Positions 1 to 64,000 of a stretch of 64,000 nucleotides of DNA are shown here, piece by piece. The stretch is from Somniosus microcephalus (taxonomy: Eukaryota). A program made the position numbers and the translations under genes. The stretch spans positions 23,932,001 through 23,996,000 of the forward strand of contig CM126212.1 of assembly GCA_052327205.1 (NCBI GenBank), read 5' to 3'. Every line of letters begins with the position of its first letter. The stretch's first letter is position 1. The notes under the pieces were generated by a model. The model did not search any database. It was given only the letters and a program-made list of their open reading frames with translations, and had not been told where the DNA came from.

Positions 1-204
1 ACACTGGCCCTTTATATTCCAGGGGGTGAGGGGGGAGGGATCTTCCACCAACCCCTCAGACATCAAAGGGGGGTGGGGGGGGTGCTGGGCTTCTCCAGGA
101 ATTCTGACTTTCATGCCCTCCGTTAGTGTTGGCAGAGCTTACTCCAGCCAGAGAATTGGCATGAGTCCCACTGAGGGCCTTCAGAGACCCCGAACCTTTA
201 CCAG

Positions 205-1465
205 AAAAACAACAACAACTTGTATTTATATAGTGCCTTTAACGTCCCTAGGCGCTGCACAGGAGTATTATAAGACAAAAAATTTGACACCGGGCCACAT
301 AAGGAGAAATTAGGGTAGGTGACCAAAAGCTTGGTCAAAGAGGTGGGTTTTAAGGAGCGTCTTAAAGAAGGAAAGAGTGATAGAGAGGCGGAGAGGTTTA
401 GGCAGGGAATTCCAGAGCTAAGGGCCCAGACATCAGAAGGCACAGCCACCAATGGTTGAGCGATTATAATCAGGGATGTTCAAGAGGGCAGAATTAGAGG
501 AGCGCTGATATCTCGGGGGTTGTGGGGCTGGAGGAGATTAGAGATAAGGAAGGGTTAGGCCATGGAGGGATTTGAAAACAAGAATGAGAATTTTGAAATC
601 GAGGTGTTGCTCAACTGGGAGCCAATGTAGGTCAGCGAGCACAGGGGAGATGGGCGAACAGGACTTGGTGCGAGTTAGGACATGGGCAGCTGAGTTTTGG
701 ATGACCTCAAGTTTACGCAGGGTAGAATGTGGGAGACCAGCCAGGAGTGCATTGGAATAGTTAAGTCTAGAGGTAACAAAGGCATGGATGAGGGTTTCAG
801 CAGTGGATGAGCTAAGGCAAGGGTGGAGACGGGCGATGTTATGGGAGGTGGAAATAGGCGGTCTAAGATGTGTCGGGGATATGTGGCTGGAAACTCATTT
901 CAGGGTCAAATATGACACCAAAGTTGCGAACAGTGTGGTTCAGCCTCAGACAGATGTTAGGGTGAGGGATGGATTCGGTGGCTAGGGAATGGAGTTTGTG
1001 ACGGGAACCGAAAACAATGCCTTTGGTCTTCCCAATATTTAATTGGAGAAAATTTCTGCTTATCCAGAACTGGATGTCGGATAAGCTGTCTGACAATTTA
1101 GAGACTGTGGAGAGGTCGAGAGAAGTGGTGGTGAGGTAGAGCTGGGTACATGTGGAAACTGACGCCGTGTTTTCAGATGATGTCGCCAAGGGGTAACATG
1201 TAGATGAGAAATAAAATGGGGCCAAGGATAGATCCTTGGGGGACACCAGAAGTAACGATGCGGGAGTGGGAAGAGACGCCATTGCAGGTGATTCTCTGGC
1301 TGTGATTAGATAGTTAAGAATAGAACCAGGTGAGAGCAGTCCCACCCAGCTGGACGACGGTTGGAGAAGGATGGAGTGGTCAACCATGTCAAAGGCTGCA
1401 GACAAGTCAAGAAGGACGAGGAGGGATAGTTTACCTTTGTCACAGTCACAAGGGATGTCATGCAT
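205..1465 (-). mobile_element. L2 (LINE2) 3' fragment, decayed RT
   Basis: ORF 863-1516 contains [16 protein letters not shown] and [10 protein letters not shown]; (TTG)n tail at the left end. Confidence 0.9.
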
Positions 1466-2124
1466 GATTCCAGCTTTGTATGATTTAGTGCTACACCAGA
1501 TGGTGTGGTAGGCCACTGGGGAGCTACAATTTTCTTTAAGTCCACCATGAGACCAGCCCAGTTATCAATGCCACCTTCTCAGCATTCCCTAGCCTCAGGC
1601 ACAGAAACATGCTCCCAACACTCACTGCAGCTCTTTAAGAGCTGGCCATTATATTCACAGTCAATAGCTTCCACACAGTGACAACTGGACTTTCTGTGAG
1701 GGTTCTCCTGATCTTCTGCTGGAACTTGGGCAGAAGATTGGCGGTAGCCCTAGAGAAATGGCACAAATGGCTAAAAATAGTCAGTTACACCATTGCTGTG
1801 CTGATCTTCCACTGAGGGCACGAAGAACCCCATCGAAATTCTCCCTTTGCACCTTTAATTCTTTCAGTGTTGGTAATGGATTTCAAGTTTTCAAAACACA
1901 CCTACTTCACTCATGCAAACACAATTTTGTTTAATTCTGAAGAGCAGTTGAAAAGAATTTAAGAAACGTAATTAATCCAAAAGAATATTTTTAATCATAG
2001 GGTATGTCACTGCACAGCTGTGTTTGATGGCCAACTCACAATTATGGCGTATGCAAATGATGGTCCTCTTCACCTGGACAGTGTATGTGGTTTCCAGTGG
2101 GCAACTAGGAATGAGGTCAATATT

Positions 2125-3085
2125 GGATAGGATCTTGCTGGAAAAGTAACGGCATGTTAACGACGTACGCCGTTGTTAATGTGCACATCGGCTAGCAAGT
2201 TCAGGGGATTAAGAAAGAAAGGAAGAAAGACTTGCATTTGTATAGCGCCTTTCACAACCACCGGATGCCCCAAAGCGCTTTGCAGCCAATGAAGTACTTT
2301 TTGAAGTGTAGTCAACGCGGCAGCCAATTTGCACGCAGTAAACTCCCACAAACAGCAATGTGATAATGACCAGATAATTTGTTTTTTTTGTTATGTTGAT
2401 TGAGGGATAAATATTGGCCAGGACACCAGGAATAACTCCCCTAAGAGATACCGCGTGAGTTGTGAATTTCCAGAACTTGCTGGTCGATTTCCACCGCACC
2501 ACCGTTTGCTTCGCACAAACGACATCTCGCCCTTCGCCTCCCTGTTATTTTTAAGAACTTGCTGGATTTGCACATTAATTGCCCTTTAAACTGGCCACAG
2601 AAAGTTTAGTCTGGTAAGTAACAGCGGAAGTAACTTTTTAACGACGTGATAATTGTTAATGCAATGCCAATCAACCTCACTGGCCCAGAAATTGAACAAT
2701 TTAAACTAGAATCTCATTCCTTCAGGTGGTAAATTGTTCTTAGAGAGTTTAAAAATGTCATTTATAAATTTTACATTTTTTTTCTTGTCTCTTTTTTTCT
2801 CTCTCTTTATTTCTCTTTCCGTACCTGATTTGACTCTAATTCACCCTCCTTCTCAGTCGTTCCTCTGTTTCTTTCTCAATCCTTCGATCTCATTGGTTAA
2901 GGAGATATGTTGTTGGTCCCGCTGTTCACTAGGGTCCCAGATGCTCTGTTGCCCTCGCCGCGCCGTTCACAGCTCGCACTTCCAGCAAGTTAAGGCGGAA
3001 ATTCTTTATTGAGCTGATGGGCGCACAAAAAAGTTTAACCACTGGGGCACACTACAAGATGTCCTGCTCAGCAAGATCCAGCCCA
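2125..3085. mobile_element. Non-autonomous TIR element (Harbinger-like) with a nested Deu-domain SINE fragment (about 2212-2440, -)
   Basis: Ends ggatcttgctg...cagcaagatcc are inverted repeats; the internal SINE 3' half matches the other SINE copies in the window. Confidence 0.55.
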
Positions 3086-4412
3086 ATAGTGCAGCACCTA
3101 CAGAGCAGGGACATACTGACTTCTGCAAGGCATCTGATGTGAGCCCCAAGGGATCTGCAAATGGCACACTTCCATAATTTATACATCATTTTTAAAAGAT
3201 CGGTTTTGAAGAGAAAATAAGACACTTCTCAGACAGAGAGGCCTGGGATTTCAAATGAGCGAAGTGCCATTTTTAACAGAATTGAAATTGATCCTCACTC
3301 CCTAACAGGGGAGGCAATGGTCTCATACCTTCCTGTCTCATATTTTCCATGGGACTTAATCCTAAAGAGTGAGTGTCAGGAACAGAATCAAGTGAAGTAA
3401 TGAACACATCAACCTTGTGGCACCAAACAAGAATGTTGCATAGCCAAATAAAACAGTCCTATTGGAATATCACCACCTTAAAATGCAGACAATCCCACCC
3501 ATAGTAATGATTGAACGTTTTAAAAATTTCAGACTGGTGCTTCTTTCCATTCACAGCTTTTGCAACAAAACCAAAGAGGAATTTAAAGGGAATGGTCCAT
3601 TTACGAAAACTCTTATTCATTGTCAGGATTGATTGAGCTTTTAGCCTGTAGATATAAGAACCTTTGCAGATAGCGTGAATAAGACCATTCACTTATATAG
3701 CATCCCTCACATTCACTTATATAGCATCCTTCACATAGAAAAACAGGGGGGAGGGGAGGGTACTGAACAGAAGATGGAAAGGATAGAGGGAAGGGACTGG
3801 AGGCGCAATTAAAGAGATAGGTTTTCAGCAGGCCATTGGAGGGCGTGAACGCGGCTTTGGAAGAGAGAGGTCGCAAGAACAAGGACATAGTGGCTGAGAA
3901 ATCGGCCATAGATGGTGGAGTGGAGGGGGCGGGAGAGGAGCAGTAATCCACAGTTGAAGGAGCGAAGGGTGCAAGTTGGGCCAGCGAGATGATGATCAAG
4001 ATAAGGAGGAGTACACAGAGTATTGCAGGTATATATTCTGTAATCTGCGATGCAATGGCTTCTATTTCTGTTTTTATAAACTGTCCATTGGGATTGAGGT
4101 ACATTTTCCCACGTCCAGGCAAAACTCCACTCCCAAGGGCAATCCCACGTTCTTTATGAACTGAAAAGTGATTTGATGCGCAAAGTAATCTAGGATAGTG
4201 AAAATATCCATTGGTATTTCAGGAGTGCAGCCTTCATGTAGCACTGTGGGCTTGGAAATTGGTGCAGCCTTTAATAAGTCAAGAGTGGCTGATGATTGCA
4301 GGGAAAGGCTGGGGAGCAACAGGTAAGTAGGAAAGTGTTTGGCACAGTGAGTTCACTTACCAGGTAGCTGGATGGCATGGGTTTTATACATATTTTGTGG
4401 CAGTTTTAAAGC

Positions 4413-4690
4413 ATGTCTTCAAAAGAAGGACCCGACAGAGGCGCTCAAAGAAAGGAGCAGGGAGTTGCAAGGAGGCAGAAAGGAAGAGCACGCAGTTTTA
4501 AAGAGGCCAACTTGCAGACACTTTTGGATGAAATGCAGCTGAGGAGAGAAAGACTGCTGGGTACCCATGGGAGTAAGCTTCAGAAACGTGTGTCTCATAT
4601 CATGTGGAGCGAGGTGGCTCTGACACTGACTGGGACCTCACATACCCGTGTTGGAAAAAGTTCAATGACCTTACGGGAGCAGGCAAGGTA
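4413..4690 (+). pseudogene. Myb/SANT-like DNA-binding domain remnant, probably a Harbinger second ORF
   Basis: RARSFKEANLQTLLDEM...WSEVA, then after a frameshift CWKKFNDL, followed by a GT donor; this is the trihelix/Myb-SANT pattern. Confidence 0.65.
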
Positions 4691-4939
4691 ACACGTTGGC
4701 AACTGTTTTTTTTCCCCCTTGGGCACCTGCATACTCTAAAATTAATAACTGCACAAGTCACATTCACAACTCAGAGTTTAAGGGGATCAGCCCTCACCAT
4801 AAACATTGTACCCTTGCCAATAACTCCACCCCCACCCCCCCCCAACATCCCCACTCCTGCCATTGTCTCGGGCCAGCGTTGGAGAAACAGAGTATTTGGG
4901 AGCGGCTACAGCGCTGGAGGAGATTGTAGAGATTGGATG

Positions 4940-5370
4940 GAGCAAGGCAATAGACCAATTTATTATTGAGAACAAGGATTTTATATGTGATATGCTAGGG
5001 AGCAGGGAGTGAAGGCAGGAATCGTGGATGATCCGGACTTAGTGTGAAACTGGATGCATGCGGCTGAGTTTTGGACAAGTTGGTGTTTATGGAGGGTGGA
5101 AGATGGGAGGTCAGCCAAGCGAGCTTTAGAGTAGCTAGTCTGGAGGTGACGAAAGCGTGGCTAAGGTGGTGGAGAAGCTGCGGTCGGGGCAGAGGTGGGC
5201 AATGTTGGTGGAGGTGGGTGTGCAGTCACTGTTGGTGATGGATGTGGGGTTTAAATCTTAGCTCAGGATTGAGCAGGAAACTGAGAATTACAGATTGTCT
5301 GGTTCAGTCTGAGAGAATGTCCAGTGAAGGGGGAACGGAGTCAGTGGCATGGGAGCAGAGTTTGTGGCGT
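4940..5370 (-). mobile_element. Old L2 fragment
   Basis: Degenerate similarity to the L2 RT 3' region at 205-1465. Confidence 0.55.
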
Positions 5371-5833
5371 TTACAGATTCAGGATATATGTATCAAAAAA
5401 AAGATAGAAACTGAAAAAGCAATCAGCTCATCGAACTAGCCCCATTTTTTAGGTCCTTGTTCAAGAGAGATCTATTCAGAAACAATATTGAAGCAAAGAT
5501 GGATTTAAATGCCAGCCTATTGAATTTAACTTCAAAGAGTCATGTTGGAATGTTCGGCTCACAACCAGTAGGACCAGTCCGACCACACTGGATTTATTCT
5601 TTCTGCTCCACCCGTTAAACAATTTAGTAAATTCTTCATTGTTGCTGGATACCCTGAAAGAGTCACTTGGTTGGGTAGATATCTTGAAACATAGTTTACT
5701 GGTTTAGTAAACAAATTGAGACAATTGACTCAATTGGTGATAGCATCGGAACACTGATCACATCTGCCATAATTCCCTAACTAGGCATCCAGGCCCGGAT
5801 CGGGTGTGTCTGCTGTCGCACAAGCAGATTCTT

Positions 5834-6040
5834 TCACAGAATCACAGAAATCACAGAAACCCCACAGTGCAGATAGAGGCCATTTCGGCCCATCGAGCCT
5901 GCACCGACACATATCCCACCCGATCCCTGTAACCCCTACACCAACACATATCCCACCCTATCCCCGTAACCCCACGTATTTAATCCCCCTAACACTAAGG
6001 GTCAATTTATCATAGCCAATCAACCTAACCCGCACATCTT
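5834..6040 (-). mobile_element. HE1/V-SINE 3' fragment
   Basis: Near-identical to the 3' part of the SINE at 34534-34845; short tcacagaa tail repeats. Confidence 0.8.
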
Positions 6041-6464
6041 GAGTAAACTAGAGGTCAAGGTTCATAGTGCAAGGTGACGCCAAGGCTGAAATCAATAGAA
6101 GACGAGGTCCCCTAGTCCTAGACTCCCCAACCAGCGGAAATAGTTTCTCTCTATTTCTACATTAACAATGGTCACTTTAGTGAGGTGCTGAAGGGTGTCC
6201 TGCGCCTACGGAGCCCCAGCAAGAAGGCCTAAGCTTCAGGAGGCAGGAGGGGAGGGAAGGGAAGGGGAGAAAATTTAAAGGGAAGATCTGCTAAGGTAAT
6301 TAAAGCAGTCTATATTGAAGAAAGACATTAGGAGGAAAAAGGGCAGAAGTAATGTTTTGGAAACTTTTCATGAAATCCAGAGTGAGAGAGAGCGAGAGAT
6401 CACCACAGTGCAGCGTATTAAAATGAAGGTTTAATGCTCTCGCGCTCCTTCTATTTGCTTATAG

Positions 6465-6582
6465 TGTGGCGTGGTCCTGGGCTCCCTCCTGCAGATCTGC
6501 TGCTCCTGGCTGGCTTACAGCACCAGTCTGATGCTGATTGAAGCGGCGATCGCAGCTAAACGCAAAACCTACGTTGGTCTCG
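6465..6582 (+). CDS. SLC38A10: SLC38A10-like coding exon (about exon 2, 118 bp)
   Basis: ttatag|TGT...CTCG|gtaagt; encodes [39 protein letters not shown], compare SLC38A10 CGIVLGALLLVFCSW...KRRTYAGL. Confidence 0.9.
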
Positions 6583-9500
6583 GTAAGTTCTCGCTATAGG
6601 AGGAAATAAGTTACCTCGAGCAGAGATTATGATAAATAGCCGAAGGATGTTGGTGCTGTAAGTTTGAATCTTTTGTGTGCACTTTAAATGAGCTCCACCA
6701 TCAGCACTAACTTCCTGCTGAAAGCACCACTTGGTGCTGTAACCTGCACTATTTTTTATAGACTTTAGACAACACAACTTGAATGTTTAACATAGAAACA
6801 TAAGAGCAGGAGTCGGCCATTCGGCCCTTCGAGCCTGCTCCGCCATTCAATATGATCATGGCTGGTCCTCTATCTCAATACCATATTCCCGCTCTCTCCC
6901 CATACCCCTTGATGCCTTTTGTGTCTAGAAATCTATCTATCTCCTTCTTAAATATATTCAGTGACTTGGCCTCCACAGCCTTTTGTGGTAGAGAATTCCA
7001 CACGTTCGCCACCCTCTGAGTGAAGAAATTTCTCCTCATCTCAGTCCTAAATGTCCTACCCCGTATCCTGAGACTGTGACCCCTCGTTCTAGAATCCCCA
7101 GCCAGAGGAAACATCCTCCCTGCATCCAGTCTGTCTAGCCCTGTCAGAATTTTATACGTTTCAATGAGATCCCCTCTCATTCTTCTAAACTCTAGTGAAT
7201 ACAGGCCTAGTCGACCCAATCTCTCCTCATACGACAGTCCTGCCATCCCAGGAATCAGTCTGGTGAACCTTCGTGGCACTCCCTCTATGGCAAGTATATC
7301 CTTTCTTAGATAAGGAGACCAAAACTGCACACAGTACTCCAGGTGTGGTCTTACCAAGGCCCTGTATAACTGTAACGTTAGTTGTTTTTATGCCACAGAG
7401 GCTCCAGCTTCCAATCTTGGAGGATTTACTACACGTAATAAGTTAATTGGGACAACATTCACCAACTTCCCTTCCTGACCCCCATTTTAGCTGATGTTGT
7501 AAATGGCTTGCTCTCCTCGGGTACTGTCCCTCCCTCTTTCAAAACTGCCATCGAAGCATAGAATGATACAGCACAGAAGGAGGCCATTCGGCCCACCGTG
7601 CCTGTGCCAGCACTTTGAAAGAGCTATCCAATTAGTCCCACTCCACTTCTTGTTCCTCAAAGCCATGCAAATGTTTCAATTTTGCGTATATAGCCCATTC
7701 CCTTTTGAAAGTTACTATTGAATCTGCTTCCACCACCCTTTCAGGCAGCGCATTCCAGATCATAACAACTCGCTGTGTTAAAAAAAAACTCCTCATCTCC
7801 CTCTGGTTCTTTTGCCAATTATCTTAAATCTGTGTCCTCTGGTTACCGACCCTCCTGCCAGTGGAAACAGTTTCTCCTTATTTACTCTATCAAAACCCCT
7901 CAGAATTTTGAACACCTCTATTAAATCTCCCCTTCTAGGAATAGAGAGAAACTATTTCCGCTGGTTGGGGAGTCTAGGACTAGGGGACATAGCCCAAGCA
8001 TTAGAGCCATATCTTTCAGGAGTGAAGTTAGGAAACACTTCTACACACAAAGGGTGGTAGAAGTTTGGAACTCTCTTCTGCAAATGGCAGTTGATGCTAG
8101 ATCAATTTTAAATTTTAAATTGGAGATTGATAGATTTTTGTTAACCAAAGGTATTAAGGGATATGGGGCAAAGGATTTAGGTCATAGATCAGCCATGAGC
8201 TCATTGAATGGTGGAACAGGCTTGAGGGGCTAAATGACCTACTCCTGTTCCTATGTCTCCTTCTCTGCTCTAAGCAGGACAATCCCAGCTTCTGTAGGGC
8301 CTCTTAGACCAAAGCCCAAAAAACCGGAAAGGTCACCCCCGACAAAGGACGGTGAAAATATTGCTGTGTTTTAATGTTAGTGGGTGTTATGTATACAACA
8401 AGCATTACTTGAACTATCTGGAATTTGTTCATTATTTAAACCATTTGCCTGTTTGGTTTTCATAAAGTGGCGCACACTCAGAAATCTGCTGGACTTTATC
8501 TCTTCTCACTCCTCCTTATCTCTCCTCTCCTGAAGATGTGGGTATTTTGAATTAGCACTGACCGAATTTACAATTTCTCTTTTAGCTCAAATATCGTATG
8601 GAATACCTGGAAAATTAATGGTCGAAATAAGGTGAGTGGCCATCGGTGCATTTGATGTTGGAAAGCTTTCTTGTTCTAAGGCTGAGAGTTCCCATATGTT
8701 GTTTGCTATCTTGGTCTCCCTGTTTACGGTTGAGGGCCTGACCTGCTGTCAGGCTCCCCAGTACTTGGAAAGCAACTGCTAAGCGATGCACACAGACCGA
8801 CTGAGGTGACTTCCCCTTCGGCTTACACTTTCCCTCCTTCAGTTATTCACAGGTGTCCTCTGCTGATGACCTTTGGATAGTAATAAGGCTGAGGCTGGAA
8901 ACCATGGTGCGTGCGTTGGATGCTTCAGCAAACTGCGCTTACATGAAAGCTGCACTTCCCGACCGGGGTCGATTTTTGACTTTGTGCGTTAGTGCGAAAC
9001 GGGTGATAGCGAGTCGGCAGCCTGTTGAAGTCAATGGAAATAAAAATGGGGAGATGTAGAACGGGCCACCGACTTGCTATCGCCCATTTTACACTATCAC
9101 ACAAAGTTAAAATCGACCCCCCCCCGCCCCCCGCTACATACTTTGAACTCCAGTTCTGGTCACCACACTTTAGGAAGGATGTGAAGGCCCTTGAGAGGGT
9201 GCAGAGGTGATTTACCAGAATGGTTCCGGGGATGGGGGATCTTAGCTACAAGGACAGGTTGGAGAAGCTGGATTTGTTTTCATTGGAGCAAAGGAGGTTG
9301 CGGGGTGATTTGATAGAGGTGTACAAGATTATGTCGGGTTTGAATAGGCTAGACGGGGAAAGGCTGTTCACACTAGTTGATGGTACAAGGACTAGGGGAC
9401 ACAGATTTAAGGTTTTGGGCAAGAGATACAGGGGGGATGTGTGGTAAAACTTTTTTACGCAGCGAGTGATGGGGACCTGGAACTCGCTGCCGACGGAAGT

Positions 9501-12500
9501 GGTGGAAGCGGAGACACTCAATGTTTTCAAGGGGAGACTGGATAGGCACTTGAGGGAAATAAACTTGCAGGGCTACGGGGATAGAGTGGGGGAATGGGAC
9601 TGACTGGATTGCTCTACAGAGAGCTGGCGCAGACTCGATGGGCCGAGTGGCCTCCTTCTGTGCCGCTATGGCTCTTGACTCTATCTTCAAGATCATCTAT
9701 TAGCCCCCAAACTAAATTGAGCATTTTCACTTCAACCTGTATTGGGGAACTGGCTGAAGTCAATCCCAGCAACATCAATCGATGTAGTTTAAACATTCCC
9801 GCCTGGAATTTCTGCAGCAGCAGCTGTTCCGAACTCCTGTCCTAACATTGGCAAAATCAGCGGAAACCCTAGAGAAAAGGCTGGATCTCATGGTTTCTAT
9901 TTTCAATCTTGTATCTGCCTCAATCATGTTCAGAACTGGATTAGTTCCTTTAATCTGACTCTGGTCTCTTGTGCAAGCACCTGCCCCCCCCCCCGCCCCC
10001 ACACTTCGGGGCATTTTCTATGTTAATCCAAGTTGTTGGTGTTGTTGTTGCTACTACAAACAGAATTGTTTCCGACTATTTGTGAAAGGCTCGTAGTTTC
10101 TCTAATATGGGAGCATTTCAGTTGCATCAAAATGCTCTGGTGTTTTAATGGAAGTAAGACCGTGTTGTCAAAGTGTTCAGGTAAATGGAGAGCGGGAAGA
10201 AGAACTTGCATTTCTATAGCATCTTTCACGACCTTAGGACGTCCCAAAGTGCTTTACAGCCAATGAAGTACTTTTGAAGTGTAGTCACTGTTGTAATGCA
10301 GGAATCAGGGCAGCCAGTTTGCACACAGCAAGCTCCCACAAACAGCAATGGGCTATATAACCAGATAATTTGTTTTTGTGATGTTGATTGAGGGATAAAT
10401 ATTGGCCAGGACACCGGGGAGAACTCACCTGCTCTTCTTCAAAATAGTACCATGGAATAATTTACATCCACCTGAGAGAGTAGAGGAGGCCTTGGTTTAA
10501 CATCTCATGCTGAAAGATGGCACCTTTGACAGTGCAGCATTCCCTCAGTGCTACACTGGAGTGTCAGCCTAGATTATGTGCATAAGTCTCATGGAGTGGG
10601 ATTTGAATCCACAACTTTCGGACTACAGAGGCGAGAGTGCTACCCACTCAGCCACAGCTGAGGAGGGAGAGGAAGTCCAAAAAATAAAAGTCCACAGACA
10701 TTAACCAGCCATTGGTATTGCACACGGAAGAGATTGAGAACAGCTTTCACATCCTCAGCAAATATTTTCTACTTGATCATCAGCACAGAACCAGAAACCT
10801 GCTTTAGTTGCAGTTCAATTTTAATTACAAGGGGTGCTGGTTTTCTGCTTACAGTATGATCGGGTTATTGCTGGGAACCTGCATTGCTTTCTTTGTTGTG
10901 CTTGAAGATCTGGGAGCCAACTTGTTCCTGGTGTTGACTGGATCCTCGGTAAGTTCAATACACCATTCAGTAAAACAGGCTAAATTTCCACTTTGCTTGG
11001 GTTTGTTTTTTCTCTTTTCCTGTTTTTGTTTCTCTTCAATCTTCTCTCCGCCCATCCCTCTTGAACAAATTGATTCCTTCACCACAGTACAATTGCTCAG
11101 ACACCAGTGACCCTCTGGTACCCTGTCAATTATTCATGTGTGAGTCCTGACAGCAAGTGTTGCCAGGCTATCTGGCTGGAGATCAGATTGCAGGCAAGCC
11201 CAATCCTCCCTGCACCTGGAATCCACGCACGCACACTTGGGGCAGTAGTGGGAATTCTGGCTGATTTTTCATTTCCTAAAGCCAAGGACATTGAGGCCAA
11301 TGTTGCTTCCCAGCTGCCACTCTTGAGATGAGCAAGCAGGCATCAAACCCTCGGCCCCCTGACCTGTGTGGCTCAGTTGTACAATGGCTTTACCAACTGA
11401 AGCTCAATTGGAAGGAATTGAATGTTTGCATGTTTCAGTTGAGTCAACTCAAACCTATCTAACCAAACCTGGGCCCTCGAAACTCTGCAGTTCCTACTCC
11501 ACCACTGGAAGTGCGTCAGAGCGGGACACCCAGATTCCTGCAGCATAAGAACATAAGAAATAGGAGCAGGAGTAGGCCAATCGGCCCCTCGAGCCTGCTC
11601 CGCCATTCAATAAGATCATGGCTGACCTGATCCTAACCGCCAATCCACTATCACAGAACCATCTCCTGAATCTAACAGAATTAGACACACGAAATAGGAG
11701 CAGGATCAGGCTACACGGCCCCTGGGCCCGCTCCGCTACCCACAGGGCCATGACCGATCCGAACCTAGACTCTTGTCCAAATTCCTGCCCGCTCCCCGTA
11801 ACCCTTAATTCCCTTTACTTCTAGGAAACTGTCTATTTCTGTTTTAAATTTATGTAATGATGTAGCTTCTACAGCTTTTTGGGGCAGCATATTCCATGGA
11901 CCTACCACCCTCTGAGTGAAGTAGTTCCTCCTCATCTCAGTTTTGAAAGAGCAGCCCCTTATTCTAAGACTATGCCCCCTAGTTCTAGTTTCACCCATCA
12001 TCGGGAACATCTTCCCCGCATCCACCCGATCCAACCCCTTCACAATCTTATATGTTTCAATAAGATCGCCTCTCATTCTTCTGAACTCCAATGAGTAGAG
12101 TCCCAATCTACTCAACCTCTCCTCATATGTCCAGCCCCTCAGCCCCGGTTTTAACCGAGTGAACCTTCTTTGTACTGACTCGGGAGCAAGTATGTCTTTT
12201 CTTAAGTATGGACACCAAAACTGTACGCAGTATTCCAGGTGCGGTCTCACCAATACCTTGTACAACTGAAGCAATACCTCCCTATTTTTATATTCTATCC
12301 CCCTAGCAATGAAAGCCAACATTCCATTGGCCTTCTTAATCACTTGCTGCACCTGCATACTAACTTTTTGAGTTTCGTGCACCAGGACCCCCAGATCCCT
12401 TTGTACTTCAGTACTTTCCAGTTTCTTGCCATTAAGATAATAACTTGCTCTACGATTTTTCCTGCCAAAGTGCATAACCTCACACTTTCCAGTATTGTAT

Positions 12501-15500
12501 TCCATCTGCCAAATCTCTGCCCACTTACTTAGCCTATCTATGTCCCCTTGCAGGTTTTTTTATGTCCTCCTCACTCACTACTTTCCCTCCCATCTTAGTA
12601 TCATCTGCAAACTTTGATATGTTACACTCGGTCCCCTCCTCCAAATCGTTGATATAGATTGTAAAGAGTTGGGGACCCAGCACTGACCCCTGCGGAACAC
12701 CACTAGTTACTGATTGCCAGTCTGAGAATGAACCATTTATCCCAACTCTCTGCCTTCGGTTAGATAGCCAATCCTCTATCCATGCCAGAATATTACCCCC
12801 AATCCTGTGATTTTTTATCTTAAGCAATAATCTTTTGTGTGGCACCTTATCAAATGCCTTTTGGAAGTCTAAATACACTACGTCCACTGGTTCCCCTTTA
12901 TCCACCCTATATGTTACTTCCTCAAAGAACTCCAGCAAATTTGTCAAACATGACTTCCCCTTCATAAAACTTTGACCCCATTCCATAGAAACATAGAAAC
13001 ATAGAAGATAGGAGCAGGAGTAGGCCATTCGGCCCCTCAAGCCTGCTCTGCCATTCAATGCGATCATGGCTGATCATCCAAACTCAGTACCCTGTCCCTG
13101 CCTTCTCCCCATATCCCTTGATCCCCTTAGCCTTAAGAAATATATCTAACTCCTTCTTGAATATATTTAATGAATTGGCCTCAACTGTCTTCTGTGGTAG
13201 AGAATTCCACAGGTTCACCACTCTCTGGGTGAAGAAATTCCTCCTCATCTCAGTCCTAAATGGCTTACCCCTTATCCTTAGACTGTGACCCCTGGTTCTG
13301 GACTCCCCCGCCATCGGGAACATCCTTCCTGCATCTAGTCTGTCTAATCCTGTTAGAATTTTATAAATTTCAATGAGATCCCCTCTCATTCTTCTAAACT
13401 CTAGCGAATATAAGCCCAATCAACCCAATCGATTCCAAATCCCCCAGACTGTTTCCATGCCCATCATACAGTTGCTGCATTTCCTTGTCCTTTCTAATTG
13501 TAATAGGAAGAAAGAACTTGCATTTATATAGCGCCTTTCACAACCTCAGGACATCCCAAAGCGCTTTACAGCCAATGAAGTACCTTTTGAAGTGTAGTCA
13601 CTGCTGTAATGTAGGTAACTCGGCAGCCAATTTGCACACAACAAGCTCCCACAAACGGCAATGAAATAAATAGCCAGTTTTAGTGGTGTTAGTTGAGGGA
13701 TATATCTTGGCCAGGACTCCCCTGCTCTTCTTCGAATAGTGCCATGGGATCTTTTATGTCCACCTGAGAGGGAAGACGGGGTCTCGGTTCAACATCTCAT
13801 CTGAAAGCAGCACTTCCGACAGTCGCACTCCCTTAGTACTGCAAGGAGTGTCAGCCTAGATTATGTGCTCAGTAATCGGTGTAATAATTGAAGCAGGTAG
13901 CCAACACCTGTCGAGGCAGTGCAGAAGTACCCGCGCCAAGGAATTGGCGGAGAATGGAGAAATATCCCATCCGATGGGTGGAGCCAGAATTGAATTTAAA
14001 AATACTTTCCTCCCTGTTAGGGGGTAAATTTTGGGCACCATGAGATAATCGATTTACCCTGGGAATGATTATCTTTCCTCCCTTGGCTCTTGGGGTCTTC
14101 TGAAGGCCCTGTATGGAACCCCATGCCTGCAACTAGCAGGCGTGACTTCCACTGGGTCTAATGAGGGCAAGTTGGCCGTGATTCCTGGGATAGGCTGGGA
14201 ATGTACTGAGTTTGGATGATCAGCCATGATCCCATTGAATGGCAGAGCAGGCTCGAGGGGCCGAATGGCCTACTCCTGCTCCTATCTTCTATGTAACATC
14301 CCTGAATCTGGCTGTGAATGTGAGGAGGGCTGGTAAGTTGAATTTGGAATGCAGGTTACACAGGGATCTGTAATCTGCCCCAAATACCTGCTCCCTCATA
14401 AGCAACACGTTGTGCCCTTCCACCCCTTCTGGCCCTGTAATGTTTAAATCCCTTCCTGCTCAACTGCATTATGTTTCCTGGTTTCATTCTAGCCTTCAGT
14501 TGTACAATGCTGATTCAGATCGTGCGTGCACTGAACGCTACCAGTATGAGGTCTGTAACTGCAGCAGCATAGGTTAGAAACAATGATGAGTGAACAGCAC
14601 CAGGAGCACCTGCCTCATCCAAACTGCCGAGCTCACCGAACCCGAGCGATAAGTCAACCCCGTAAAAGTACGGATCCCTCCTGCGGCTTGATAGCAGTCT
14701 GGAGCCCGCCTCAGTCGGAGCAAATCTCCACCGTGGTGTCTGGAAAAACTAAGCTCAGTGTTTGCTTGGCCTAATCCCGCCAGTTATAATGGGAGGGCGG
14801 GAATGGCAGTGGGAACGATAAAGGACCCAGGATCTTGTATTAGACCTGTGTGGTTTTACATAGAATGATATACCTTAAATGTACAGAAACAGGCATTCGA
14901 CTCGACGGGTCTGTGCCACACTAGCTTCCTCCCACTCTCTTTATCTCACCCTGTCAGCATATCCTTCTATTCCTTTCTCCCTCAGTACCTATTTAGCTTC
15001 CCCTTAAGTGCATCTGTGCCACTCACCTCATATTAATCCTCGGAAAAGAAATTATAGGAACATAAGTTGAAGTGTTTTTGTACGTTTCGTTTAGTACATT
15101 TAGAGTTCAGGCACAAAGATTCCGAAATGATCCATGGAAACCAGATCAACAGCGCCTCCAGTGGCACATAGAAACATAGAAACATAGAAGATAGGAGCAG
15201 GAGTAGGCTATTCGGCCCCTCGAGCCTGCTCCGCCATTCAGTGAGATCATGGCTGATCATCCAAATTCAGTACCCTGTCCCTGCCTTCTCCCCATATCCC
15301 TTGATCCCTTTAACTTTAAGAAATATATCTAACTCCTTCTTGAATATATTTAATGAATTGGCCTCTACTGCCTTCTGTGGTAGTGAATTCCACAGGTTCA
15401 CCACTCTCTGGGTGAAGAAATTCCTCCTCATCTCAGTCCTAAATGGCTTACCCTTTATCCTTAAACTGTGACCCCTGGTTCTGGACTCCCCGACCATCGG

Positions 15501-18500
15501 GAACATCCTTCCTGCATCTAGTCTGTCCAGTCCTGTCAGAATTTTATAAATTTCAATGAGATCCCCTCTCATTCTTCTAAACTCCAGTGAGTATAAGCCC
15601 AATCGACCCAATCTCTCCTCATACGTCATTCCTGCCATCCCAGGTATCAGCCTGGTGAATTTTCGCTGCACTCCCTCCATGGCACAAGTCGGTGAGTGCA
15701 CTGCCCAGAGTGTAACTGGGCCGTGCTGTGCTGCATTCGGTAATGTCAGATAGGACGGAGCTGGGGACATTTCAATTAGCCTCAGAGCCCTGGCCGCAGA
15801 AGGAGGGAAAATAAAGTCGGCCAGAATTCCTAATACAGCTGAAAATAGATGGGATAGAAACAAAGAATCCTGGAAAACCCTCAGCATCTGTGGAGAGAGA
15901 AACAGAGTTAACGTTTCAGGCCAGTGACCTTTCATCAGAACTGAAATATTGACCTGAAACGTGAGCTCTGTTTCTCTCTCCACGATCGCTGCCTGACCTG
16001 CTTGAGTGTTTCCAGCATTATTCTGTTTTTATTTCAGATTTCCAGCCCCTGCAGTATTTACTTTTGCACATATATGGAGTCTGGGCAAGGACATGATCAG
16101 ATTATGCCTGTAATGTCTCATTTCTAATCACGATCCAGTGACCACTGTTAGACGTTTGTGTGTGGACACCAGGTGCGGATAGGATTGGGCTTGACAGTGA
16201 TGCCTCCATGTCAAGTAGCCTGCAGCACCTGCTGTCAAAGCCCACAATGGCCTCTTGGCTGAGGTATTGGAGGCCAACTGGCACCCATGGAGCCAACCAT
16301 CCTTCAGCAGAGGAAATGAGGGGAGGAAAACTGGAGACAGAAAGGGTTGGGGGGGAGGGTGGTGGAGGAGCAGGCACTGCTGTGGAGGACGGGAGGTTCA
16401 CCAGACTGATTCCTGGGATGGCAGGACCGTCGTATGAGGAGAGATTGGGTCGACTAGGCCTGTATTCACTAGAGTTTAGAAGAATGAGAGGGGATCTCGT
16501 GGAAACGTATAAAATTCTGACAGGGCTAGACAGACTGGATGCAGGAGGATGTTTCCCCTGGCTGGGGGGTCTAGAACGAGGGGTCACAGTCTCAGGATAC
16601 AGGGTAGGACATTTAGGACTGAGATGAGGAGAAATTTCTTCAGAGTGTGGTGAACCTGTGGAATTCTCTACCACAGAAGGCTGCGGAGACCAAGTCACTG
16701 AATATATTTAAGAAGGAGATAGATAGATTTCTAGACACAAAAGGCATCAAGGGGTATGGGGAGAGAGTGGGAATATGGTATTGAGATAGAGGATCAGCCA
16801 TGATCATATTGAATGGCGGAGCAGGCTCGAAGGGCCGAATGACCTACTCCTGCTCCTATTTTTCTATGTTTCTATGTAAGTGCATCACCTGGGTCACCTC
16901 AGGCCACTCCAGCTCACATTGCCAGTTCACTGCAACATTGGTGAAGGACCGGTAACTGCCCGAACCCTGAGCCCGGAGTGCAGTGGAGCAGAAGAAGATG
17001 AATTAAGACTAGACGGTAACATAAACTAGCAATGTGGCGTTCTGTGCTCATTTGTTTTTACTGTTTCATAAGTTCTTGTGCATTTTCCAAGCAGAGTACG
17101 CCGTGGCAACGTGCTTTATTGCTACTCACCATCACCTCTACAGTGGTTCTCCCCCTCAGCCTGCAGAAAAAGGTGTCGGATTCACCCTGGCAGTCGTTGC
17201 TCTCGCTCACCTTTTATATGTTATTGATGATTGTGGTGAGTACTGGGAGCACAGTGAGAACAAGACTGGAATCCTGGCATTATTGATCAGATGGGTGTAT
17301 AGATTGCCTCACTCTATATATCATTGCCCATTATTTAGAGGATATGTAATATAAAATACAATTTTTACACTGGACTTTATTGTACCCGGGTGACTAGGTA
17401 AATGGATTTATGTTTTGTCCTCTCTCTTGAAGGCTTAGCTGGGGTACAGTTCCACAGAAACTGGCCACCCTGCGCTATCTTGACAAGGTACCCATTCTTT
17501 TATGTATAAGCTTACTTGGTGAGGAGCCTCCAGGGTGGGGAGACTCCAGGGTGGGGAGACTCCAGGGTGAGGAGCCTCCAGGGTGGGGAGACTCCAGGGT
17601 GGGGAGCCTCCAGGGTGAGGAGCCTCCAAGGTGGGGAGACTCCAGGGTGGGGAGCCTCCAGGGTGGGGAGCCTCCAGGGTGGGGAGCCTCCTTGGTGGGG
17701 AGCCTCCAGGGTGAGGAGCCTCCTCGGTGGGGAGCCTCCAGGGTGGGGAGCCTCCAGGGTGAGGAGCCTCCAGGATGGGGAGCCTCCAGGGTGGGGAGCC
17801 TCCAGGGTGAGGAGCCTCCTCGGTGGGGAGCCTCCAGGGTGAGGAGCCTCCAGGGTGGGGAGCCTCCAGGGTGAGGAGCCTCCACGGTGAGGAGACTCCA
17901 TGCTGGGGAGCCTCCATGGTGAAGGTTGGCAGTATACTCTTCTTTGTAGACCATCAAACCTGAGCCCAGTCCGTCATCACCCGACAGTCACACACATGTA
18001 TTTTTCAGCTGGACTCACTGGGCAATAATCAGAAGCAGCGATGAGGGCCTTTACTTCCCCTCTGTAACACTTGGGTGCCGACTGACGTAATAAAACTCAC
18101 TACGCACGTTCGTGTATAAAGCAAGGCTTTAATCAACTTGTTTCAAAACATGGAGGACTAGTTATCTTTCACTAGTTCCTGTTTACAAAATGTCCTGGGC
18201 AAGCTGGGCCCACGCCCGAGTATTTATACTCCTTGGACGGCGCCACCAGCTGGCCGTCCAGTGTTATTTCATGAGTCTTTCTTCATGGATCATAAGATTC
18301 ATAACACCGACCATTTTGACGCCTTACCACTGCTCCAGCTGAAATCAATCAGAGAGAGAACCCAGGACAGTCTCATCGATGTGGTTCAGTTTCACATCGG
18401 GGAACTGACACCTGAGTTTCTTTCACTTAGAGCATGACACAGGTTAGAACAGACTGAGGAAGTTACAGTCAACAGGAATGAGGCAATCTCAATCCAGTTT

Positions 18501-21500
18501 TCAGTAGGGAGGACTTCGCAGCACACAGCAAAACTCAACAATCCTATCCAGTGTCCAAAACAAAGATGCCACCTTAGTACAGAAGGGACAGAGTAAAGTT
18601 CTTTCATCTGTATTTTGGTGTCTGTAGGGAGAGCATTACATTTGACCCATGTTGTACACACTGGGTAAAGATGAAAAAAACACATAGAATTTCCAGGTCC
18701 ATCATCCCTTCCCTTAATGAAACCAACCAGACACATCCAGCATGAAACAAGTAGGGGAAAAGATTAAATCTGTCAGCCATCTCTGAAAAGTAATTTTGTT
18801 ATGAAAAAAATCATGTGTTATCCTTATCACCCATTAACGTAAACTATTTGATGACAATCATAATTTTAAAAAATCAAAAAGATGATTCGTTTTTAAATCT
18901 AAAGAGATTAGAATTTTCCATTTTCTTTAGACTTCATCATGAATATTAAGTATCAACACACTGAGAAAAGTTCTGTGGCTCAGATCAAACCAATCAAATT
19001 TAATCAAATCCAACGTCCGTTCTGAGCTTAGTGCTAGAACCTCTGTAAATGTCAGCATCTCTCTTTAATAAAAAGGATATTCTCCCTCCAGTTTTTGCAC
19101 TTGTTATGTCCCCTCTTTGGTCTCCCAGGCCATGCATCGTACTCCAGCGGGAGTCTGCTCCTTTAGGAGACGAAGGGAGACAATTGAGGGGGTGGTGGGG
19201 GGAATGTTAAAAAGTCTGCTATAATGCATGCAGTACTTGCAAATTATTAACTGACCACTAGATGGCCCCTGGTGGAAATCAGCACGTTGTAGCAATTACA
19301 CTCCCAAGCTTGTGTTGGTTTTCTTATTCTTTGACAGAATGTGCTAGAGGGTCTGGAAATAAGAGCAGCAGGTTATTACCACACCAACTCGAGTGTTGAT
19401 GTGACATAACAGTCTCTGATTTAGTTTGTGTTGGTAGAGATGAGAAATTCACACAGGGGGGGTTTCTCTTGGTTTTCAGCTGCTGGTATACTGCCTGAAC
19501 TTGGTGCTGTCCAGTGGCTTGGCGGTGGAGAATGTCCGCTTGTGGCAGTGGTCTGGGATTGCCACGTGTCTGCCGATATTTGCCACCTCATACTGCTGTC
19601 ACCCGTAAGTGACGTAAAGATCCGGTGCACCCAAACTGCTGGCTTTAGTCATTGGGAATTGTAAAAGACTTGCATTTATATAACGCCTTTCACAACCAGT
19701 GGATGTCCCAAAGCACTTTACAGCCTATGAAGTACTTTTGAAGTGTAGTCACTGTTGTAATGTGGGAAAGTAACGTAGCTACGTGAAGGAGATAGGTAAG
19801 CTCAAAAAATGGCCAAACTTGCGATAATACTACAAGGGTTAATTTTCCAATGCACGTTTTAGCGTTCATTTGAATGGAGGGAAAATCATGGGCCCAGGGA
19901 GTGGACAGGGGCTCGAATTCCCATCATGGGCTCCTGGTGTACAAAGCCCTACTCCAGGACCGTTAAAGACAAAGGTTCATCCAGAACTCTGCTGCCCGTA
20001 TCCTGACTCGCACCAAGTCCCGTTCACCCATCACCCCCTGTGCTCGTTGACCTACATGGCCTCCCTGTCCGGCAACACCTCGATTTAAAAATTCTCATCC
20101 TTGTGTTCAAATCCCTCCCTGGCCTCGACCCCTCTCCTATCTCTGTCACCTCCTCCAGCCCTACAACCCCCGAGATCTCTGCGCTCCTCCAATTCTGGCT
20201 ACTTGCACATCTCTGATTTTAATCGCTCCACCATTGGCGGCCGTGTCTTCAGCTGCCGAGGCCCGAAGCTCTGGAATTCCCTGCCTAAACCATTATGCGT
20301 TTCTACCTCTCTCTCCTCCTTTAAGATGCTCCTTAAAACCTACCTCTTTGACCCAGCATTTGGTCACCTGTCCTAATATCTCCTTATGTGTCAAATTTTG
20401 TTTTGATAGCGCTCCAGTGAAGCGCCTTGGGATGTTTTACAGGAAACTTTGTGTTATCCGGAGGCTAACTGTCCGGAATGCTCGAGCCACCGGCAAAAAT
20501 CGGGAGCCGTTTTCGTTAGGTTTTTTTTCTTCTTGTTGCTTTTTTCCTCAAAAGTCAAGCTCTGCAAGGTCTGCTGAAGCTGTTGCTAAGCTACAGAGAC
20601 GCTACAGAGATGCTTGGACTGTTTAGAAGCTGTTGCTAAGCAACAGGGTTTGTTGACAGATACGGAGCTCAGAAGCTTCCGTATCTTTCAACATTAGCGC
20701 TGGAGTGTCCGGCGGTTTTGAGGGAACGGCAACAGCCAGATAGCACAAAGTTTCCTGTACTATGTTAAAGGTGCTATATCAGTGCAAGTAGTTGTTGTTG
20801 TTCAGCTGAATGTAATACAGTGGGACTGCTTTATAATTAAAATGTTATTTGCACCGTGAAAACTGTCATCTGCTGCCTCTGCCACTTCCCTTCCTTCCCC
20901 TAGCCCACCGGGTCAAACTTCCTCTAAGGTTTCCCCCTGCCCTAGCCCTGAACTCACATCTTTCTCCAGTTTCTCTCCGATCTCTCCTCATGACCTCTCT
21001 GTGCTCATCTTGTCCATGAGACCCACCTCCTGCTCCCTCGACCCCAGTCCCACCAAACCGCTGACCACCCAACATCCTTTTCTGGCTCCCATGTTAGTTG
21101 ATACTGTTAACGATTCTCTCTCCTCGGGTGCTGTCCCCCTCGCCCTCAAATCTGCCGTCATCACCCCTCTCCTCATCAACCCTTGATCCCTCCGTCCTTG
21201 TAAACTACCGCCCCATCTCCAACCTCCCTTTCCTCTCCAAAGTCCTTGAATGTGTTGTCGCCTCCCAAATCCGTGCCCATCTTTCGCAACTCCATGTTTG
21301 AATCCCTCCAATGAGGTTTCCGCCCTTGTCACAGTACCGAAATGGCTCTCATCAAAGTCAAAAATAACATCCTTTGTGACTGTGACAAAGGTAAACTATC
21401 CCTCCTCGTCCTTCTTGACTTGTCTGCAGCCTTTGACACAGTTGACCACTCCATCCTTCTCCACCGTCGTCCAGCTGGGTGGGACTGCACTCGCCTGGTT

Positions 21501-24500
21501 CAATTCTTATCTATCTAATCGTAGCCAGAGAATCACCTGCAACGTCTTCTCTTCCCGCTCCCGCATCGTTACCTCTGGTGTCCCCCAAGGGTCTATCCTT
21601 GGCCCCCTCCTATTTCTCATCTACATGTTGCCCCTTGGCGACATCATCCGAAAACACAGCGTCAGTTTTCACGTGTACGCTGACGACACCCAGCTCGACC
21701 TCACTACAGTACCACGTCTCTCGACCCCTCCACGGTCTCTAAATTGTCAGACTGCTTGTCCGACATACAGTTCTCGATGAGCAAAAATTTTCTCCAATTA
21801 AATATTGGGAAGGCCGAAGCCATTGTTTTCGGTCCCCACCACAAACTCCATTCCTTAGCCACTGACTCCATCCCTCTCCCTAACATCTGACTGAGGCTGA
21901 ACCACACTGTTCGCAACCTTGGTGTCATATTTGACCCTGAAATGAGCTTCCGACCACACATCCAAGCATAACAAAGACCGCCTATTTCCACCTCCGTATC
22001 ATCGCCCGTCTCCGCCCCGCCTCAGCTCATCCACTGCTGGAACCCTCATCCATGCCTTTGTTACCTCTAGACTTGACTATTCCAACGCACTCCTGGCTGG
22101 CCTCCCACATTCCACCCTACGTAAACTTGAGGTCATCCAAAACTCGGCTGCCCGTGTCCCAACTCGCACCAAGTCCTGTTCGCCCATCACCCCTGTGCTC
22201 GCTGACCTACATTTGCTCCTGGTTAAGCAGCACCTCGATTTCAAAATTTTCATCCTTGTTTTCCAATCCCTCCATGGCCTCGCCCCTCCCTATCTCTGTA
22301 ATCTCCTTCAACCCCACAACCCCCCGAGATATCTGCGCTCCTCTAATTCTGCCCTCTTGAGCATCCCTGATTATAATCGCTCAACCTTTGGTGGTCGTGC
22401 CTTCAGCTGCCGAGGCCCTAAGCGCTGGAATTCCCTGCCTAAACCTCTCCGCCTCTCTACCTCTTTCCTCCTTTAAGACGCTCCTTAAAACCTACCTCTT
22501 TGACCAAGCTTTTGGTCATCTGCCCTAATTTATCCTTATGTGGATCGGTGTCAAATTTTTTGTCTTACAGTACTCCTGTGCAGCGCCTTGGGAGATTTTA
22601 CTATGTTAAAGGCGCTATATAAATAAAAGTTGTTGTTGTTGTCAGCTCACCTGCTGACTTAACGTATTAAAGCAGTGCGTAGGTAACTATAGAAACCAAA
22701 ATGGCTGCATGCTTGTTTCGCCACTCAGTGCTGAGTTACTTGACCTCAGCAGGGATAGTGCAGTGGCTATTCATGGTTCCCTCCTCCACCCACCCCCCAG
22801 ACCAACCGCGCCCCCCTCCCCCTGCTCTCCAACCCCCGACCCCCGCAACACTATTTTTCAGCAGCTGCGTGGCCGGGGGCGGTGGGTGGGGGGGAAGGGG
22901 CAGGCAAACAATTGATCCCAGGATTAATAAGGCTCTTGGCGTCTATGAGGGCAGGCTGGAGTGGCTCATTATCCAGCTGACAGGATGAATTAGATGTGTG
23001 GGAAATATTTGATGAGTTGCAGGCGGTCACTGGCCTTCAAATCTAAGCTGAGTTTGCGTTACGGTTTCTCTTTAATGTTTTGTGTCAAGACTAGTGCTTC
23101 CAATGTACTTCAACCTCAGACAGCAATCAGTGGAGCGAATGAATGTAGCCTGCAAGCAAGCCATCATCATCACCTTCATCTTTTATACAATGGTAAGTTA
23201 CTTAGGCTGTGTTTATCCAATAACTTTACTGTTGGTGTAGACACTGAGCTTTTGTAGTGTAAGTTCAGAGTAAAGTCCTACCTGACTCCAGAATGAAGCA
23301 GAACAGGACCTCCTCCTCCAAGGACTCTCGCTCCACTTTGCACTGGTGTCAGGTCAGGTGCCGACTCTGGATTTCAGCTACATTTACACTGTAAAAACTG
23401 GTACCAAACTGGGAAATTATTTCAAATTAAATTGTGGGCACAGGACAGAAGGACAAAAGTTCAAACTGGTGAAAGCCAAATTTAGAACTCATACCAGTAA
23501 GTTTCTGACCCTCAGGGTAATGTTCCCTGGAAGCTGCGTCTTGTTCTGCGCGACCTGTTTCTTTTAATGCGTGGTCCCTTTAAATTTCTGAGTGTCAGCT
23601 GTGGCTCAGTGGGTAGCACACTTGCCTCTGGGTCAGAAGGTTGTGGGTTCATAGTCCCACTCCAGGGACTTGAGCACATAAAGCTAGGCTGACACTCCAC
23701 TGCAGTGCTGAGGGAGTGCTGCATTGTTGGAGGTGCCGTCTTTCGGATGAGACGTTAAACCAAGTCCCCTGTCTGCTCTCCCAGGTGGACGTAAAAGATC
23801 CCATGGCACTATTTCGAAGAAGAGCAGGGGAGTTCTCCCCGGTGTCCTGGGCCAATATTTATCCCTCAATCAGCATAACAAAAAACAGATTATCTGGTCA
23901 TTATCACATTGCTGTTTGTGGGAGTTTGCTGTGCACAAATTGGCTGTCGCGTTTCCCACATTACAACAGTGACTACACTTCAAAAAAAGTACTTCATTGG
24001 CTGTAAAGCGCTTTGGGACGTCCGCTGATCGTGAAAGGTGCTATAAAAATGCAAGACTTTCTTTTTTCTGCTATACGCGGTATTTACAATGGAGAAGCTT
24101 GAGCGGCCTGCGCTGGACCTTGCAGATTCCTGCTCGCCGTGCATGCGCGCAGCTGAGATGGAACACTGATTGTGACTGTGCGATAGTGCAAAACGGCCGA
24201 TATCGGATCAGCCGCCCGTTAAACGTCACTCCCCATTTTCATTTCTATTGAAGTCAATCGGGAGAGATGAATAACTGCCGGCTGGTTCGATATCAGCAGT
24301 TTTACACTTCCGCCCAAAGTCAAAAATTCCCCCCCCCCCACCATCCATTTTATATTTTTCAAGGCAACGCTAAAAAGCTGCTCTAAGTTTATTAAAATCT
24401 AAAATAAAGTGTTCGTACAGTGCCAAGAGGTATGATGAGTTTAACAGGTTAAGGGGGCCGAGTATGGACCAATCACTCCAGCCAGCTCCAATGAAGAGAC

Positions 24501-27500
24501 GGCGATATATGTTCAACTTGGGATGGTGAGTTACTTGGAGGGGAACTTGGAAGTGCTGGTGTTCCCTATTGCTCTTCTAGGTAGCAGAGGTCACGGGTTA
24601 GGGAGGTGCTGCTTAGCAATACCATAGGGATACTAAATAAAAAGAAAAAAGAAAGACTTGCATTTCTATGGCGCCTTTCACGACCACCGGACATCCCAAA
24701 GCACTTTACAGCCAATGAAGTACTTTGTGAAGTGTAGTCACTGTTGTAATGTAGAAAATGCAGCAGCCAATTTGCGCCCAGCAAGTGCCCACAAACAGCA
24801 ATGTGATAATGACCAGATAATCTGTTTTAGTGATGTTGATTAGCAACAAAGCCAATAATATTGATATTTTCCTTGCATTTACAGTGAAAGACAAATTGTT
24901 TGCATTATAATAGTATGAATTTTTCTTTAAACTTTATTCTCAAAGTATACGCTTTAGAAAACATTCAGGTTTATCTATGAAACTTACCGAGACCAGCTCT
25001 TCATATTGTGTTATTTTCTTTTTTTTAAAACATTTCAGGTTGGATTATGTGGCTACCTGTCTTTCACTGAAGCTGCACCAGGAGACATCCTTGCTGCTTT
25101 ACCCCCCAGCTTTGTAACACATGGTATACGTGTTATATTTTTGTTCTCCCTCACATCGAGCTTCCCACTGATTGTTTTACCCTGTCGACAAGCCATTAAC
25201 ACACTCTTTTTCGAACAACAGGTTAGTTTATTTATCAACCAGAGGAACAATGTTTACCATTAACAGCTAGACATCTAGTTACAAGAAAAGGGAAGGCCGA
25301 GGGCTGATCTAGCAAAGGACGACTAAAAAAATAATAGAGAGAAGATGAATTATGAGAGTAAACAGGCAAGAAACATTAAAACAGATAGTAAGAGCTTCTA
25401 CAGGTGTATAAAAAGGAAGAGAGTAGCTAAAGTAAATGTTGGTCCCTTAGAGGATGAGACTGGGGAATTAATAATGGGGAACGGGGAAATGGCAGAGACT
25501 CTGAACAAATATTTTGTATGTCTTCACGGTAGAAGACACTAACAACATCCCAATAATGGATAATCAAGCGGCCACAGGGAGGGGGGAACTAAAGACAATC
25601 ACTATCACTAAGGAAATAGTACTTGGTAAAATAATGGGACTAAAAGACGACAAGTCCCCTGGACCAGATGGCCTGCATCCCAGGGTCCTAAAAGAAGTGG
25701 CTGCAGAGATTGTAGATGCATTGGTTGCAATATACCAAAATTCCCTGGACTCTGGAAAGGTCCCAGTGGATTGGAAAACCGCAAATGTAACACCCCTATT
25801 TAAGAAAGGAGGGAGACAAAAAGCAGGAAACTATAGATCAGTTAGCCTAACATCTGTCGTTGGGAAAATGCTGGAGTCCTTCATTAAGGAAGCAGTAGCA
25901 GGGCATTTGGAAAATCATAATGCAGTCAAGCAGAGTCCGCATGGTTTTATGAAAGGGAAATCATGTTTAACAAACTTGCTGGAGTTCTTTGAGGAGGTAA
26001 CGAGCAGGGTGGACAAAGGTGAACCAGTGGATGTGGTGTATTTAGATTTCCAGAAGGCATTTGATAAGGTGCCACATAAAAGGTTACTGCATAAGATAAG
26101 AGCTCACAGAATTGGGGGTAATATATTAGCATGGATAGAGACTTGGCTAACTAACAGAAAGCAGGGTTATTTTCCAGTTGGTAAACGGTAACTAGTGGGG
26201 TGGCACAGGGATTGGTGCTGGGGCCTCAACTATTTACAATCTACATTAATGAATTGGATGAAGGGACCGAGTGTAATGTAGCCAAGTTTGCGGATGATAC
26301 AAAGATGGGTGGGAAAGCAAGTTGTGCAGAGGACTCAAAAAACCTGCAAAGGGATATAGACAGGCTAAATGAGTGGGCAAACATTTGGCAGATGGAGTAT
26401 AATGTGGGAAAGTGTGAGGTTATACACTTTGGCAGGAAAAAAAAAAGCAAATTATTATTTAAATGGAGGGAGATTACAAAATGCTACAGTTCAGAGGGAT
26501 CTGGGGGTCCTTGTGCATGAAACACAAAAAGTTAGCATGCAGGTACAGCAAGTAATCAAAAAGGCAAATAGAATGTTGGCCTTTATTTCAAAGGGGTTAG
26601 AGTATAAAAGCAGAGAAGTCCTGCTACAACTGTACAGGGTATTGGTGAGACCACACCTTGAATACTACGTACAGTTTTGGTCTCCTTATTTAAGGAAGGA
26701 TATACTTACATTGGAGGCAGTTCAGAGACGATTCACGCGGTTAATTCCAGAGATGAGGGGGTTGATGTATGAGGAAAGGTTATGCAGGTTGGGCCTATGC
26801 TCATTGAAATTTAGAAGAATGAGAGGTGATCTTATTGAAACATATAAGATACTGAGGGGGTTCGACAAGGTAGATGCAGAGAGGATGTTTCCCCTCGTGG
26901 GGAAATCTAGAACTCGGGGGCACAGTTTCAGAATAAAGGGTCGCCCTTTTAGAACTGAGATGAGGAGGAATTTCTTCTCTGAGGGTCGTAAATCTGTGGA
27001 ATTCTCTGCCCCAGAGAGCCGTGGAGGCTGGGTCATTAAATATATTTAAGGTGGAGATAGACAAATTTTTGCAAGATAAGGGAGTGAAGGGTTATGGGGA
27101 GTGGGCAGGGAAGTGGCTTTGAGCCCAAGATCAGCCGTGATCTTATTAAATGGCGGAGCAGGCTCGAGGGTCCAAGTGGCCTATTCCTGCTCCTATTTCT
27201 TATGTTCTTATTATCTAATAGAGGTCTTTAAAATTATGAAGGGATTTGATAGGGTAGACGTAGAGAAGATGTTTTCAGTTGTGCGGGGTGGGGGGGGGGG
27301 GCGGGTGTGGGGGGGAGTCCAAAACTAGGGGCCATAAATATAGGATAGTCACTAATAAATCCAATAAGGAATTCAGGAGAAACTTCTTTACACGGAGAGT
27401 GGTGAGAATGTGGAACTCACTACCACAGGGAGTGGTTGAGGTGAATAGTGTAGATGTATTTAAGGGGAAGCTAGATAATAACATGAGGGAGAAAGGAATA

Positions 27501-30500
27501 GAAGGATATGCTGATAGGGTGAGATGACGTAAGGTCGGAGGAGGCTCGCGAGGAGCATAAACACCATCACTGACCAGTTGGCAGGAACGGCCTGTTTCTG
27601 TAAATTCTATGTAACTCCAAGTACTCCTGCTCGCGCATTGTTACCTCTGGGGTCCCCCGAGGATCTATCCTTGGCCCCTCCTATTTCTTATCTACACGCT
27701 GCTCCTTGGCGACATCATCACAGCATCAGTTTCCACATGTACGCTGACGACACCCAGCTCTACCTCAGCGCCACTTCTCTCGATCCCCTCCACGGTCTCT
27801 AAATTGACACACTGCTTGTCCGACATCCAGTTCTGGATGAGCAGAAATTTTCCCCAATTAAATATTGGGAAGACCGAAGCCATTATTTTCGGTCCCCGTC
27901 ACGAACTCCGTTCCCTAGCCACTGACTCCATCCCGCTCCCTAACATCTGTCTGAGGTTGAAACACACTGTTTGCAACCTTGGTGTCATATGTAACCCTGA
28001 AATGAGCTTCCGACCACATATCTGCAGCATAACTAAGACCGCCCATTTCCACCTCCGTAACATCGCCCGTCTCCGCCCTCAGCTCATCCACTGCTGAAAC
28101 CCTCATCCATGCCTTTGTTACCTCTAGACTTGACTATTCCAACACACTCCTGGCTGGCCTCCCACGTTCTACCCTACGTAAACTTGAGGTCATTCAAAAT
28201 TCGGCTGCCCGTGTCCTAACTCGCACCAGGTTCCGTTCGCCCATCACCCCTGTACTCGCTAGCCTATATTGGCTCCCGGTTAAGCAGCGCCTCGATTTCA
28301 AAATTCTCATCCTTGTTTTCAAATCCCTCCATGGCCTCGCCCCTTCCTATCTCTGTAATCTCCTCCAGCCCCACAACCCCCCGAGATATCTGTGCTCCTC
28401 TAAGTCTGCCCTCTTGAGGATCCCTGATTATAATCACTCAACCATTGGTGGCCGTGCCTTCTGTTGCCGAGGCCCGAAGCTCTGGAATTCCCTCCCTAAA
28501 CCTCTCCACCTCGCTGCCTCTCTTTCCCTCCTTTAAGACACTCCTTAAAACCTACCTCTTTGACCAAGCTTTTGGCCACCTGGTGTGATATCTCCTTATG
28601 TGTCAAATTTTTTGTCTTATAATACTCCAGTGCAGCGCCTTGGGATGTTTTACTATGTTAAAGGCACTATATAAATACAAGTTGTTGTTGTTGTAGTAGT
28701 ATTTTTGCTGCTTTTGGTGCAGGATTGTATCAGGTGGTGATGGAGTACAAGTACGCAACTTTCAACTTCCAAGGGGGCTTGTAACCAATGGTATCAGATT
28801 GGCCGCCCATTATACACCCAGCCCAATTATCGTTTCCATTGGCTTCAGTTTTCTACCGATGATTTCAACTCCTGTTTACAGCAACAGAGCAGTTTCCAGG
28901 AGCAGGTTGAGGCTGCAGGTATACTATAGCTGTAGTGTCTGGTTCAAAGTGGTTTCATTTCACACCAATGCTAAAGTTGTAGGCCTGAGAGTTTTTGGAT
29001 GATTACAAAACTGACCCCGGCCGCCCCAGGCCAAAAAGGCACGCTTCCACCGATTGCGCCCATTCGGGGGCGTTCGTCACATTGCGCCCAGAAGCTCGGG
29101 CACACAGGCGCCCTTGGTCACGTGAATCCGGCGTTAATTGCCTGACCAGCCGTGACCAATAGTTAATAGAAGCCATAGGTCTTCCCTGCTGCTGCAGCGA
29201 TCATCGACCAGTTTAAACAGAGAGAAAAGTGCTGGTTACCTTGTGGTCTTCATCCTCACTCTGAAGTGGAATTATTTTCCCCTTACCTTTTACACGACCC
29301 TAGCCTAGTATCTTGAGACCCCGTTGGCCCTGTTCCAGTCACAGCGTTCAATGACGCTGCTCGATCGCGCTGATTCACGGGAGGTTTTACGATCAGGCTC
29401 GCGCTAAAGAGTTTGCGCGAAAACTTGGGCGTAACTTCACCTCGGCAAAACCACCGCAGTTTCGGGCGCTTTCTTGCCGCAATTTGCCAATTGTGCCCCT
29501 AACGGAAACTCCAGGCCACAGTGTCACACCAGAGTCAGGACCCATCTCTGAGTGAAGCAGATACTACAGTTGTAAGTGGAGTCTCTGATGAACCATACCA
29601 CAGCATTATGGTATAATGCACTGGAAACCATGAGATGGCCACCATATCTCCTCTCAACTTCAAAAGACCATACCGTCAGACTATTGCGCTCAGGCTAAAG
29701 CTAATGCATTTACTTACAAGTAAGATCATTACACAGATGCAGTAAACCATAAGGAGAAAATCAATCCACAAGAAATTGAAATATTTTTAGAATGTATTGC
29801 TTACACTGTCAGATAATCAGTAAAGCTCCAATCTTAACCCAGCCCACTAGGTGAGAACAGGGCGGGTTCGGGACAAAAGCCTGATTTACATCCCGCTCGA
29901 TTTCCGGCTCCATTGAAGTGCAGTCGGGCGGGGTGCAGACCGGGCGTTCAATCGAACGCGCCACGTTCTCGTCAGGTGGGTTAGCTTAAAAACGGGAGCT
30001 CAAGACTTTGAGGAAAGAGTCTTTTGTAGACTCCCCAATGTGACTCCCCCGTGCATTTAAGGGGAAGCTAGATAAGTGCATGAGGGCGAAAAGAAAAGAG
30101 GAATATCTTGATAGGAGTGAGATGAAGGGGGGTGGGAGGAGATTGGTGTGGAGCATAAACACCGGCACTGACCAGTTGGGCTGAATGGCCTGTTTCTGTG
30201 CTATAAACTACGTAATTCTATGGCGTTTTTATGCATGCGAGCCAATATATCCTATCCACCACACAGAGCCCAGCTCTCCCTTTAGACGCAATTGAAACTG
30301 AACTAAAGATATTGAGAACTGAACAAAGGGTGAGTGGCTATGGCAGTAGCTTTATGCTTCAAAAAAAAAAATTAGAGGCCTAATTTTAACCTAAGCCTCC
30401 CCAAATCAGAACTGTTATGACAGTATTCCAATCACATGATACCAAACAACAATCCTCTTTCCTGGAATAAAGTGCCCACCAGACTCTGTACAAACTACCC

Positions 30501-33500
30501 TGTAATAGACCAACTGATCCAAAGTTTTCAACTAAGTTTGCCTGATGGCTCAGTTGGTAAAAGCACCTTTTAAATATGCATCTGTGCCAGACAGATTTAG
30601 GATGCTCCCAGGTTCAGGGCAGCGGTGGAAACATTTACAATTGGCCTCAGCGCCCCTGGCCGCGAGAAGGCAAGGGAAGCAATGGTTCCTGCTCCTGGTT
30701 GTTATCCAGTACCCCAACCAGAAAGTCTCAGGGGGGGTGGGCAATATTAACCCCCAAAAACGGGCGGGTTTGGGTCGGGTGGGAGGTTAAATTGTTAAAA
30801 ATCTAAATCCCGACCACAACTCGACTCTAACCCGCCCACTTTCAGTTTTAACGGAGGTGGAATGGAGGGAGGGGTTTGGTAACCAACCCGCTCCCAGGAG
30901 GTAGGTTGGCAATTTATATATTAGAATGAGTCTGCGTACCTCATATTTATCCACCATTTCAAATGTAACTCTGTCCGGCCGGGTTTCCCCAGCTCCGGTC
31001 CCTCAGGCCTCTGACCTTTGACCTCCCCACCCCCAGCTTCTGATCCCTCCCTCCCTCCTCTCTGCTCCCCGGGCTGCGGCCTGGTGCCAAAGGCCTCACC
31101 TTTTGTTGGATGAGGAGAGGATTGGGCTTGGCTCTGATGTCACCCCCCCACCTAACCCGGAAGTACTCTTGCTCAGGCTTGTACACCATGAAAGGCCATT
31201 GAGCAAGATGCTGGAGGGCGTGAGTATCTGTGGAACTCTACCCTCGCTAAAGTAATCTTCAAGAGGGGGCAGGGAAAAAAGAAAGGTGGAGGAATCTTCA
31301 ATTGAACGCCCAGCTAGTTACCCCTCCTTAACCACATTTGTATTGAGGTTGTGGATATGGATTACATTTTAAATCCAGGCAGAGCAATAAGGAAAACATG
31401 GGGCCCATCAGCATCTGAGAAGATAAGTGATTGGTTAAACCCCTCCCTGACCCTTCCACCTCTTCCCCTCTCTCTCCTCCTTTAAACTGCTCCTACCTCT
31501 TTGATTGAGGTTTTGGTCACCTGTCCTAATATCTCGTTATGTGGGTCGGTGTCAAATTTTGTCTTATAACGTTCCTGTGAAGCGCCTTGGGACATTTTAC
31601 TACGTCAAAGGCGCTATATAAATACAAGTTGTTGTTGTTGTTATTACCAGATAATGAAAACAAGAGTTCTGATAAAGGGTTATACCCAAAACCTTACCTG
31701 CCTTTAATCATTACAGATAGAAGTGGTTTGCTCTGTATTTCCCGCATTATCTGCTTTATGTTTCTGTTAAAGATAGGCTAACATTTTTGTGTGGAAAACC
31801 TTAGCTGAATGAGGATGAGTACAGACTGAAATATTTCACTTCAAAACCAGGCCGACTGTGACACTTGATTGACTGGTGGCTCACGGCCTGTGTTATTTGT
31901 ATGTGGTGCGAGAATTAGGCGGACATGGGCCGACTCCAAATCAACTTTGGTGTGAGATAGAATGGGCCAGGGATGAAAATAAATCTTTACTTAAAGCAAA
32001 GTACCCCAGGTAGTGAAGGTGGCAAAGTGATTGAGAACTTCAGGTACATGGATTCAATACACGACTTCTAACTAATATGTATTGGAGCTCAAAAAATAAA
32101 GTGAAATGTTTGATGCATATTCAACAATGAAAAGATAGATGGTAGAAATAGGCATGAGCAAGGTCATAGCTGCAGAGAATCAAATTGACATTTATGGATT
32201 GGAATTAATGAGAAAGTATCCAATTGAAATGGCAACTGCATAGACCAAATAGATACCGAAAATATAAAATGGTTGATATCATTGGAACGTCCAAGGTCTT
32301 TGCAAAATAAAATTATACATTTAAAAAGGTACCGTATTGCCCGTGTTGGGAAGTGATGTAACCCGTTAGCCTAAGCTGTTAAAAGGATACGATGAAAGAT
32401 GATTATATTCAGACTGCATCCCACATGTGAGATGGGACGAACATCCTATTGTCTGTGCTGAGGAGAACTCACTCCATGTCTCAGAGATTGTACGTGCTGT
32501 GTCTTATTCATTTCCTGAATGCGCTTGAAAAATTGTAAAAACTTTGGCAACAAAAGGTGGTCGGTAATCACTGATGTATTCTTTACCTATTTAACAGAAA
32601 GAAGATGGCACGTTCTCAGTGAGTGGTGATATGCCCTTTCATCAGCATGTGAAAGCTACAGTGTTAATAGTTTACAGCACCATGATCGTGGGCGTCCTGG
32701 TACCAGATGGTAAGTACTACTGTAGTGTGTGAGCTGGAACCAACAGTACAAGAGTGAAATTATTTGTTTGCTCCTTCTTTGTTTGTACATTATTTTCCTG
32801 AATCCTTGGCCCAACAACGTTAAGGTAGGGTGGGGTAAGGCCACGGAGAGAACTAAAGGCTGAGACAGGATTTTCGAAAAATTGACACTGGAGTATGGGG
32901 AGCTAGTGGATCATGGGGGGGGAACAGGGTGTGATGGGAATTTGGGGCTTAGTGCAGCAAGGACTTAGGCTGAGGCATTTTGGATACGTTGGAAGTTGTG
33001 AGGTTGATGTGGGGAAGGAAGGTAGACGGGCAGTGGACAGGTCAAGCATGGAGGTGATGAAGGCACGACTAGGGTTTCAGAGGCAAAGGCAGACAATATT
33101 GTAGGTGGAAGAAAGCCCCTTTGGTAATGGAATGGAAGTGGGATGGAAACTGAACCTAGGCTTGAGCAAAACGCCAAGATGCTGAGGTGGTTCTGCAAGC
33201 ATAGTGGCAGCAGCTATTGCAGCAACGTACTGTTTGTGTCGAGTCAGGGAAGAGCAGAAGCAAGGAGACAGCAGTGACTTTGAGATGGACAGCAGAAGAG
33301 AGGCTTCTATTATGGAAGGCAATTTCAGCTTTTCAATATCCCCGCATTGAACCTCAAAGGGTAGAAGAGGTTTGCCGCAGCCAGCAAGTATCATGTGTTT
33401 CACATCTGGTCGATGTTTGATAGCTGGGTGTGATTGGGGAAAGATTGATTTCCTTTGTTCCCGGTCGAACTTTGAAGGGGATGTAAAGCACTGATAAGGT

Positions 33501-36500
33501 TCCTCACAAGAGCGTATTAGCAGAAATAAGAGCAAACGGAATTGGGTCGATAATTGAGTGGGAGGCAGGAGATAGAGAGTCGGGATAAAGGATTTGTTCT
33601 CAGCTTTTCACCATACATATTAGTGGCTTAGATGAAGGAACAGAGTTGTATATCCCATGTTTGCAGATGTCACTAAGTTAGGAGGCACAATAAGTTACGT
33701 GGATAGGTGGAAGAGGCCTATTGTAGGTGGAAGAAAGCGCTTTTGGTAATGGAATGGATGCGGGAAGAAAGCTGAACTTGGGCTTGAGCAAAATGCCAGG
33801 ATGCTGAGGTGGTTCTGCAAACAGTGGCAGCAGCCGGGGATATTGAAAAGCTGAAATTGCCTTCCATAGTAGAAGCCACTCTCTCTTCTGCCGTCCATCT
33901 CATAGTCACTGCTGTCTCCTGGTTCTGCTCTTACCTGACTCAATAAGAAGTTATAAAAGGGCCAACATCCCCAGCATCGAAGCTCTGACCACGCTCGATC
34001 AGCTCCGATGGACGGTCCACATCGTCCGCATGCCCGATACGAGACTCCCAAAACAAGCGCTCTACTCGGAGCTCCGACACGGCAAGAGAGCCCCAGGTGG
34101 GCAGAGGAAACGCTTCAAGGACACCCTCAAAGCCTCCTTGAAAAAGCGCAACATCCCCACCGACACCTGGGAAGCCCTGGCCCAAGACCGCACAAAGTGG
34201 AGGAGAAGCACCCGGCAAGGCGCCGAACACCTCGAGTCTCTTAGCCTAAGCCATGATCTGGTGGTGTGTGTTGTATCGCTTTCCAAAGTGAGGGAGATCA
34301 CGAGACAGCTTGTGCCATATCTAGTAAATTTAGTACAGTAACAGGGCTTTCTGTTCAACCCTAAGACAACACTGCAATACCAAATATTGTGCCTGTAAGG
34401 CTATACTTTGGTCCATAAGGAGTGAAAGCTCGCTAGTGGGAGTGGGTCATGATCCTGAGCATAAGAGAAATATAGCAAAAGGACCAGAGGGGGGGGATGA
34501 GGAAAATTGTTTTTTTACGCAGCGAGTTATGATCTCACAGAATCACAGAAACCCCACAGTGCAGATAGAGGCCATTTCGGCCCATCGAGCCTGCACCGAC
34601 ACATATCCCACCCGATCCCCGTAACCCCACGTATTTAATCCCCCTAACACTAAGGGTCAATTTATCATAGCCAATCAACCTAACCCACACATCTTTGGAC
34701 TGTGGGAGGAAACCGGAGCACCCGGAGGAAACCCACGCAAACACGGGGAGAATGTGCAAACTCCACACAGACAGTCACCCGAGGCCGGATTCGAACCCGG
34801 GTCCCTGGCGCTGTGAGGCAACAGTGCTAACCACTATGCCACCGTGTGAGGTTGATGTGGGGAAGGAAGGTAGAAGGGCAGTGGACAGGTCAAGCATGGA
34901 GGTGATGAAGGCACGACTAGGGTTTCAGAGGCAAAAGCAGACAGTATTGTAGGTGGAAGAAAGCCCTTTTGGTAATGGAATGGATGTGGGATGGAAACTG
35001 AACCTAGGCTTGAGCAAAACGCCAAGATGCTGAGGTGGTTCTGCAAGCATAGTGGCAGCAGCTATTGCAGCAACGTACTGTTTGTGTCAAGTCAGGGAAG
35101 AGCAGAGGCAAGGAGACAGCAGTGACTTTGAGATGGACAGCAGAAGAGAGGCTTCTACTATGGAAGGCAATTTCAGCTTTTCAATATCCCCGCATTGAAC
35201 CTCAAAGGGTAGAAGAGGTTTGCCGCAGCCAGCAAGTATCATGTGTTTCACATCTGGTAGCTGGGTGTGATTGGGGAAAGATTGATTTCCTTTGTTCCTG
35301 GTCGAACTTTGAAGGGGATGTAAAGCACTGATAAGGTTCCTCACAAGAGCGTATTAGCAGAAATAAGAGCAAACGGAATTGGGTCGATAATTGAGTGGGA
35401 GGCAGTGCCACCGCACCGATCTGGAACGCACTCCCTGAAAGGGTGGTGGAAACAGATTCAATGGTAACTTTCAAAAGGGAATTGGATATATACGTAAAGG
35501 GGGATAATTTGCAGTGCAGGGGAAGAGCAGGGGAGTGGGACTAATTGGATCGCTCTATCAAAGAGCCGGCACAGGCACGATGGGCCAAATGGCCTCCCTC
35601 CGTGCTGTATGATTCTAGTAAAATCCGAACACGTAACAATGACCATCTCTTTTCCTTCTTGCAATGCACTGTATTCTGCCAATGTGCTGTAAGTGCAGTG
35701 CATAAAGCTTGATATATGCCAGAAGTAAATGGAAGACCGAGGACAAGTGCAATCTTGACCCCTCGCACCCCAGCTAGATTTCTAGCCATTCCCCTGATTG
35801 TGGCATGTGTTTGGTCTTTCAGTGCAGACTGTGTTAGGAATAATGGGAACCACCATGGGGAGCATCATCTGCTTCATTTGTCCTTCTGCGATCCATGCAA
35901 AACTACGTAAAGATACTTTCACAGGACGAGTAAGTATAGCCTTATTTCCATCAGTTATGTTCTAAACTTAATAGTCAAAGTAAGTCATTTCCCACTTCGC
36001 ATTCAACAGTGCAGAGTCACAGATTCCACCTTCACACCTCAAACCATGGACTTCACTTCTGCAGAGCTGGGTTTTTTTGAGGTTGAAGGGGTAGATTTTC
36101 TTCTCCAGACACCCAGCGGTGTCCTGAGGTGTGTTGTGCCGAAGAGGAAAAGGGTGCACTGCAGTTTTATCTCAATGCGGGGGAGCTCCTGGGGCAGGCC
36201 CAGCTGAGAAACGGGGGTGGAATTGTAAGCACGGCTGTGTATCGGGTGTCCAAGATCAGGATCTACTGACTGCTGATGGAGGTCAGTTATCTGCAAGTTC
36301 GTACTCATGTCAGACGACTACTGTACTACAATTTATAAGCTGATCGGGAGAGATGAAATAAGGTGGGAGGAGGTTCGTGTGGAGCAGAAACACCGGTGTG
36401 GACCTGTTAGGCTGATTGGCCTGTTTCTGTGCTGTACGTACTATGTAATATAATGCTTCCGTGTAACCAAATGGTCCAAGATGTTCTACAGGACAGGTGA

Positions 36501-39500
36501 ACACCAAGCAGAATGGTTAGGTGAAATTGGGTTGACTGGTGGGCTGAAGGTTGAATTTGGCCAAATAAACTCATCTCATTTATAATCCTGATATCCAGCA
36601 GAGATTTTTTTCATTTGCCTCATCAATGACATAATCGATTTTAAAGCACCTTGGGCGAAAAAAAAAATCGAGTTTGGGGCATTAACTTCGTAGCGCCCTG
36701 GAAAAATTAGCGCCCCCACGCTGGAACTTCAGTGGTTGCGCCTCGAGGGAAGCGGGGCGCAACTGGAAACACCCCACATCCCTCTTCGGGCGCTGCGAGT
36801 CAATAACGTGGCGCTACGTGCCGCGGTATTGCAGGCCTTCCTCCCCTTCTTAAAGGGGAGGAGCCTTGCGCAGCGCGACCCTGGGCCCCCGGGGATCAGG
36901 AGTGCCGGCAAAAGAGCCCGGCACTCAAGAGAAACGCTGGGGCTCTTGGAGCACAGCCGGCACTCTGCGAGGGGGGGGGCCGTTCAGGAGGCTGGGGACG
37001 GGAACGCAGGCAGGTGCTGGCAGGCAGCCAGCAACAAAAATGGCCGCCCCGCACCTCACCTTTAAATTGCACCTCCCCAGCTGCAGGTCGCTGCATACGG
37101 CGATGACGTCATCGCCGGTGGCGCAGCGCCGCAGGATGCTACCGGTTAGCGCCGCTGCTAACCTCCCCCTTAAACTTCGCGGGAGGCGTGGGCGGCACCG
37201 CGCCCGGGCGCTAGTTGCTTTGCGCCCCTTTAGCGCCCTCTTGGGGAGGCACAAAGCATCTCAATTTTTTCCCCTTTATCTTTAAATGCTTGACATCCAT
37301 AGACAGAAGCTACATGTTCAGGCTCATCACCATACCTAGTGCTGAGAAAAATGTCATGCCCAGGGAAAATCTGAATTCCCAGTTCAATTTTGAAGCGTGT
37401 CATGTGGACAATATCAATGCAATTGCAAGGGTCTCAATTCAAACCTGGTCTTGCAGATCGTTCTGGGAGTGGGAATCCTCCTCCTCCTCATCCGTGCATT
37501 GAGTATCTCCGATTTAAGCGGGGGAGAATTCTATTTACAACCAGTCCGGAAATCCATAGTGGTTGATGAATCAGGAAATATAAAGCCAACATTTAGGAAC
37601 AAAGGTAAGATAATTAATTGTTCAGTTTTTAATGAAGATTCGTTAATGGAGATGTTTCTTTAAATCAATCATTAAACACAAGTTTAAACGGCCAGTCTGA
37701 ATAACTCCAGATGTTTAGGGAGGTCGGGACTAGCAGAGAAATGATTGACTCAGGTTTTGGTGGATTCATTGGAAAATCATTGACCCCCAACAGACAACAA
37801 ACCAAACTGTTCCCTGACTCGAACAGCAGGACCCCTTAGAATTCGGATGTGGCCAACACTGGCAAGGCAGTATTTATTGTTCATCCCCCCCACTCCCCGG
37901 TGCCCTGAGGGCGTTTAGATTCAACCCCACAGTGTGGGACTGGAGTCACATGTAGGCCAGACCAGGTAGGGGTGGCATTCTTATTCTAAATGATATCATA
38001 GTGAACCAGTTGGAGTTATATGATAACCCGGCAGCTTTCATGGTAATTTTCTGCTGCTAATTACCAGATCTTTAAAAAAATGCAATTTCACAACTAGCTG
38101 TGGTGGGATTTGAACTCATATCCTCTGGGTTACTATAAGCACTAGGCTACTGTACCCATGTACTCGTACAGCTCCTGTCCAGGCCCAGGAGCGTCACGAT
38201 TTCCTATCCCAGGCAATCTCCATGGCTTGGGAGCACCCCCCCCCCCCGACACAGTGCACCCCTTCACAGGACACAGTGCCGCTGGGAAACTGAGACACAG
38301 CCAGAAAGTCCCAATGAGACTTTGACAACTTGAAGGGGAAGGGAGGTTAAAAATGTCATTGAAGTATCTCCTGAAGTCTTGGGCCTAACCCTGGGACCCT
38401 CGCAGGCCCTCCAGTCAGAGAGGGTTCAAGGGCAGGCCACAGTGCTTTGGGAAAGCCTGGGCAGGGGCATCCAGTGAGCAGACAATCCAGAAAATGAAGC
38501 GGGAGGCCGGGAACATCTCTTCCCGGCTTCCTGTTGCATTGCTCAATGGACCCGAGCCTACTGCAGGCGCAGGCCAAGCTCTGCTCCCCAAAGGAAAAGC
38601 ACATAATTTAAATGAAATATAAGGAGACAGAGACCCGGAAAGACAAATAGAGTAATCGGGCTGGATTTTCATTGAGGAGGCGGGTAGGAGGCGGGACTAC
38701 AACTTTCGGGGTTGTAGTCCCGTCTCCATGGAGTTCTAGCCAACCCACGCGATTTTGACTTGATTGACCTTGTTGAGCCCGCCCAGCGGTCTCAGCAGGC
38801 CAATTAAGGGCCACCCGGCAACAGGTGACATCACAGATTGACATTTCATCTGTCAAGACCTTTTGACAGATGAAATATCAGCGTTTCACAGCTGTTTGAA
38901 GCTGTCAAACACTGACAATCTGTACTCCAGGTTAATTCCTTCCTCTCAGGATGATTTAGAGATCTCCCCGGAGCAGAAAGCAGAGGCTGCAGATTTGACA
39001 GCTGGCAGCCATTCTGCTTTCTGTGCCGGTGAGATGAGGGACTCCCGAGACCTGAAGGAAGGAAGCCTGAAAAGGTAAGTAAAGGTTAGTAAAACTTATT
39101 TAAACACTTTACACAGACCAAACACACTTACATCTGCACTCATGCACCCATCACTCACCTGAACATCAGACATCTCGACCCCTCCAAGCCTTTCATCCCG
39201 ACAGCCCGCCTCGCTAACTTGGCATGGTTTGGAGCCGTCGGGAATCCCACACTTCAACATTAAAAATAGGGATTAGGCTAAAAACTGCCTGTTAACTACC
39301 TGTTAACAGGCAGTTAATTGGCACTAATCCCCTTCCCGCCTCAGGGAGGCAGGTCCCAGTGCAGGGCGGGTACCCGCCTCCTTTGAAACTGACATGGAGG
39401 CGGGATGGGGTCGGAACCCCTGATTTCGGGATTTTAAACCCCCACACGCCTCCAATCCCGACTCCACGGCCCACTGAAAATCCTGCCCATAGTGTTATAC

Positions 39501-42500
39501 AGCACAGAAAGAGGCCCTTCGGCCCATCATGTCTGCGCCGGCCATCAAACCCTGTCTATTCTAATCCCATTTTCCAGCACTTGGTCCGTAGCCTTGTATG
39601 CTATGGCGTTTCAAGTGCTCATCTAAATGCTTCTTGAATGTTGTGAGGGTTCTGGCCTCTACCACCCTTTCAGGCACTGAGTTCCAGATTCCAGCCACCC
39701 TCTGGGTGAAAAAGTTTTTCCTCAAATCCCCCCTATACCTCCTGCCTCTTACCTTGAAACTATGCCCCCTGGTTATTGACCCCTCTACTAATGGGAAAAG
39801 CTCCTTTCTATCTACCCTATCTACGCCCCTCATAATCTCTGTCCCTTTTTCCTGAAGCGAGTGTTCCCCATGGGCAACGGTCAGGAAAGTTAGCCCTTCG
39901 GACTCTTGTTGCTAACTTATAATGGAGTCTTAACACTATATAGTCAGTCAGATCTCCCATCATTATAGTCTTTTGCCCATTAGCTGATTATTATGACACT
40001 GAATGGCATAATGTGCTAGTTCACAGAGAATGGTGCCAATCTGTCTATCCATGGACATCACCAGTCTCGGACAGGAATCATTGTTTATTATTGGAGTTCT
40101 CAATCAATGCAAATTTGAACTGATGTAGTCTTTACGGTAAGCAATGACTCAGGATACTGGACCGGACGTTATGTTTGTGAGTTTCCATCAAATTGGATCC
40201 GATTCACAATATATTTCAATTGCAAAATTGGTGCTTTCAAGTTGAAGATCAATAGATTTTTATAGGCTATCAAGGGATATGGAGCTGAGGCAGGTAAAAG
40301 GAGTTGAGTGACAGATCAGCCATGATCTAATTGAATGACGGAGCACTTTTTCAAGGGGGCTTTGAGGTGTCCTTGAAGCATTTCCTCTGCCCACCTGGGG
40401 CTCTTTTGCTGTGTCGGAGCTCAGAGTAGAGTGCATGCTTTGGGAGTCTTGTATCGGGCATGCAGACGATGTGGCCCGTCCATCGGAGCTGATCGAGCGT
40501 GGTCAAAGCTTCGATGCTGGGGATGTTGGCCTGAGCGAGAACACTGACGTTGGTGCGCCTATCCTGCCAATGGATTTGCAAAAGTTGCAAATCCTTGAAA
40601 AAGTGCAACATCCCCACTGACACCTGGGAATCCCTGGCCCAAGACCGCACAAAGTGGAGGAGAAGCATCCGGGAAAGCGCCGAACACCTCGAGTCTCTTC
40701 GCCGGGAGCAAGCGGAAGTCAAGCGCAAACAGCAGAAAGAGCGCACGTCAACCCAAGCACCCCACCCACCCGCCCACCCCTTCAACCACCGTCTGCCCCA
40801 CCTGTGACAGAGACTGTTGGTCCCGCATTGGACTCATCAGTCACCTGAGAACTCATTTTTAGTGTGGAAGCAAGTCATCCTCGGTTCCGAGGGACTGCCT
40901 AAGAAGAAGAATTAGAATGAATGCAGTTTCCTTGTTGATCCAGTTGCCAAGTGGCCGTTTAATGTTTCCAGGTGCGTCATTCAGCCTTTGTCTTAACAGC
41001 TAGGGGAGAATTTCCAGGCCAGATAAACGATATAAGCTATTGAGATTGAGGTGCCCCTGTTCACACGCTTTCAGCCAATGGTGCAGAGATGCAGGAGGAT
41101 TTTCACTAAAGGAGTACAATGCTGTACCTCGGACATTAATGCATTAGCACTCATTTTCCAGTTGAGATTTATTCTGCAGGAGTTTAACGTCTTGATTGTA
41201 CTACAGTACATAAACAGTGGCAGATGGCTGAGAGTAGGTTACTCATAAACAAGGTCAAAGGGCAAGTGTGCCTTTCAGCCCAAACGGGTGTCAAGTGTTT
41301 TATTTGAATACAACAGCTATCAAGAGTAGAGGAAAGTAATAAAAACAGGCCCAACCAGTTCCCATCCACCACCACCCTCCTCCGCCTGGCTGAACTTGTG
41401 CTCACATTGACCAACTTCTCCTTTGGCTCCACTCGCTTCCTCCAAATTAAAGGTGTTGCTATGGGAACTCGCATGGGTCCCAGCAATGCCTGCCTTTTTG
41501 TGGGATATTTGGAACACTCTTTGTTCCAGTCCTACTCAGGTTCCCTCCCTCACCTCTTTTTCCGGTACATTGATGACTGCATCGGTGCTGTTTCCTGCTC
41601 TTGCCCTGAACTAGAAAATTTCATTCACTTTGCTTCCAATTCCCACCCTTCCCTCACCTTCACATGGTCCATCTCCGACTCTTCCCTTCCCTCCCTCGAC
41701 TTCTCTGTCTCCATCTCTGGAGATAGGCTATTCACAAACATTCACTACAAGCCCACTGACTCCCACAGCTACCTGGACTACACTTCCTCCCACCCCGCTT
41801 CCTGTAAAGACTCTATTCCATTCTCCCAGTTTCTCCGTTTCCGCTGCATCTGCTCTGACGATGCCACCTTCCATACCAGTGCTTCCGACATGTCTTCCTT
41901 TTTCCTCAACCGAGGAATCCCCTCTACTGTGCTTGACACGGCCCTTGACCGTGTCCATTCTATTTCCCGTACTTCTGCTCTCACCCCTTCCCCTCCCTCC
42001 CGGAACCACGATAGGGTTCCCCTTGTCCTCACCTTTCACCCCACCTGCCTCCACATTCAATGGATCATCCTCCGCCATTTCCGCCACCTCCAGCACGATC
42101 CCACCACCAAACACATCTTCCCCTCACCTCCCCTTTCAGCATTCCGAAGGGACTGCTCCCTCTGCGACATCCTGGTCCACTCCTATACAACCCCCAGCAC
42201 CCCTTCCCCTTCGTCCGGCACCTACCCGTGTGATGTGCCTTCAATAACCACAAAACTAGAAGTTATAGACTTTAACAAGTTGGCTTTTAATCACTAAGAT
42301 CAGAGCTAACATCTCAACACACCGACTGGCTCACAGGAATGAGTCATACAGATCCTGAGATCTTTATGTAAGAGAAGTCAGGGGCGGAGCCAAGACCTGG
42401 AACCTTCCAGGTTAGTCAGGAAAGAGAAAGTGAAACTATACACCGTGTGGGGGAGGGTAATATACATGAGTGCAAAACGAATACAGGAAAATACAGGATC

Positions 42501-45500
42501 AAGACAAACAGATTTCATTACATTCACCCCTTCTTTAGATTTAGTCCATCGGGGTGATGTTTCTTAAAAGTTGGTATAAGTGAGTCTGTCAGGAGGTTTT
42601 GCAGTTCTCAGTGATCGGCGCAAAGCTGGTTGGGGTGCCTCTAGGGGAGTGGATTCTGGTTCCTCCGCTGTCCGGGCCTCCGCAGTGTCTTCCAGGTTAT
42701 CTGCAGTGTCCTCCAGGTTAAAGTTGGGTATTGATACCTCCGGGCGTCCTGTCTCTTTGTAGTGTAGGTCTTCCTCGGGTAGTCTCTCATCGTTCTCTCC
42801 GCTCCCCGAGGGAGCGAGGTCTTTTATGGAAACAGTGTCCTCTTGCCCGTCAGAGTATTCGATATAGGCGTACTGAGGGTTTGCATGGAGGAGCTGTACC
42901 TTTTCCACAAGGGGGTCCGTTTTATGGCCTCTCATGTGCTTCCGCAATAGTACTGTCTCCGGAGATGTCAGCCACGCGGGTAGAGATATGCCCGAGGTGG
43001 ATTTCCGGGGGAAAACGAACATCTTTTCGTGAGGGGTAGCGTTAGTGGCTGTACATAACAGAGACCTTATGGAGTGGAGCACGTCTGGGAGGACTTCCTG
43101 CCAGCGGGAGGTCGGAAGGCCTTTTGACTTTAAGGCTAACGTGACAGCCTTCCAAACAGCAGCATTATCCCTTTCCACTTGCCCATTACCCCGGGGGTTG
43201 TAGCTAGTGGTTCTGCTAGTGGCTATCCACTTTGAGAGCAAGAACTGGCGCAGTTCGTCACTCATGAATGACGTCTCCCTATCGCTGTGTATGTAGTTCG
43301 GCATGCCAAACATGCAGAATAGATTACAGAGACACTTGATGACCGTGGCACTGGTCATGTCTGGGCAGGGAATGGCGAAGGGGAAGCGGGAATATTCATC
43401 GATGATATTGAGGAAGTATACGTTATGGTCGGCAGAGGGAAGGGGTCCCTTGAAGTCCAGACTTAGGCGCTTGAATGGCCGTGTGGCTTTGATAAGGCAT
43501 GCACGGTCAGGCCTGTAAAAACGAGGCTTGCATTCCGCACAGATGCGGCAGGCTCTGGTCATTGCCCTGACCTCCTCGATGGAGTGGGGCAGATTGCGGG
43601 ACTTTATAAAATGGTATAGTCGGGTGACCCCTGGGTGACAGAGGTCGTTGTGGAGACCCTGTAATTTGTCCGTATGAATGCTGGCACACATTCCCCGCGA
43701 TAGGGCGTCTGGGGGTTCATTAAGGGGTCCCGGCCTGTACATAATATCATAGTCGAACGTGGATAGTTCGATCCTCCACCTGAGTATTTTGTCATTCTTG
43801 ATTTTCCCCCTTTGTTTGTTATTAAACATGAAAGCCACCGACCGCTGGTCGGTGAGCAGGGTGAAACGTTTGCCGGCTAGGTAGTGTCTCCAGTGCCGCA
43901 CTGCCTCCACTATAGCCTGTGCCTCCTTCTCGACAGAAGAGTGCCTGATTTCAGGTCCCTGAAGGGTTCGGGAGAAGAAGGCCACACGTCTCCCAGCCTG
44001 ATTGAGGGTCGCAGCTAAGGCAAAGTCTGACGCATCGCTTTCGACTTGAAAGGGAATGCTTTCGTCCACTGCACACAGTGCAGCCCTTTCAATGTCCTGT
44101 TTGATACTGGTGAAAGCCTCCCGAGCTTCAGCTGATAGTGGGAAGGACGTCGATTTAATGAGGGGTCGGGCCTTATCAGAGTAATTGGGCACCCATTGGG
44201 CATAATACGAAAAGAATCCCAGACACCTTTTTAAAGCTTTGGGATTGTGTGGCAGGGGCAGTTCCTTTAGAGGGCGTAATCGGTCAGGGTCCGGTCCAAT
44301 TACCCCACCTTCCACCACACAGCCGAGGATACAGAGACGGGTTGTGTTGAAGACACATTTGTCTTCGTTGTAGGTTAGATTCAGCTTTAGGGCAGTTTTT
44401 AAAAATCTCGCAAGATTTAGATCGTGGTCTTGCTGGTTGTGCCCGCAGATAGTGACATTGTCCAGATAGGGGTAGGTAGCTTGTAGTTTATTCGCGTCAA
44501 CCATGCGGTCCATCTCACGTTGGAAGACCGAGACCCCATTTGTTACCCCGAAGGGCACTCTGAGAAAATGGTAGAGGCGTCCGTTCACCTCAAAGGCGGT
44601 GTATGGGCGGTCCTCCGTTCTAATGGGGAGCTGGTGATACGCGGATTTGAGGTCGATAGTCGAGAAGACTCGGTATTGCGCAATCTGGTTGACCATTTCT
44701 GATATGCGGGGTAAAGGGTAGGCGTCCAGCTGGGTATAAATATTAACAGTCTGGCTGTAGTCAATTACCATCCATTTCTTTTCGCTATTTTTAACTATGA
44801 CTACTTGGGCACGCCACGGACTGGTACTGCATTCAATAATGCCTTCCCGCAGGAGCCTGTCCACTTCCGCCTTGATAAAGTGTCTGTCTTCCAGGCTGTA
44901 CCGTCTACTTTTGGTCGCTATGGGCCTACAGTTCGGAGCGAGATTAGCGAATAAAGAGGGCGGGCTGATTTTTAAGATTGATAGGCCACAGACTGTGAGT
45001 GGCGGCTGGGACCCGCCATATGCTAGCGTGACACTTTCGTGGTGGCACTGGAAGTCCAGGCCCAAGATTACATTAACACAGAGTTCTGGCATCACGAGGA
45101 GTTTAAAATCCTTGTAGTCCGTGCCTTTTACAGTCAGTGTTACCACACAGTAGCCCAAAATGTCCGAAGTGTGGGGCTTAGCAGCCATAGCAATTCTGCT
45201 CCGTGTAGGGGCTACCGTTAATGAGTGCCGCTGTACCAGGCTAGGGTGGATAAAACTCTCGGTACTCCCACAGTCAATTAAACATTTCGTTAAATTCCCA
45301 TTTACCTGTATGTCCATCATGGATTTTGTCAATGGGTGTGGCCTGGATTGATCCACCGTGATCGAAGCCACTGTTGGGCCCTGGGCAGCCGTTGAGTCGG
45401 GAAAAGATGGCGGATCCTGCGTGTAGCCAGCAGATGTCTGGCGTACACTTCGTTTACTGGCCTCTGGTATTGGGCCTTCAGGATAGTGATGGCCTCCGTG

Positions 45501-48500
45501 TAAGAGGTGGCGTCCCGGATCGGATGAACGAATAAATCCGATGACTAACGCGAGTAGTCAGTAGACTCAGTTTATCTACCTCGCTAGCGGATGAGGCCCT
45601 CGCGAAGAGTTCGAAGCATTTGAGCCTGTGTCCAAATTGATTTGATGCTTCAGCAGAATGTGAATCCAAGTCCAGACGCTCTGGTTTTAGGAGTCGATCC
45701 ATCCTAGTATTCTTTAGTGATTAAAATTGATGTGCCTTCAATAACCACAAAACTAGAAGTTATAGACTTTAACAAGTTGGCTTTTAATCACTAAGATCAG
45801 AGCTAACATCTCAACACACCGACTGGCTCACAGGAATGAGTCATACAGATCCTGAGATCTTTATGTAAGAGAAGTCAGGGGCGGAGCCAAGAGCCAAGAC
45901 CTGGAACCTTCCAGGTTAGTCAGGAAAGAGAAAGTGAAACTATACACCGTGTGGGGGAGGGTAATATACATGAGTGCAAAACGAATACAGGAAAATACAG
46001 GATCAAGACAAACAGATTTCATTACACCGTGCAAGTGCAGGAGATGCAACACGCCCTTTTACCTCCTCCCTTCCCACTGTCCAGGGCCCCAAAAACTCCT
46101 TCCAGGTGAAAGAGCGATTTACTTGTACTTCTTGCAATTTAGTATACTGTATTCGCTGCTCATGATGCGGTCTCCTCTACATTGGGGAGACCAAACGCAG
46201 ATTGGGTGACCGCTTTGCGGAACACCTCCGTTCAGTCTGTAAGGGTGACCCCGGGCTTCCGGTCGCCTGTCATTTTAATTCACCGCCCCATTCCCACTCA
46301 GACCTCGCCATCTGCGGCCTCTTACATTGTTCCAATGAAGCTCAACGTAAGCTCGAGGAGCAGCACCTCATCTTTCGATTAGGCACTTTACAGCCTTCTG
46401 GACTCAACATTGCGTTCAACAATTTCAGGCCATAACCTCGGCCCCTATTTTTTTCCCATTCATTTTATTTATTATTTATTTTTATTTTTTTCTCTCTCCC
46501 ACATGGCAGCTGTCTTTCATTCTGCCAGTGCCATTCATCTGGAGCCATCTTTTGCTTCTTAACTTGTCCCATTACCATCTTCTTTTGCCTTGCACTATCT
46601 CTTAATGTCTCTTAATCTCTCCTGCCTTCCATCCTATCACAGACCTTCCCTTTTGTTCTTTCCTCCCCTCCCCTCTTTCCCTGCCCCTGCACTTGCTTAA
46701 AAACCTGTTCCATCTCCAGCTTTTTCCAGTTCTGACGAAGGGTCATTGACCTGAAACGTTAACTCTGTTTCTCTCTCCACAGATGCTGCCTGACCTGCAT
46801 TTTCTGTTTTTATTTCAGATTTCCAGCCTCCGCAGTATTTTGCTTTTTGTAGAGGAAAGTAATATTTGCCGTCTGCTCAGAGGAAAGTCCAGGTCATGGT
46901 TACAGATGAGAATATAAAACTTTCATTACACAACAGCACATTGAGTGTACTTACGTGCCCCAGTCACTGAACTGGTAGTGTATGTAATTAGAAACCTGTG
47001 TACTACAAGTCGCTCCTTCCTTCCCAAAATCTTTTTCAATCCTTTCTAAACGGCAAACCTGGTGTCACTGAGTCAACATTTCTACCCTACTCTTTTCAGC
47101 CTTCGCAGAATCCTGCATCTGGGTCTTAGCCTTTACCTCGGTTTCTCAAGAGTAATCAAAGTCTATCGGGGCCATACACATGACCCGCCATCCACAGCCT
47201 CTATCAGCTGGAGATAGATTGTTGGAATACGGAAATGAAATTGTATTAATCTTTATCTGTTGGTTTTTAGGTCTGACGTTCTGCCGGGCCGCATATCTTT
47301 AATGATTTAAATTTACTTAAATGTCTAATATAATGGTCTTGTATTTCTAAGTGGACTGTGTGCAGGCTGGACCAATCATACAGTACGTCCTGTTATTATT
47401 CCCTACAATGTGACACCCACCCCTAAGACCCAAGTTTTACTTCAATAGGGCATTGATTTCACCAGAGAACAATCACAATGAACTGTTTTTCAAAGTGTTC
47501 GTCTCTGGAGATTTGCCTCCTCTCCTAAATGCGATGGTTCGTACTGGGGTACAGTTCCACGGTCACCCTCAGGTACTTGGTCACGTGACCATTCTTTACG
47601 TGTGAGGCGAGATAGTGATTTAACCCAGGTAGGTATCAACGCCAAGGTAGATTCCCCTACCCTCACTGGACACACGTGTGTGCACCTTCTAGCAGGAGTC
47701 ACTGGTTAGCAATCAGGGATGGGCTGATGCCCCCTTCCTAACCCAAGGGTGCTGAGATCAGCTGTAGCCCTCCCACACCAACCCTGGCAAGACTGCTAAC
47801 TCAGGACCACACCTTGAACCCTTCTGGTCTGGGTGACTCAGTGACGGGCTGCCTTCCTCATCTGAGCCATTGAGGGGGCTCTCAATTTTGCAAATGAGTG
47901 CCAAGTTCGACAAAAAGTAATAATAAAATGGATGTGCATGAAAATAATGGATCCTAGAAAAAGAATAGGGATTTTAGGTGGGAAGGATTGACAGAACCAT
48001 AATTCACCATAGCTTTAACACCCGTTCCGTGCAGGCAGGCAAGGAAGGTTTAGGAATATAGGAACATAGCAACGAGAGTAGAACATTAAGCCCCTTGAGC
48101 CTGTTCCGCCATTCAATTAGATCATAGCTGATCTGTACCATAACTCCATCTACCCACCGTGGTTCCATAACCCTTACTACCCTTGTCTAACAAAATCCTA
48201 TCAATCTCAGTTCTGAAATTTTCAGTTGATCTAGCCTCAACAGCTTTTTGGGGGGCAAGTGAGTTCCTGATTTCCACTACCCTTTGTATGAAGAAGTGCT
48301 CTACAACATCACCCATTGAACAGACTAGCTGTAATTTTAAGGTGAGGCACCCTTGTTCTGAATTCCCCCACCTGTAGGCTTGGCCTACTGAAATCCGGCA
48401 AGACCCCTGTGAAAATACACTAACTGACATGAATCAGTCATTCATGAAAAAAGACTTATGAAATAATACTGAGCGGCCTGCGGGTGGCGCTGTCCAGGGA

Positions 48501-49069
48501 GAGTATAAATACTCGGGCACGGGCCCAGCTTGCGCAGGACATGCTTAACAGGAACTAGTGAAGGACACAACTAGACCTCCATGTTGTAAAACAGTTGATT
48601 AAAGCTTTGTTTAACGCTTAGACCAAGTGCCTAGTAGTTTTCTTGCGTCACTAACATTTATTTATTTCCACCCCCCCCACACCCAACTACAGGACCAGTC
48701 TTGCCCGAATTAACAAGTAGAGGTGATTATAACCAGTTTAAACGAAACAGCAGAATACTGACCTACAGAGCAGGAGACGAGATAGATACAAGTACAGTCG
48801 TCAACAAAGAAACCGTCAGCACAACAGAAGCCGTCCAACTCCTAGAGGCTGGTTCCCCCTCCGCACCCAACGAGGAGGAAACATTGAAGGAACTGAAAGA
48901 AAGGAAAAGGACTAAAGCAGTTACACCTTTATCAGAAATCAGGTCAAGAGCAAAAACAACAAACCCACCCCTAGGCAGGGTGCACACAGAGCAAAGGGAC
49001 CCCGATGTGAAGGAGTCAGCCTATACTTTGAAAAGAAAGCTGGAAAAACACAGATTGAAACTTAACTGA
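6465..49069 (+). CDS. SLC38A10: SLC38A10 (SNAT10)-like amino acid transporter gene, spliced CDS of 11 exons in the window; first coding exon not found; likely a divergent paralog
   Basis: Exons 6465-6582, 8586-8631, 10855-10948, 17095-17235, 19480-19604, 23090-23192, 25039-25221, 32598-32709, 35823-35929, 37457-37604 and 48693-49069 have AG/GT ends and join into one stop-free frame (1554 nt, 517 aa plus stop). Motifs such as [41 protein letters not shown] and [11 protein letters not shown] match SLC38A10 as I recall it. Confidence 0.88.
6790..7375 (-). mobile_element. CR1 (HER1-like) LINE 3' fragment
   Basis: ORF 6875-7357 [14 protein letters not shown]...[16 protein letters not shown]; catagaaa tail. 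Confidence 0.92.
7555..8255. mobile_element. Two abutting CR1 3' fragments in opposite orientation (about 7555-7935 -, about 7936-8255 +)
   Basis: CR1 3' ORF end and UTR sequence are present on both strands. Confidence 0.75.
8586..8631 (+). CDS. SLC38A10: SLC38A10-like coding exon (about exon 3, 46 bp)
   Basis: ttttag|CT...AG|gtgagt; encodes (A)[14 protein letters not shown](S); phases 1 and 2 fit the neighbouring exons. Confidence 0.88.
8964..9121. mobile_element. Palindromic MITE, about 158 bp
   Basis: ggggtcgattttt-gactttgtg...cacaaagttaaaatcgacccc with imperfect inverted arms of about 60 bp; a related piece lies at about 24170-24335. Confidence 0.75.
9138..9680 (+). mobile_element. CR1 LINE 3' fragment
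   Basis: [11 protein letters not shown]..., [19 protein letters not shown]. Confidence 0.88.
10197..10660 (-). mobile_element. tRNA-derived Deu-domain SINE with L2 tail (SacSINE1-like), near full length
   Basis: Reverse complement of the copy at 23596-24065: A/B-box head, central conserved domain, L2-like tail. Confidence 0.85.
10855..10948 (+). CDS. SLC38A10: SLC38A10-like coding exon (about exon 4, 94 bp)
   Basis: ttacag|T...TCG|gtaagt; encodes [31 protein letters not shown], within ORF 10808-11110. Confidence 0.92.
11545..12975 (-). mobile_element. CR1 LINE, about 1.4 kb of RT and 3' end
   Basis: ORFs 12534-13067 ([26 protein letters not shown]) and 11765-12505, frameshifted. Confidence 0.93.
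12983..13430 (-). mobile_element. CR1 LINE 3' fragment
   Basis: ORF 13084-13419; (catagaaa)n tail. Confidence 0.9.
13507..13868 (-). mobile_element. Deu-domain SINE, 5'-truncated
   Basis: Similar to 23596-24065. Confidence 0.8.
15167..15680 (-). mobile_element. CR1 LINE 3' fragment
   Basis: C-terminal half of ORF 15267-15983; near-identical to 12983-13430. Confidence 0.9.
15860..16068. mobile_element. Penelope-derived inverted-repeat element with a minimal hammerhead ribozyme on the - strand
   Basis: The minus strand reads cagtt-CTGATGA-aaggtcactggcct-GAAA-cgttaactc; both arms match the 3' tail of the Penelope element at 46726-46848. Confidence 0.75.
16392..16877 (+). mobile_element. CR1 LINE 3' fragment
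   Basis: [11 protein letters not shown]...[14 protein letters not shown]; tttctatg tail; very similar to 6790-7375. Confidence 0.9.
17095..17235 (+). CDS. SLC38A10: SLC38A10-like coding exon (about exon 5, 141 bp)
   Basis: aagcag|AGT...GTG|gtgagt; encodes [47 protein letters not shown]. Confidence 0.88.
17518..17920. repeat. 17-bp G-rich minisatellite, about 23-24 units
   Basis: Unit GGTG(G/A)GGAG(C/A)CTCCAGG repeated head to tail with no spacers. Confidence 0.95.
18083..18306 (-). mobile_element. Solo LTR, 224 bp
   Basis: TG...CA ends and 5-bp TSD ccgac; TATAAATA and ATTAAA on the - strand; related to 48425-48650. Confidence 0.85.
19480..19604 (+). CDS. SLC38A10: SLC38A10-like coding exon (about exon 6, 125 bp)
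   Basis: tttcag|CTG...CC|gtaagt; encodes [41 protein letters not shown](P). Confidence 0.88.
19985..20802 (+). mobile_element. L2 3' fragment interrupted by a MITE
   Basis: L2 ORF end (PRSLRSS, GGRVFS, KLWNSLP, LKTYLFD) and (TTG)n tail, split at 20440-20757. Confidence 0.85.
20440..20757. mobile_element. Tc1/mariner-type MITE, 318 bp
   Basis: TIRs caggaaactttgtg...cacaaagtttcctg, flanked by a duplicated TA inside the L2 tail. Confidence 0.85.
20880..22642 (+). mobile_element. L2 LINE, about 1.8 kb of RT and 3' end, frameshifted
   Basis: [36 protein letters not shown]; (TTG)n tail. Confidence 0.93.
23090..23192 (+). CDS. SLC38A10: SLC38A10-like coding exon (about exon 7, 103 bp)
   Basis: gtcaag|A...ATG|gtaagt; encodes [34 protein letters not shown]. 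Confidence 0.87.
23596..24065 (+). mobile_element. tRNA-derived Deu-domain SINE with L2 tail, full length
   Basis: A box tggctcagtgg, B-box-like ggttcatagtccc, conserved core, and tail gcgctttgggacgtcc...gctataaaaatgcaag. Confidence 0.88.
24640..24840 (-). mobile_element. Deu-domain SINE 3' fragment
   Basis: Reverse complement of the 3' half of 23596-24065. Confidence 0.8.
25039..25221 (+). CDS. SLC38A10: SLC38A10-like coding exon (about exon 8, 183 bp)
   Basis: tttcag|GTT...CAG|gttagt; encodes [61 protein letters not shown]. Confidence 0.93.
25310..27210 (+). mobile_element. CR1 LINE, about 1.9 kb with an RT domain, several frameshifts
   Basis: ORFs 25514-26191 ([24 protein letters not shown]), 26200-26520 (FADD) and 26369-27049. 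Confidence 0.95.
27213..27615 (+). mobile_element. CR1 3' fragment of a second subfamily
   Basis: [12 protein letters not shown]...[17 protein letters not shown]. Confidence 0.8.
27625..28693 (+). mobile_element. L2 3' fragment
   Basis: [19 protein letters not shown]; (TTG)n tail. Confidence 0.9.
28982..29517. mobile_element. Non-autonomous TIR element (Harbinger-like)
   Basis: ggcctgagagttt...aaactccaggcc termini; CpG-rich interior. Confidence 0.55.
29826..29999. mobile_element. Palindromic MITE
   Basis: gctccaatcttaa...ttaaaaacgggagc with imperfect inverted arms. Confidence 0.5.
32598..32709 (+). CDS. SLC38A10: SLC38A10-like coding exon (about exon 9, 112 bp)
   Basis: taacag|AAA...G|gtaagt; encodes [37 protein letters not shown]. 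Confidence 0.9.
33960..34240 (+). mobile_element. RTE-clade LINE 3' fragment
   Basis: [15 protein letters not shown]...[16 protein letters not shown]...[12 protein letters not shown]. Confidence 0.88.
34534..34845 (-). mobile_element. HE1 / V-SINE, full length
   Basis: tRNA-like head (gtggcatagtggttagc, gggttcgaatcc), V-domain (gtgggtttcctccgggtgctccggtttcctcccacagtccaaaga), CR1-like tail. Confidence 0.9.
35823..35929 (+). CDS. SLC38A10: SLC38A10-like coding exon (about exon 10, 107 bp)
   Basis: tttcag|TG...CGA|gtaagt; encodes (V)[35 protein letters not shown]. Confidence 0.92.
36653..37274. mobile_element. GC-rich non-autonomous TIR element (Harbinger-like), copy 1
   Basis: gggcgaaaaa...ttttttcccc termini; clear homology with 56004-56709. 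Confidence 0.7.
37457..37604 (+). CDS. SLC38A10: SLC38A10-like coding exon (about exon 11, 148 bp; last TM helix and start of tail)
   Basis: ttgcag|ATC...G|gtaaga; encodes [49 protein letters not shown]. Confidence 0.85.
38658..39488. mobile_element. Non-autonomous Harbinger-like element
   Basis: TIRs gggctggattttca...tgaaaatcctgccc. Confidence 0.65.
39490..39835 (-). mobile_element. CR1 3' fragment
   Basis: ORF 39561-39833 (TRGHSFK...NFFTQRV..WNS). Confidence 0.85.
40343..40910. mobile_element. RTE LINE 3' end with a 5' inversion
   Basis: 40343-40580 is antisense ([10 protein letters not shown]...[16 protein letters not shown]); 40592-40910 is sense and ends in (AAG)n. Confidence 0.85.
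42564..45371 (-). CDS. Gypsy Pol polyprotein (protease, RT, RNase H, integrase), 935 aa open frame
   Basis: LIDCGS protease; [18 protein letters not shown]; RNase H SDASD, EKEA, TDQ; integrase H..H..C..C, DFKGP, HSD, NGQVER. Confidence 0.93.
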   Translation of the reverse strand: MASITVDQSRPHPLTKSMMDIQVNGNLTKCLIDCGSTESFIHPSLVQRHSLTVAPTRSRIAMAAKPHTSDILGYCVVTLTVKGTDYKDFKLLVMPELCVNVILGLDFQCHHESVTLAYGGSQPPLTVCGLSILKISPPSLFANLAPNCRPIATKSRRYSLEDRHFIKAEVDRLLREGIIECSTSPWRAQVVIVKNSEKKWMVIDYSQTVNIYTQLDAYPLPRISEMVNQIAQYRVFSTIDLKSAYHQLPIRTEDRPYTAFEVNGRLYHFLRVPFGVTNGVSVFQREMDRMVDANKLQATYPYLDNVTICGHNQQDHDLNLARFLKTALKLNLTYNEDKCVFNTTRLCILGCVVEGGVIGPDPDRLRPLKELPLPHNPKALKRCLGFFSYYAQWVPNYSDKARPLIKSTSFPLSAEAREAFTSIKQDIERAALCAVDESIPFQVESDASDFALAATLNQAGRRVAFFSRTLQGPEIRHSSVEKEAQAIVEAVRHWRHYLAGKRFTLLTDQRSVAFMFNNKQRGKIKNDKILRWRIELSTFDYDIMYRPGPLNEPPDALSRGMCASIHTDKLQGLHNDLCHPGVTRLYHFIKSRNLPHSIEEVRAMTRACRICAECKPRFYRPDRACLIKATRPFKRLSLDFKGPLPSADHNVYFLNIIDEYSRFPFAIPCPDMTSATVIKCLCNLFCMFGMPNYIHSDRETSFMSDELRQFLLSKWIATSRTTSYNPRGNGQVERDNAAVWKAVTLALKSKGLPTSRWQEVLPDVLHSIRSLLCTATNATPHEKMFVFPRKSTSGISLPAWLTSPETVLLRKHMRGHKTDPLVEKVQLLHANPQYAYIEYSDGQEDTVSIKDLAPSGSGENDERLPEEDLHYKETGRPEVSIPNFNLEDTADNLEDTAEARTAEEPESTPLEAPQPALRRSLRTAKPPDRLTYTNF
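45478..45702 (-). pseudogene. Truncated gag N-terminus of the Gypsy element
   Basis: [13 protein letters not shown]... starts about 25 nt after the 5' LTR; only about 330 bp separate its start from pol, and no zinc knuckle is visible. Confidence 0.75.
46726..46766 (+). ncRNA. Minimal type I hammerhead ribozyme in the Penelope 3' repeat
   Basis: cagtt-CTGACGA-agggtc-att-gacct-GAAA-cgttaact: conserved core boxes, a stem II hairpin and a palindromic ACGT stem III. Penelope elements are known to carry such minimal hammerheads. Confidence 0.8.
48050..48372 (-). mobile_element. CR1 3' fragment
   Basis: ORF 48122-48430 [13 protein letters not shown]...EIDR; CR1 3' UTR. Confidence 0.75.
48425..48650 (+). 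mobile_element. Solo LTR, 226 bp, sense to the host gene
   Basis: TG...CA ends and 5-bp TSD ctaac; TATAAATA at about 48504 and ATTAAA at 48598; homologous to 18083-18306. Confidence 0.87.
48693..49069 (+). CDS. Probable terminal coding exon of the SLC38A10-like gene (hydrophilic C-terminal tail)
   Basis: CTAAC branch motif and a C-rich tract precede ctacag|GA. A phase-1 join to 37604 puts it in frame with ORF 48701-49069 (K/E/T-rich, not a recognisable repeat). No homology evidence; intervening exons cannot be excluded. Confidence 0.6.
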
Positions 49070-49235
49070 CTACAGCTCCGGCTATTTTCCACATTAGCAA
49101 AAACTGATTTTGGAAAGATCAAAAGTGAACACAGATGTTCGGGGGGGCGAGAAAGAACCAAAAAGTCTCAGCTTGTGTTTTGCCTTTCACACAGTAAAGC
49201 TGTGACGAGTAGCTGGAGAGCACCTGGAAAGGGGA

Positions 49236-49455
49236 AAAAAAACAGAAAATGCTGGAGAAACTCAGCAGGTCAGGCAGCATCTGTGAAGAGAGAAACAGAG
49301 CTCACGTTTCAGGTCGTTTTCCAGTTCTGACGAAAGGTCATCGACCTGAAACGTTAACTCTATTTCTCTCTTCACAGATGCTGCCTGACCTACTGAGTTT
49401 TTCCAGCATTTTCTGTTTTTATTTCAAATTTCCAGCATCTGCAGTATTTTCTTTT
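49236..49455 (+). mobile_element. Penelope-derived hairpin element containing a sense-strand hammerhead core (49327-49359)
   Basis: Inverted arms of about 80 bp (49236-49316 and 49342-49420); CTGACGA-aaggtc-atc-gacct-GAAA-cgttaact. Confidence 0.8.
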
Positions 49456-50224
49456 TGGAAAGGGAAGGAGTTCTTGTGATGAGAGATCCACCGTCTATCT
49501 TTTTTCCTAACGGTTCTGACTGGAAGTAAAGGCTTGGCACGTTTCTACACCATTATCCAAGTGCGGACTAAGGGTCATCTCAGACAGTGTGCTGGCCTCC
49601 ATGAAAAATGACTTGCCGTCCCTTCTCCTGACTACAACAGTGCCTACCACAGCAGATCTTTGAACTCACCCTCAACTTCTGGGTAATGCCTTTAAAGATG
49701 TGTCATCTATTTGAACAACAACTCTCAGGAGACTGTCTGGAGTATGTCTCAAGCCTTGTTCAAAGATGTCTGCTTCCTTCTACGAGCACATTAGCCTGGA
49801 TTTTCCGATTGGCAATTATTTTAATGTTTGTGGTAACCTATGGTAACCATTAACAAAACACTGATCAGAAAATACAAGCTACAGTCTTATAAATTCGGCT
49901 GCACAGTGCCTGTTTTTCAAGTGCTAATGGGTCTACTAAACCCCCACTATGGTAGGTAGGAAGAGTGCACACATTTCAGGCTGGAGCTGTGCCACCCGCC
50001 ACACTGGTAAAGAAGGCTGCACTGGTGGCAGGAGCGCACACCGGGCAACATTTAAAGGGGGAAATAATTTATTTAAATTCGGGTCGGTGCAGGGCCCCAC
50101 TTCCGATTTTCGATCCCCCTTCCAGTGCTTTACTCGCCACGTGCTGAACTCGCATTGCACAAGGTGTCGCTAACCAGCAGGAAGGTCTCCGTGCTTACCC
50201 GAATGTGGATCCGGAACGGAGCGC

Positions 50225-50668
50225 GTGTGCTGACCTACATTGGCTCCTGGTTCACCAAGGCCTCGATTTCGATTTTAAAATTCTCATCCTCATGTTCAAT
50301 TCCCTCCGTGGCCTCGTCCCTCCCAATCTCTGTAATCTCCTCCAGTCCTGCAACCCTCCAAGATCTCTGTGCTCCACCAATTATGGCCTCTGGTGCATCT
50401 CCCACTTCATTCGCCCCTCACCCCCTCCTTCAGCCATCATGGCCCTAAGCCCTGGAATTCCCCCCCCCCAAACCTCTCCGCCCCCTGCACCTCTTTCTCC
50501 TCCTTTAAGGCACTCTAGAAAACCTTCCTCTTTGACCATGCTTTTGGTCACCTGTCCTAATTTTTCTTTCTTGGGCTTGGTGTCAGCTTTTGTCTGACGA
50601 CGCTCCTGTGAAATGCCTTGGGATGTTTTGCTACGTTAAAGCGCTATATAAATGCAAGTTATTGTTGT
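50225..50668 (+). mobile_element. L2 3' fragment
   Basis: ADLHWL...FKILIL..SLRGL; L2 tail. Confidence 0.8.
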
Positions 50669-51190
50669 TAATCGTTGTGAATCTCTTGAAAATAAAGGCC
50701 TTCTGAGCAGTGTCCGGCCAGTATTTTAGTTGTGGAGTTTGTGAAGGAGCCTAGAAAACAATTTAATATGCTCATGTTTAAGCCCCCTGGTGACACATCA
50801 AGGATGTCAGTCAATAATAATAATTCAACTTTATTGTCATTGTACAATGCACAAGTACATGAACAATGAAATGTGATCTTGCAAGCTCCCATGAGTCCAG
50901 TACAAATAACATTAAACGTAAATAGCACCGTCCTGGGAGAAGCAAAGCCGCTGCGTCTGTGCGCCATTCCTCCTGTCCGACAATCTTCAGCCCAACGCCC
51001 GGGCCTGCTCACCAGCCGCCCCTCCCAGGGCTCCTTCCGTGACCTTCTGCACCTGGTCTTCCCTGATGGTCACCCCGCCAGGATACTAACCAGGCCTGGC
51101 TCTGCTTAGCAGCCAAGCACTTGCCAGTGACCCTGCCCCTAGTCCCAGGAACAGGACTTCACTTGACTTCACTCCTGAATCTATGCTGAG

Positions 51191-52623
51191 TAGGGTTGCC
51201 AGCTCTGGTTGGACGTGTTCCTGGAGCTTTCATCACATGACCTCCCGCCACCATCCACATCGCCCCCACCCTCTCACCATTGGTCGGCCAACACGTCCAT
51301 CCTTGTGACGTAGCGCCTTCCCGTACCAAGTGTAAAGTGAACAGATTCTGTTACCCGATTGGATCATTCTTGACTGCCAGTCAAACAGCCAATTTTCCCA
51401 TCCCCAATATTTTTACAACTAATAACTGAAAGTGCTGAAAGAAAATTAAAACAACATTCAATTTTTTTTAATGACCCTATGATTTTTCTCCTGAGTGTTG
51501 CTCGCTGCAGTGCCCTGGAACATAGGAACAGGAGCAGGCCATTCAGCTTCTCGAGCCTATTCCGCCAATCAATGAGATCAGGGCTGATCTGCGACCTAAC
51601 TCCATGTACCCGCCGTTGGCCCATTTCCCTTAATACCTTTGGTTAACAAAAATCTATCAATCTCTGATTTAAAATTAACAACTGATCTAGCATCAATTGT
51701 CATTTGCAGAAGAGAGTTCCAAACTTCTACCACCCTTTGTGTGTAGAAGTGTTTCCTAATTTCACTCTGAAAGGTCTGGCTCTAATTTTTAGACTATGCC
51801 CCCTAGTCCTAGAATCCCCAACCAGCGGAAATAGCTTCTCTCTATCTACACTATCTGTTCCCCTTAATATCTTGAAAACTTCAATCAAATCACCCCTTAA
51901 CCTTCTAAATTCTAGGGAGTACAACCCTAGTTTGTGTAATCTCTCCTCGTAACTTAACCCTTGAAGTCCGGGTATCATTCTAGTAAACCTACGCTGCACT
52001 CCCTCCAAGGCCAATATATCCTTCCTAAGGTGTGGTGCCCAGAACTGCTCACAGTGCTCCAGGTGTGGTCTAACCAGGGTTTTGTACAGCTGCAGCATAA
52101 CTTCTACCCCCTTGTATTTTAGTTTTCTAGATATAAAGGCCAGCATTCCATTAGCCTTTTTGATTATTTTCCATACCTGTTTGTGACATTTTAATGATCT
52201 ATGTACCTGGACCCCCCCCCCAAGTATCCTTGGACCTCCACTGTTTTTAGCCTTTCACCATTTAGAAAGTACCCTGTTCTATCCTTTTTAGGCCCAAAGT
52301 GGATGACATACATTTGCCTACATTGAAATCCATTTGCCACAGTTTTGCCTATTCTATTAATCTATCACTATCCCTTTGTAATTTTATGCTTTCATCTACA
52401 CTGCCTACAATGCCGCCTATCTTTGTGTCATCAGCAAATTTGGATATGTGGCTTTCTATGCCATCATCTAAGTCGTTATTAATAAATATTGTGAATAGTT
52501 GCAGCCCCAACACAGATCCCTACGGGACGCCACTAGTCACATCCTGCCAATTAGAGTACCTTCCCATTATCCCTACCCACTGTCTCCTGGGGCTCAGACA
52601 AGCCTGGAGGGTTGGCAACCCTA
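51191..52623. mobile_element. hAT-type MITE with a nested CR1 (about 51520-52590, -)
   Basis: TIRs tagggttgcca...tggcaacccta and 8-bp TSD atgctgag on both sides; internal CR1 ORF 51727-52146. Confidence 0.88.
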
Positions 52624-53479
52624 ATGCTGAGTTAGCTCATCGCATTGAGAATGGCAGTAGGAGCGTTATGTTTTGACGTCAGTGCCTCTGAGTTAAAACC
52701 AACCAGGGCTCCCACTCGTATAACCGAGACAATCGGCTCCAACATTATTGACCCGTGAGTGCCTGCAGGTGGCTTGACCATGGCGAACATCACAACTTCA
52801 GCCAGATCCTCGTCCAAAGTTCACACCAGCACACATTCCAACTGGGAACACTGGAATAGCAGTTGGGTGAAGCAAACCCTGGAGCCAAGAGGCACTGAGG
52901 CCCATTGTTGCATCCCCGCTTGCTGCACCAGCTGAGTTCAGCCAAGGCTATGAGAGTCATACCTGGACCTTCTGGTCTGTATAATTTATTGTTACATTGG
53001 AAAGAGACTTTACCCCCTCCCCCTCCCTCAGGCCAATGAGGAGTTTGCATCTTAATAGTCATCGTCTATATCTCCCCCTACGTCTTAGCCGGAAAACTTG
53101 GGAATCAGAGACACTGGGATTGGTTTCAATTCTTGGGCATCCAGCCAGTTGCCCGTTGTGGCGGCGAGGAGCTGGCTGCTATTTTGAGGCCCCCAGGCCT
53201 CAGGTGAATTTGGCAGGCGAGCTGCGGAAGCCAGACAGGGGGCCTTGATGCAGCTCGCCGCTCTTCGACCTCAGCAGTATCGGCTGGATGGGATCCCGGC
53301 AGAGGCTCACAGGTAGGTTCTTGGCGAGAGGGGGTGGTTGGGGGCGTGAAGTGGGGCCAGGCCAGCAGAGGCCCACAGGTAGGTGCTTGGAGCGGGGGAA
53401 AGGGCGGAGGAGGTGGGGCCAGGCCAGGTTGGCACAGGCCCCGCAGTATTTCCGTGGAGTCAGGGGAGAGCGCTCCTGC

Positions 53480-55609
53480 TGCGGTCACCAACTCTGGTTG
53501 GGCGTATTCCTGGAGGTTTCATCACATGACCTCCCACCTCGAACGGCCCCGCCCCTGCACTCCCGCCATTGGTCCGTCCTCCAGATGCACTGCCTTCCCG
53601 CGGCCAATTGGAAAGGGAACAGACTCTTCGTTACCCAATTGGATTCATCTTGACTATTTAGTGAAACAGCCCTTTTTCCCGCATCTCCAATATTTTTATA
53701 ATAAATGAAAGTGTTCAAAGAAAAGGTTAAAAAAAAGGTTACAATGGCCGGAATTTTGCAGGGGTGGGGGGGGGGTCAGCGGGCGCAATCGGTGGCAGGT
53801 CGGGTGGGAAATTTTTTTTTTTCACAGCGGGTCGGGACCTCGCTGTCAACCGGCCACCACACGCCTTTCCCTGATGTCGGGTCTGTCAGCGCTGAGCAGT
53901 GGCAGGGGACCCAATTCAGGTAATTAATTAGTGGCTTGTTTAGAGCCACTTAAGAATGAATTTCAGCTCACCGTCTGCATTTGACAGCTCGCCCACAAGG
54001 TCCTCGCTGCTCAGGGATCACGTCTGTCAAGCTGAGGCGGGAGGTCAATGGCCATTGGATCAGCTGCTGAGTTGATAGCTTCAAATGTACAGTAAAAGCT
54101 TCTGCCTTACAGAGATATCTTCCCTCAGCCACAAGCTCTTCCTCATTGCATTTCCACAACAGATTCACCAAGCTGCAAGTCTTTACACAAGTCTACATCC
54201 AGTCTGACCCATTACCACTCTCACCATTGACAGATCGCTTCTGTCATCTCTACTTCACCTGCCATCTATTCCATCAGCATTGGTGCCCTTTATACTCTCT
54301 CACCTTGGTCCTCAGAATCCCACCACGATCAGCCCCAACACCAGCAGCACCGGGCACACCAGCAGCACCAACAACAACAACACCAACCTTCTCCGCAATC
54401 ACGTGATGCTGCACAGGACAGAGGGCATCAGCACCCGACCACATTGCTGCCTGGGAGGCCAGGAATGGCCTCACCATGGCCAGATTTACTTCACTTGACG
54501 CTGTACACCCTGGCTGCCACATGATGTGCCAAGTTGGCATCACCCCACACCAACAACATAAAGCATCCCTACAATGCCCAAGTCATTCCTTTCCCACTCA
54601 TCACCATTGCTGGGGGTACTGTTATATCTCACCATTCACTGCAACTCACTAAGCTACTTCCAAAGGTGCACACAAATCTGTCCAAGAACGCAAAGTGTTG
54701 AAAATAAAGGTTTCAATATTTGACACCACATTAACAGAAACTTTACATGAACACTGCATAAAACACCCAAGTGCCTACCCTTGTGTGTTGTTAGTTGGTA
54801 TGATTGCACTAGGATGAGGGTGAGTGTGACTGGTAGCTAGTGAGATGGGGATGTGATAATATAGATAGAGAGGGATGGGCGGAAGTGCAAGGTAAGTTGT
54901 GAGTAAGGATGTGCAAGAGTAGGGTAGGGAAGGCAGAGTGATGGGGATGTGATGAGAAGCACAGCAGGATGAGGTTGAGTGTGGATTTGTACTAACGTTT
55001 TGTGATCTACTGAGATCATTGAAAGGTTTGTGCCACTGCACCCAGGTCCTCCTGACCACATCCCTGCTTGTGCCCTCCTGTGCAATGTGAAGCCAGGCTG
55101 TGTTGAATTCCTGGGGAGGTCTCTTCCACCCATGGGAGTCCCTGCATGCTCCGACTCGCTCCACAATCATATGGAGGGAGTCATGGGAGAACCTGGGTGC
55201 AGCCCTGCACCTCCGTGTAGTCATTGTCAGCGTTTGCAGCACTTCAATGCTGTCGAACACAGAGAGCACAAACGTCAAAATAAATTTGGGCATGATCCCT
55301 TTAAGGAAACCGGCTGATGACGCGTCATCAAATGACGTCACCAGACCCGCTTCCTCTAATTGGCCGGGAACCGCTCTGGGCGGGGCTTAATAAGCCCAAT
55401 CAAGGGAAGTTCATTTCACAGAGCGGGCTGGAGCCAGCAGCGGGGTCGGGACCTGCCACCGACGTCGCCCACCATGGACCCGCCGAGGTGAGTAAAATCC
55501 CAGCCAATGTCCCTGTGATTTTTCCGCTGGGATGCTCACAGCAGTGTCCAGGAGATTATTCTTCAATTCCTGAAGACTCCGAGACAATCCTGGAGGGTTG
55601 GCAACCCTG
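53480..55609. mobile_element. Second copy of the hAT-type MITE with a nested Harbinger derivative (about 53746-55506) carrying a Myb/SANT remnant
   Basis: 53485-53740 is homologous to 51200-51480 and the element ends ggagggttggcaaccct. The inner TIRs are ggccggaatttt...aaaatcccagcc. ORF 54775-55341 (-) has APRFS..SL...W..IA...RRTWVQ..K.FNDL. Confidence 0.7.
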
Positions 55610-56003
55610 CCGGCTCCACAAAAATAACAAATGTAAAAATTGTTCTGGCCGTTTCCTGATTGGATGCCAGCACCAGTGGGCGGAGCATTCGTGTCACAAG
55701 CTCCGCCCACATGTCCCTTAAAATTGCAATTGGGTCCCTCACTACGTCATTAAGGCCCCAATTTGCGTGGGAAAGCGACCGACCACTTGTTTCAGGCAAC
55801 CCCTGCGGTCACTCAGCGATAGGCCCCTGTGAAAGCTGGAGTAGGCCGATCGCCAGGGAAACGGGACGGTAAGGTTACCAACCCCAGATTTAGCCCCTTT
55901 CCGCCCCATTAACTCTGATTTCCCAGGTGAAAATTGGCCCCGTTGACCTGAAAATTAAGAAACCAAAGGCCAAAATCAGTAACCATGAGTATTCAAATAA
56001 CCT

Positions 56004-56709
56004 AGGGGGAAAAAGTGAGTCACGCCCCCTTTGGGGCGTTAACTTCGCCGGGGCATTACTTTTAGTGCCCCCAAAAAATTAGTGCCCCCCGCGGCCGAAA
56101 TTGAGTGGTAGCACCCCAAGAGGGAAGCGGGGCGCTACCAGAAGTGCCCCGCCTCCCTCTTGGGGCGCTGCGAGGGAATATCACAGCGCTACGTGCCGAG
56201 ATACTGCAGGCCTTCCTCCCCTTCTTAAATGGGAGGGGCCTTGCGCAGCGCGACCCGGGGCCCAGCTGGGCCACCGGGATCAGCGTGCCAGCAAAAGAGC
56301 CCGGCACTCAAGGGAAGTGCCGGGCTCACGGAGCGCAGCAGGCACTCCGCGGGAGGGGTGCTTAGGAGGCCGGGATGGCAGCGGAGGCAGGTGCTGGCAG
56401 GCGGCCAGCAACAAAAATGGCCGCCCGGCACCGCGCCTATAAATAGCGCCCTCCCCCCCCCCCCCCCGGCCGCAGGTAGACCCCCCTGACCTCGTCGGAC
56501 ATAGAATCTGGCGGTAAGTCAGGGGGAGCTACCGAAGATCGCGGCCGGGGCGTGAGCGGGGTGCTGCGCACAGCGATGACCGCCGCCGCTAGCCCCCCGC
56601 TGACTTTCACGGGAGGCGTTGGCGGCGCCGCGCCCGGGCCCTAGTTGCTTTGCGCCCCGTTATTTTAGGCCGCTAACGGGAGGCGCAAAGCAACCGAATT
56701 TTTCCCCCC
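56004..56709. mobile_element. GC-rich non-autonomous TIR element, copy 2
   Basis: gggggaaaaa...aatttttccccc termini; homologous to 36653-37274. Confidence 0.72.
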
Positions 56710-58138
56710 ATATGTTTTATTTTTCTACTACATGTTTTATTATCTTATGTTATCCATAAATCCAGATAAAGATTGAGGGAGTATCAGTCAGCAAGCTGTT
56801 GAGCTTGTTTTACTCCCCTCACATTCTGAAGCAGAAGGATTAACACGTTATAATTCCTGCATTTTTCACGCTGCATTCTTTAAACCTTAAATTTTGTACT
56901 GTCAAGGTGCAATAATAAATACTCATCCCTCAGACTGAGAGGTGCAAGGAAGAAAATAAACCAAGCACATTCCAGGCTCGCTTTATCCTGCAATTCCAAA
57001 ACAAAGTTTAAGGACTAACAGCTTTAGGCTTAAAAAACATTTTAAAATTCAGGAATGTCTTTCCGTAGTCAGTTCATCAGGACAGTACAGAGATTCACCC
57101 ACAAGGTCAAGGTGTCCCAATTAAATGCTCTTCCGCTGTGATACCCTCTAGTTTTGATGGAAGGTCCACAACTGAAGCGTTAATTCATCAGTTCTCCTCA
57201 CAGAAGCTGCCTGACCTGCTGTTGGCAGCTTTTTCTGTTTTTGTTTCCAATTCAATTGGGATTGTTGAGAGGGACATGTCTGCCTTGTGCTCTACATAAC
57301 AAGTAGGCCAAGGGCTTTTTCCCCTCCCCTGCTCACAGTGTCATATTTTTCAGTTTCCCAAAAGAAAGTTGGACACTCCTGAAAGAAGTAAAATGAACAA
57401 AAGTCTTTTATTGCCACTGAAGGCCATCAGTGACTCACAGGATTGTCGGTCCTGGGCTGGTTGTTCCCTTCAGAGGGGAGGAGGTTTCCTCTTGTTAGTT
57501 CGAAGCCAAATAAAGATTGGATTTTACTCCTCCAGGCAGCTTTGCATATATCTTTGCAAGGTCAACTCGTACTTCTCATGTACCATTTAAGGAAAGGTAG
57601 TTGTTGATTTCATATTGTATCATTTCAGTCATTTTTCAGTGTCAAATAGTGATTCATTAAATACCCATTAGGGGAGGGCTTGGTGAGGTACAAAGTCAAC
57701 ATCGCTTCTGTTTGTGTTGGAGTATGATTCTTTAGCATACCATGGCTTGCTTTTTTGACAAGACCATGTCTATTTAGGAGGACGTGTTATTAATTTTCAC
57801 TAAGAATCTGAGTCATTACCTAAAGCATAAACTGCATATAGGATGTCTACCAAGCTTACCTCCCTCAGGTACTGAATCTAGAACCCAATGTGTTGTCATA
57901 AAGGTCCACTACAGAAATGAAGGCAACTTACTCTTTCTGTCCCAGAACAAAGAGAGCACCCTTTCCTAAGTCAAACCCAAGGCTGTTGCTGTGAACCGCA
58001 CGTGGGCTGTGTGTGGTACTAAGCCACTGAGATCTGGAAGGTCCCATGTTCAATTCCTGCTCAGTGCCAAGTGCTCTGCTGGGAAGGTTGTAGATGCACT
58101 GCAGTTGGCTTCAGTCCCCCTGGACCAGGGTATGAAAG

Positions 58139-58519
58139 GAAAAGAAAGACTTGGATTTATGTAGCACCTTTCATGACCTCAGGGCATCCCAAAGCACTTT
58201 ACAGCCAATTAAGTATTTCTTTGAAGTGCACTCACTGTTGTAATGTAGGAAGCATGGCAGCCAATTTGCACACAGCAAGCTCCCACAAACAGCAATGTGA
58301 TACTGACCAGATAATCTGTTTTTTTAGTGGGCTCCTCTGCTTTTATTTCGAATAATGCTGTGGGATCTTTTACGTCCACCTGAGAGGGCAGACGGGGCCT
58401 CGGTTTAACGTCTCATCTGAAAGACGGCACCTCCGACAGTGCAGCACTCCCTCAGCACTGCACTGGAGTGTCAGCCTGGATTTCATGTAGGCAAATTTCT
58501 GGAGTGGGACTTGAACCCA
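58139..58519 (-). mobile_element. Deu-domain SINE
   Basis: Similar to 23596-24065. Confidence 0.82.
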
Positions 58520-58769
58520 GAAGAAAATGATCAGGATTCCCCATTCTGGCTGCTATCCAGCGACTACCTGTTGGAAAGAATGGAGCTCAGCTCTGAGTGG
58601 TAATCACTTAAAGAAGTTGCAAAATGGCTGCTGGTACCCTTTAGGCTTCACCAAGGCACAAGGTACCACCTTCAGGAGAGAAGAAGTAGGCGTAAAAACC
58701 TGGGGGATAAAGCACTTCATGAACAGAGTATTTACAACTGACTGAGCCTCTCTTCACAGGTGCTGATTA

Positions 58770-59182
58770 TGTCCGCATGCCCGATACGAGACTCCCAAAA
58801 CAAGCGCTCTACTCGGAGCTCCGACACAGCAAGAGAGCCCCAGGTGGGCAGAGGAAATGCTTCAAGGACACCCTCAAAGCCTCCTTGAAAAAGTGTAACA
58901 TCCCCACCAACACCTGGGAATCCCTGGCCCAAGACCGCACAAAGTGGAGGAGAAGCATCCGGGAAGGCGCCGAACACCTCGAGTCTCTTCGCCGGGAGCA
59001 AGCGGAAGCCAAGCGCAAACAGTGGAAGGAGTGCACGTCAACCCAAGCACACCACCCACCCGCCCTTCAACCACCGTCTGCCCCACCTGTGACAGAGACT
59101 GTAGGTCCCGCATTGGACTCATCAGTCACCTGAGAACTCAGTTTTAATGTGGAAGCAAATCATCCTCGATGCCTAAGAGAAG
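58770..59182 (+). mobile_element. RTE LINE 3' fragment
   Basis: ORF 58777-59133, C2H2-like CPTC...HLRT and AAG tail. Confidence 0.88.
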
Positions 59183-59654
59183 ATTTGCAACCATCATACA
59201 ACAAAAGCAACTGAAGGGAGTGAAGAGGCCCAACATGTGTACAGGGACTACTCAATTGTTTGCTAAAGAATATAATGTTTTTTCCTTATGTATTATTTGT
59301 ATAGTACATGAATCAGCGCCACCACTTAAACCCGAGTTATAATGAGCCTAATAACACAAAATAAGCACAAAATATTGAGGGCACTCGCTCCTACAATATT
59401 TAACAGTATCCCTATACATCACACCACAGAGCTACTGTTCTGGATATTTCCTAACTCCGTCCACCTGTGCCATTGGCAATTGCATTGGAAGGGCGGCACC
59501 AATACACACCAATACAGTATGAGCAAAAGGGAAGATTCTGAAAAGTTGAGATGCACCAATTGAGTAGCTGTGATGGACTGACTTACACTTATCCAATTTC
59601 CTGTTTGCAAACAAACAGAGGGGTCTTAAACTGCAACTTCCGAAACTTGGTGTT

Positions 59655-60098
59655 GGAATAAACGGCTCTTTTTCCAAGTGGCAGGCAGTGACTAGCGGGG
59701 TACCACAGGATCGGTGCTAGGACCCCAGCTATTCACAATATATATTAATGATCTAGACGAGGGAACTAGATGTAATATCTCCAAGTTTGCAGACAACACA
59801 AAGTTGGGTGGGCGTGTGTGCTGTGAGGAGGATGCCGAGAAACTCCAGTATGATTTGGACAGGTTGGGTGATTGGGCAGATGCAGTATAATGTGGATAAA
59901 TGCAAGGTTATCCACTTTGGTGGCAAAAACAGGAAGGCAGATTATCTGAACGGCAATAGATTGGGAGAAGGGGAAGTGCAACGAGACCTGGGTGTCCTTG
60001 TGCACCAGCCGCTGAAGGTAAGTATGCAGGTGCAGCAGGCGGTTAAGAAGGCAAATGGTATGTTGGCCTTCATAGCGAGAGGGTTCGAGTACAAGAAC
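59655..60098 (+). mobile_element. CR1 internal RT fragment
   Basis: GVPQGS region, FADNTK, NVDKCKVIHFG, RDLGV. Confidence 0.85.
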
Positions 60099-60378
60099 AA
60101 GGTCCACTACAGAAATGAAGGCAACTTTCTCTTTCTGTCCCAGAACAAAGAGAGCACCCTTTCCTAAATCAAACCCAAGGCTGTTGCTGTGAACTGCACG
60201 TGGGCTGTGTGTGGTACTAAGCCACTGAGATCTGGAAGGTCCCATGTTCAATCCCTGGCCCAAGACCGCACAAAGTGGAGGAGAAGCATCCGGGAAGGCG
60301 CCGAACACCTCGAGTCTCTTCGCCGGGAGCAAGCTGAAGCAAAGAGCAAGGAGCGCACGTCAACCCAAGCACCCCACC

Positions 60379-63300
60379 TGTTGTATGAACACATTCAAGC
60401 ATAGAATCAGGCAGACAGGCTTACAACTGCGATGTTCTCTTTATTCTCTAAAAATGGCTGACTGCTGCTTTCCCGGGTAATTCCCATAATACAATGCGCA
60501 TTACATTACCGTATTTACTGGTGTCAAACTCGCACATTACATTACCGTATTGACTGGTGTCAAACTCGCAATCAATACACGACATCCCCCTTTTCCTTGG
60601 AAACAAACTTGCAGTTTACAAACAGTTGCTTACAATAACACTGCATAACTTATTTGGTTTATAAACTTTTTACAAACTTGTGTCTTACCACACAACTAAA
60701 TAATTCCCAGGTTTAAACATTTAACATCACCCATGCAGTTCTCGCACAGTTTATGTTGTGACATAATCAGATAGTCTTTGGGGTTTTCTTTTAACCCTTT
60801 GAGGTCTGGCTGTATTGGGTATGTCTGACATGTTGGTGTCAGTGGGTATTGCCTGTGTCACAGTGGTATGTGTGTCAGGGTCTACTATACTGTCCTCAGT
60901 CCCTTGTGTTTCCTCCTGTTCATGGAGTGTCTCCTTTGGTCCATTGGTTCTGTGTTTCTTCACAAACGTAGTGTTTCTTGAGTAGCGTGCTCCGTCTGGA
61001 GATTCCACTACTACTTGACTCCCTGTTTTACTCAAAACTTTGTGCGGTGTGGCATTAAAAGGAGTGGTGAACTTGTCCACTTTGTCCTGCCGTACCAGCA
61101 CCGTGTCACCAACTTCCACCTCTGAGTATTGTGTTCTCCGCTGTTCATCTGTGTACAGTTTGGACTTGCCTTTTTGTTCTGCATCGCGGTCACGTACTTC
61201 CATGTCTGCGCGCGACTCTGTGATGTCTGGCAGCTTTCCTCTCATTTTCCATTTAAAGAGCAGCTCTGCCGGGCTCTTTCCTGTCATGGCATGGTCAATG
61301 CTCCTGTACACAGTCACATATTTTCTAAGTTCACGTTTCCAATCTAGTCCTTCTGACTGAGCAATTCTGATTCTCTTCATCAGCGATGCATTCTGGCGCT
61401 CGACTTCTCCGTTAGCCTGAGCCCATTTTGCTGTTGTTTTCAGGTGTTTGATCCCGTTGTTTTCACAGTATTCTTTGAATAATTCAGATCTGAATTGGGG
61501 ACCATTATCAGATTTGCAGGTGATTGGCAAACCATGACGGCTGAAGATTGACTCTAAACTATCAATGATCTTCTCTGTTGTTGTGGAGGTCATGATGTCG
61601 TATTCATAGTAACGACTATAATAGTCAACTACCACAAGAATGGAGTGGTTGGATGGCAAGGGTCCCAGTAAGTCTATAGCTACATCCTGCCAGGGACCCT
61701 CCGGTAATGGTGTTGGTCTCAACGGTTCAGGTGGGTCGGGTCTGGATACTATCTGACAGCCGTGGCACGCTTTACAGTGTTTTTCAGCTGCCTTGTCCAT
61801 GCCAGGCCACCAAACCTTGGTTCTGAGATGATGCTTTGTTCCAACTATTCCCAAGTGTCCTTCATGTGCTAACAACAGGGCTCGTGCGTGTAACACTGTG
61901 GGTAGCACGATGCGTGTTCCCTGAAGAACTAGGTACCCCACTACGCACAGCTCGTTTGCAATTGCTGCATAAGCTTTACAGTTCTCAAAATGTCCATTTG
62001 TGATTGCCTTCCGTACCTCAATCAGCTCTGGGTCGGTAGCAGAGGCTTCCTCCACCTCTCTAGTAGTGAGTGCTTTTGGTGTTGCACTCACAGCTACAAA
62101 TCTCACATATTCATCTGAGCCATGAGACTGTCTCTCCTGTTTTGCTGTATCCCCCAGCAATCGTGACAGTGGGTCTGCAATGTTTTGCTTGCCTGGAATG
62201 TGTATCACCTTAAAATCGTACGGCTGTAATCTAAGTACCCATCTCTCTATACGGGCACAGGGTTTAGAGTGTGGGCCGTATATCACTTGTAATGACTTAT
62301 GGTCAGTTACCAAGTTAAATTTTTGGCCATACACATATGGATGCAGCCTCTCACAAGCCCATACAAGAGCTAAGGCCTCTCTCTCTGTTTGAGAGTATTT
62401 CCTCTCACAGTCTGTTAAACTACGACTTACATAGCATATTGGCACCTCTTGTCCCTGTTGGTCCTGAACTAGTACTGCGCCTAAACCTACAGGACTGGCA
62501 CCTGCTATCACCTTGGTTGGTGCATCCTTATCAAAATATGCTAAAGTGCCAGCTCTGGCCAACTCTTCCTTGAGTGCACTGAATGACTGTCTCTGTTGTG
62601 ATCCAAATTTAAATGGTGTGTCTTTTCTCGTCAGGTGTCGCAGTGGCTCTTATAGCGTTGCAAACTGCAGGATGAATCTGCTACTGTACCCAACGAGTCC
62701 CAAGAAACTCCTCACCTCTGTAGCATTCTCTGGTTCCCGAGCTTCTGCCACCACTCACAGTCTCTCTGCTGTTGGTCCGATGCCCTTTTCAGACAACAGG
62801 ATTCCCATGAAAATCAATCGGTCCATGTTGAATTGGCACTTCTCTGAGTTTAGTGTAAGTCCACTTTCCATTAGTCTGGTCATGACAGCATGCAGGCGTC
62901 TGTCATGCGTTTCCTGGTCGTGTGCATGCACAATAATGTCGTCTGAGATGTTTTCAACACCCTCTATTCCAGCTAAGGCATTAGCTATCTCGTGCTGATA
63001 TTGCTCACTAGCTGAAGATACACCAAATATCAGCCTCTTGTACCTGTATATTCCGTTATGTACTGCAAACATTGTGATTTCTCGTGACTCAGGTGTCAGT
63101 TCTAGCTGGTGATAACCCCATTTCAGGTCTAGCTTACTAAACACCGTCGAGCCATTCATACCTTGGAGTATCTCATCAACGGTGGGGATTGGATATCGTT
63201 CCCTCACTATTGCCTGGTTTGCTTGTCTCATGTCTAGGCATAACCTTACATCCTTATCTGCTTTTGGTACAATAACCATAGGATTTACCCATGGGGTGGG

Positions 63301-64000
63301 ACCAGTTACAGGTTCGATAATGTCCATGTCCCTCAATTGTTTTATTTTGGCCTCTACTGCCCCCCTTAAGTTGAATGGTATACGCCTGAGTGGCTGGGCC
63401 ACAGGCTTCACTTGTGGGTCGATATACAAACTGATCAGTTTTGTGTTCAGCCTTCCTACTCCCTGGAACACCTTTGGATACCGCTGTTCTAGTAGCTGTC
63501 TTACATCTACCACAGCTGAGACATCTGCGCCTATTTTTAAAACTCCCAGTTTCATGGCTGTCTCCCTTCCTAGCAACGGCTCTCCATGGCCTTTAACCAC
63601 AATGAACTCCGCCTGCTCAGTTCTCTTACCTATTGTAATCCCACATGTGAATACACCTTTAACTGACAGTGGTCAGCTAGAAGCATAAGAGAATAACTTT
63701 CTCTCTGTCTTAGGGACATGTGACTGACACTTAATGTGTTCTGACTTTAATCCTTCCCATGTATTCTCATCTATCACATTACTAGTTGCACCCGAATCAA
63801 TTAACATTCTTAGGTTTACTCCCCCCACACAAAAGGTAAGTCTCTCTGTCATGTTACTTCCAGTAACAGCAAATGCAAAGTCATTTTGTTCCTCTATATT
63901 GTTCACACTGTGTTTCTTTGTACCCTTTGTGCGGCATACTTTGGAGAAATGATCCTTTCCCTTGCACTTATGACACGTTTGTCCACGTGCTGGGCATTTC
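60379..64000 (-). mobile_element. Gypsy (Mag-like) LTR retrotransposon; 3' LTR at 60379-60584; continues beyond the window
   Basis: 3' LTR has TG...CA ends and an internal 36-bp tandem duplication; PPT aaggaaaaggggga. A CCHC knuckle lies at about 63930-63990, followed by protease LIDSGA, RT NISDD, RNase H and integrase, split by frameshifts and stops. Confidence 0.93.
60751..63906 (-). pseudogene. Disrupted pol of the Mag-like Gypsy element (ORFs 63673-63906, 62755-63600, 60751-62562)
   Basis: Protease, RT, and RNase H plus integrase motifs in three separate ORFs. Confidence 0.88.

Follow-up and report, generated by a model that had tools for sequence, protein, structure and literature searches.

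In the available text of PMC6940841, canonical SLC38A10 (SNAT10) is described as an ER-Golgi carrier of glutamine, glutamate and aspartate with a 722-aa luminal tail. Proteins with the LeuT/APC fold hold their substrate between TM1 and TM6 and form the Na2 site with TM1 and TM8 (bioRxiv 10.1101/288233, available portion). In SNAT2, the substitutions N82A and T384A reduce Na+ affinity, TM8 carries a T-L-T motif, and F301 of TM6 has been modelled in the pocket (PMC9906736, available portion). As regards elasmobranchs, slc38a2/5/7 are the only members mentioned in the accessible part of a study on SLC38 genes (PMC8923501). SLC38A10 itself remains poorly characterised. Natural variants at its predicted substrate and sodium sites, such as those provided by the paralog analysed here and by the alternative exon-6 isoforms of fish, would allow the contributions of TM6 and TM8 to be tested directly by comparison.

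The present study characterised an SLC38A10-like gene in a stretch of 64,000 nucleotides (hereafter, the window) of the 6.4 Gb genome of the shark Somniosus microcephalus, and compared it with the canonical gene of the same genome, with its relatives in other vertebrates, and with described SLC38 carriers.

Structure and conservation of the window gene

The gene lies on the + strand and comprises 12 coding exons, of which the window carries exons 2-12, from position 6465 to a stop at 49069; the 11 coding exons inside the window were delimited by tblastn with five shark relatives and inspection of splice sites. Exon 1 contributes 90 coding nt with the ATG and is located 10.8 kb upstream of the window (G000:C11:23921147-23921236). 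It is followed by exon 2 (6465..6582, 118 nt), exon 3 (8586..8631, 46 nt), exon 4 (10855..10948, 94 nt), which encodes TM3, and exon 5 (17095..17235, 141 nt). Exon 6 (19480..19604, 125 nt) spans the end of TM5 to TM6 and terminates with C203-H204-P205, a type hereafter referred to as 6a/CHP. Exon 7 (23090..23192, 103 nt) precedes exon 8 (25039..25221, 183 nt), encoding TM8 with T278 and S280, which alone matched the Pfam domain Aa_trans (PF01490) with 36.5 bits, above the cut-off of 25.6, the Carcharodon ortholog scoring 153.9 bits. The gene is completed by exon 9 (32598..32709, 112 nt), exon 10 (35823..35929, 107 nt, TM10), exon 11 (37457..37604, 148 nt, TM11 and the start of the tail), and the last coding exon 12 (48693..49069, 377 nt including the TGA), which encodes the bulk of a hydrophilic tail.

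The joined reading frame of 1644 nt encodes 547 aa, with a single terminal stop and no frameshift, and all 11 introns are GT-AG. The initial annotation had proposed ten exons with canonical splice sites and no stops: the splice sites and the open frame were borne out, while the exons in the window turned out to be 11. It had also anticipated a tail of about 150 aa, in agreement with the 155 aa measured after residue 392. The window protein shares 77% identity with the Heterodontus ortholog over 553 columns covering the whole protein, far above chance, and its identity to the Carcharodon ortholog, the one used in fold prediction, is 72.5%, with 80% in the membrane domain. The last exon had no match in Pfam, neither N-glycosylation nor R-x-K/R-R sites were found in the protein, and a sequence search of the PDB returned weak matches only (best E 0.066).

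Other features of the locus were also recorded. Tandem AG acceptors occur at exon 5 (17092-17095), where use of the AG located 3 nt upstream would add one codon and yield the canonical 144 nt. Intron 5 contains a minisatellite (17518-17921) with 25 copies of a 16-nt unit and 88% matches. Intron 11 hosts an LTR retrotransposon on the - strand (42231-46026) with a 997-aa open pol frame, in which protease, reverse transcriptase, RNase H, and integrase follow the Ty3/gypsy order; its LTRs are 97.7% alike across 299 nt and it is flanked by a 5-nt target-site duplication; this is a young insertion. A second LTR-type element, with reverse transcriptase, RNase H, and integrase frames, lies on the - strand at 60754-63999 and runs past the end of the window.

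Codon positions, the conservation of the frame, and transcript data were also considered. Differences between the paralogs amounted to 0.42/0.28/0.63 at the three codon positions, second positions differing least, and the open frame of the paralog is kept from chimaera to lungfish. For a 425-aa skate ortholog, eight Logan records were retrieved on contigs of 1.4-1.7 kb, a length that implies spliced mRNA in skates. In two RNA runs labelled with this species (24% and 31% read, tissue unstated), mean depth was 0-0.3x in bins of exons 6, 7, and 9, and no exon-exon joint of the exon 6-9 region was detected at 90% likeness among the 15 joints listed, with 1209 further ones and tables dominated by repeats. 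Such low depth, in runs of unstated tissue, argues only against high and broad expression of the window gene. Among indexed RNA records, none was listed for the last exon, a result that weighs neither way.

Genomic context, phylogeny, and distribution

A separate long-tailed SLC38A10 is present in the genome, on contig C21 at 54.02-54.07 Mb. A genome search with the Carcharodon relative yielded at least 20 matches, of which 11 fell at the window locus, six at C21:54.02-54.07 Mb, and three, all weak, elsewhere. The exons of the C21 gene align with residues 1-1077 of the long-tailed SLC38A10 of skate, and the first 11 translate without a stop. Intron phases are identical between the two shark genes in 11/11 cases, and exon lengths in eight of the first 11. 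Identity in the membrane domain is 45% (173/384, 45.1%) between them, and identity to primate SLC38A10 in the same domain is 44.5% for the window gene and 82.8% for the C21 gene, in line with the early estimate that roughly half of these residues differ. The tail of the window protein showed no similarity to four canonical-type tails (best E 0.26). Judged by sequence, the C21 gene is the ortholog of vertebrate SLC38A10, a grouping from which the window gene is excluded.

Human SLC38A10 is assumed here to adjoin BAHCC1, ACTG1, and FSCN2, in the order of 17q25.3, with TNRC18, ACTB, and FSCN1 as their respective paralogs; a mirror block was thus predicted and then searched for. On C21, SLC38A10 (-) is followed by a BAH gene (+, 54.566 Mb), an actin (-, 54.988), and a fascin (+, 55.03). 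Contig C11, read in reverse, presents the window gene (-), a BAH gene (+, 23.447 Mb), an actin (-, 23.284), and a fascin (+, 22.91), so that order and strand pattern of the four-gene block are the same on the two contigs. The BAH exon of C11 scored 104.3 bits for TNRC18 vs 101.0 for BAHCC1, and that of C21 scored 102.9 bits for BAHCC1 vs 97.2 for TNRC18; these small margins of just 3-6 bits are what the labels of the two neighbours rest on. Of the two fascins, that of C11 scored higher against the human fascin of known structure (434 vs 375 bits). The genome has three Sox_N genes, presumably SOX9, SOX8, and SOX10 judging from their N-termini, and each transporter has one of them on its contig, at a distance of 5.3 Mb on C21 (SoxE at 59.39 Mb) and 7.1 Mb on C11 (SoxE at 16.84 Mb). 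Downstream, at a distance of about 50 kb, the window gene is followed by an SLC29-family gene, which we take to be SLC29A4, and is thus placed between this gene and the TNRC18-like one. Both contigs also carry IMD genes, though at a great distance from the transporters (12 Mb on C21, 72 Mb on C11).

Owing to the mirror blocks on C11 and C21, the window gene and the C21 SLC38A10 are most likely ohnologs from an early vertebrate genome doubling, a possibility that the initial annotation had raised in proposing a retained duplicate, and the loss of the paralog can be placed in the TNRC18-actin-fascin block. The chromosomes concerned here are not named in the accessible part of a framework for vertebrate duplications (PMC7269912).

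Three observations pertain to these gene families elsewhere in the genome. An IMD-domain gene occurs three times with identical scores at G000:C6:176.9-178.3 Mb, indicating a recent segmental duplication or an assembly artefact; an intronless fascin-like gene with four repeats in a single 502-aa open frame is located at G000:C11:159.35 Mb; and actin-family genes, each in a long single frame, form clusters at G000:C7:8.8-9.6 and 69.0-69.1 Mb.

The phylogeny was inferred with LG+G4 on 341 columns and without exon 6; of the 51 rows aligned, 36 were used, the other 15 being partial or nearly redundant. The vertebrate clade, comprising both paralogs and hagfish, was supported at 100/100 against eight outgroup rows. 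Within it, the paralog clade (13 rows, 100/100) broadly followed species-tree order, and the canonical clade (14 rows, 99/98) left the window gene outside the true orthologs. Among the sharks sampled, the window gene occupies a basal position (94/81). Each clade includes cartilaginous, ray-finned, and lobe-finned members, placing the duplication before the jawed-vertebrate radiation. Hagfish placement received 85/43 support, and neither of its two alternative positions was rejected (AU p=0.36 and p=0.21), so that the duplication may belong to the first or to the second round. The path between this shark and Amblyraja measured 0.366 for the paralog vs 0.046 for the canonical gene, i.e., an about 8-fold faster rate, and identity between this shark and skate was 71% and 95%, respectively. 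The terminal branch of the window gene (0.062) is as long as those leading to Heterodontus and Carcharodon (0.063), giving no sign of decay.

Relatives of the paralog were found in sharks, rays, Callorhinchus, Latimeria, Protopterus, Polyodon, and Acipenser. Profile scoring of 409 collected proteins assigned 37 to the paralog class, and all the named ones belonged to cartilaginous fish, coelacanth, lungfish, and paddlefish/sturgeon. The proposal of an extra SLC38 member in cartilaginous fish thus held as to the member, while its range proved wider, extending to coelacanth, lungfish, paddlefish, and sturgeon, which rules out a restriction to cartilaginous fish. No paralog was found in teleosts or tetrapods among the protein records listed as matches (the best 120 of 705 and 150 of 4147), two of the underlying protein searches having scored about 8000 candidates each. 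Automated annotation names these relatives 'putative SNAT10' or 'SLC38A10-like', and 'SNAT6' in Acipenser; as to misnaming in general, SLC38A10 proteins of birds carry the labels S38A3 or AVT6B. No description of the paralog was found in the literature covered, whose scope left out most subscription journals; a 2013 review on SLC32/36/38 evolution and ohnolog tables may bear on this point. The suggestion of an undescribed paralog stands for the literature covered, although orthologs already figure in automated annotations under SLC38A10 names. Overall, the paralog appears to be a real, conserved, and apparently undescribed SLC38A10 ohnolog, adding to vertebrates an unrecognised SLC38 member concealed in databases under SLC38A10 names, once under SNAT6.

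Exon 6 and the predicted transport site

Among 120 long proteins, the best of 705 matches, the exon-6 segment ended with C-H-P in 99 and was scored C-Q-S in 21. Of the latter, 20 come from amniotes, and the remaining one is a cod model in which both exon-6 types in fact lie in tandem. In Solea and in the mormyrid Paramormyrops, annotated isoforms of equal length differ only at residues 165-209, within the exon-6 segment, pointing to alternative exon-6 copies, 6a (CHP) and 6b (CQS), in the slc38a10 gene of ray-finned fish. The content of this shark is reciprocal: the C21 gene has 6b only and the window gene the CHP exon only. When the stretch separating exon 5 from exon 7 was scanned in both shark genes (9.0 and 6.1 kb) with profiles of all three exon types (6a, 6b, and paralog), no second exon 6 was detected. 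Apart from itself, the window exon 6 recovered just one match in a genome-wide search, at E=9. All of the 15 skate canonical records listed carry CQS. The H204 residue is present in 18/19 paralog rows and 6/6 6a rows, and in 0/16 6b rows and 0/9 invertebrate rows, with glutamine at this position in hagfish and in 9/9 invertebrate rows. In Haliotis rufescens, isoforms differ only at residues 169-198 of the exon-6 segment, both ending with C-Q-T; these are alternative exons of a mollusc in the same slot.

Trees based on exon 6 only (42 columns) grouped the paralog with 6a both with 51 rows (99/95; AU for 6a+6b p=0.144) and with 44 rows under a mixture model that returned a long-branch warning (99/97; AU for 6a+6b p=0.084). 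Under both models 6a was the sister of the entire paralog clade, and the characters shared by paralog and 6a go beyond CHP (L-W, A-T); the first half of 6a is more like 6b than like the paralog exon. The window exon 6 and the 6a of ray-finned fish likely share common descent. The gene preceding the duplication would have carried two tandem, mutually exclusive copies of exon 6, with 6a fixed in the paralog, 6b kept in the canonical gene of sharks, and both retained in ray-finned fish. We lean towards this ancestral-tandem history, which requires 6a to have been lost twice from the canonical gene, in cartilaginous and in lobe-finned fish; among the canonical records examined, the tandem state was seen only in ray-finned fish.

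The AlphaFold model of the Carcharodon ortholog, built on a 44-row alignment (pTM 0.73), has a confident membrane domain and a mostly disordered tail, and supports a predicted LeuT/APC fold with 11 membrane helices. Foldseek searches with this model ranked SLC38A9 first (E 2.6e-9, target TM-score 0.74) and also retrieved LAX3/AUX1. In the window protein, the substrate site is predicted to be built from TM1 and TM6, and the sodium site from TM1 and TM8. Residues N14, T278, and S280 align with N82, T384, and T386 of SNAT2, the TM8 pair being anchored manually on the proline that comes next. T278 is found in 12/19 paralog rows, the canonical gene having alanine in 22/22, and S280 in 17/19, the canonical gene having glycine in 22/22. 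Since S280 also occurs in hagfish and in 4/9 invertebrates, it represents a retained state rather than an innovation. N11 of TM1, present in 22/22 canonical rows, is missing from all the 12 paralog rows covering the position, while the window protein retains N14, the F-P of TM8, and the TM10 core. Three System A/N-type genes of this genome, presumably SLC38A1-5 carriers, bear V-C-H-P in TM6 and V-T-L-T-V-P or V-I-L-T-V-P in TM8. On this basis, the window protein may carry neutral amino acids in a sodium-coupled manner, and its pocket would differ from that of 6b-type SLC38A10.

Alternative explanations and comparison with described carriers

It is hardly conceivable that the window gene is simply the shark ortholog of SLC38A10, a recent shark-specific duplicate, or a pseudogene, even though databases call its relatives 'putative SNAT10'. 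A sole ortholog is ruled out by the canonical gene on C21 and by the separate 100/100 clade; a shark-specific duplicate by the rejection of a shark-only pairing of the two genes (AU p=3.7e-52) and by the presence of both in skates, coelacanth, and lungfish, on contigs differing in length; and a pseudogene by the absence of stops or frameshifts. An intact paralog may also have ceased to be a coupled transporter, surviving as a relaxed, weakly expressed copy, a transceptor-like sensor, or a uniporter, as its 8-fold faster evolution, the loss of N11, the near-zero depth in two RNA runs, and its apparent absence from teleosts and tetrapods could suggest. We consider this unlikely, given a frame kept from chimaera to lungfish, the 80% membrane-domain identity to Carcharodon, the low divergence at second codon positions, the spliced-length contigs of skates, and the preservation of N14, the F-P of TM8, and the TM10 core.

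Two other readings accept the ohnolog and concern its exon 6. The likeness may be convergent, ray-finned fish having duplicated exon 6 themselves and both exons having drifted to C-H-P. In this regard, a clade joining 6a with 6b is compatible with the AU tests, the C-H-P of the three System A/N-type genes suggests a reachable optimum, the abalone isoforms indicate that exon 6 can be duplicated independently, and 6a was not found in the shark canonical locus or in the listed skate records. The starred support that both models give to the paralog + 6a group, in which 6a is the sister of all paralogs, and the shared L-W and A-T characters weigh against convergence, leaving it as a serious but minority reading. 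Gene conversion or exon transfer, moving 6a from the paralog into the slc38a10 of ray-finned fish after the genome duplication, would account for its restriction to these fish without repeated losses; it is nonetheless highly improbable, because 6a branches outside the paralog clade and not beside paddlefish, its first half is closer to 6b, and the two genes reside on different chromosomes. The explanation that best fits the whole evidence, and which we regard as probable, is an intact SLC38A10 ohnolog, with the proposed TM1/TM6/TM8 mechanism and a partition of exon 6 between genes.

A broader scenario is put forward tentatively, at somewhat below even likelihood: early-vertebrate SLC38A10 may have had a TM6 switchable through exclusive exons; after genome duplication, sharks would have split the two pockets into two genes, namely the window gene, short-tailed and endowed with 6a and a sodium site resembling that of System A/N, and the canonical one with 6b; teleosts would have lost the paralog and kept the splicing, and tetrapods lost both. 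If so, mammals would be devoid of an SLC38 transport mode that fish retain by two routes. Should the exon history hold, it would clearly exemplify how gene duplication can stand in for alternative splicing, and vice versa, across vertebrate lineages, and the link of exon 6 to a fish splice switch makes the paralog experimentally useful.

Among known systems, canonical SLC38A10 is the nearest, forming the sister clade of the window gene and sharing with it intron phases, most exon lengths, and a paralogous gene block. The two differ in size, the canonical protein having about 1100 aa with a C-terminal tail of about 700 aa, whereas the window protein has 547 aa with an unrelated tail of 155 aa; in TM6, with C-Q-S in the former and C-H-P in the latter; in TM8, with A-V-G and T-S-S, respectively; and in their neighbour, BAHCC1 for the canonical gene and TNRC18 for the window gene. 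The 6a isoform of ray-finned fish occupies the same slot as the window exon 6, has the same C-H-P end, and groups with it in trees, but in these fish it alternates with a second exon within a long-tailed gene, whereas the window exon is the sole exon 6 of a separate, short-tailed gene. SLC38A9 (PDB 7KGV, 6C08) provides the best structural match to the ortholog model, yet with 16% identity; it is a lysosomal arginine sensor (bioRxiv 10.1101/288233, available portion), and the window protein is almost without an N-terminal extension. Lastly, the System A/N carriers SLC38A1-5 resemble the window protein in the C-H-P of TM6, the TM1 asparagine, and the TM8 hydroxyls at the T-L-T positions, although they are distant in sequence and are not its sister group; plasma-membrane location, MeAIB sensitivity, and H+ exchange are traits of System A/N.

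Follow-up and report, generated by a model that had tools for sequence, protein, structure and literature searches.

Background

Self-priming of reverse transcription has been demonstrated in the fission-yeast retrotransposon Tf1, and is otherwise predicted mainly for chromovirus relatives of that element. Tf1 and Tf2 of Schizosaccharomyces pombe and Tj1 of S. japonicus are described as self-primed Ty3/Gypsy elements in passages of several papers (PMC7175516, PMC4600332, PMC5341516). According to one such passage, the first 11 nucleotides (nt) of Tf1 pair with its site of primer binding (the PBS), and cleavage by RNase H falls between nt 11 and 12 (PMC7175516). The vertebrate sushi group, belonging to the Tf1/sushi chromoviruses, is also reported as self-primed (Butler 2001, as cited in PMC6317226 and PMC4600332). 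In plant elements, self-priming has been predicted from complementarity between the PBS and the long terminal repeat (LTR) for Tcn1 (gypsy) and TAR (copia), as stated in part of PMC6317226. The relevant passages of the self-priming literature thus cover Tf1/Tf2/Tj1, fungal and vertebrate Tf1/sushi elements, Tcn1 of plants and TAR of the copia lineage (PMC6317226, PMC3601003, PMC13524379, PMC6934838, PMC4600332, PMC6238403, PMC7175516, PMC5341516, PMC2864245).

The locus considered here lies in a stretch of 64,000 nt from Somniosus microcephalus (hereafter the window), in which a Ty3/Gypsy retrotransposon occupies positions 46026-42231 of the minus strand. The feature under study, a complementarity between the LTR and the tract that follows it, sits at the 5' end of this element (Table 1).

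Results and discussion

Structure and age of the element

The TG...CA LTRs, the target-site duplication, the polypurine tract and the order of protease, reverse transcriptase (RT), then RNase H and then integrase are those of a Ty3/Gypsy element, and the top match of the element among solved structures is the Ty3 RT (E 3e-42). A chromodomain was not found in the protein of the window copy, in the full-length homologues scanned (5/5), or among the Pfam domains of the best 120 of 1,266 homologues. The gag of the window copy is disrupted by a small indel and, compared with the 4.4-kb siblings, by the loss of about 575 bp.

Table 1. Positions of the element and of its 5' features in the window, in minus-strand order
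Feature	Positions	Strand	Remarks
Target-site duplication CACGG, 5' side	46027..46031	-	
5' LTR, 299 bp, TG...CA	45728..46026	-	boundary set by the 3' LTR and the target-site duplication
GC box CCGCCC, predicted promoter element	45879..45884	-	kept in 30/30 siblings (near-copies, weak evidence)
TATA-like TACATAAA	45860..45867	-	30 nt before the initiator-like A; 25/30 siblings
Initiator-like TCATTCC	45833..45839	-	motif-based; predicted start 45837, 43 nt upstream of the arm
Putative self-primer arm TTAGTGATTAAAA	45782..45794	-	contains ATTAAA (45788-45783); predicted cut 3' of the arm, AAA^GCC
Possible short stem starting at RCC after the arm	45744..45781	-	clade-level signal; weak in the window copy (p 0.55)
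One-base spacer A, LTR end to PBS position	45727..45727	-	
PBS-position tract TTTTAATCACTAA	45714..45726	-	complementary to the arm
gag remnant	45329..45702	-	from the ATG at 45702
997-aa open frame: protease, RT (YLDN), RNase H, integrase	42564..45557	-	
Polypurine tract	42523..42536	-	
3' LTR, 292 bp	42231..42522	-	second arm copy at 42297-42285, without a PBS after it
Target-site duplication CACGG, 3' side	42226..42230	-	

The two LTRs of the window copy are identical save for one 7-bp indel. Among its siblings in the host genome (6.4 Gb searched), 0-6 substitutions separate the LTRs of a pair in all ten that were fetched (10/10), and LTR plus leader are 97-100% identical among the 40 best-scoring ones. 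Since both the LTR pairs and the siblings are nearly identical, the family must be young, and the recent activity proposed in the initial annotation is borne out.

The RT motif of the element (within 44319-44780, minus strand) is YLDN rather than YxDD, with Asn at a normally catalytic position in a clade that is clearly active. YxDN instead of YxDD is found at the first such motif in 83 of the best 120 of the 1,266 homologues.

Some further observations concern the surroundings and the copies of the element. It is inserted inside another repeat, which resumes from 46027 onward, as seen from RNA reads that connect 42225 to 46027. The left flank carries a degenerate RT-like frame (41308-42297, plus strand), for which there was no Pfam match and which, by its motifs, is presumably Penelope-like. 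Tandem LTR-internal-LTR-internal arrays occur in the window family (L034, G000:C26:54693000-54702999), and evenly spaced gag matches suggest tandem arrays in a sister family and a sushi-type family (G000:C1:101244406-101253021; G000:C3:5186516-5200699).

Complementarity between the LTR and the PBS position

The tract TTTTAATCACTAA at the PBS position is the exact 13-nt reverse complement of TTAGTGATTAAAA within the LTR (the arm). The coordinates and the match given in the initial annotation, including the location of ATTAAA within the arm, are therefore correct, and this hexamer is the sole A(A/T)TAAA of the LTR. The absence of a tRNA primer site beginning with TGG was likewise confirmed, as no TGG is present in the window copy from the end of the LTR to the gag ATG at 45702.

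When the LTR (275 nt used) was shuffled with its dinucleotides preserved, a complement of at least 13 nt was reached in 0 of 20,000 shuffles. The predicted helix appears in both the minimum-energy and the centroid folds, with pair probabilities of 0.9-1.0 at 11 of the 13 pairs; the global folding z-scores (0.10 and -1.23) are unremarkable. Of the 30 closest siblings, all keep the 13-mer at the PBS position and 29 keep the arm. Exact pairs of arm, gap and PBS number 2,635 in the host genome, against 0 for a reversed control, and exact LTR-end/PBS junctions of the window type number 2,172. A sister subfamily (G000:C1:41465448-41465527 and others) has the identical 13-nt arm and PBS, with the loop between them largely changed.

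Conservation and covariation in related families

A search with pol produced 1,266 matches, of which the best 120 have identities of 52-78% and are for the most part single-ORF proteins about 1,200 aa long. Sources with a name among these 120 are rays, catshark, sea anemone, Trichuris and woodlouse, those from rays and catshark being the closest (64-76% identity). No relatives of the element were found in the viral contigs searched.

The set of loci consisted of 80 from metagenomes (gag alignment), 120 from the host genome (four gag queries) and the window copy, or 201 in total. Six loci with less than 100 nt upstream were dropped, and the remaining 195 form 32 families at 80% gag DNA identity. 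The PBS was taken to start after CA plus one base, at most 110 nt from the gag start, and the longest perfect complement was sought within 150 nt upstream. For the window copy and four of its siblings, for three further shark families and for three from metagenomes, the 3' LTR independently sets the end of the LTR; for the others, among them most of the metagenome families, this end is assumed from the CA-N-T motif.

Complements of at least 11 nt are present in 150 of the 195 loci and shorter ones in the other 45, and shuffled LTRs gave at least 11 nt in 2 of 3,200 trials. At the family level, a perfect complement of 12-18 nt exists in 29 of the 32 families if the best copy is considered, and in 27 if the first copy is taken with no choice. 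In the other three families (L082, L092 and L159), which are single loci with single or damaged copies, a long complement was not found; L159 has, by eye, a 13-nt pair with one mismatch. The complementarity is thus conserved in the relatives of the element.

Because the 29 families were selected by this criterion, the pairing of positions 1-12 in all of them is given, and the informative part is the difference in their letters. These families are related, so that counts among them are not independent events, and their LTRs and loops are otherwise largely unalike; they have 26 distinct PBS 12-mers, and each of positions 4-12 has 2-4 pair types. When the PBS of one family was set against the LTR of another, at least 11 nt of complement was obtained in 6 of 812 swaps, all within three family pairs of near-identical PBS. 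Four families of the host genome alone have four different matched pairs of arm and PBS. Compensatory covariation across families, which the initial annotation had named as a check on its reading, is therefore strongly present. Where departures from pairing were tabulated, in five large families, most of them are single changes that affect one side in individual copies, such as decay following insertion would produce.

Several details of the arrangement are also shared by the 29 families. The spacer base is A in 27 and G in two. Within 8 nt downstream of the LTR there is no TGG in any of the 29, and in 25 there is none up to the gag match. The arm ends with AAA in 28 families, and GCC or ACC comes next in 26. 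The loop from arm to PBS measures 24-72 nt, and the leader 13-35 nt in most families. AATAAA or ATTAAA is contained in the arm of 20 families and neither of them in nine. The arm-PBS complementarity is a real and strongly conserved feature of a large, recently active clade.

In some families (L084, L094 and L061) the PBS tract reaches or enters the gag ATG, and the helix may also affect the translation start there.

Control elements

Sushi-type elements of the same genome (L277-L280) were found by their DUF4939 gag, with chromodomain matches at the same places in several copies. After the terminal CA of the LTR they have one base and an 11-nt tract complementary to an LTR segment 150-160 nt upstream (4/4 copies). 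A TATA-like motif precedes this arm by about 30 nt, as would be expected from the geometry of Tf1, and the arm contains no poly(A) hexamer. TGG-type controls (three elements with the same one-base spacer) gave complements of at most 6 nt. The complement test can thus tell the two priming types apart, and in both of them the primer register is the one with a single spacer base. The TGG-start PBS of tRNA-primed elements is found in 0 of the 29 families, and in the control elements L281-L283.

These sushi-type elements form two young families (L277-L280; G000 C9, C11 and C8), so that two unrelated designs, both apparently self-primed, occur together in this host. The window also contains a second, unrelated Gypsy (60751-63672, minus strand, continuing in L291), of about 6.5 kb with repeats of about 617 bp, 29% RT-RNase H identity and a long branch. 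Neither a TGG site nor a self-complement was detected at the repeat end that was found.

A possible stem beside the arm

A stem of at least 4 bp that starts exactly at the RCC after the arm (G-U pairs allowed) is found in 23 of the 29 families, after a manual 5-nt shift of the arm end in one family; the dinucleotide null has a mean of 11.9 families and a maximum of 20 in 1,000. At other offsets the same test gave 7-17 of 29 families, the value of 17 being at offset 6. The strict Watson-Crick test is weak (mean 2.6 vs 2.0), and significance is reached only with G-U pairs. These values are no more than suggestive of a conserved stem at RCC. Tf1 is said, in the title of a cited paper, to require a stem-loop resembling the U5-IR.

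Promoter motifs and transcripts

A pair of TATA and initiator (Inr) motifs is found in three of the 29 families, several of the loci being too short, and is located upstream of the arm in each case (by 32, 43 and 78 nt). By these motifs, the arm of the window element is probably internal to R.

RNA-seq data came from two 2026 runs (X9 and X10) of a related organism that is 90-99% alike. The reads span the whole element, including the LTR-PBS-gag junction, on both strands and from many copies. In the same runs there is no pile-up of starts at 45837 or 45794 and no clear poly(A) site. A pile of 11 fragment ends at 45807 appeared in one read listing and was absent from a later one. Polyadenylated retrocopies, which would mark the poly(A) site, gave 0 matches in the two families searched.

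Proposed priming mechanism

The compensatory change across families, the fixed register and the absence of TGG make tRNA-independent priming the best reading of the element. The observed part of the mechanism is the clade-wide occurrence of arm and PBS as perfect complements in a fixed register, namely the CA of the LTR, one base, and the PBS. On analysis of the whole arrangement, we consider it probable that the arm folds on the PBS, that RNase H cuts at AAA^RCC, and that synthesis of a strong-stop DNA of about 55 nt is primed from the freed end.

The steps may be envisaged as follows. Transcription would start near 45837, as the TATA and initiator motifs predict, with the arm internal to R; this start is mildly preferred to a Tf1-like start at the arm. 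During RNA synthesis the arm would pair with the PBS and close a 55-nt loop, so that ATTAAA would be buried only in the 5' LTR, and its burial would also prevent premature polyadenylation there. Cleavage at AAA^RCC, a conserved junction beside the putative short conserved stem, would free a 3'-OH, by analogy with Tf1. The RT would then copy the spacer, followed by U5 and the small part of R that lies between the cut and the poly(A) site, and jump to the 3' R. Plus-strand synthesis would copy the primer, and the arm would thereby re-template the PBS in each cycle, which would explain why arm and PBS change together.

The 5' copy of the arm, its 3' copy and the arm of a second RNA molecule are indistinguishable from sequence alone. 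Priming by the copy in the 3' LTR, for which the RNA would circularise, or by a second RNA molecule, instead of the nearby 5' copy, has in its favour that the 3' R has an identical arm and that the arm, which overlaps the poly(A) signal, is expected near the RNA 3' end; the RNA-seq runs, with no pile-up of starts at either position, leave room for it. It is rather unlikely, however, considering that the 5' copy is just 24-72 nt from the PBS with a predicted pairing probability near 1, and that the promoter motifs place the start upstream of the 5' arm. A different role for the helix altogether, either masking the 5' poly(A) signal or controlling gag translation while some other primer is used, is unlikely. 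Such a role would agree with the hexamer in 20 of the 29 arms, with the predicted unpairing of AUUAAA (1% in the 5' context vs 35-36% in the 3' context), and, for gag, with the PBS arm that adjoins or overlaps the ATG in some families. Nevertheless, the nine families with no hexamer in the arm nonetheless retain both the pairing and an AAA^RCC end, the fixed one-base register to the LTR end would be needless, and the short leader of most families has no space for another primer site. Masking of the 5' poly(A) signal had been suggested in the initial annotation as a further effect of the fold; the fold prediction speaks for this, whereas the nine families speak against its generality. Masking would not conflict with priming, and in the hexamer-bearing families the helix probably serves for it as well.

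The remaining alternatives dispense with self-priming. A host half-tRNA or other small RNA might be the primer and the match to the LTR secondary, since half-tRNA priming occurs in copia lineages (as stated in part of PMC6317226) and the host tRNA screen covered only four distinct tRNAs (Cys and Lys, mostly one tRNA-Cys array), with a best PBS match of 3 nt. This is very unlikely in view of the 26 PBS 12-mers, four of them in one host, each of which matches its own LTR and not those of the others. An inverted repeat arisen by chance, or a copying accident in a single copy, might be thought of for an arm that is A/T-rich and an overall fold no stabler than those of shuffles. It is refuted by the conservation among families, the clade-wide covariation and the genomic pairs, together with the shuffled LTRs, and we assign it almost no weight. 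Self-priming by the nearby 5' arm is therefore the reading retained here.

Phylogenetic position and significance

A quick tree was made of 40 RT-RNase H rows; it is unrooted and has no named reference elements. A branch with an SH-aLRT of 99 divides it: on one side are the window element with three further shark families, 15 rows from metagenomes and 13 homologous proteins, and on the other are the second Gypsy of the window, the two sushi-type rows and five rows of TGG type or similar. Two rows labelled arm-bearing, L068 and L092, lack a long arm in the copy concerned. By this tree the clade does not nest within sushi; being unrooted and free of named references, the tree gives neither a name for the clade nor a separate origin of self-priming. 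The placement in a Gypsy phylogeny envisaged in the initial annotation is thus achieved as far as the separation from sushi is concerned. The supplements of PMC8556966 were a possible source of reference sequences, and no RT motif was found in the part searched.

The full texts searched, which comprise few subscription journals, Repbase Reports or bioRxiv supplements, yielded no metazoan clade outside the chromoviruses whose primer overlaps the poly(A) signal. Repbase-based work has reportedly named further self-primed Gypsy groups, and an earlier description of the clade is therefore quite possible. A self-primed element in a vertebrate is in any case already known, since sushi-type elements are such, and they are present in the same genome. 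The tRNA-independent self-priming proposed in the initial annotation is upheld as the best reading by the covariation.

The widest interpretation is that the elements represent an animal-wide, undescribed clade of non-chromovirus Gypsy with a YxDN RT, and a second kind of self-priming, with an origin separate from that of Tf1/sushi. One internal part of R, folded onto the PBS, would be both poly(A) signal and primer, and a single helix would silence the 5' poly(A) site and be cut at AAA^RCC. In its entirety this interpretation is tentative, and somewhat doubtful. A second large animal clade of this kind would mean that independence from tRNA is common and has probably arisen more than once. 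Self-primed elements would escape control via tRNA supply or 3'-tRNA fragments. Annotation based on the PBS would miss or mislabel them, and young copies of the clade number in the thousands in this host genome alone. The design of the arm would also offer a simple answer to how a poly(A) signal can be used only at the 3' end when the LTRs are identical.

Comparison with known systems

Among named metazoan Gypsy clades, Cigr-1 and MolGy1-16 (as presented in part of PMC6238403) have marine invertebrate hosts that would fit, and the present clade may be one of them; the terms 'PBS' and 'primer binding' have 0 occurrences in the main text of PMC6238403. Tcn1 and TAR resemble the present case in that self-priming was predicted at the level of a clade from PBS-LTR complementarity. 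However, Tcn1 belongs to the chromoviruses, as a relative of Tf1/sushi, and TAR to copia, and neither is a metazoan non-chromovirus.

The sushi group shares with the window element a vertebrate host, the one-base spacer after CA and a self-complementary PBS. In contrast, the sushi-type elements have YLDD, are 31% identical to the window element in RT-RNase H and lie on a separate long branch, and their 11-nt arm is 150-160 nt upstream and without a poly(A) hexamer.

Tf1, Tf2 and Tj1 are similar to the clade in having a PBS after the LTR that is complementary to a segment of the LTR, no tRNA site and an RNase H domain, and the lengths of the duplex are comparable (11 nt vs 12-18 nt in the clade of the shark element). 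Priming in Tf1 was established by experiment, whereas in the clade we infer it from sequence. The primer of Tf1 consists of the first 11 nt of the RNA, while in the clade 24-72 nt separate the arm from the PBS, the arm shares sequence with the poly(A) signal, and an internal position is predicted for it. The likeness to Tf1 drawn in the initial annotation thus holds for the complementarity of the PBS to the element's own LTR and probably does not extend to the geometry, the arm being predicted to lie about 43 nt inside the transcript. What appears to be new is the clade and its geometry: the proposed mode is Tf1-like, and the membership is outside the Tf1/sushi group.
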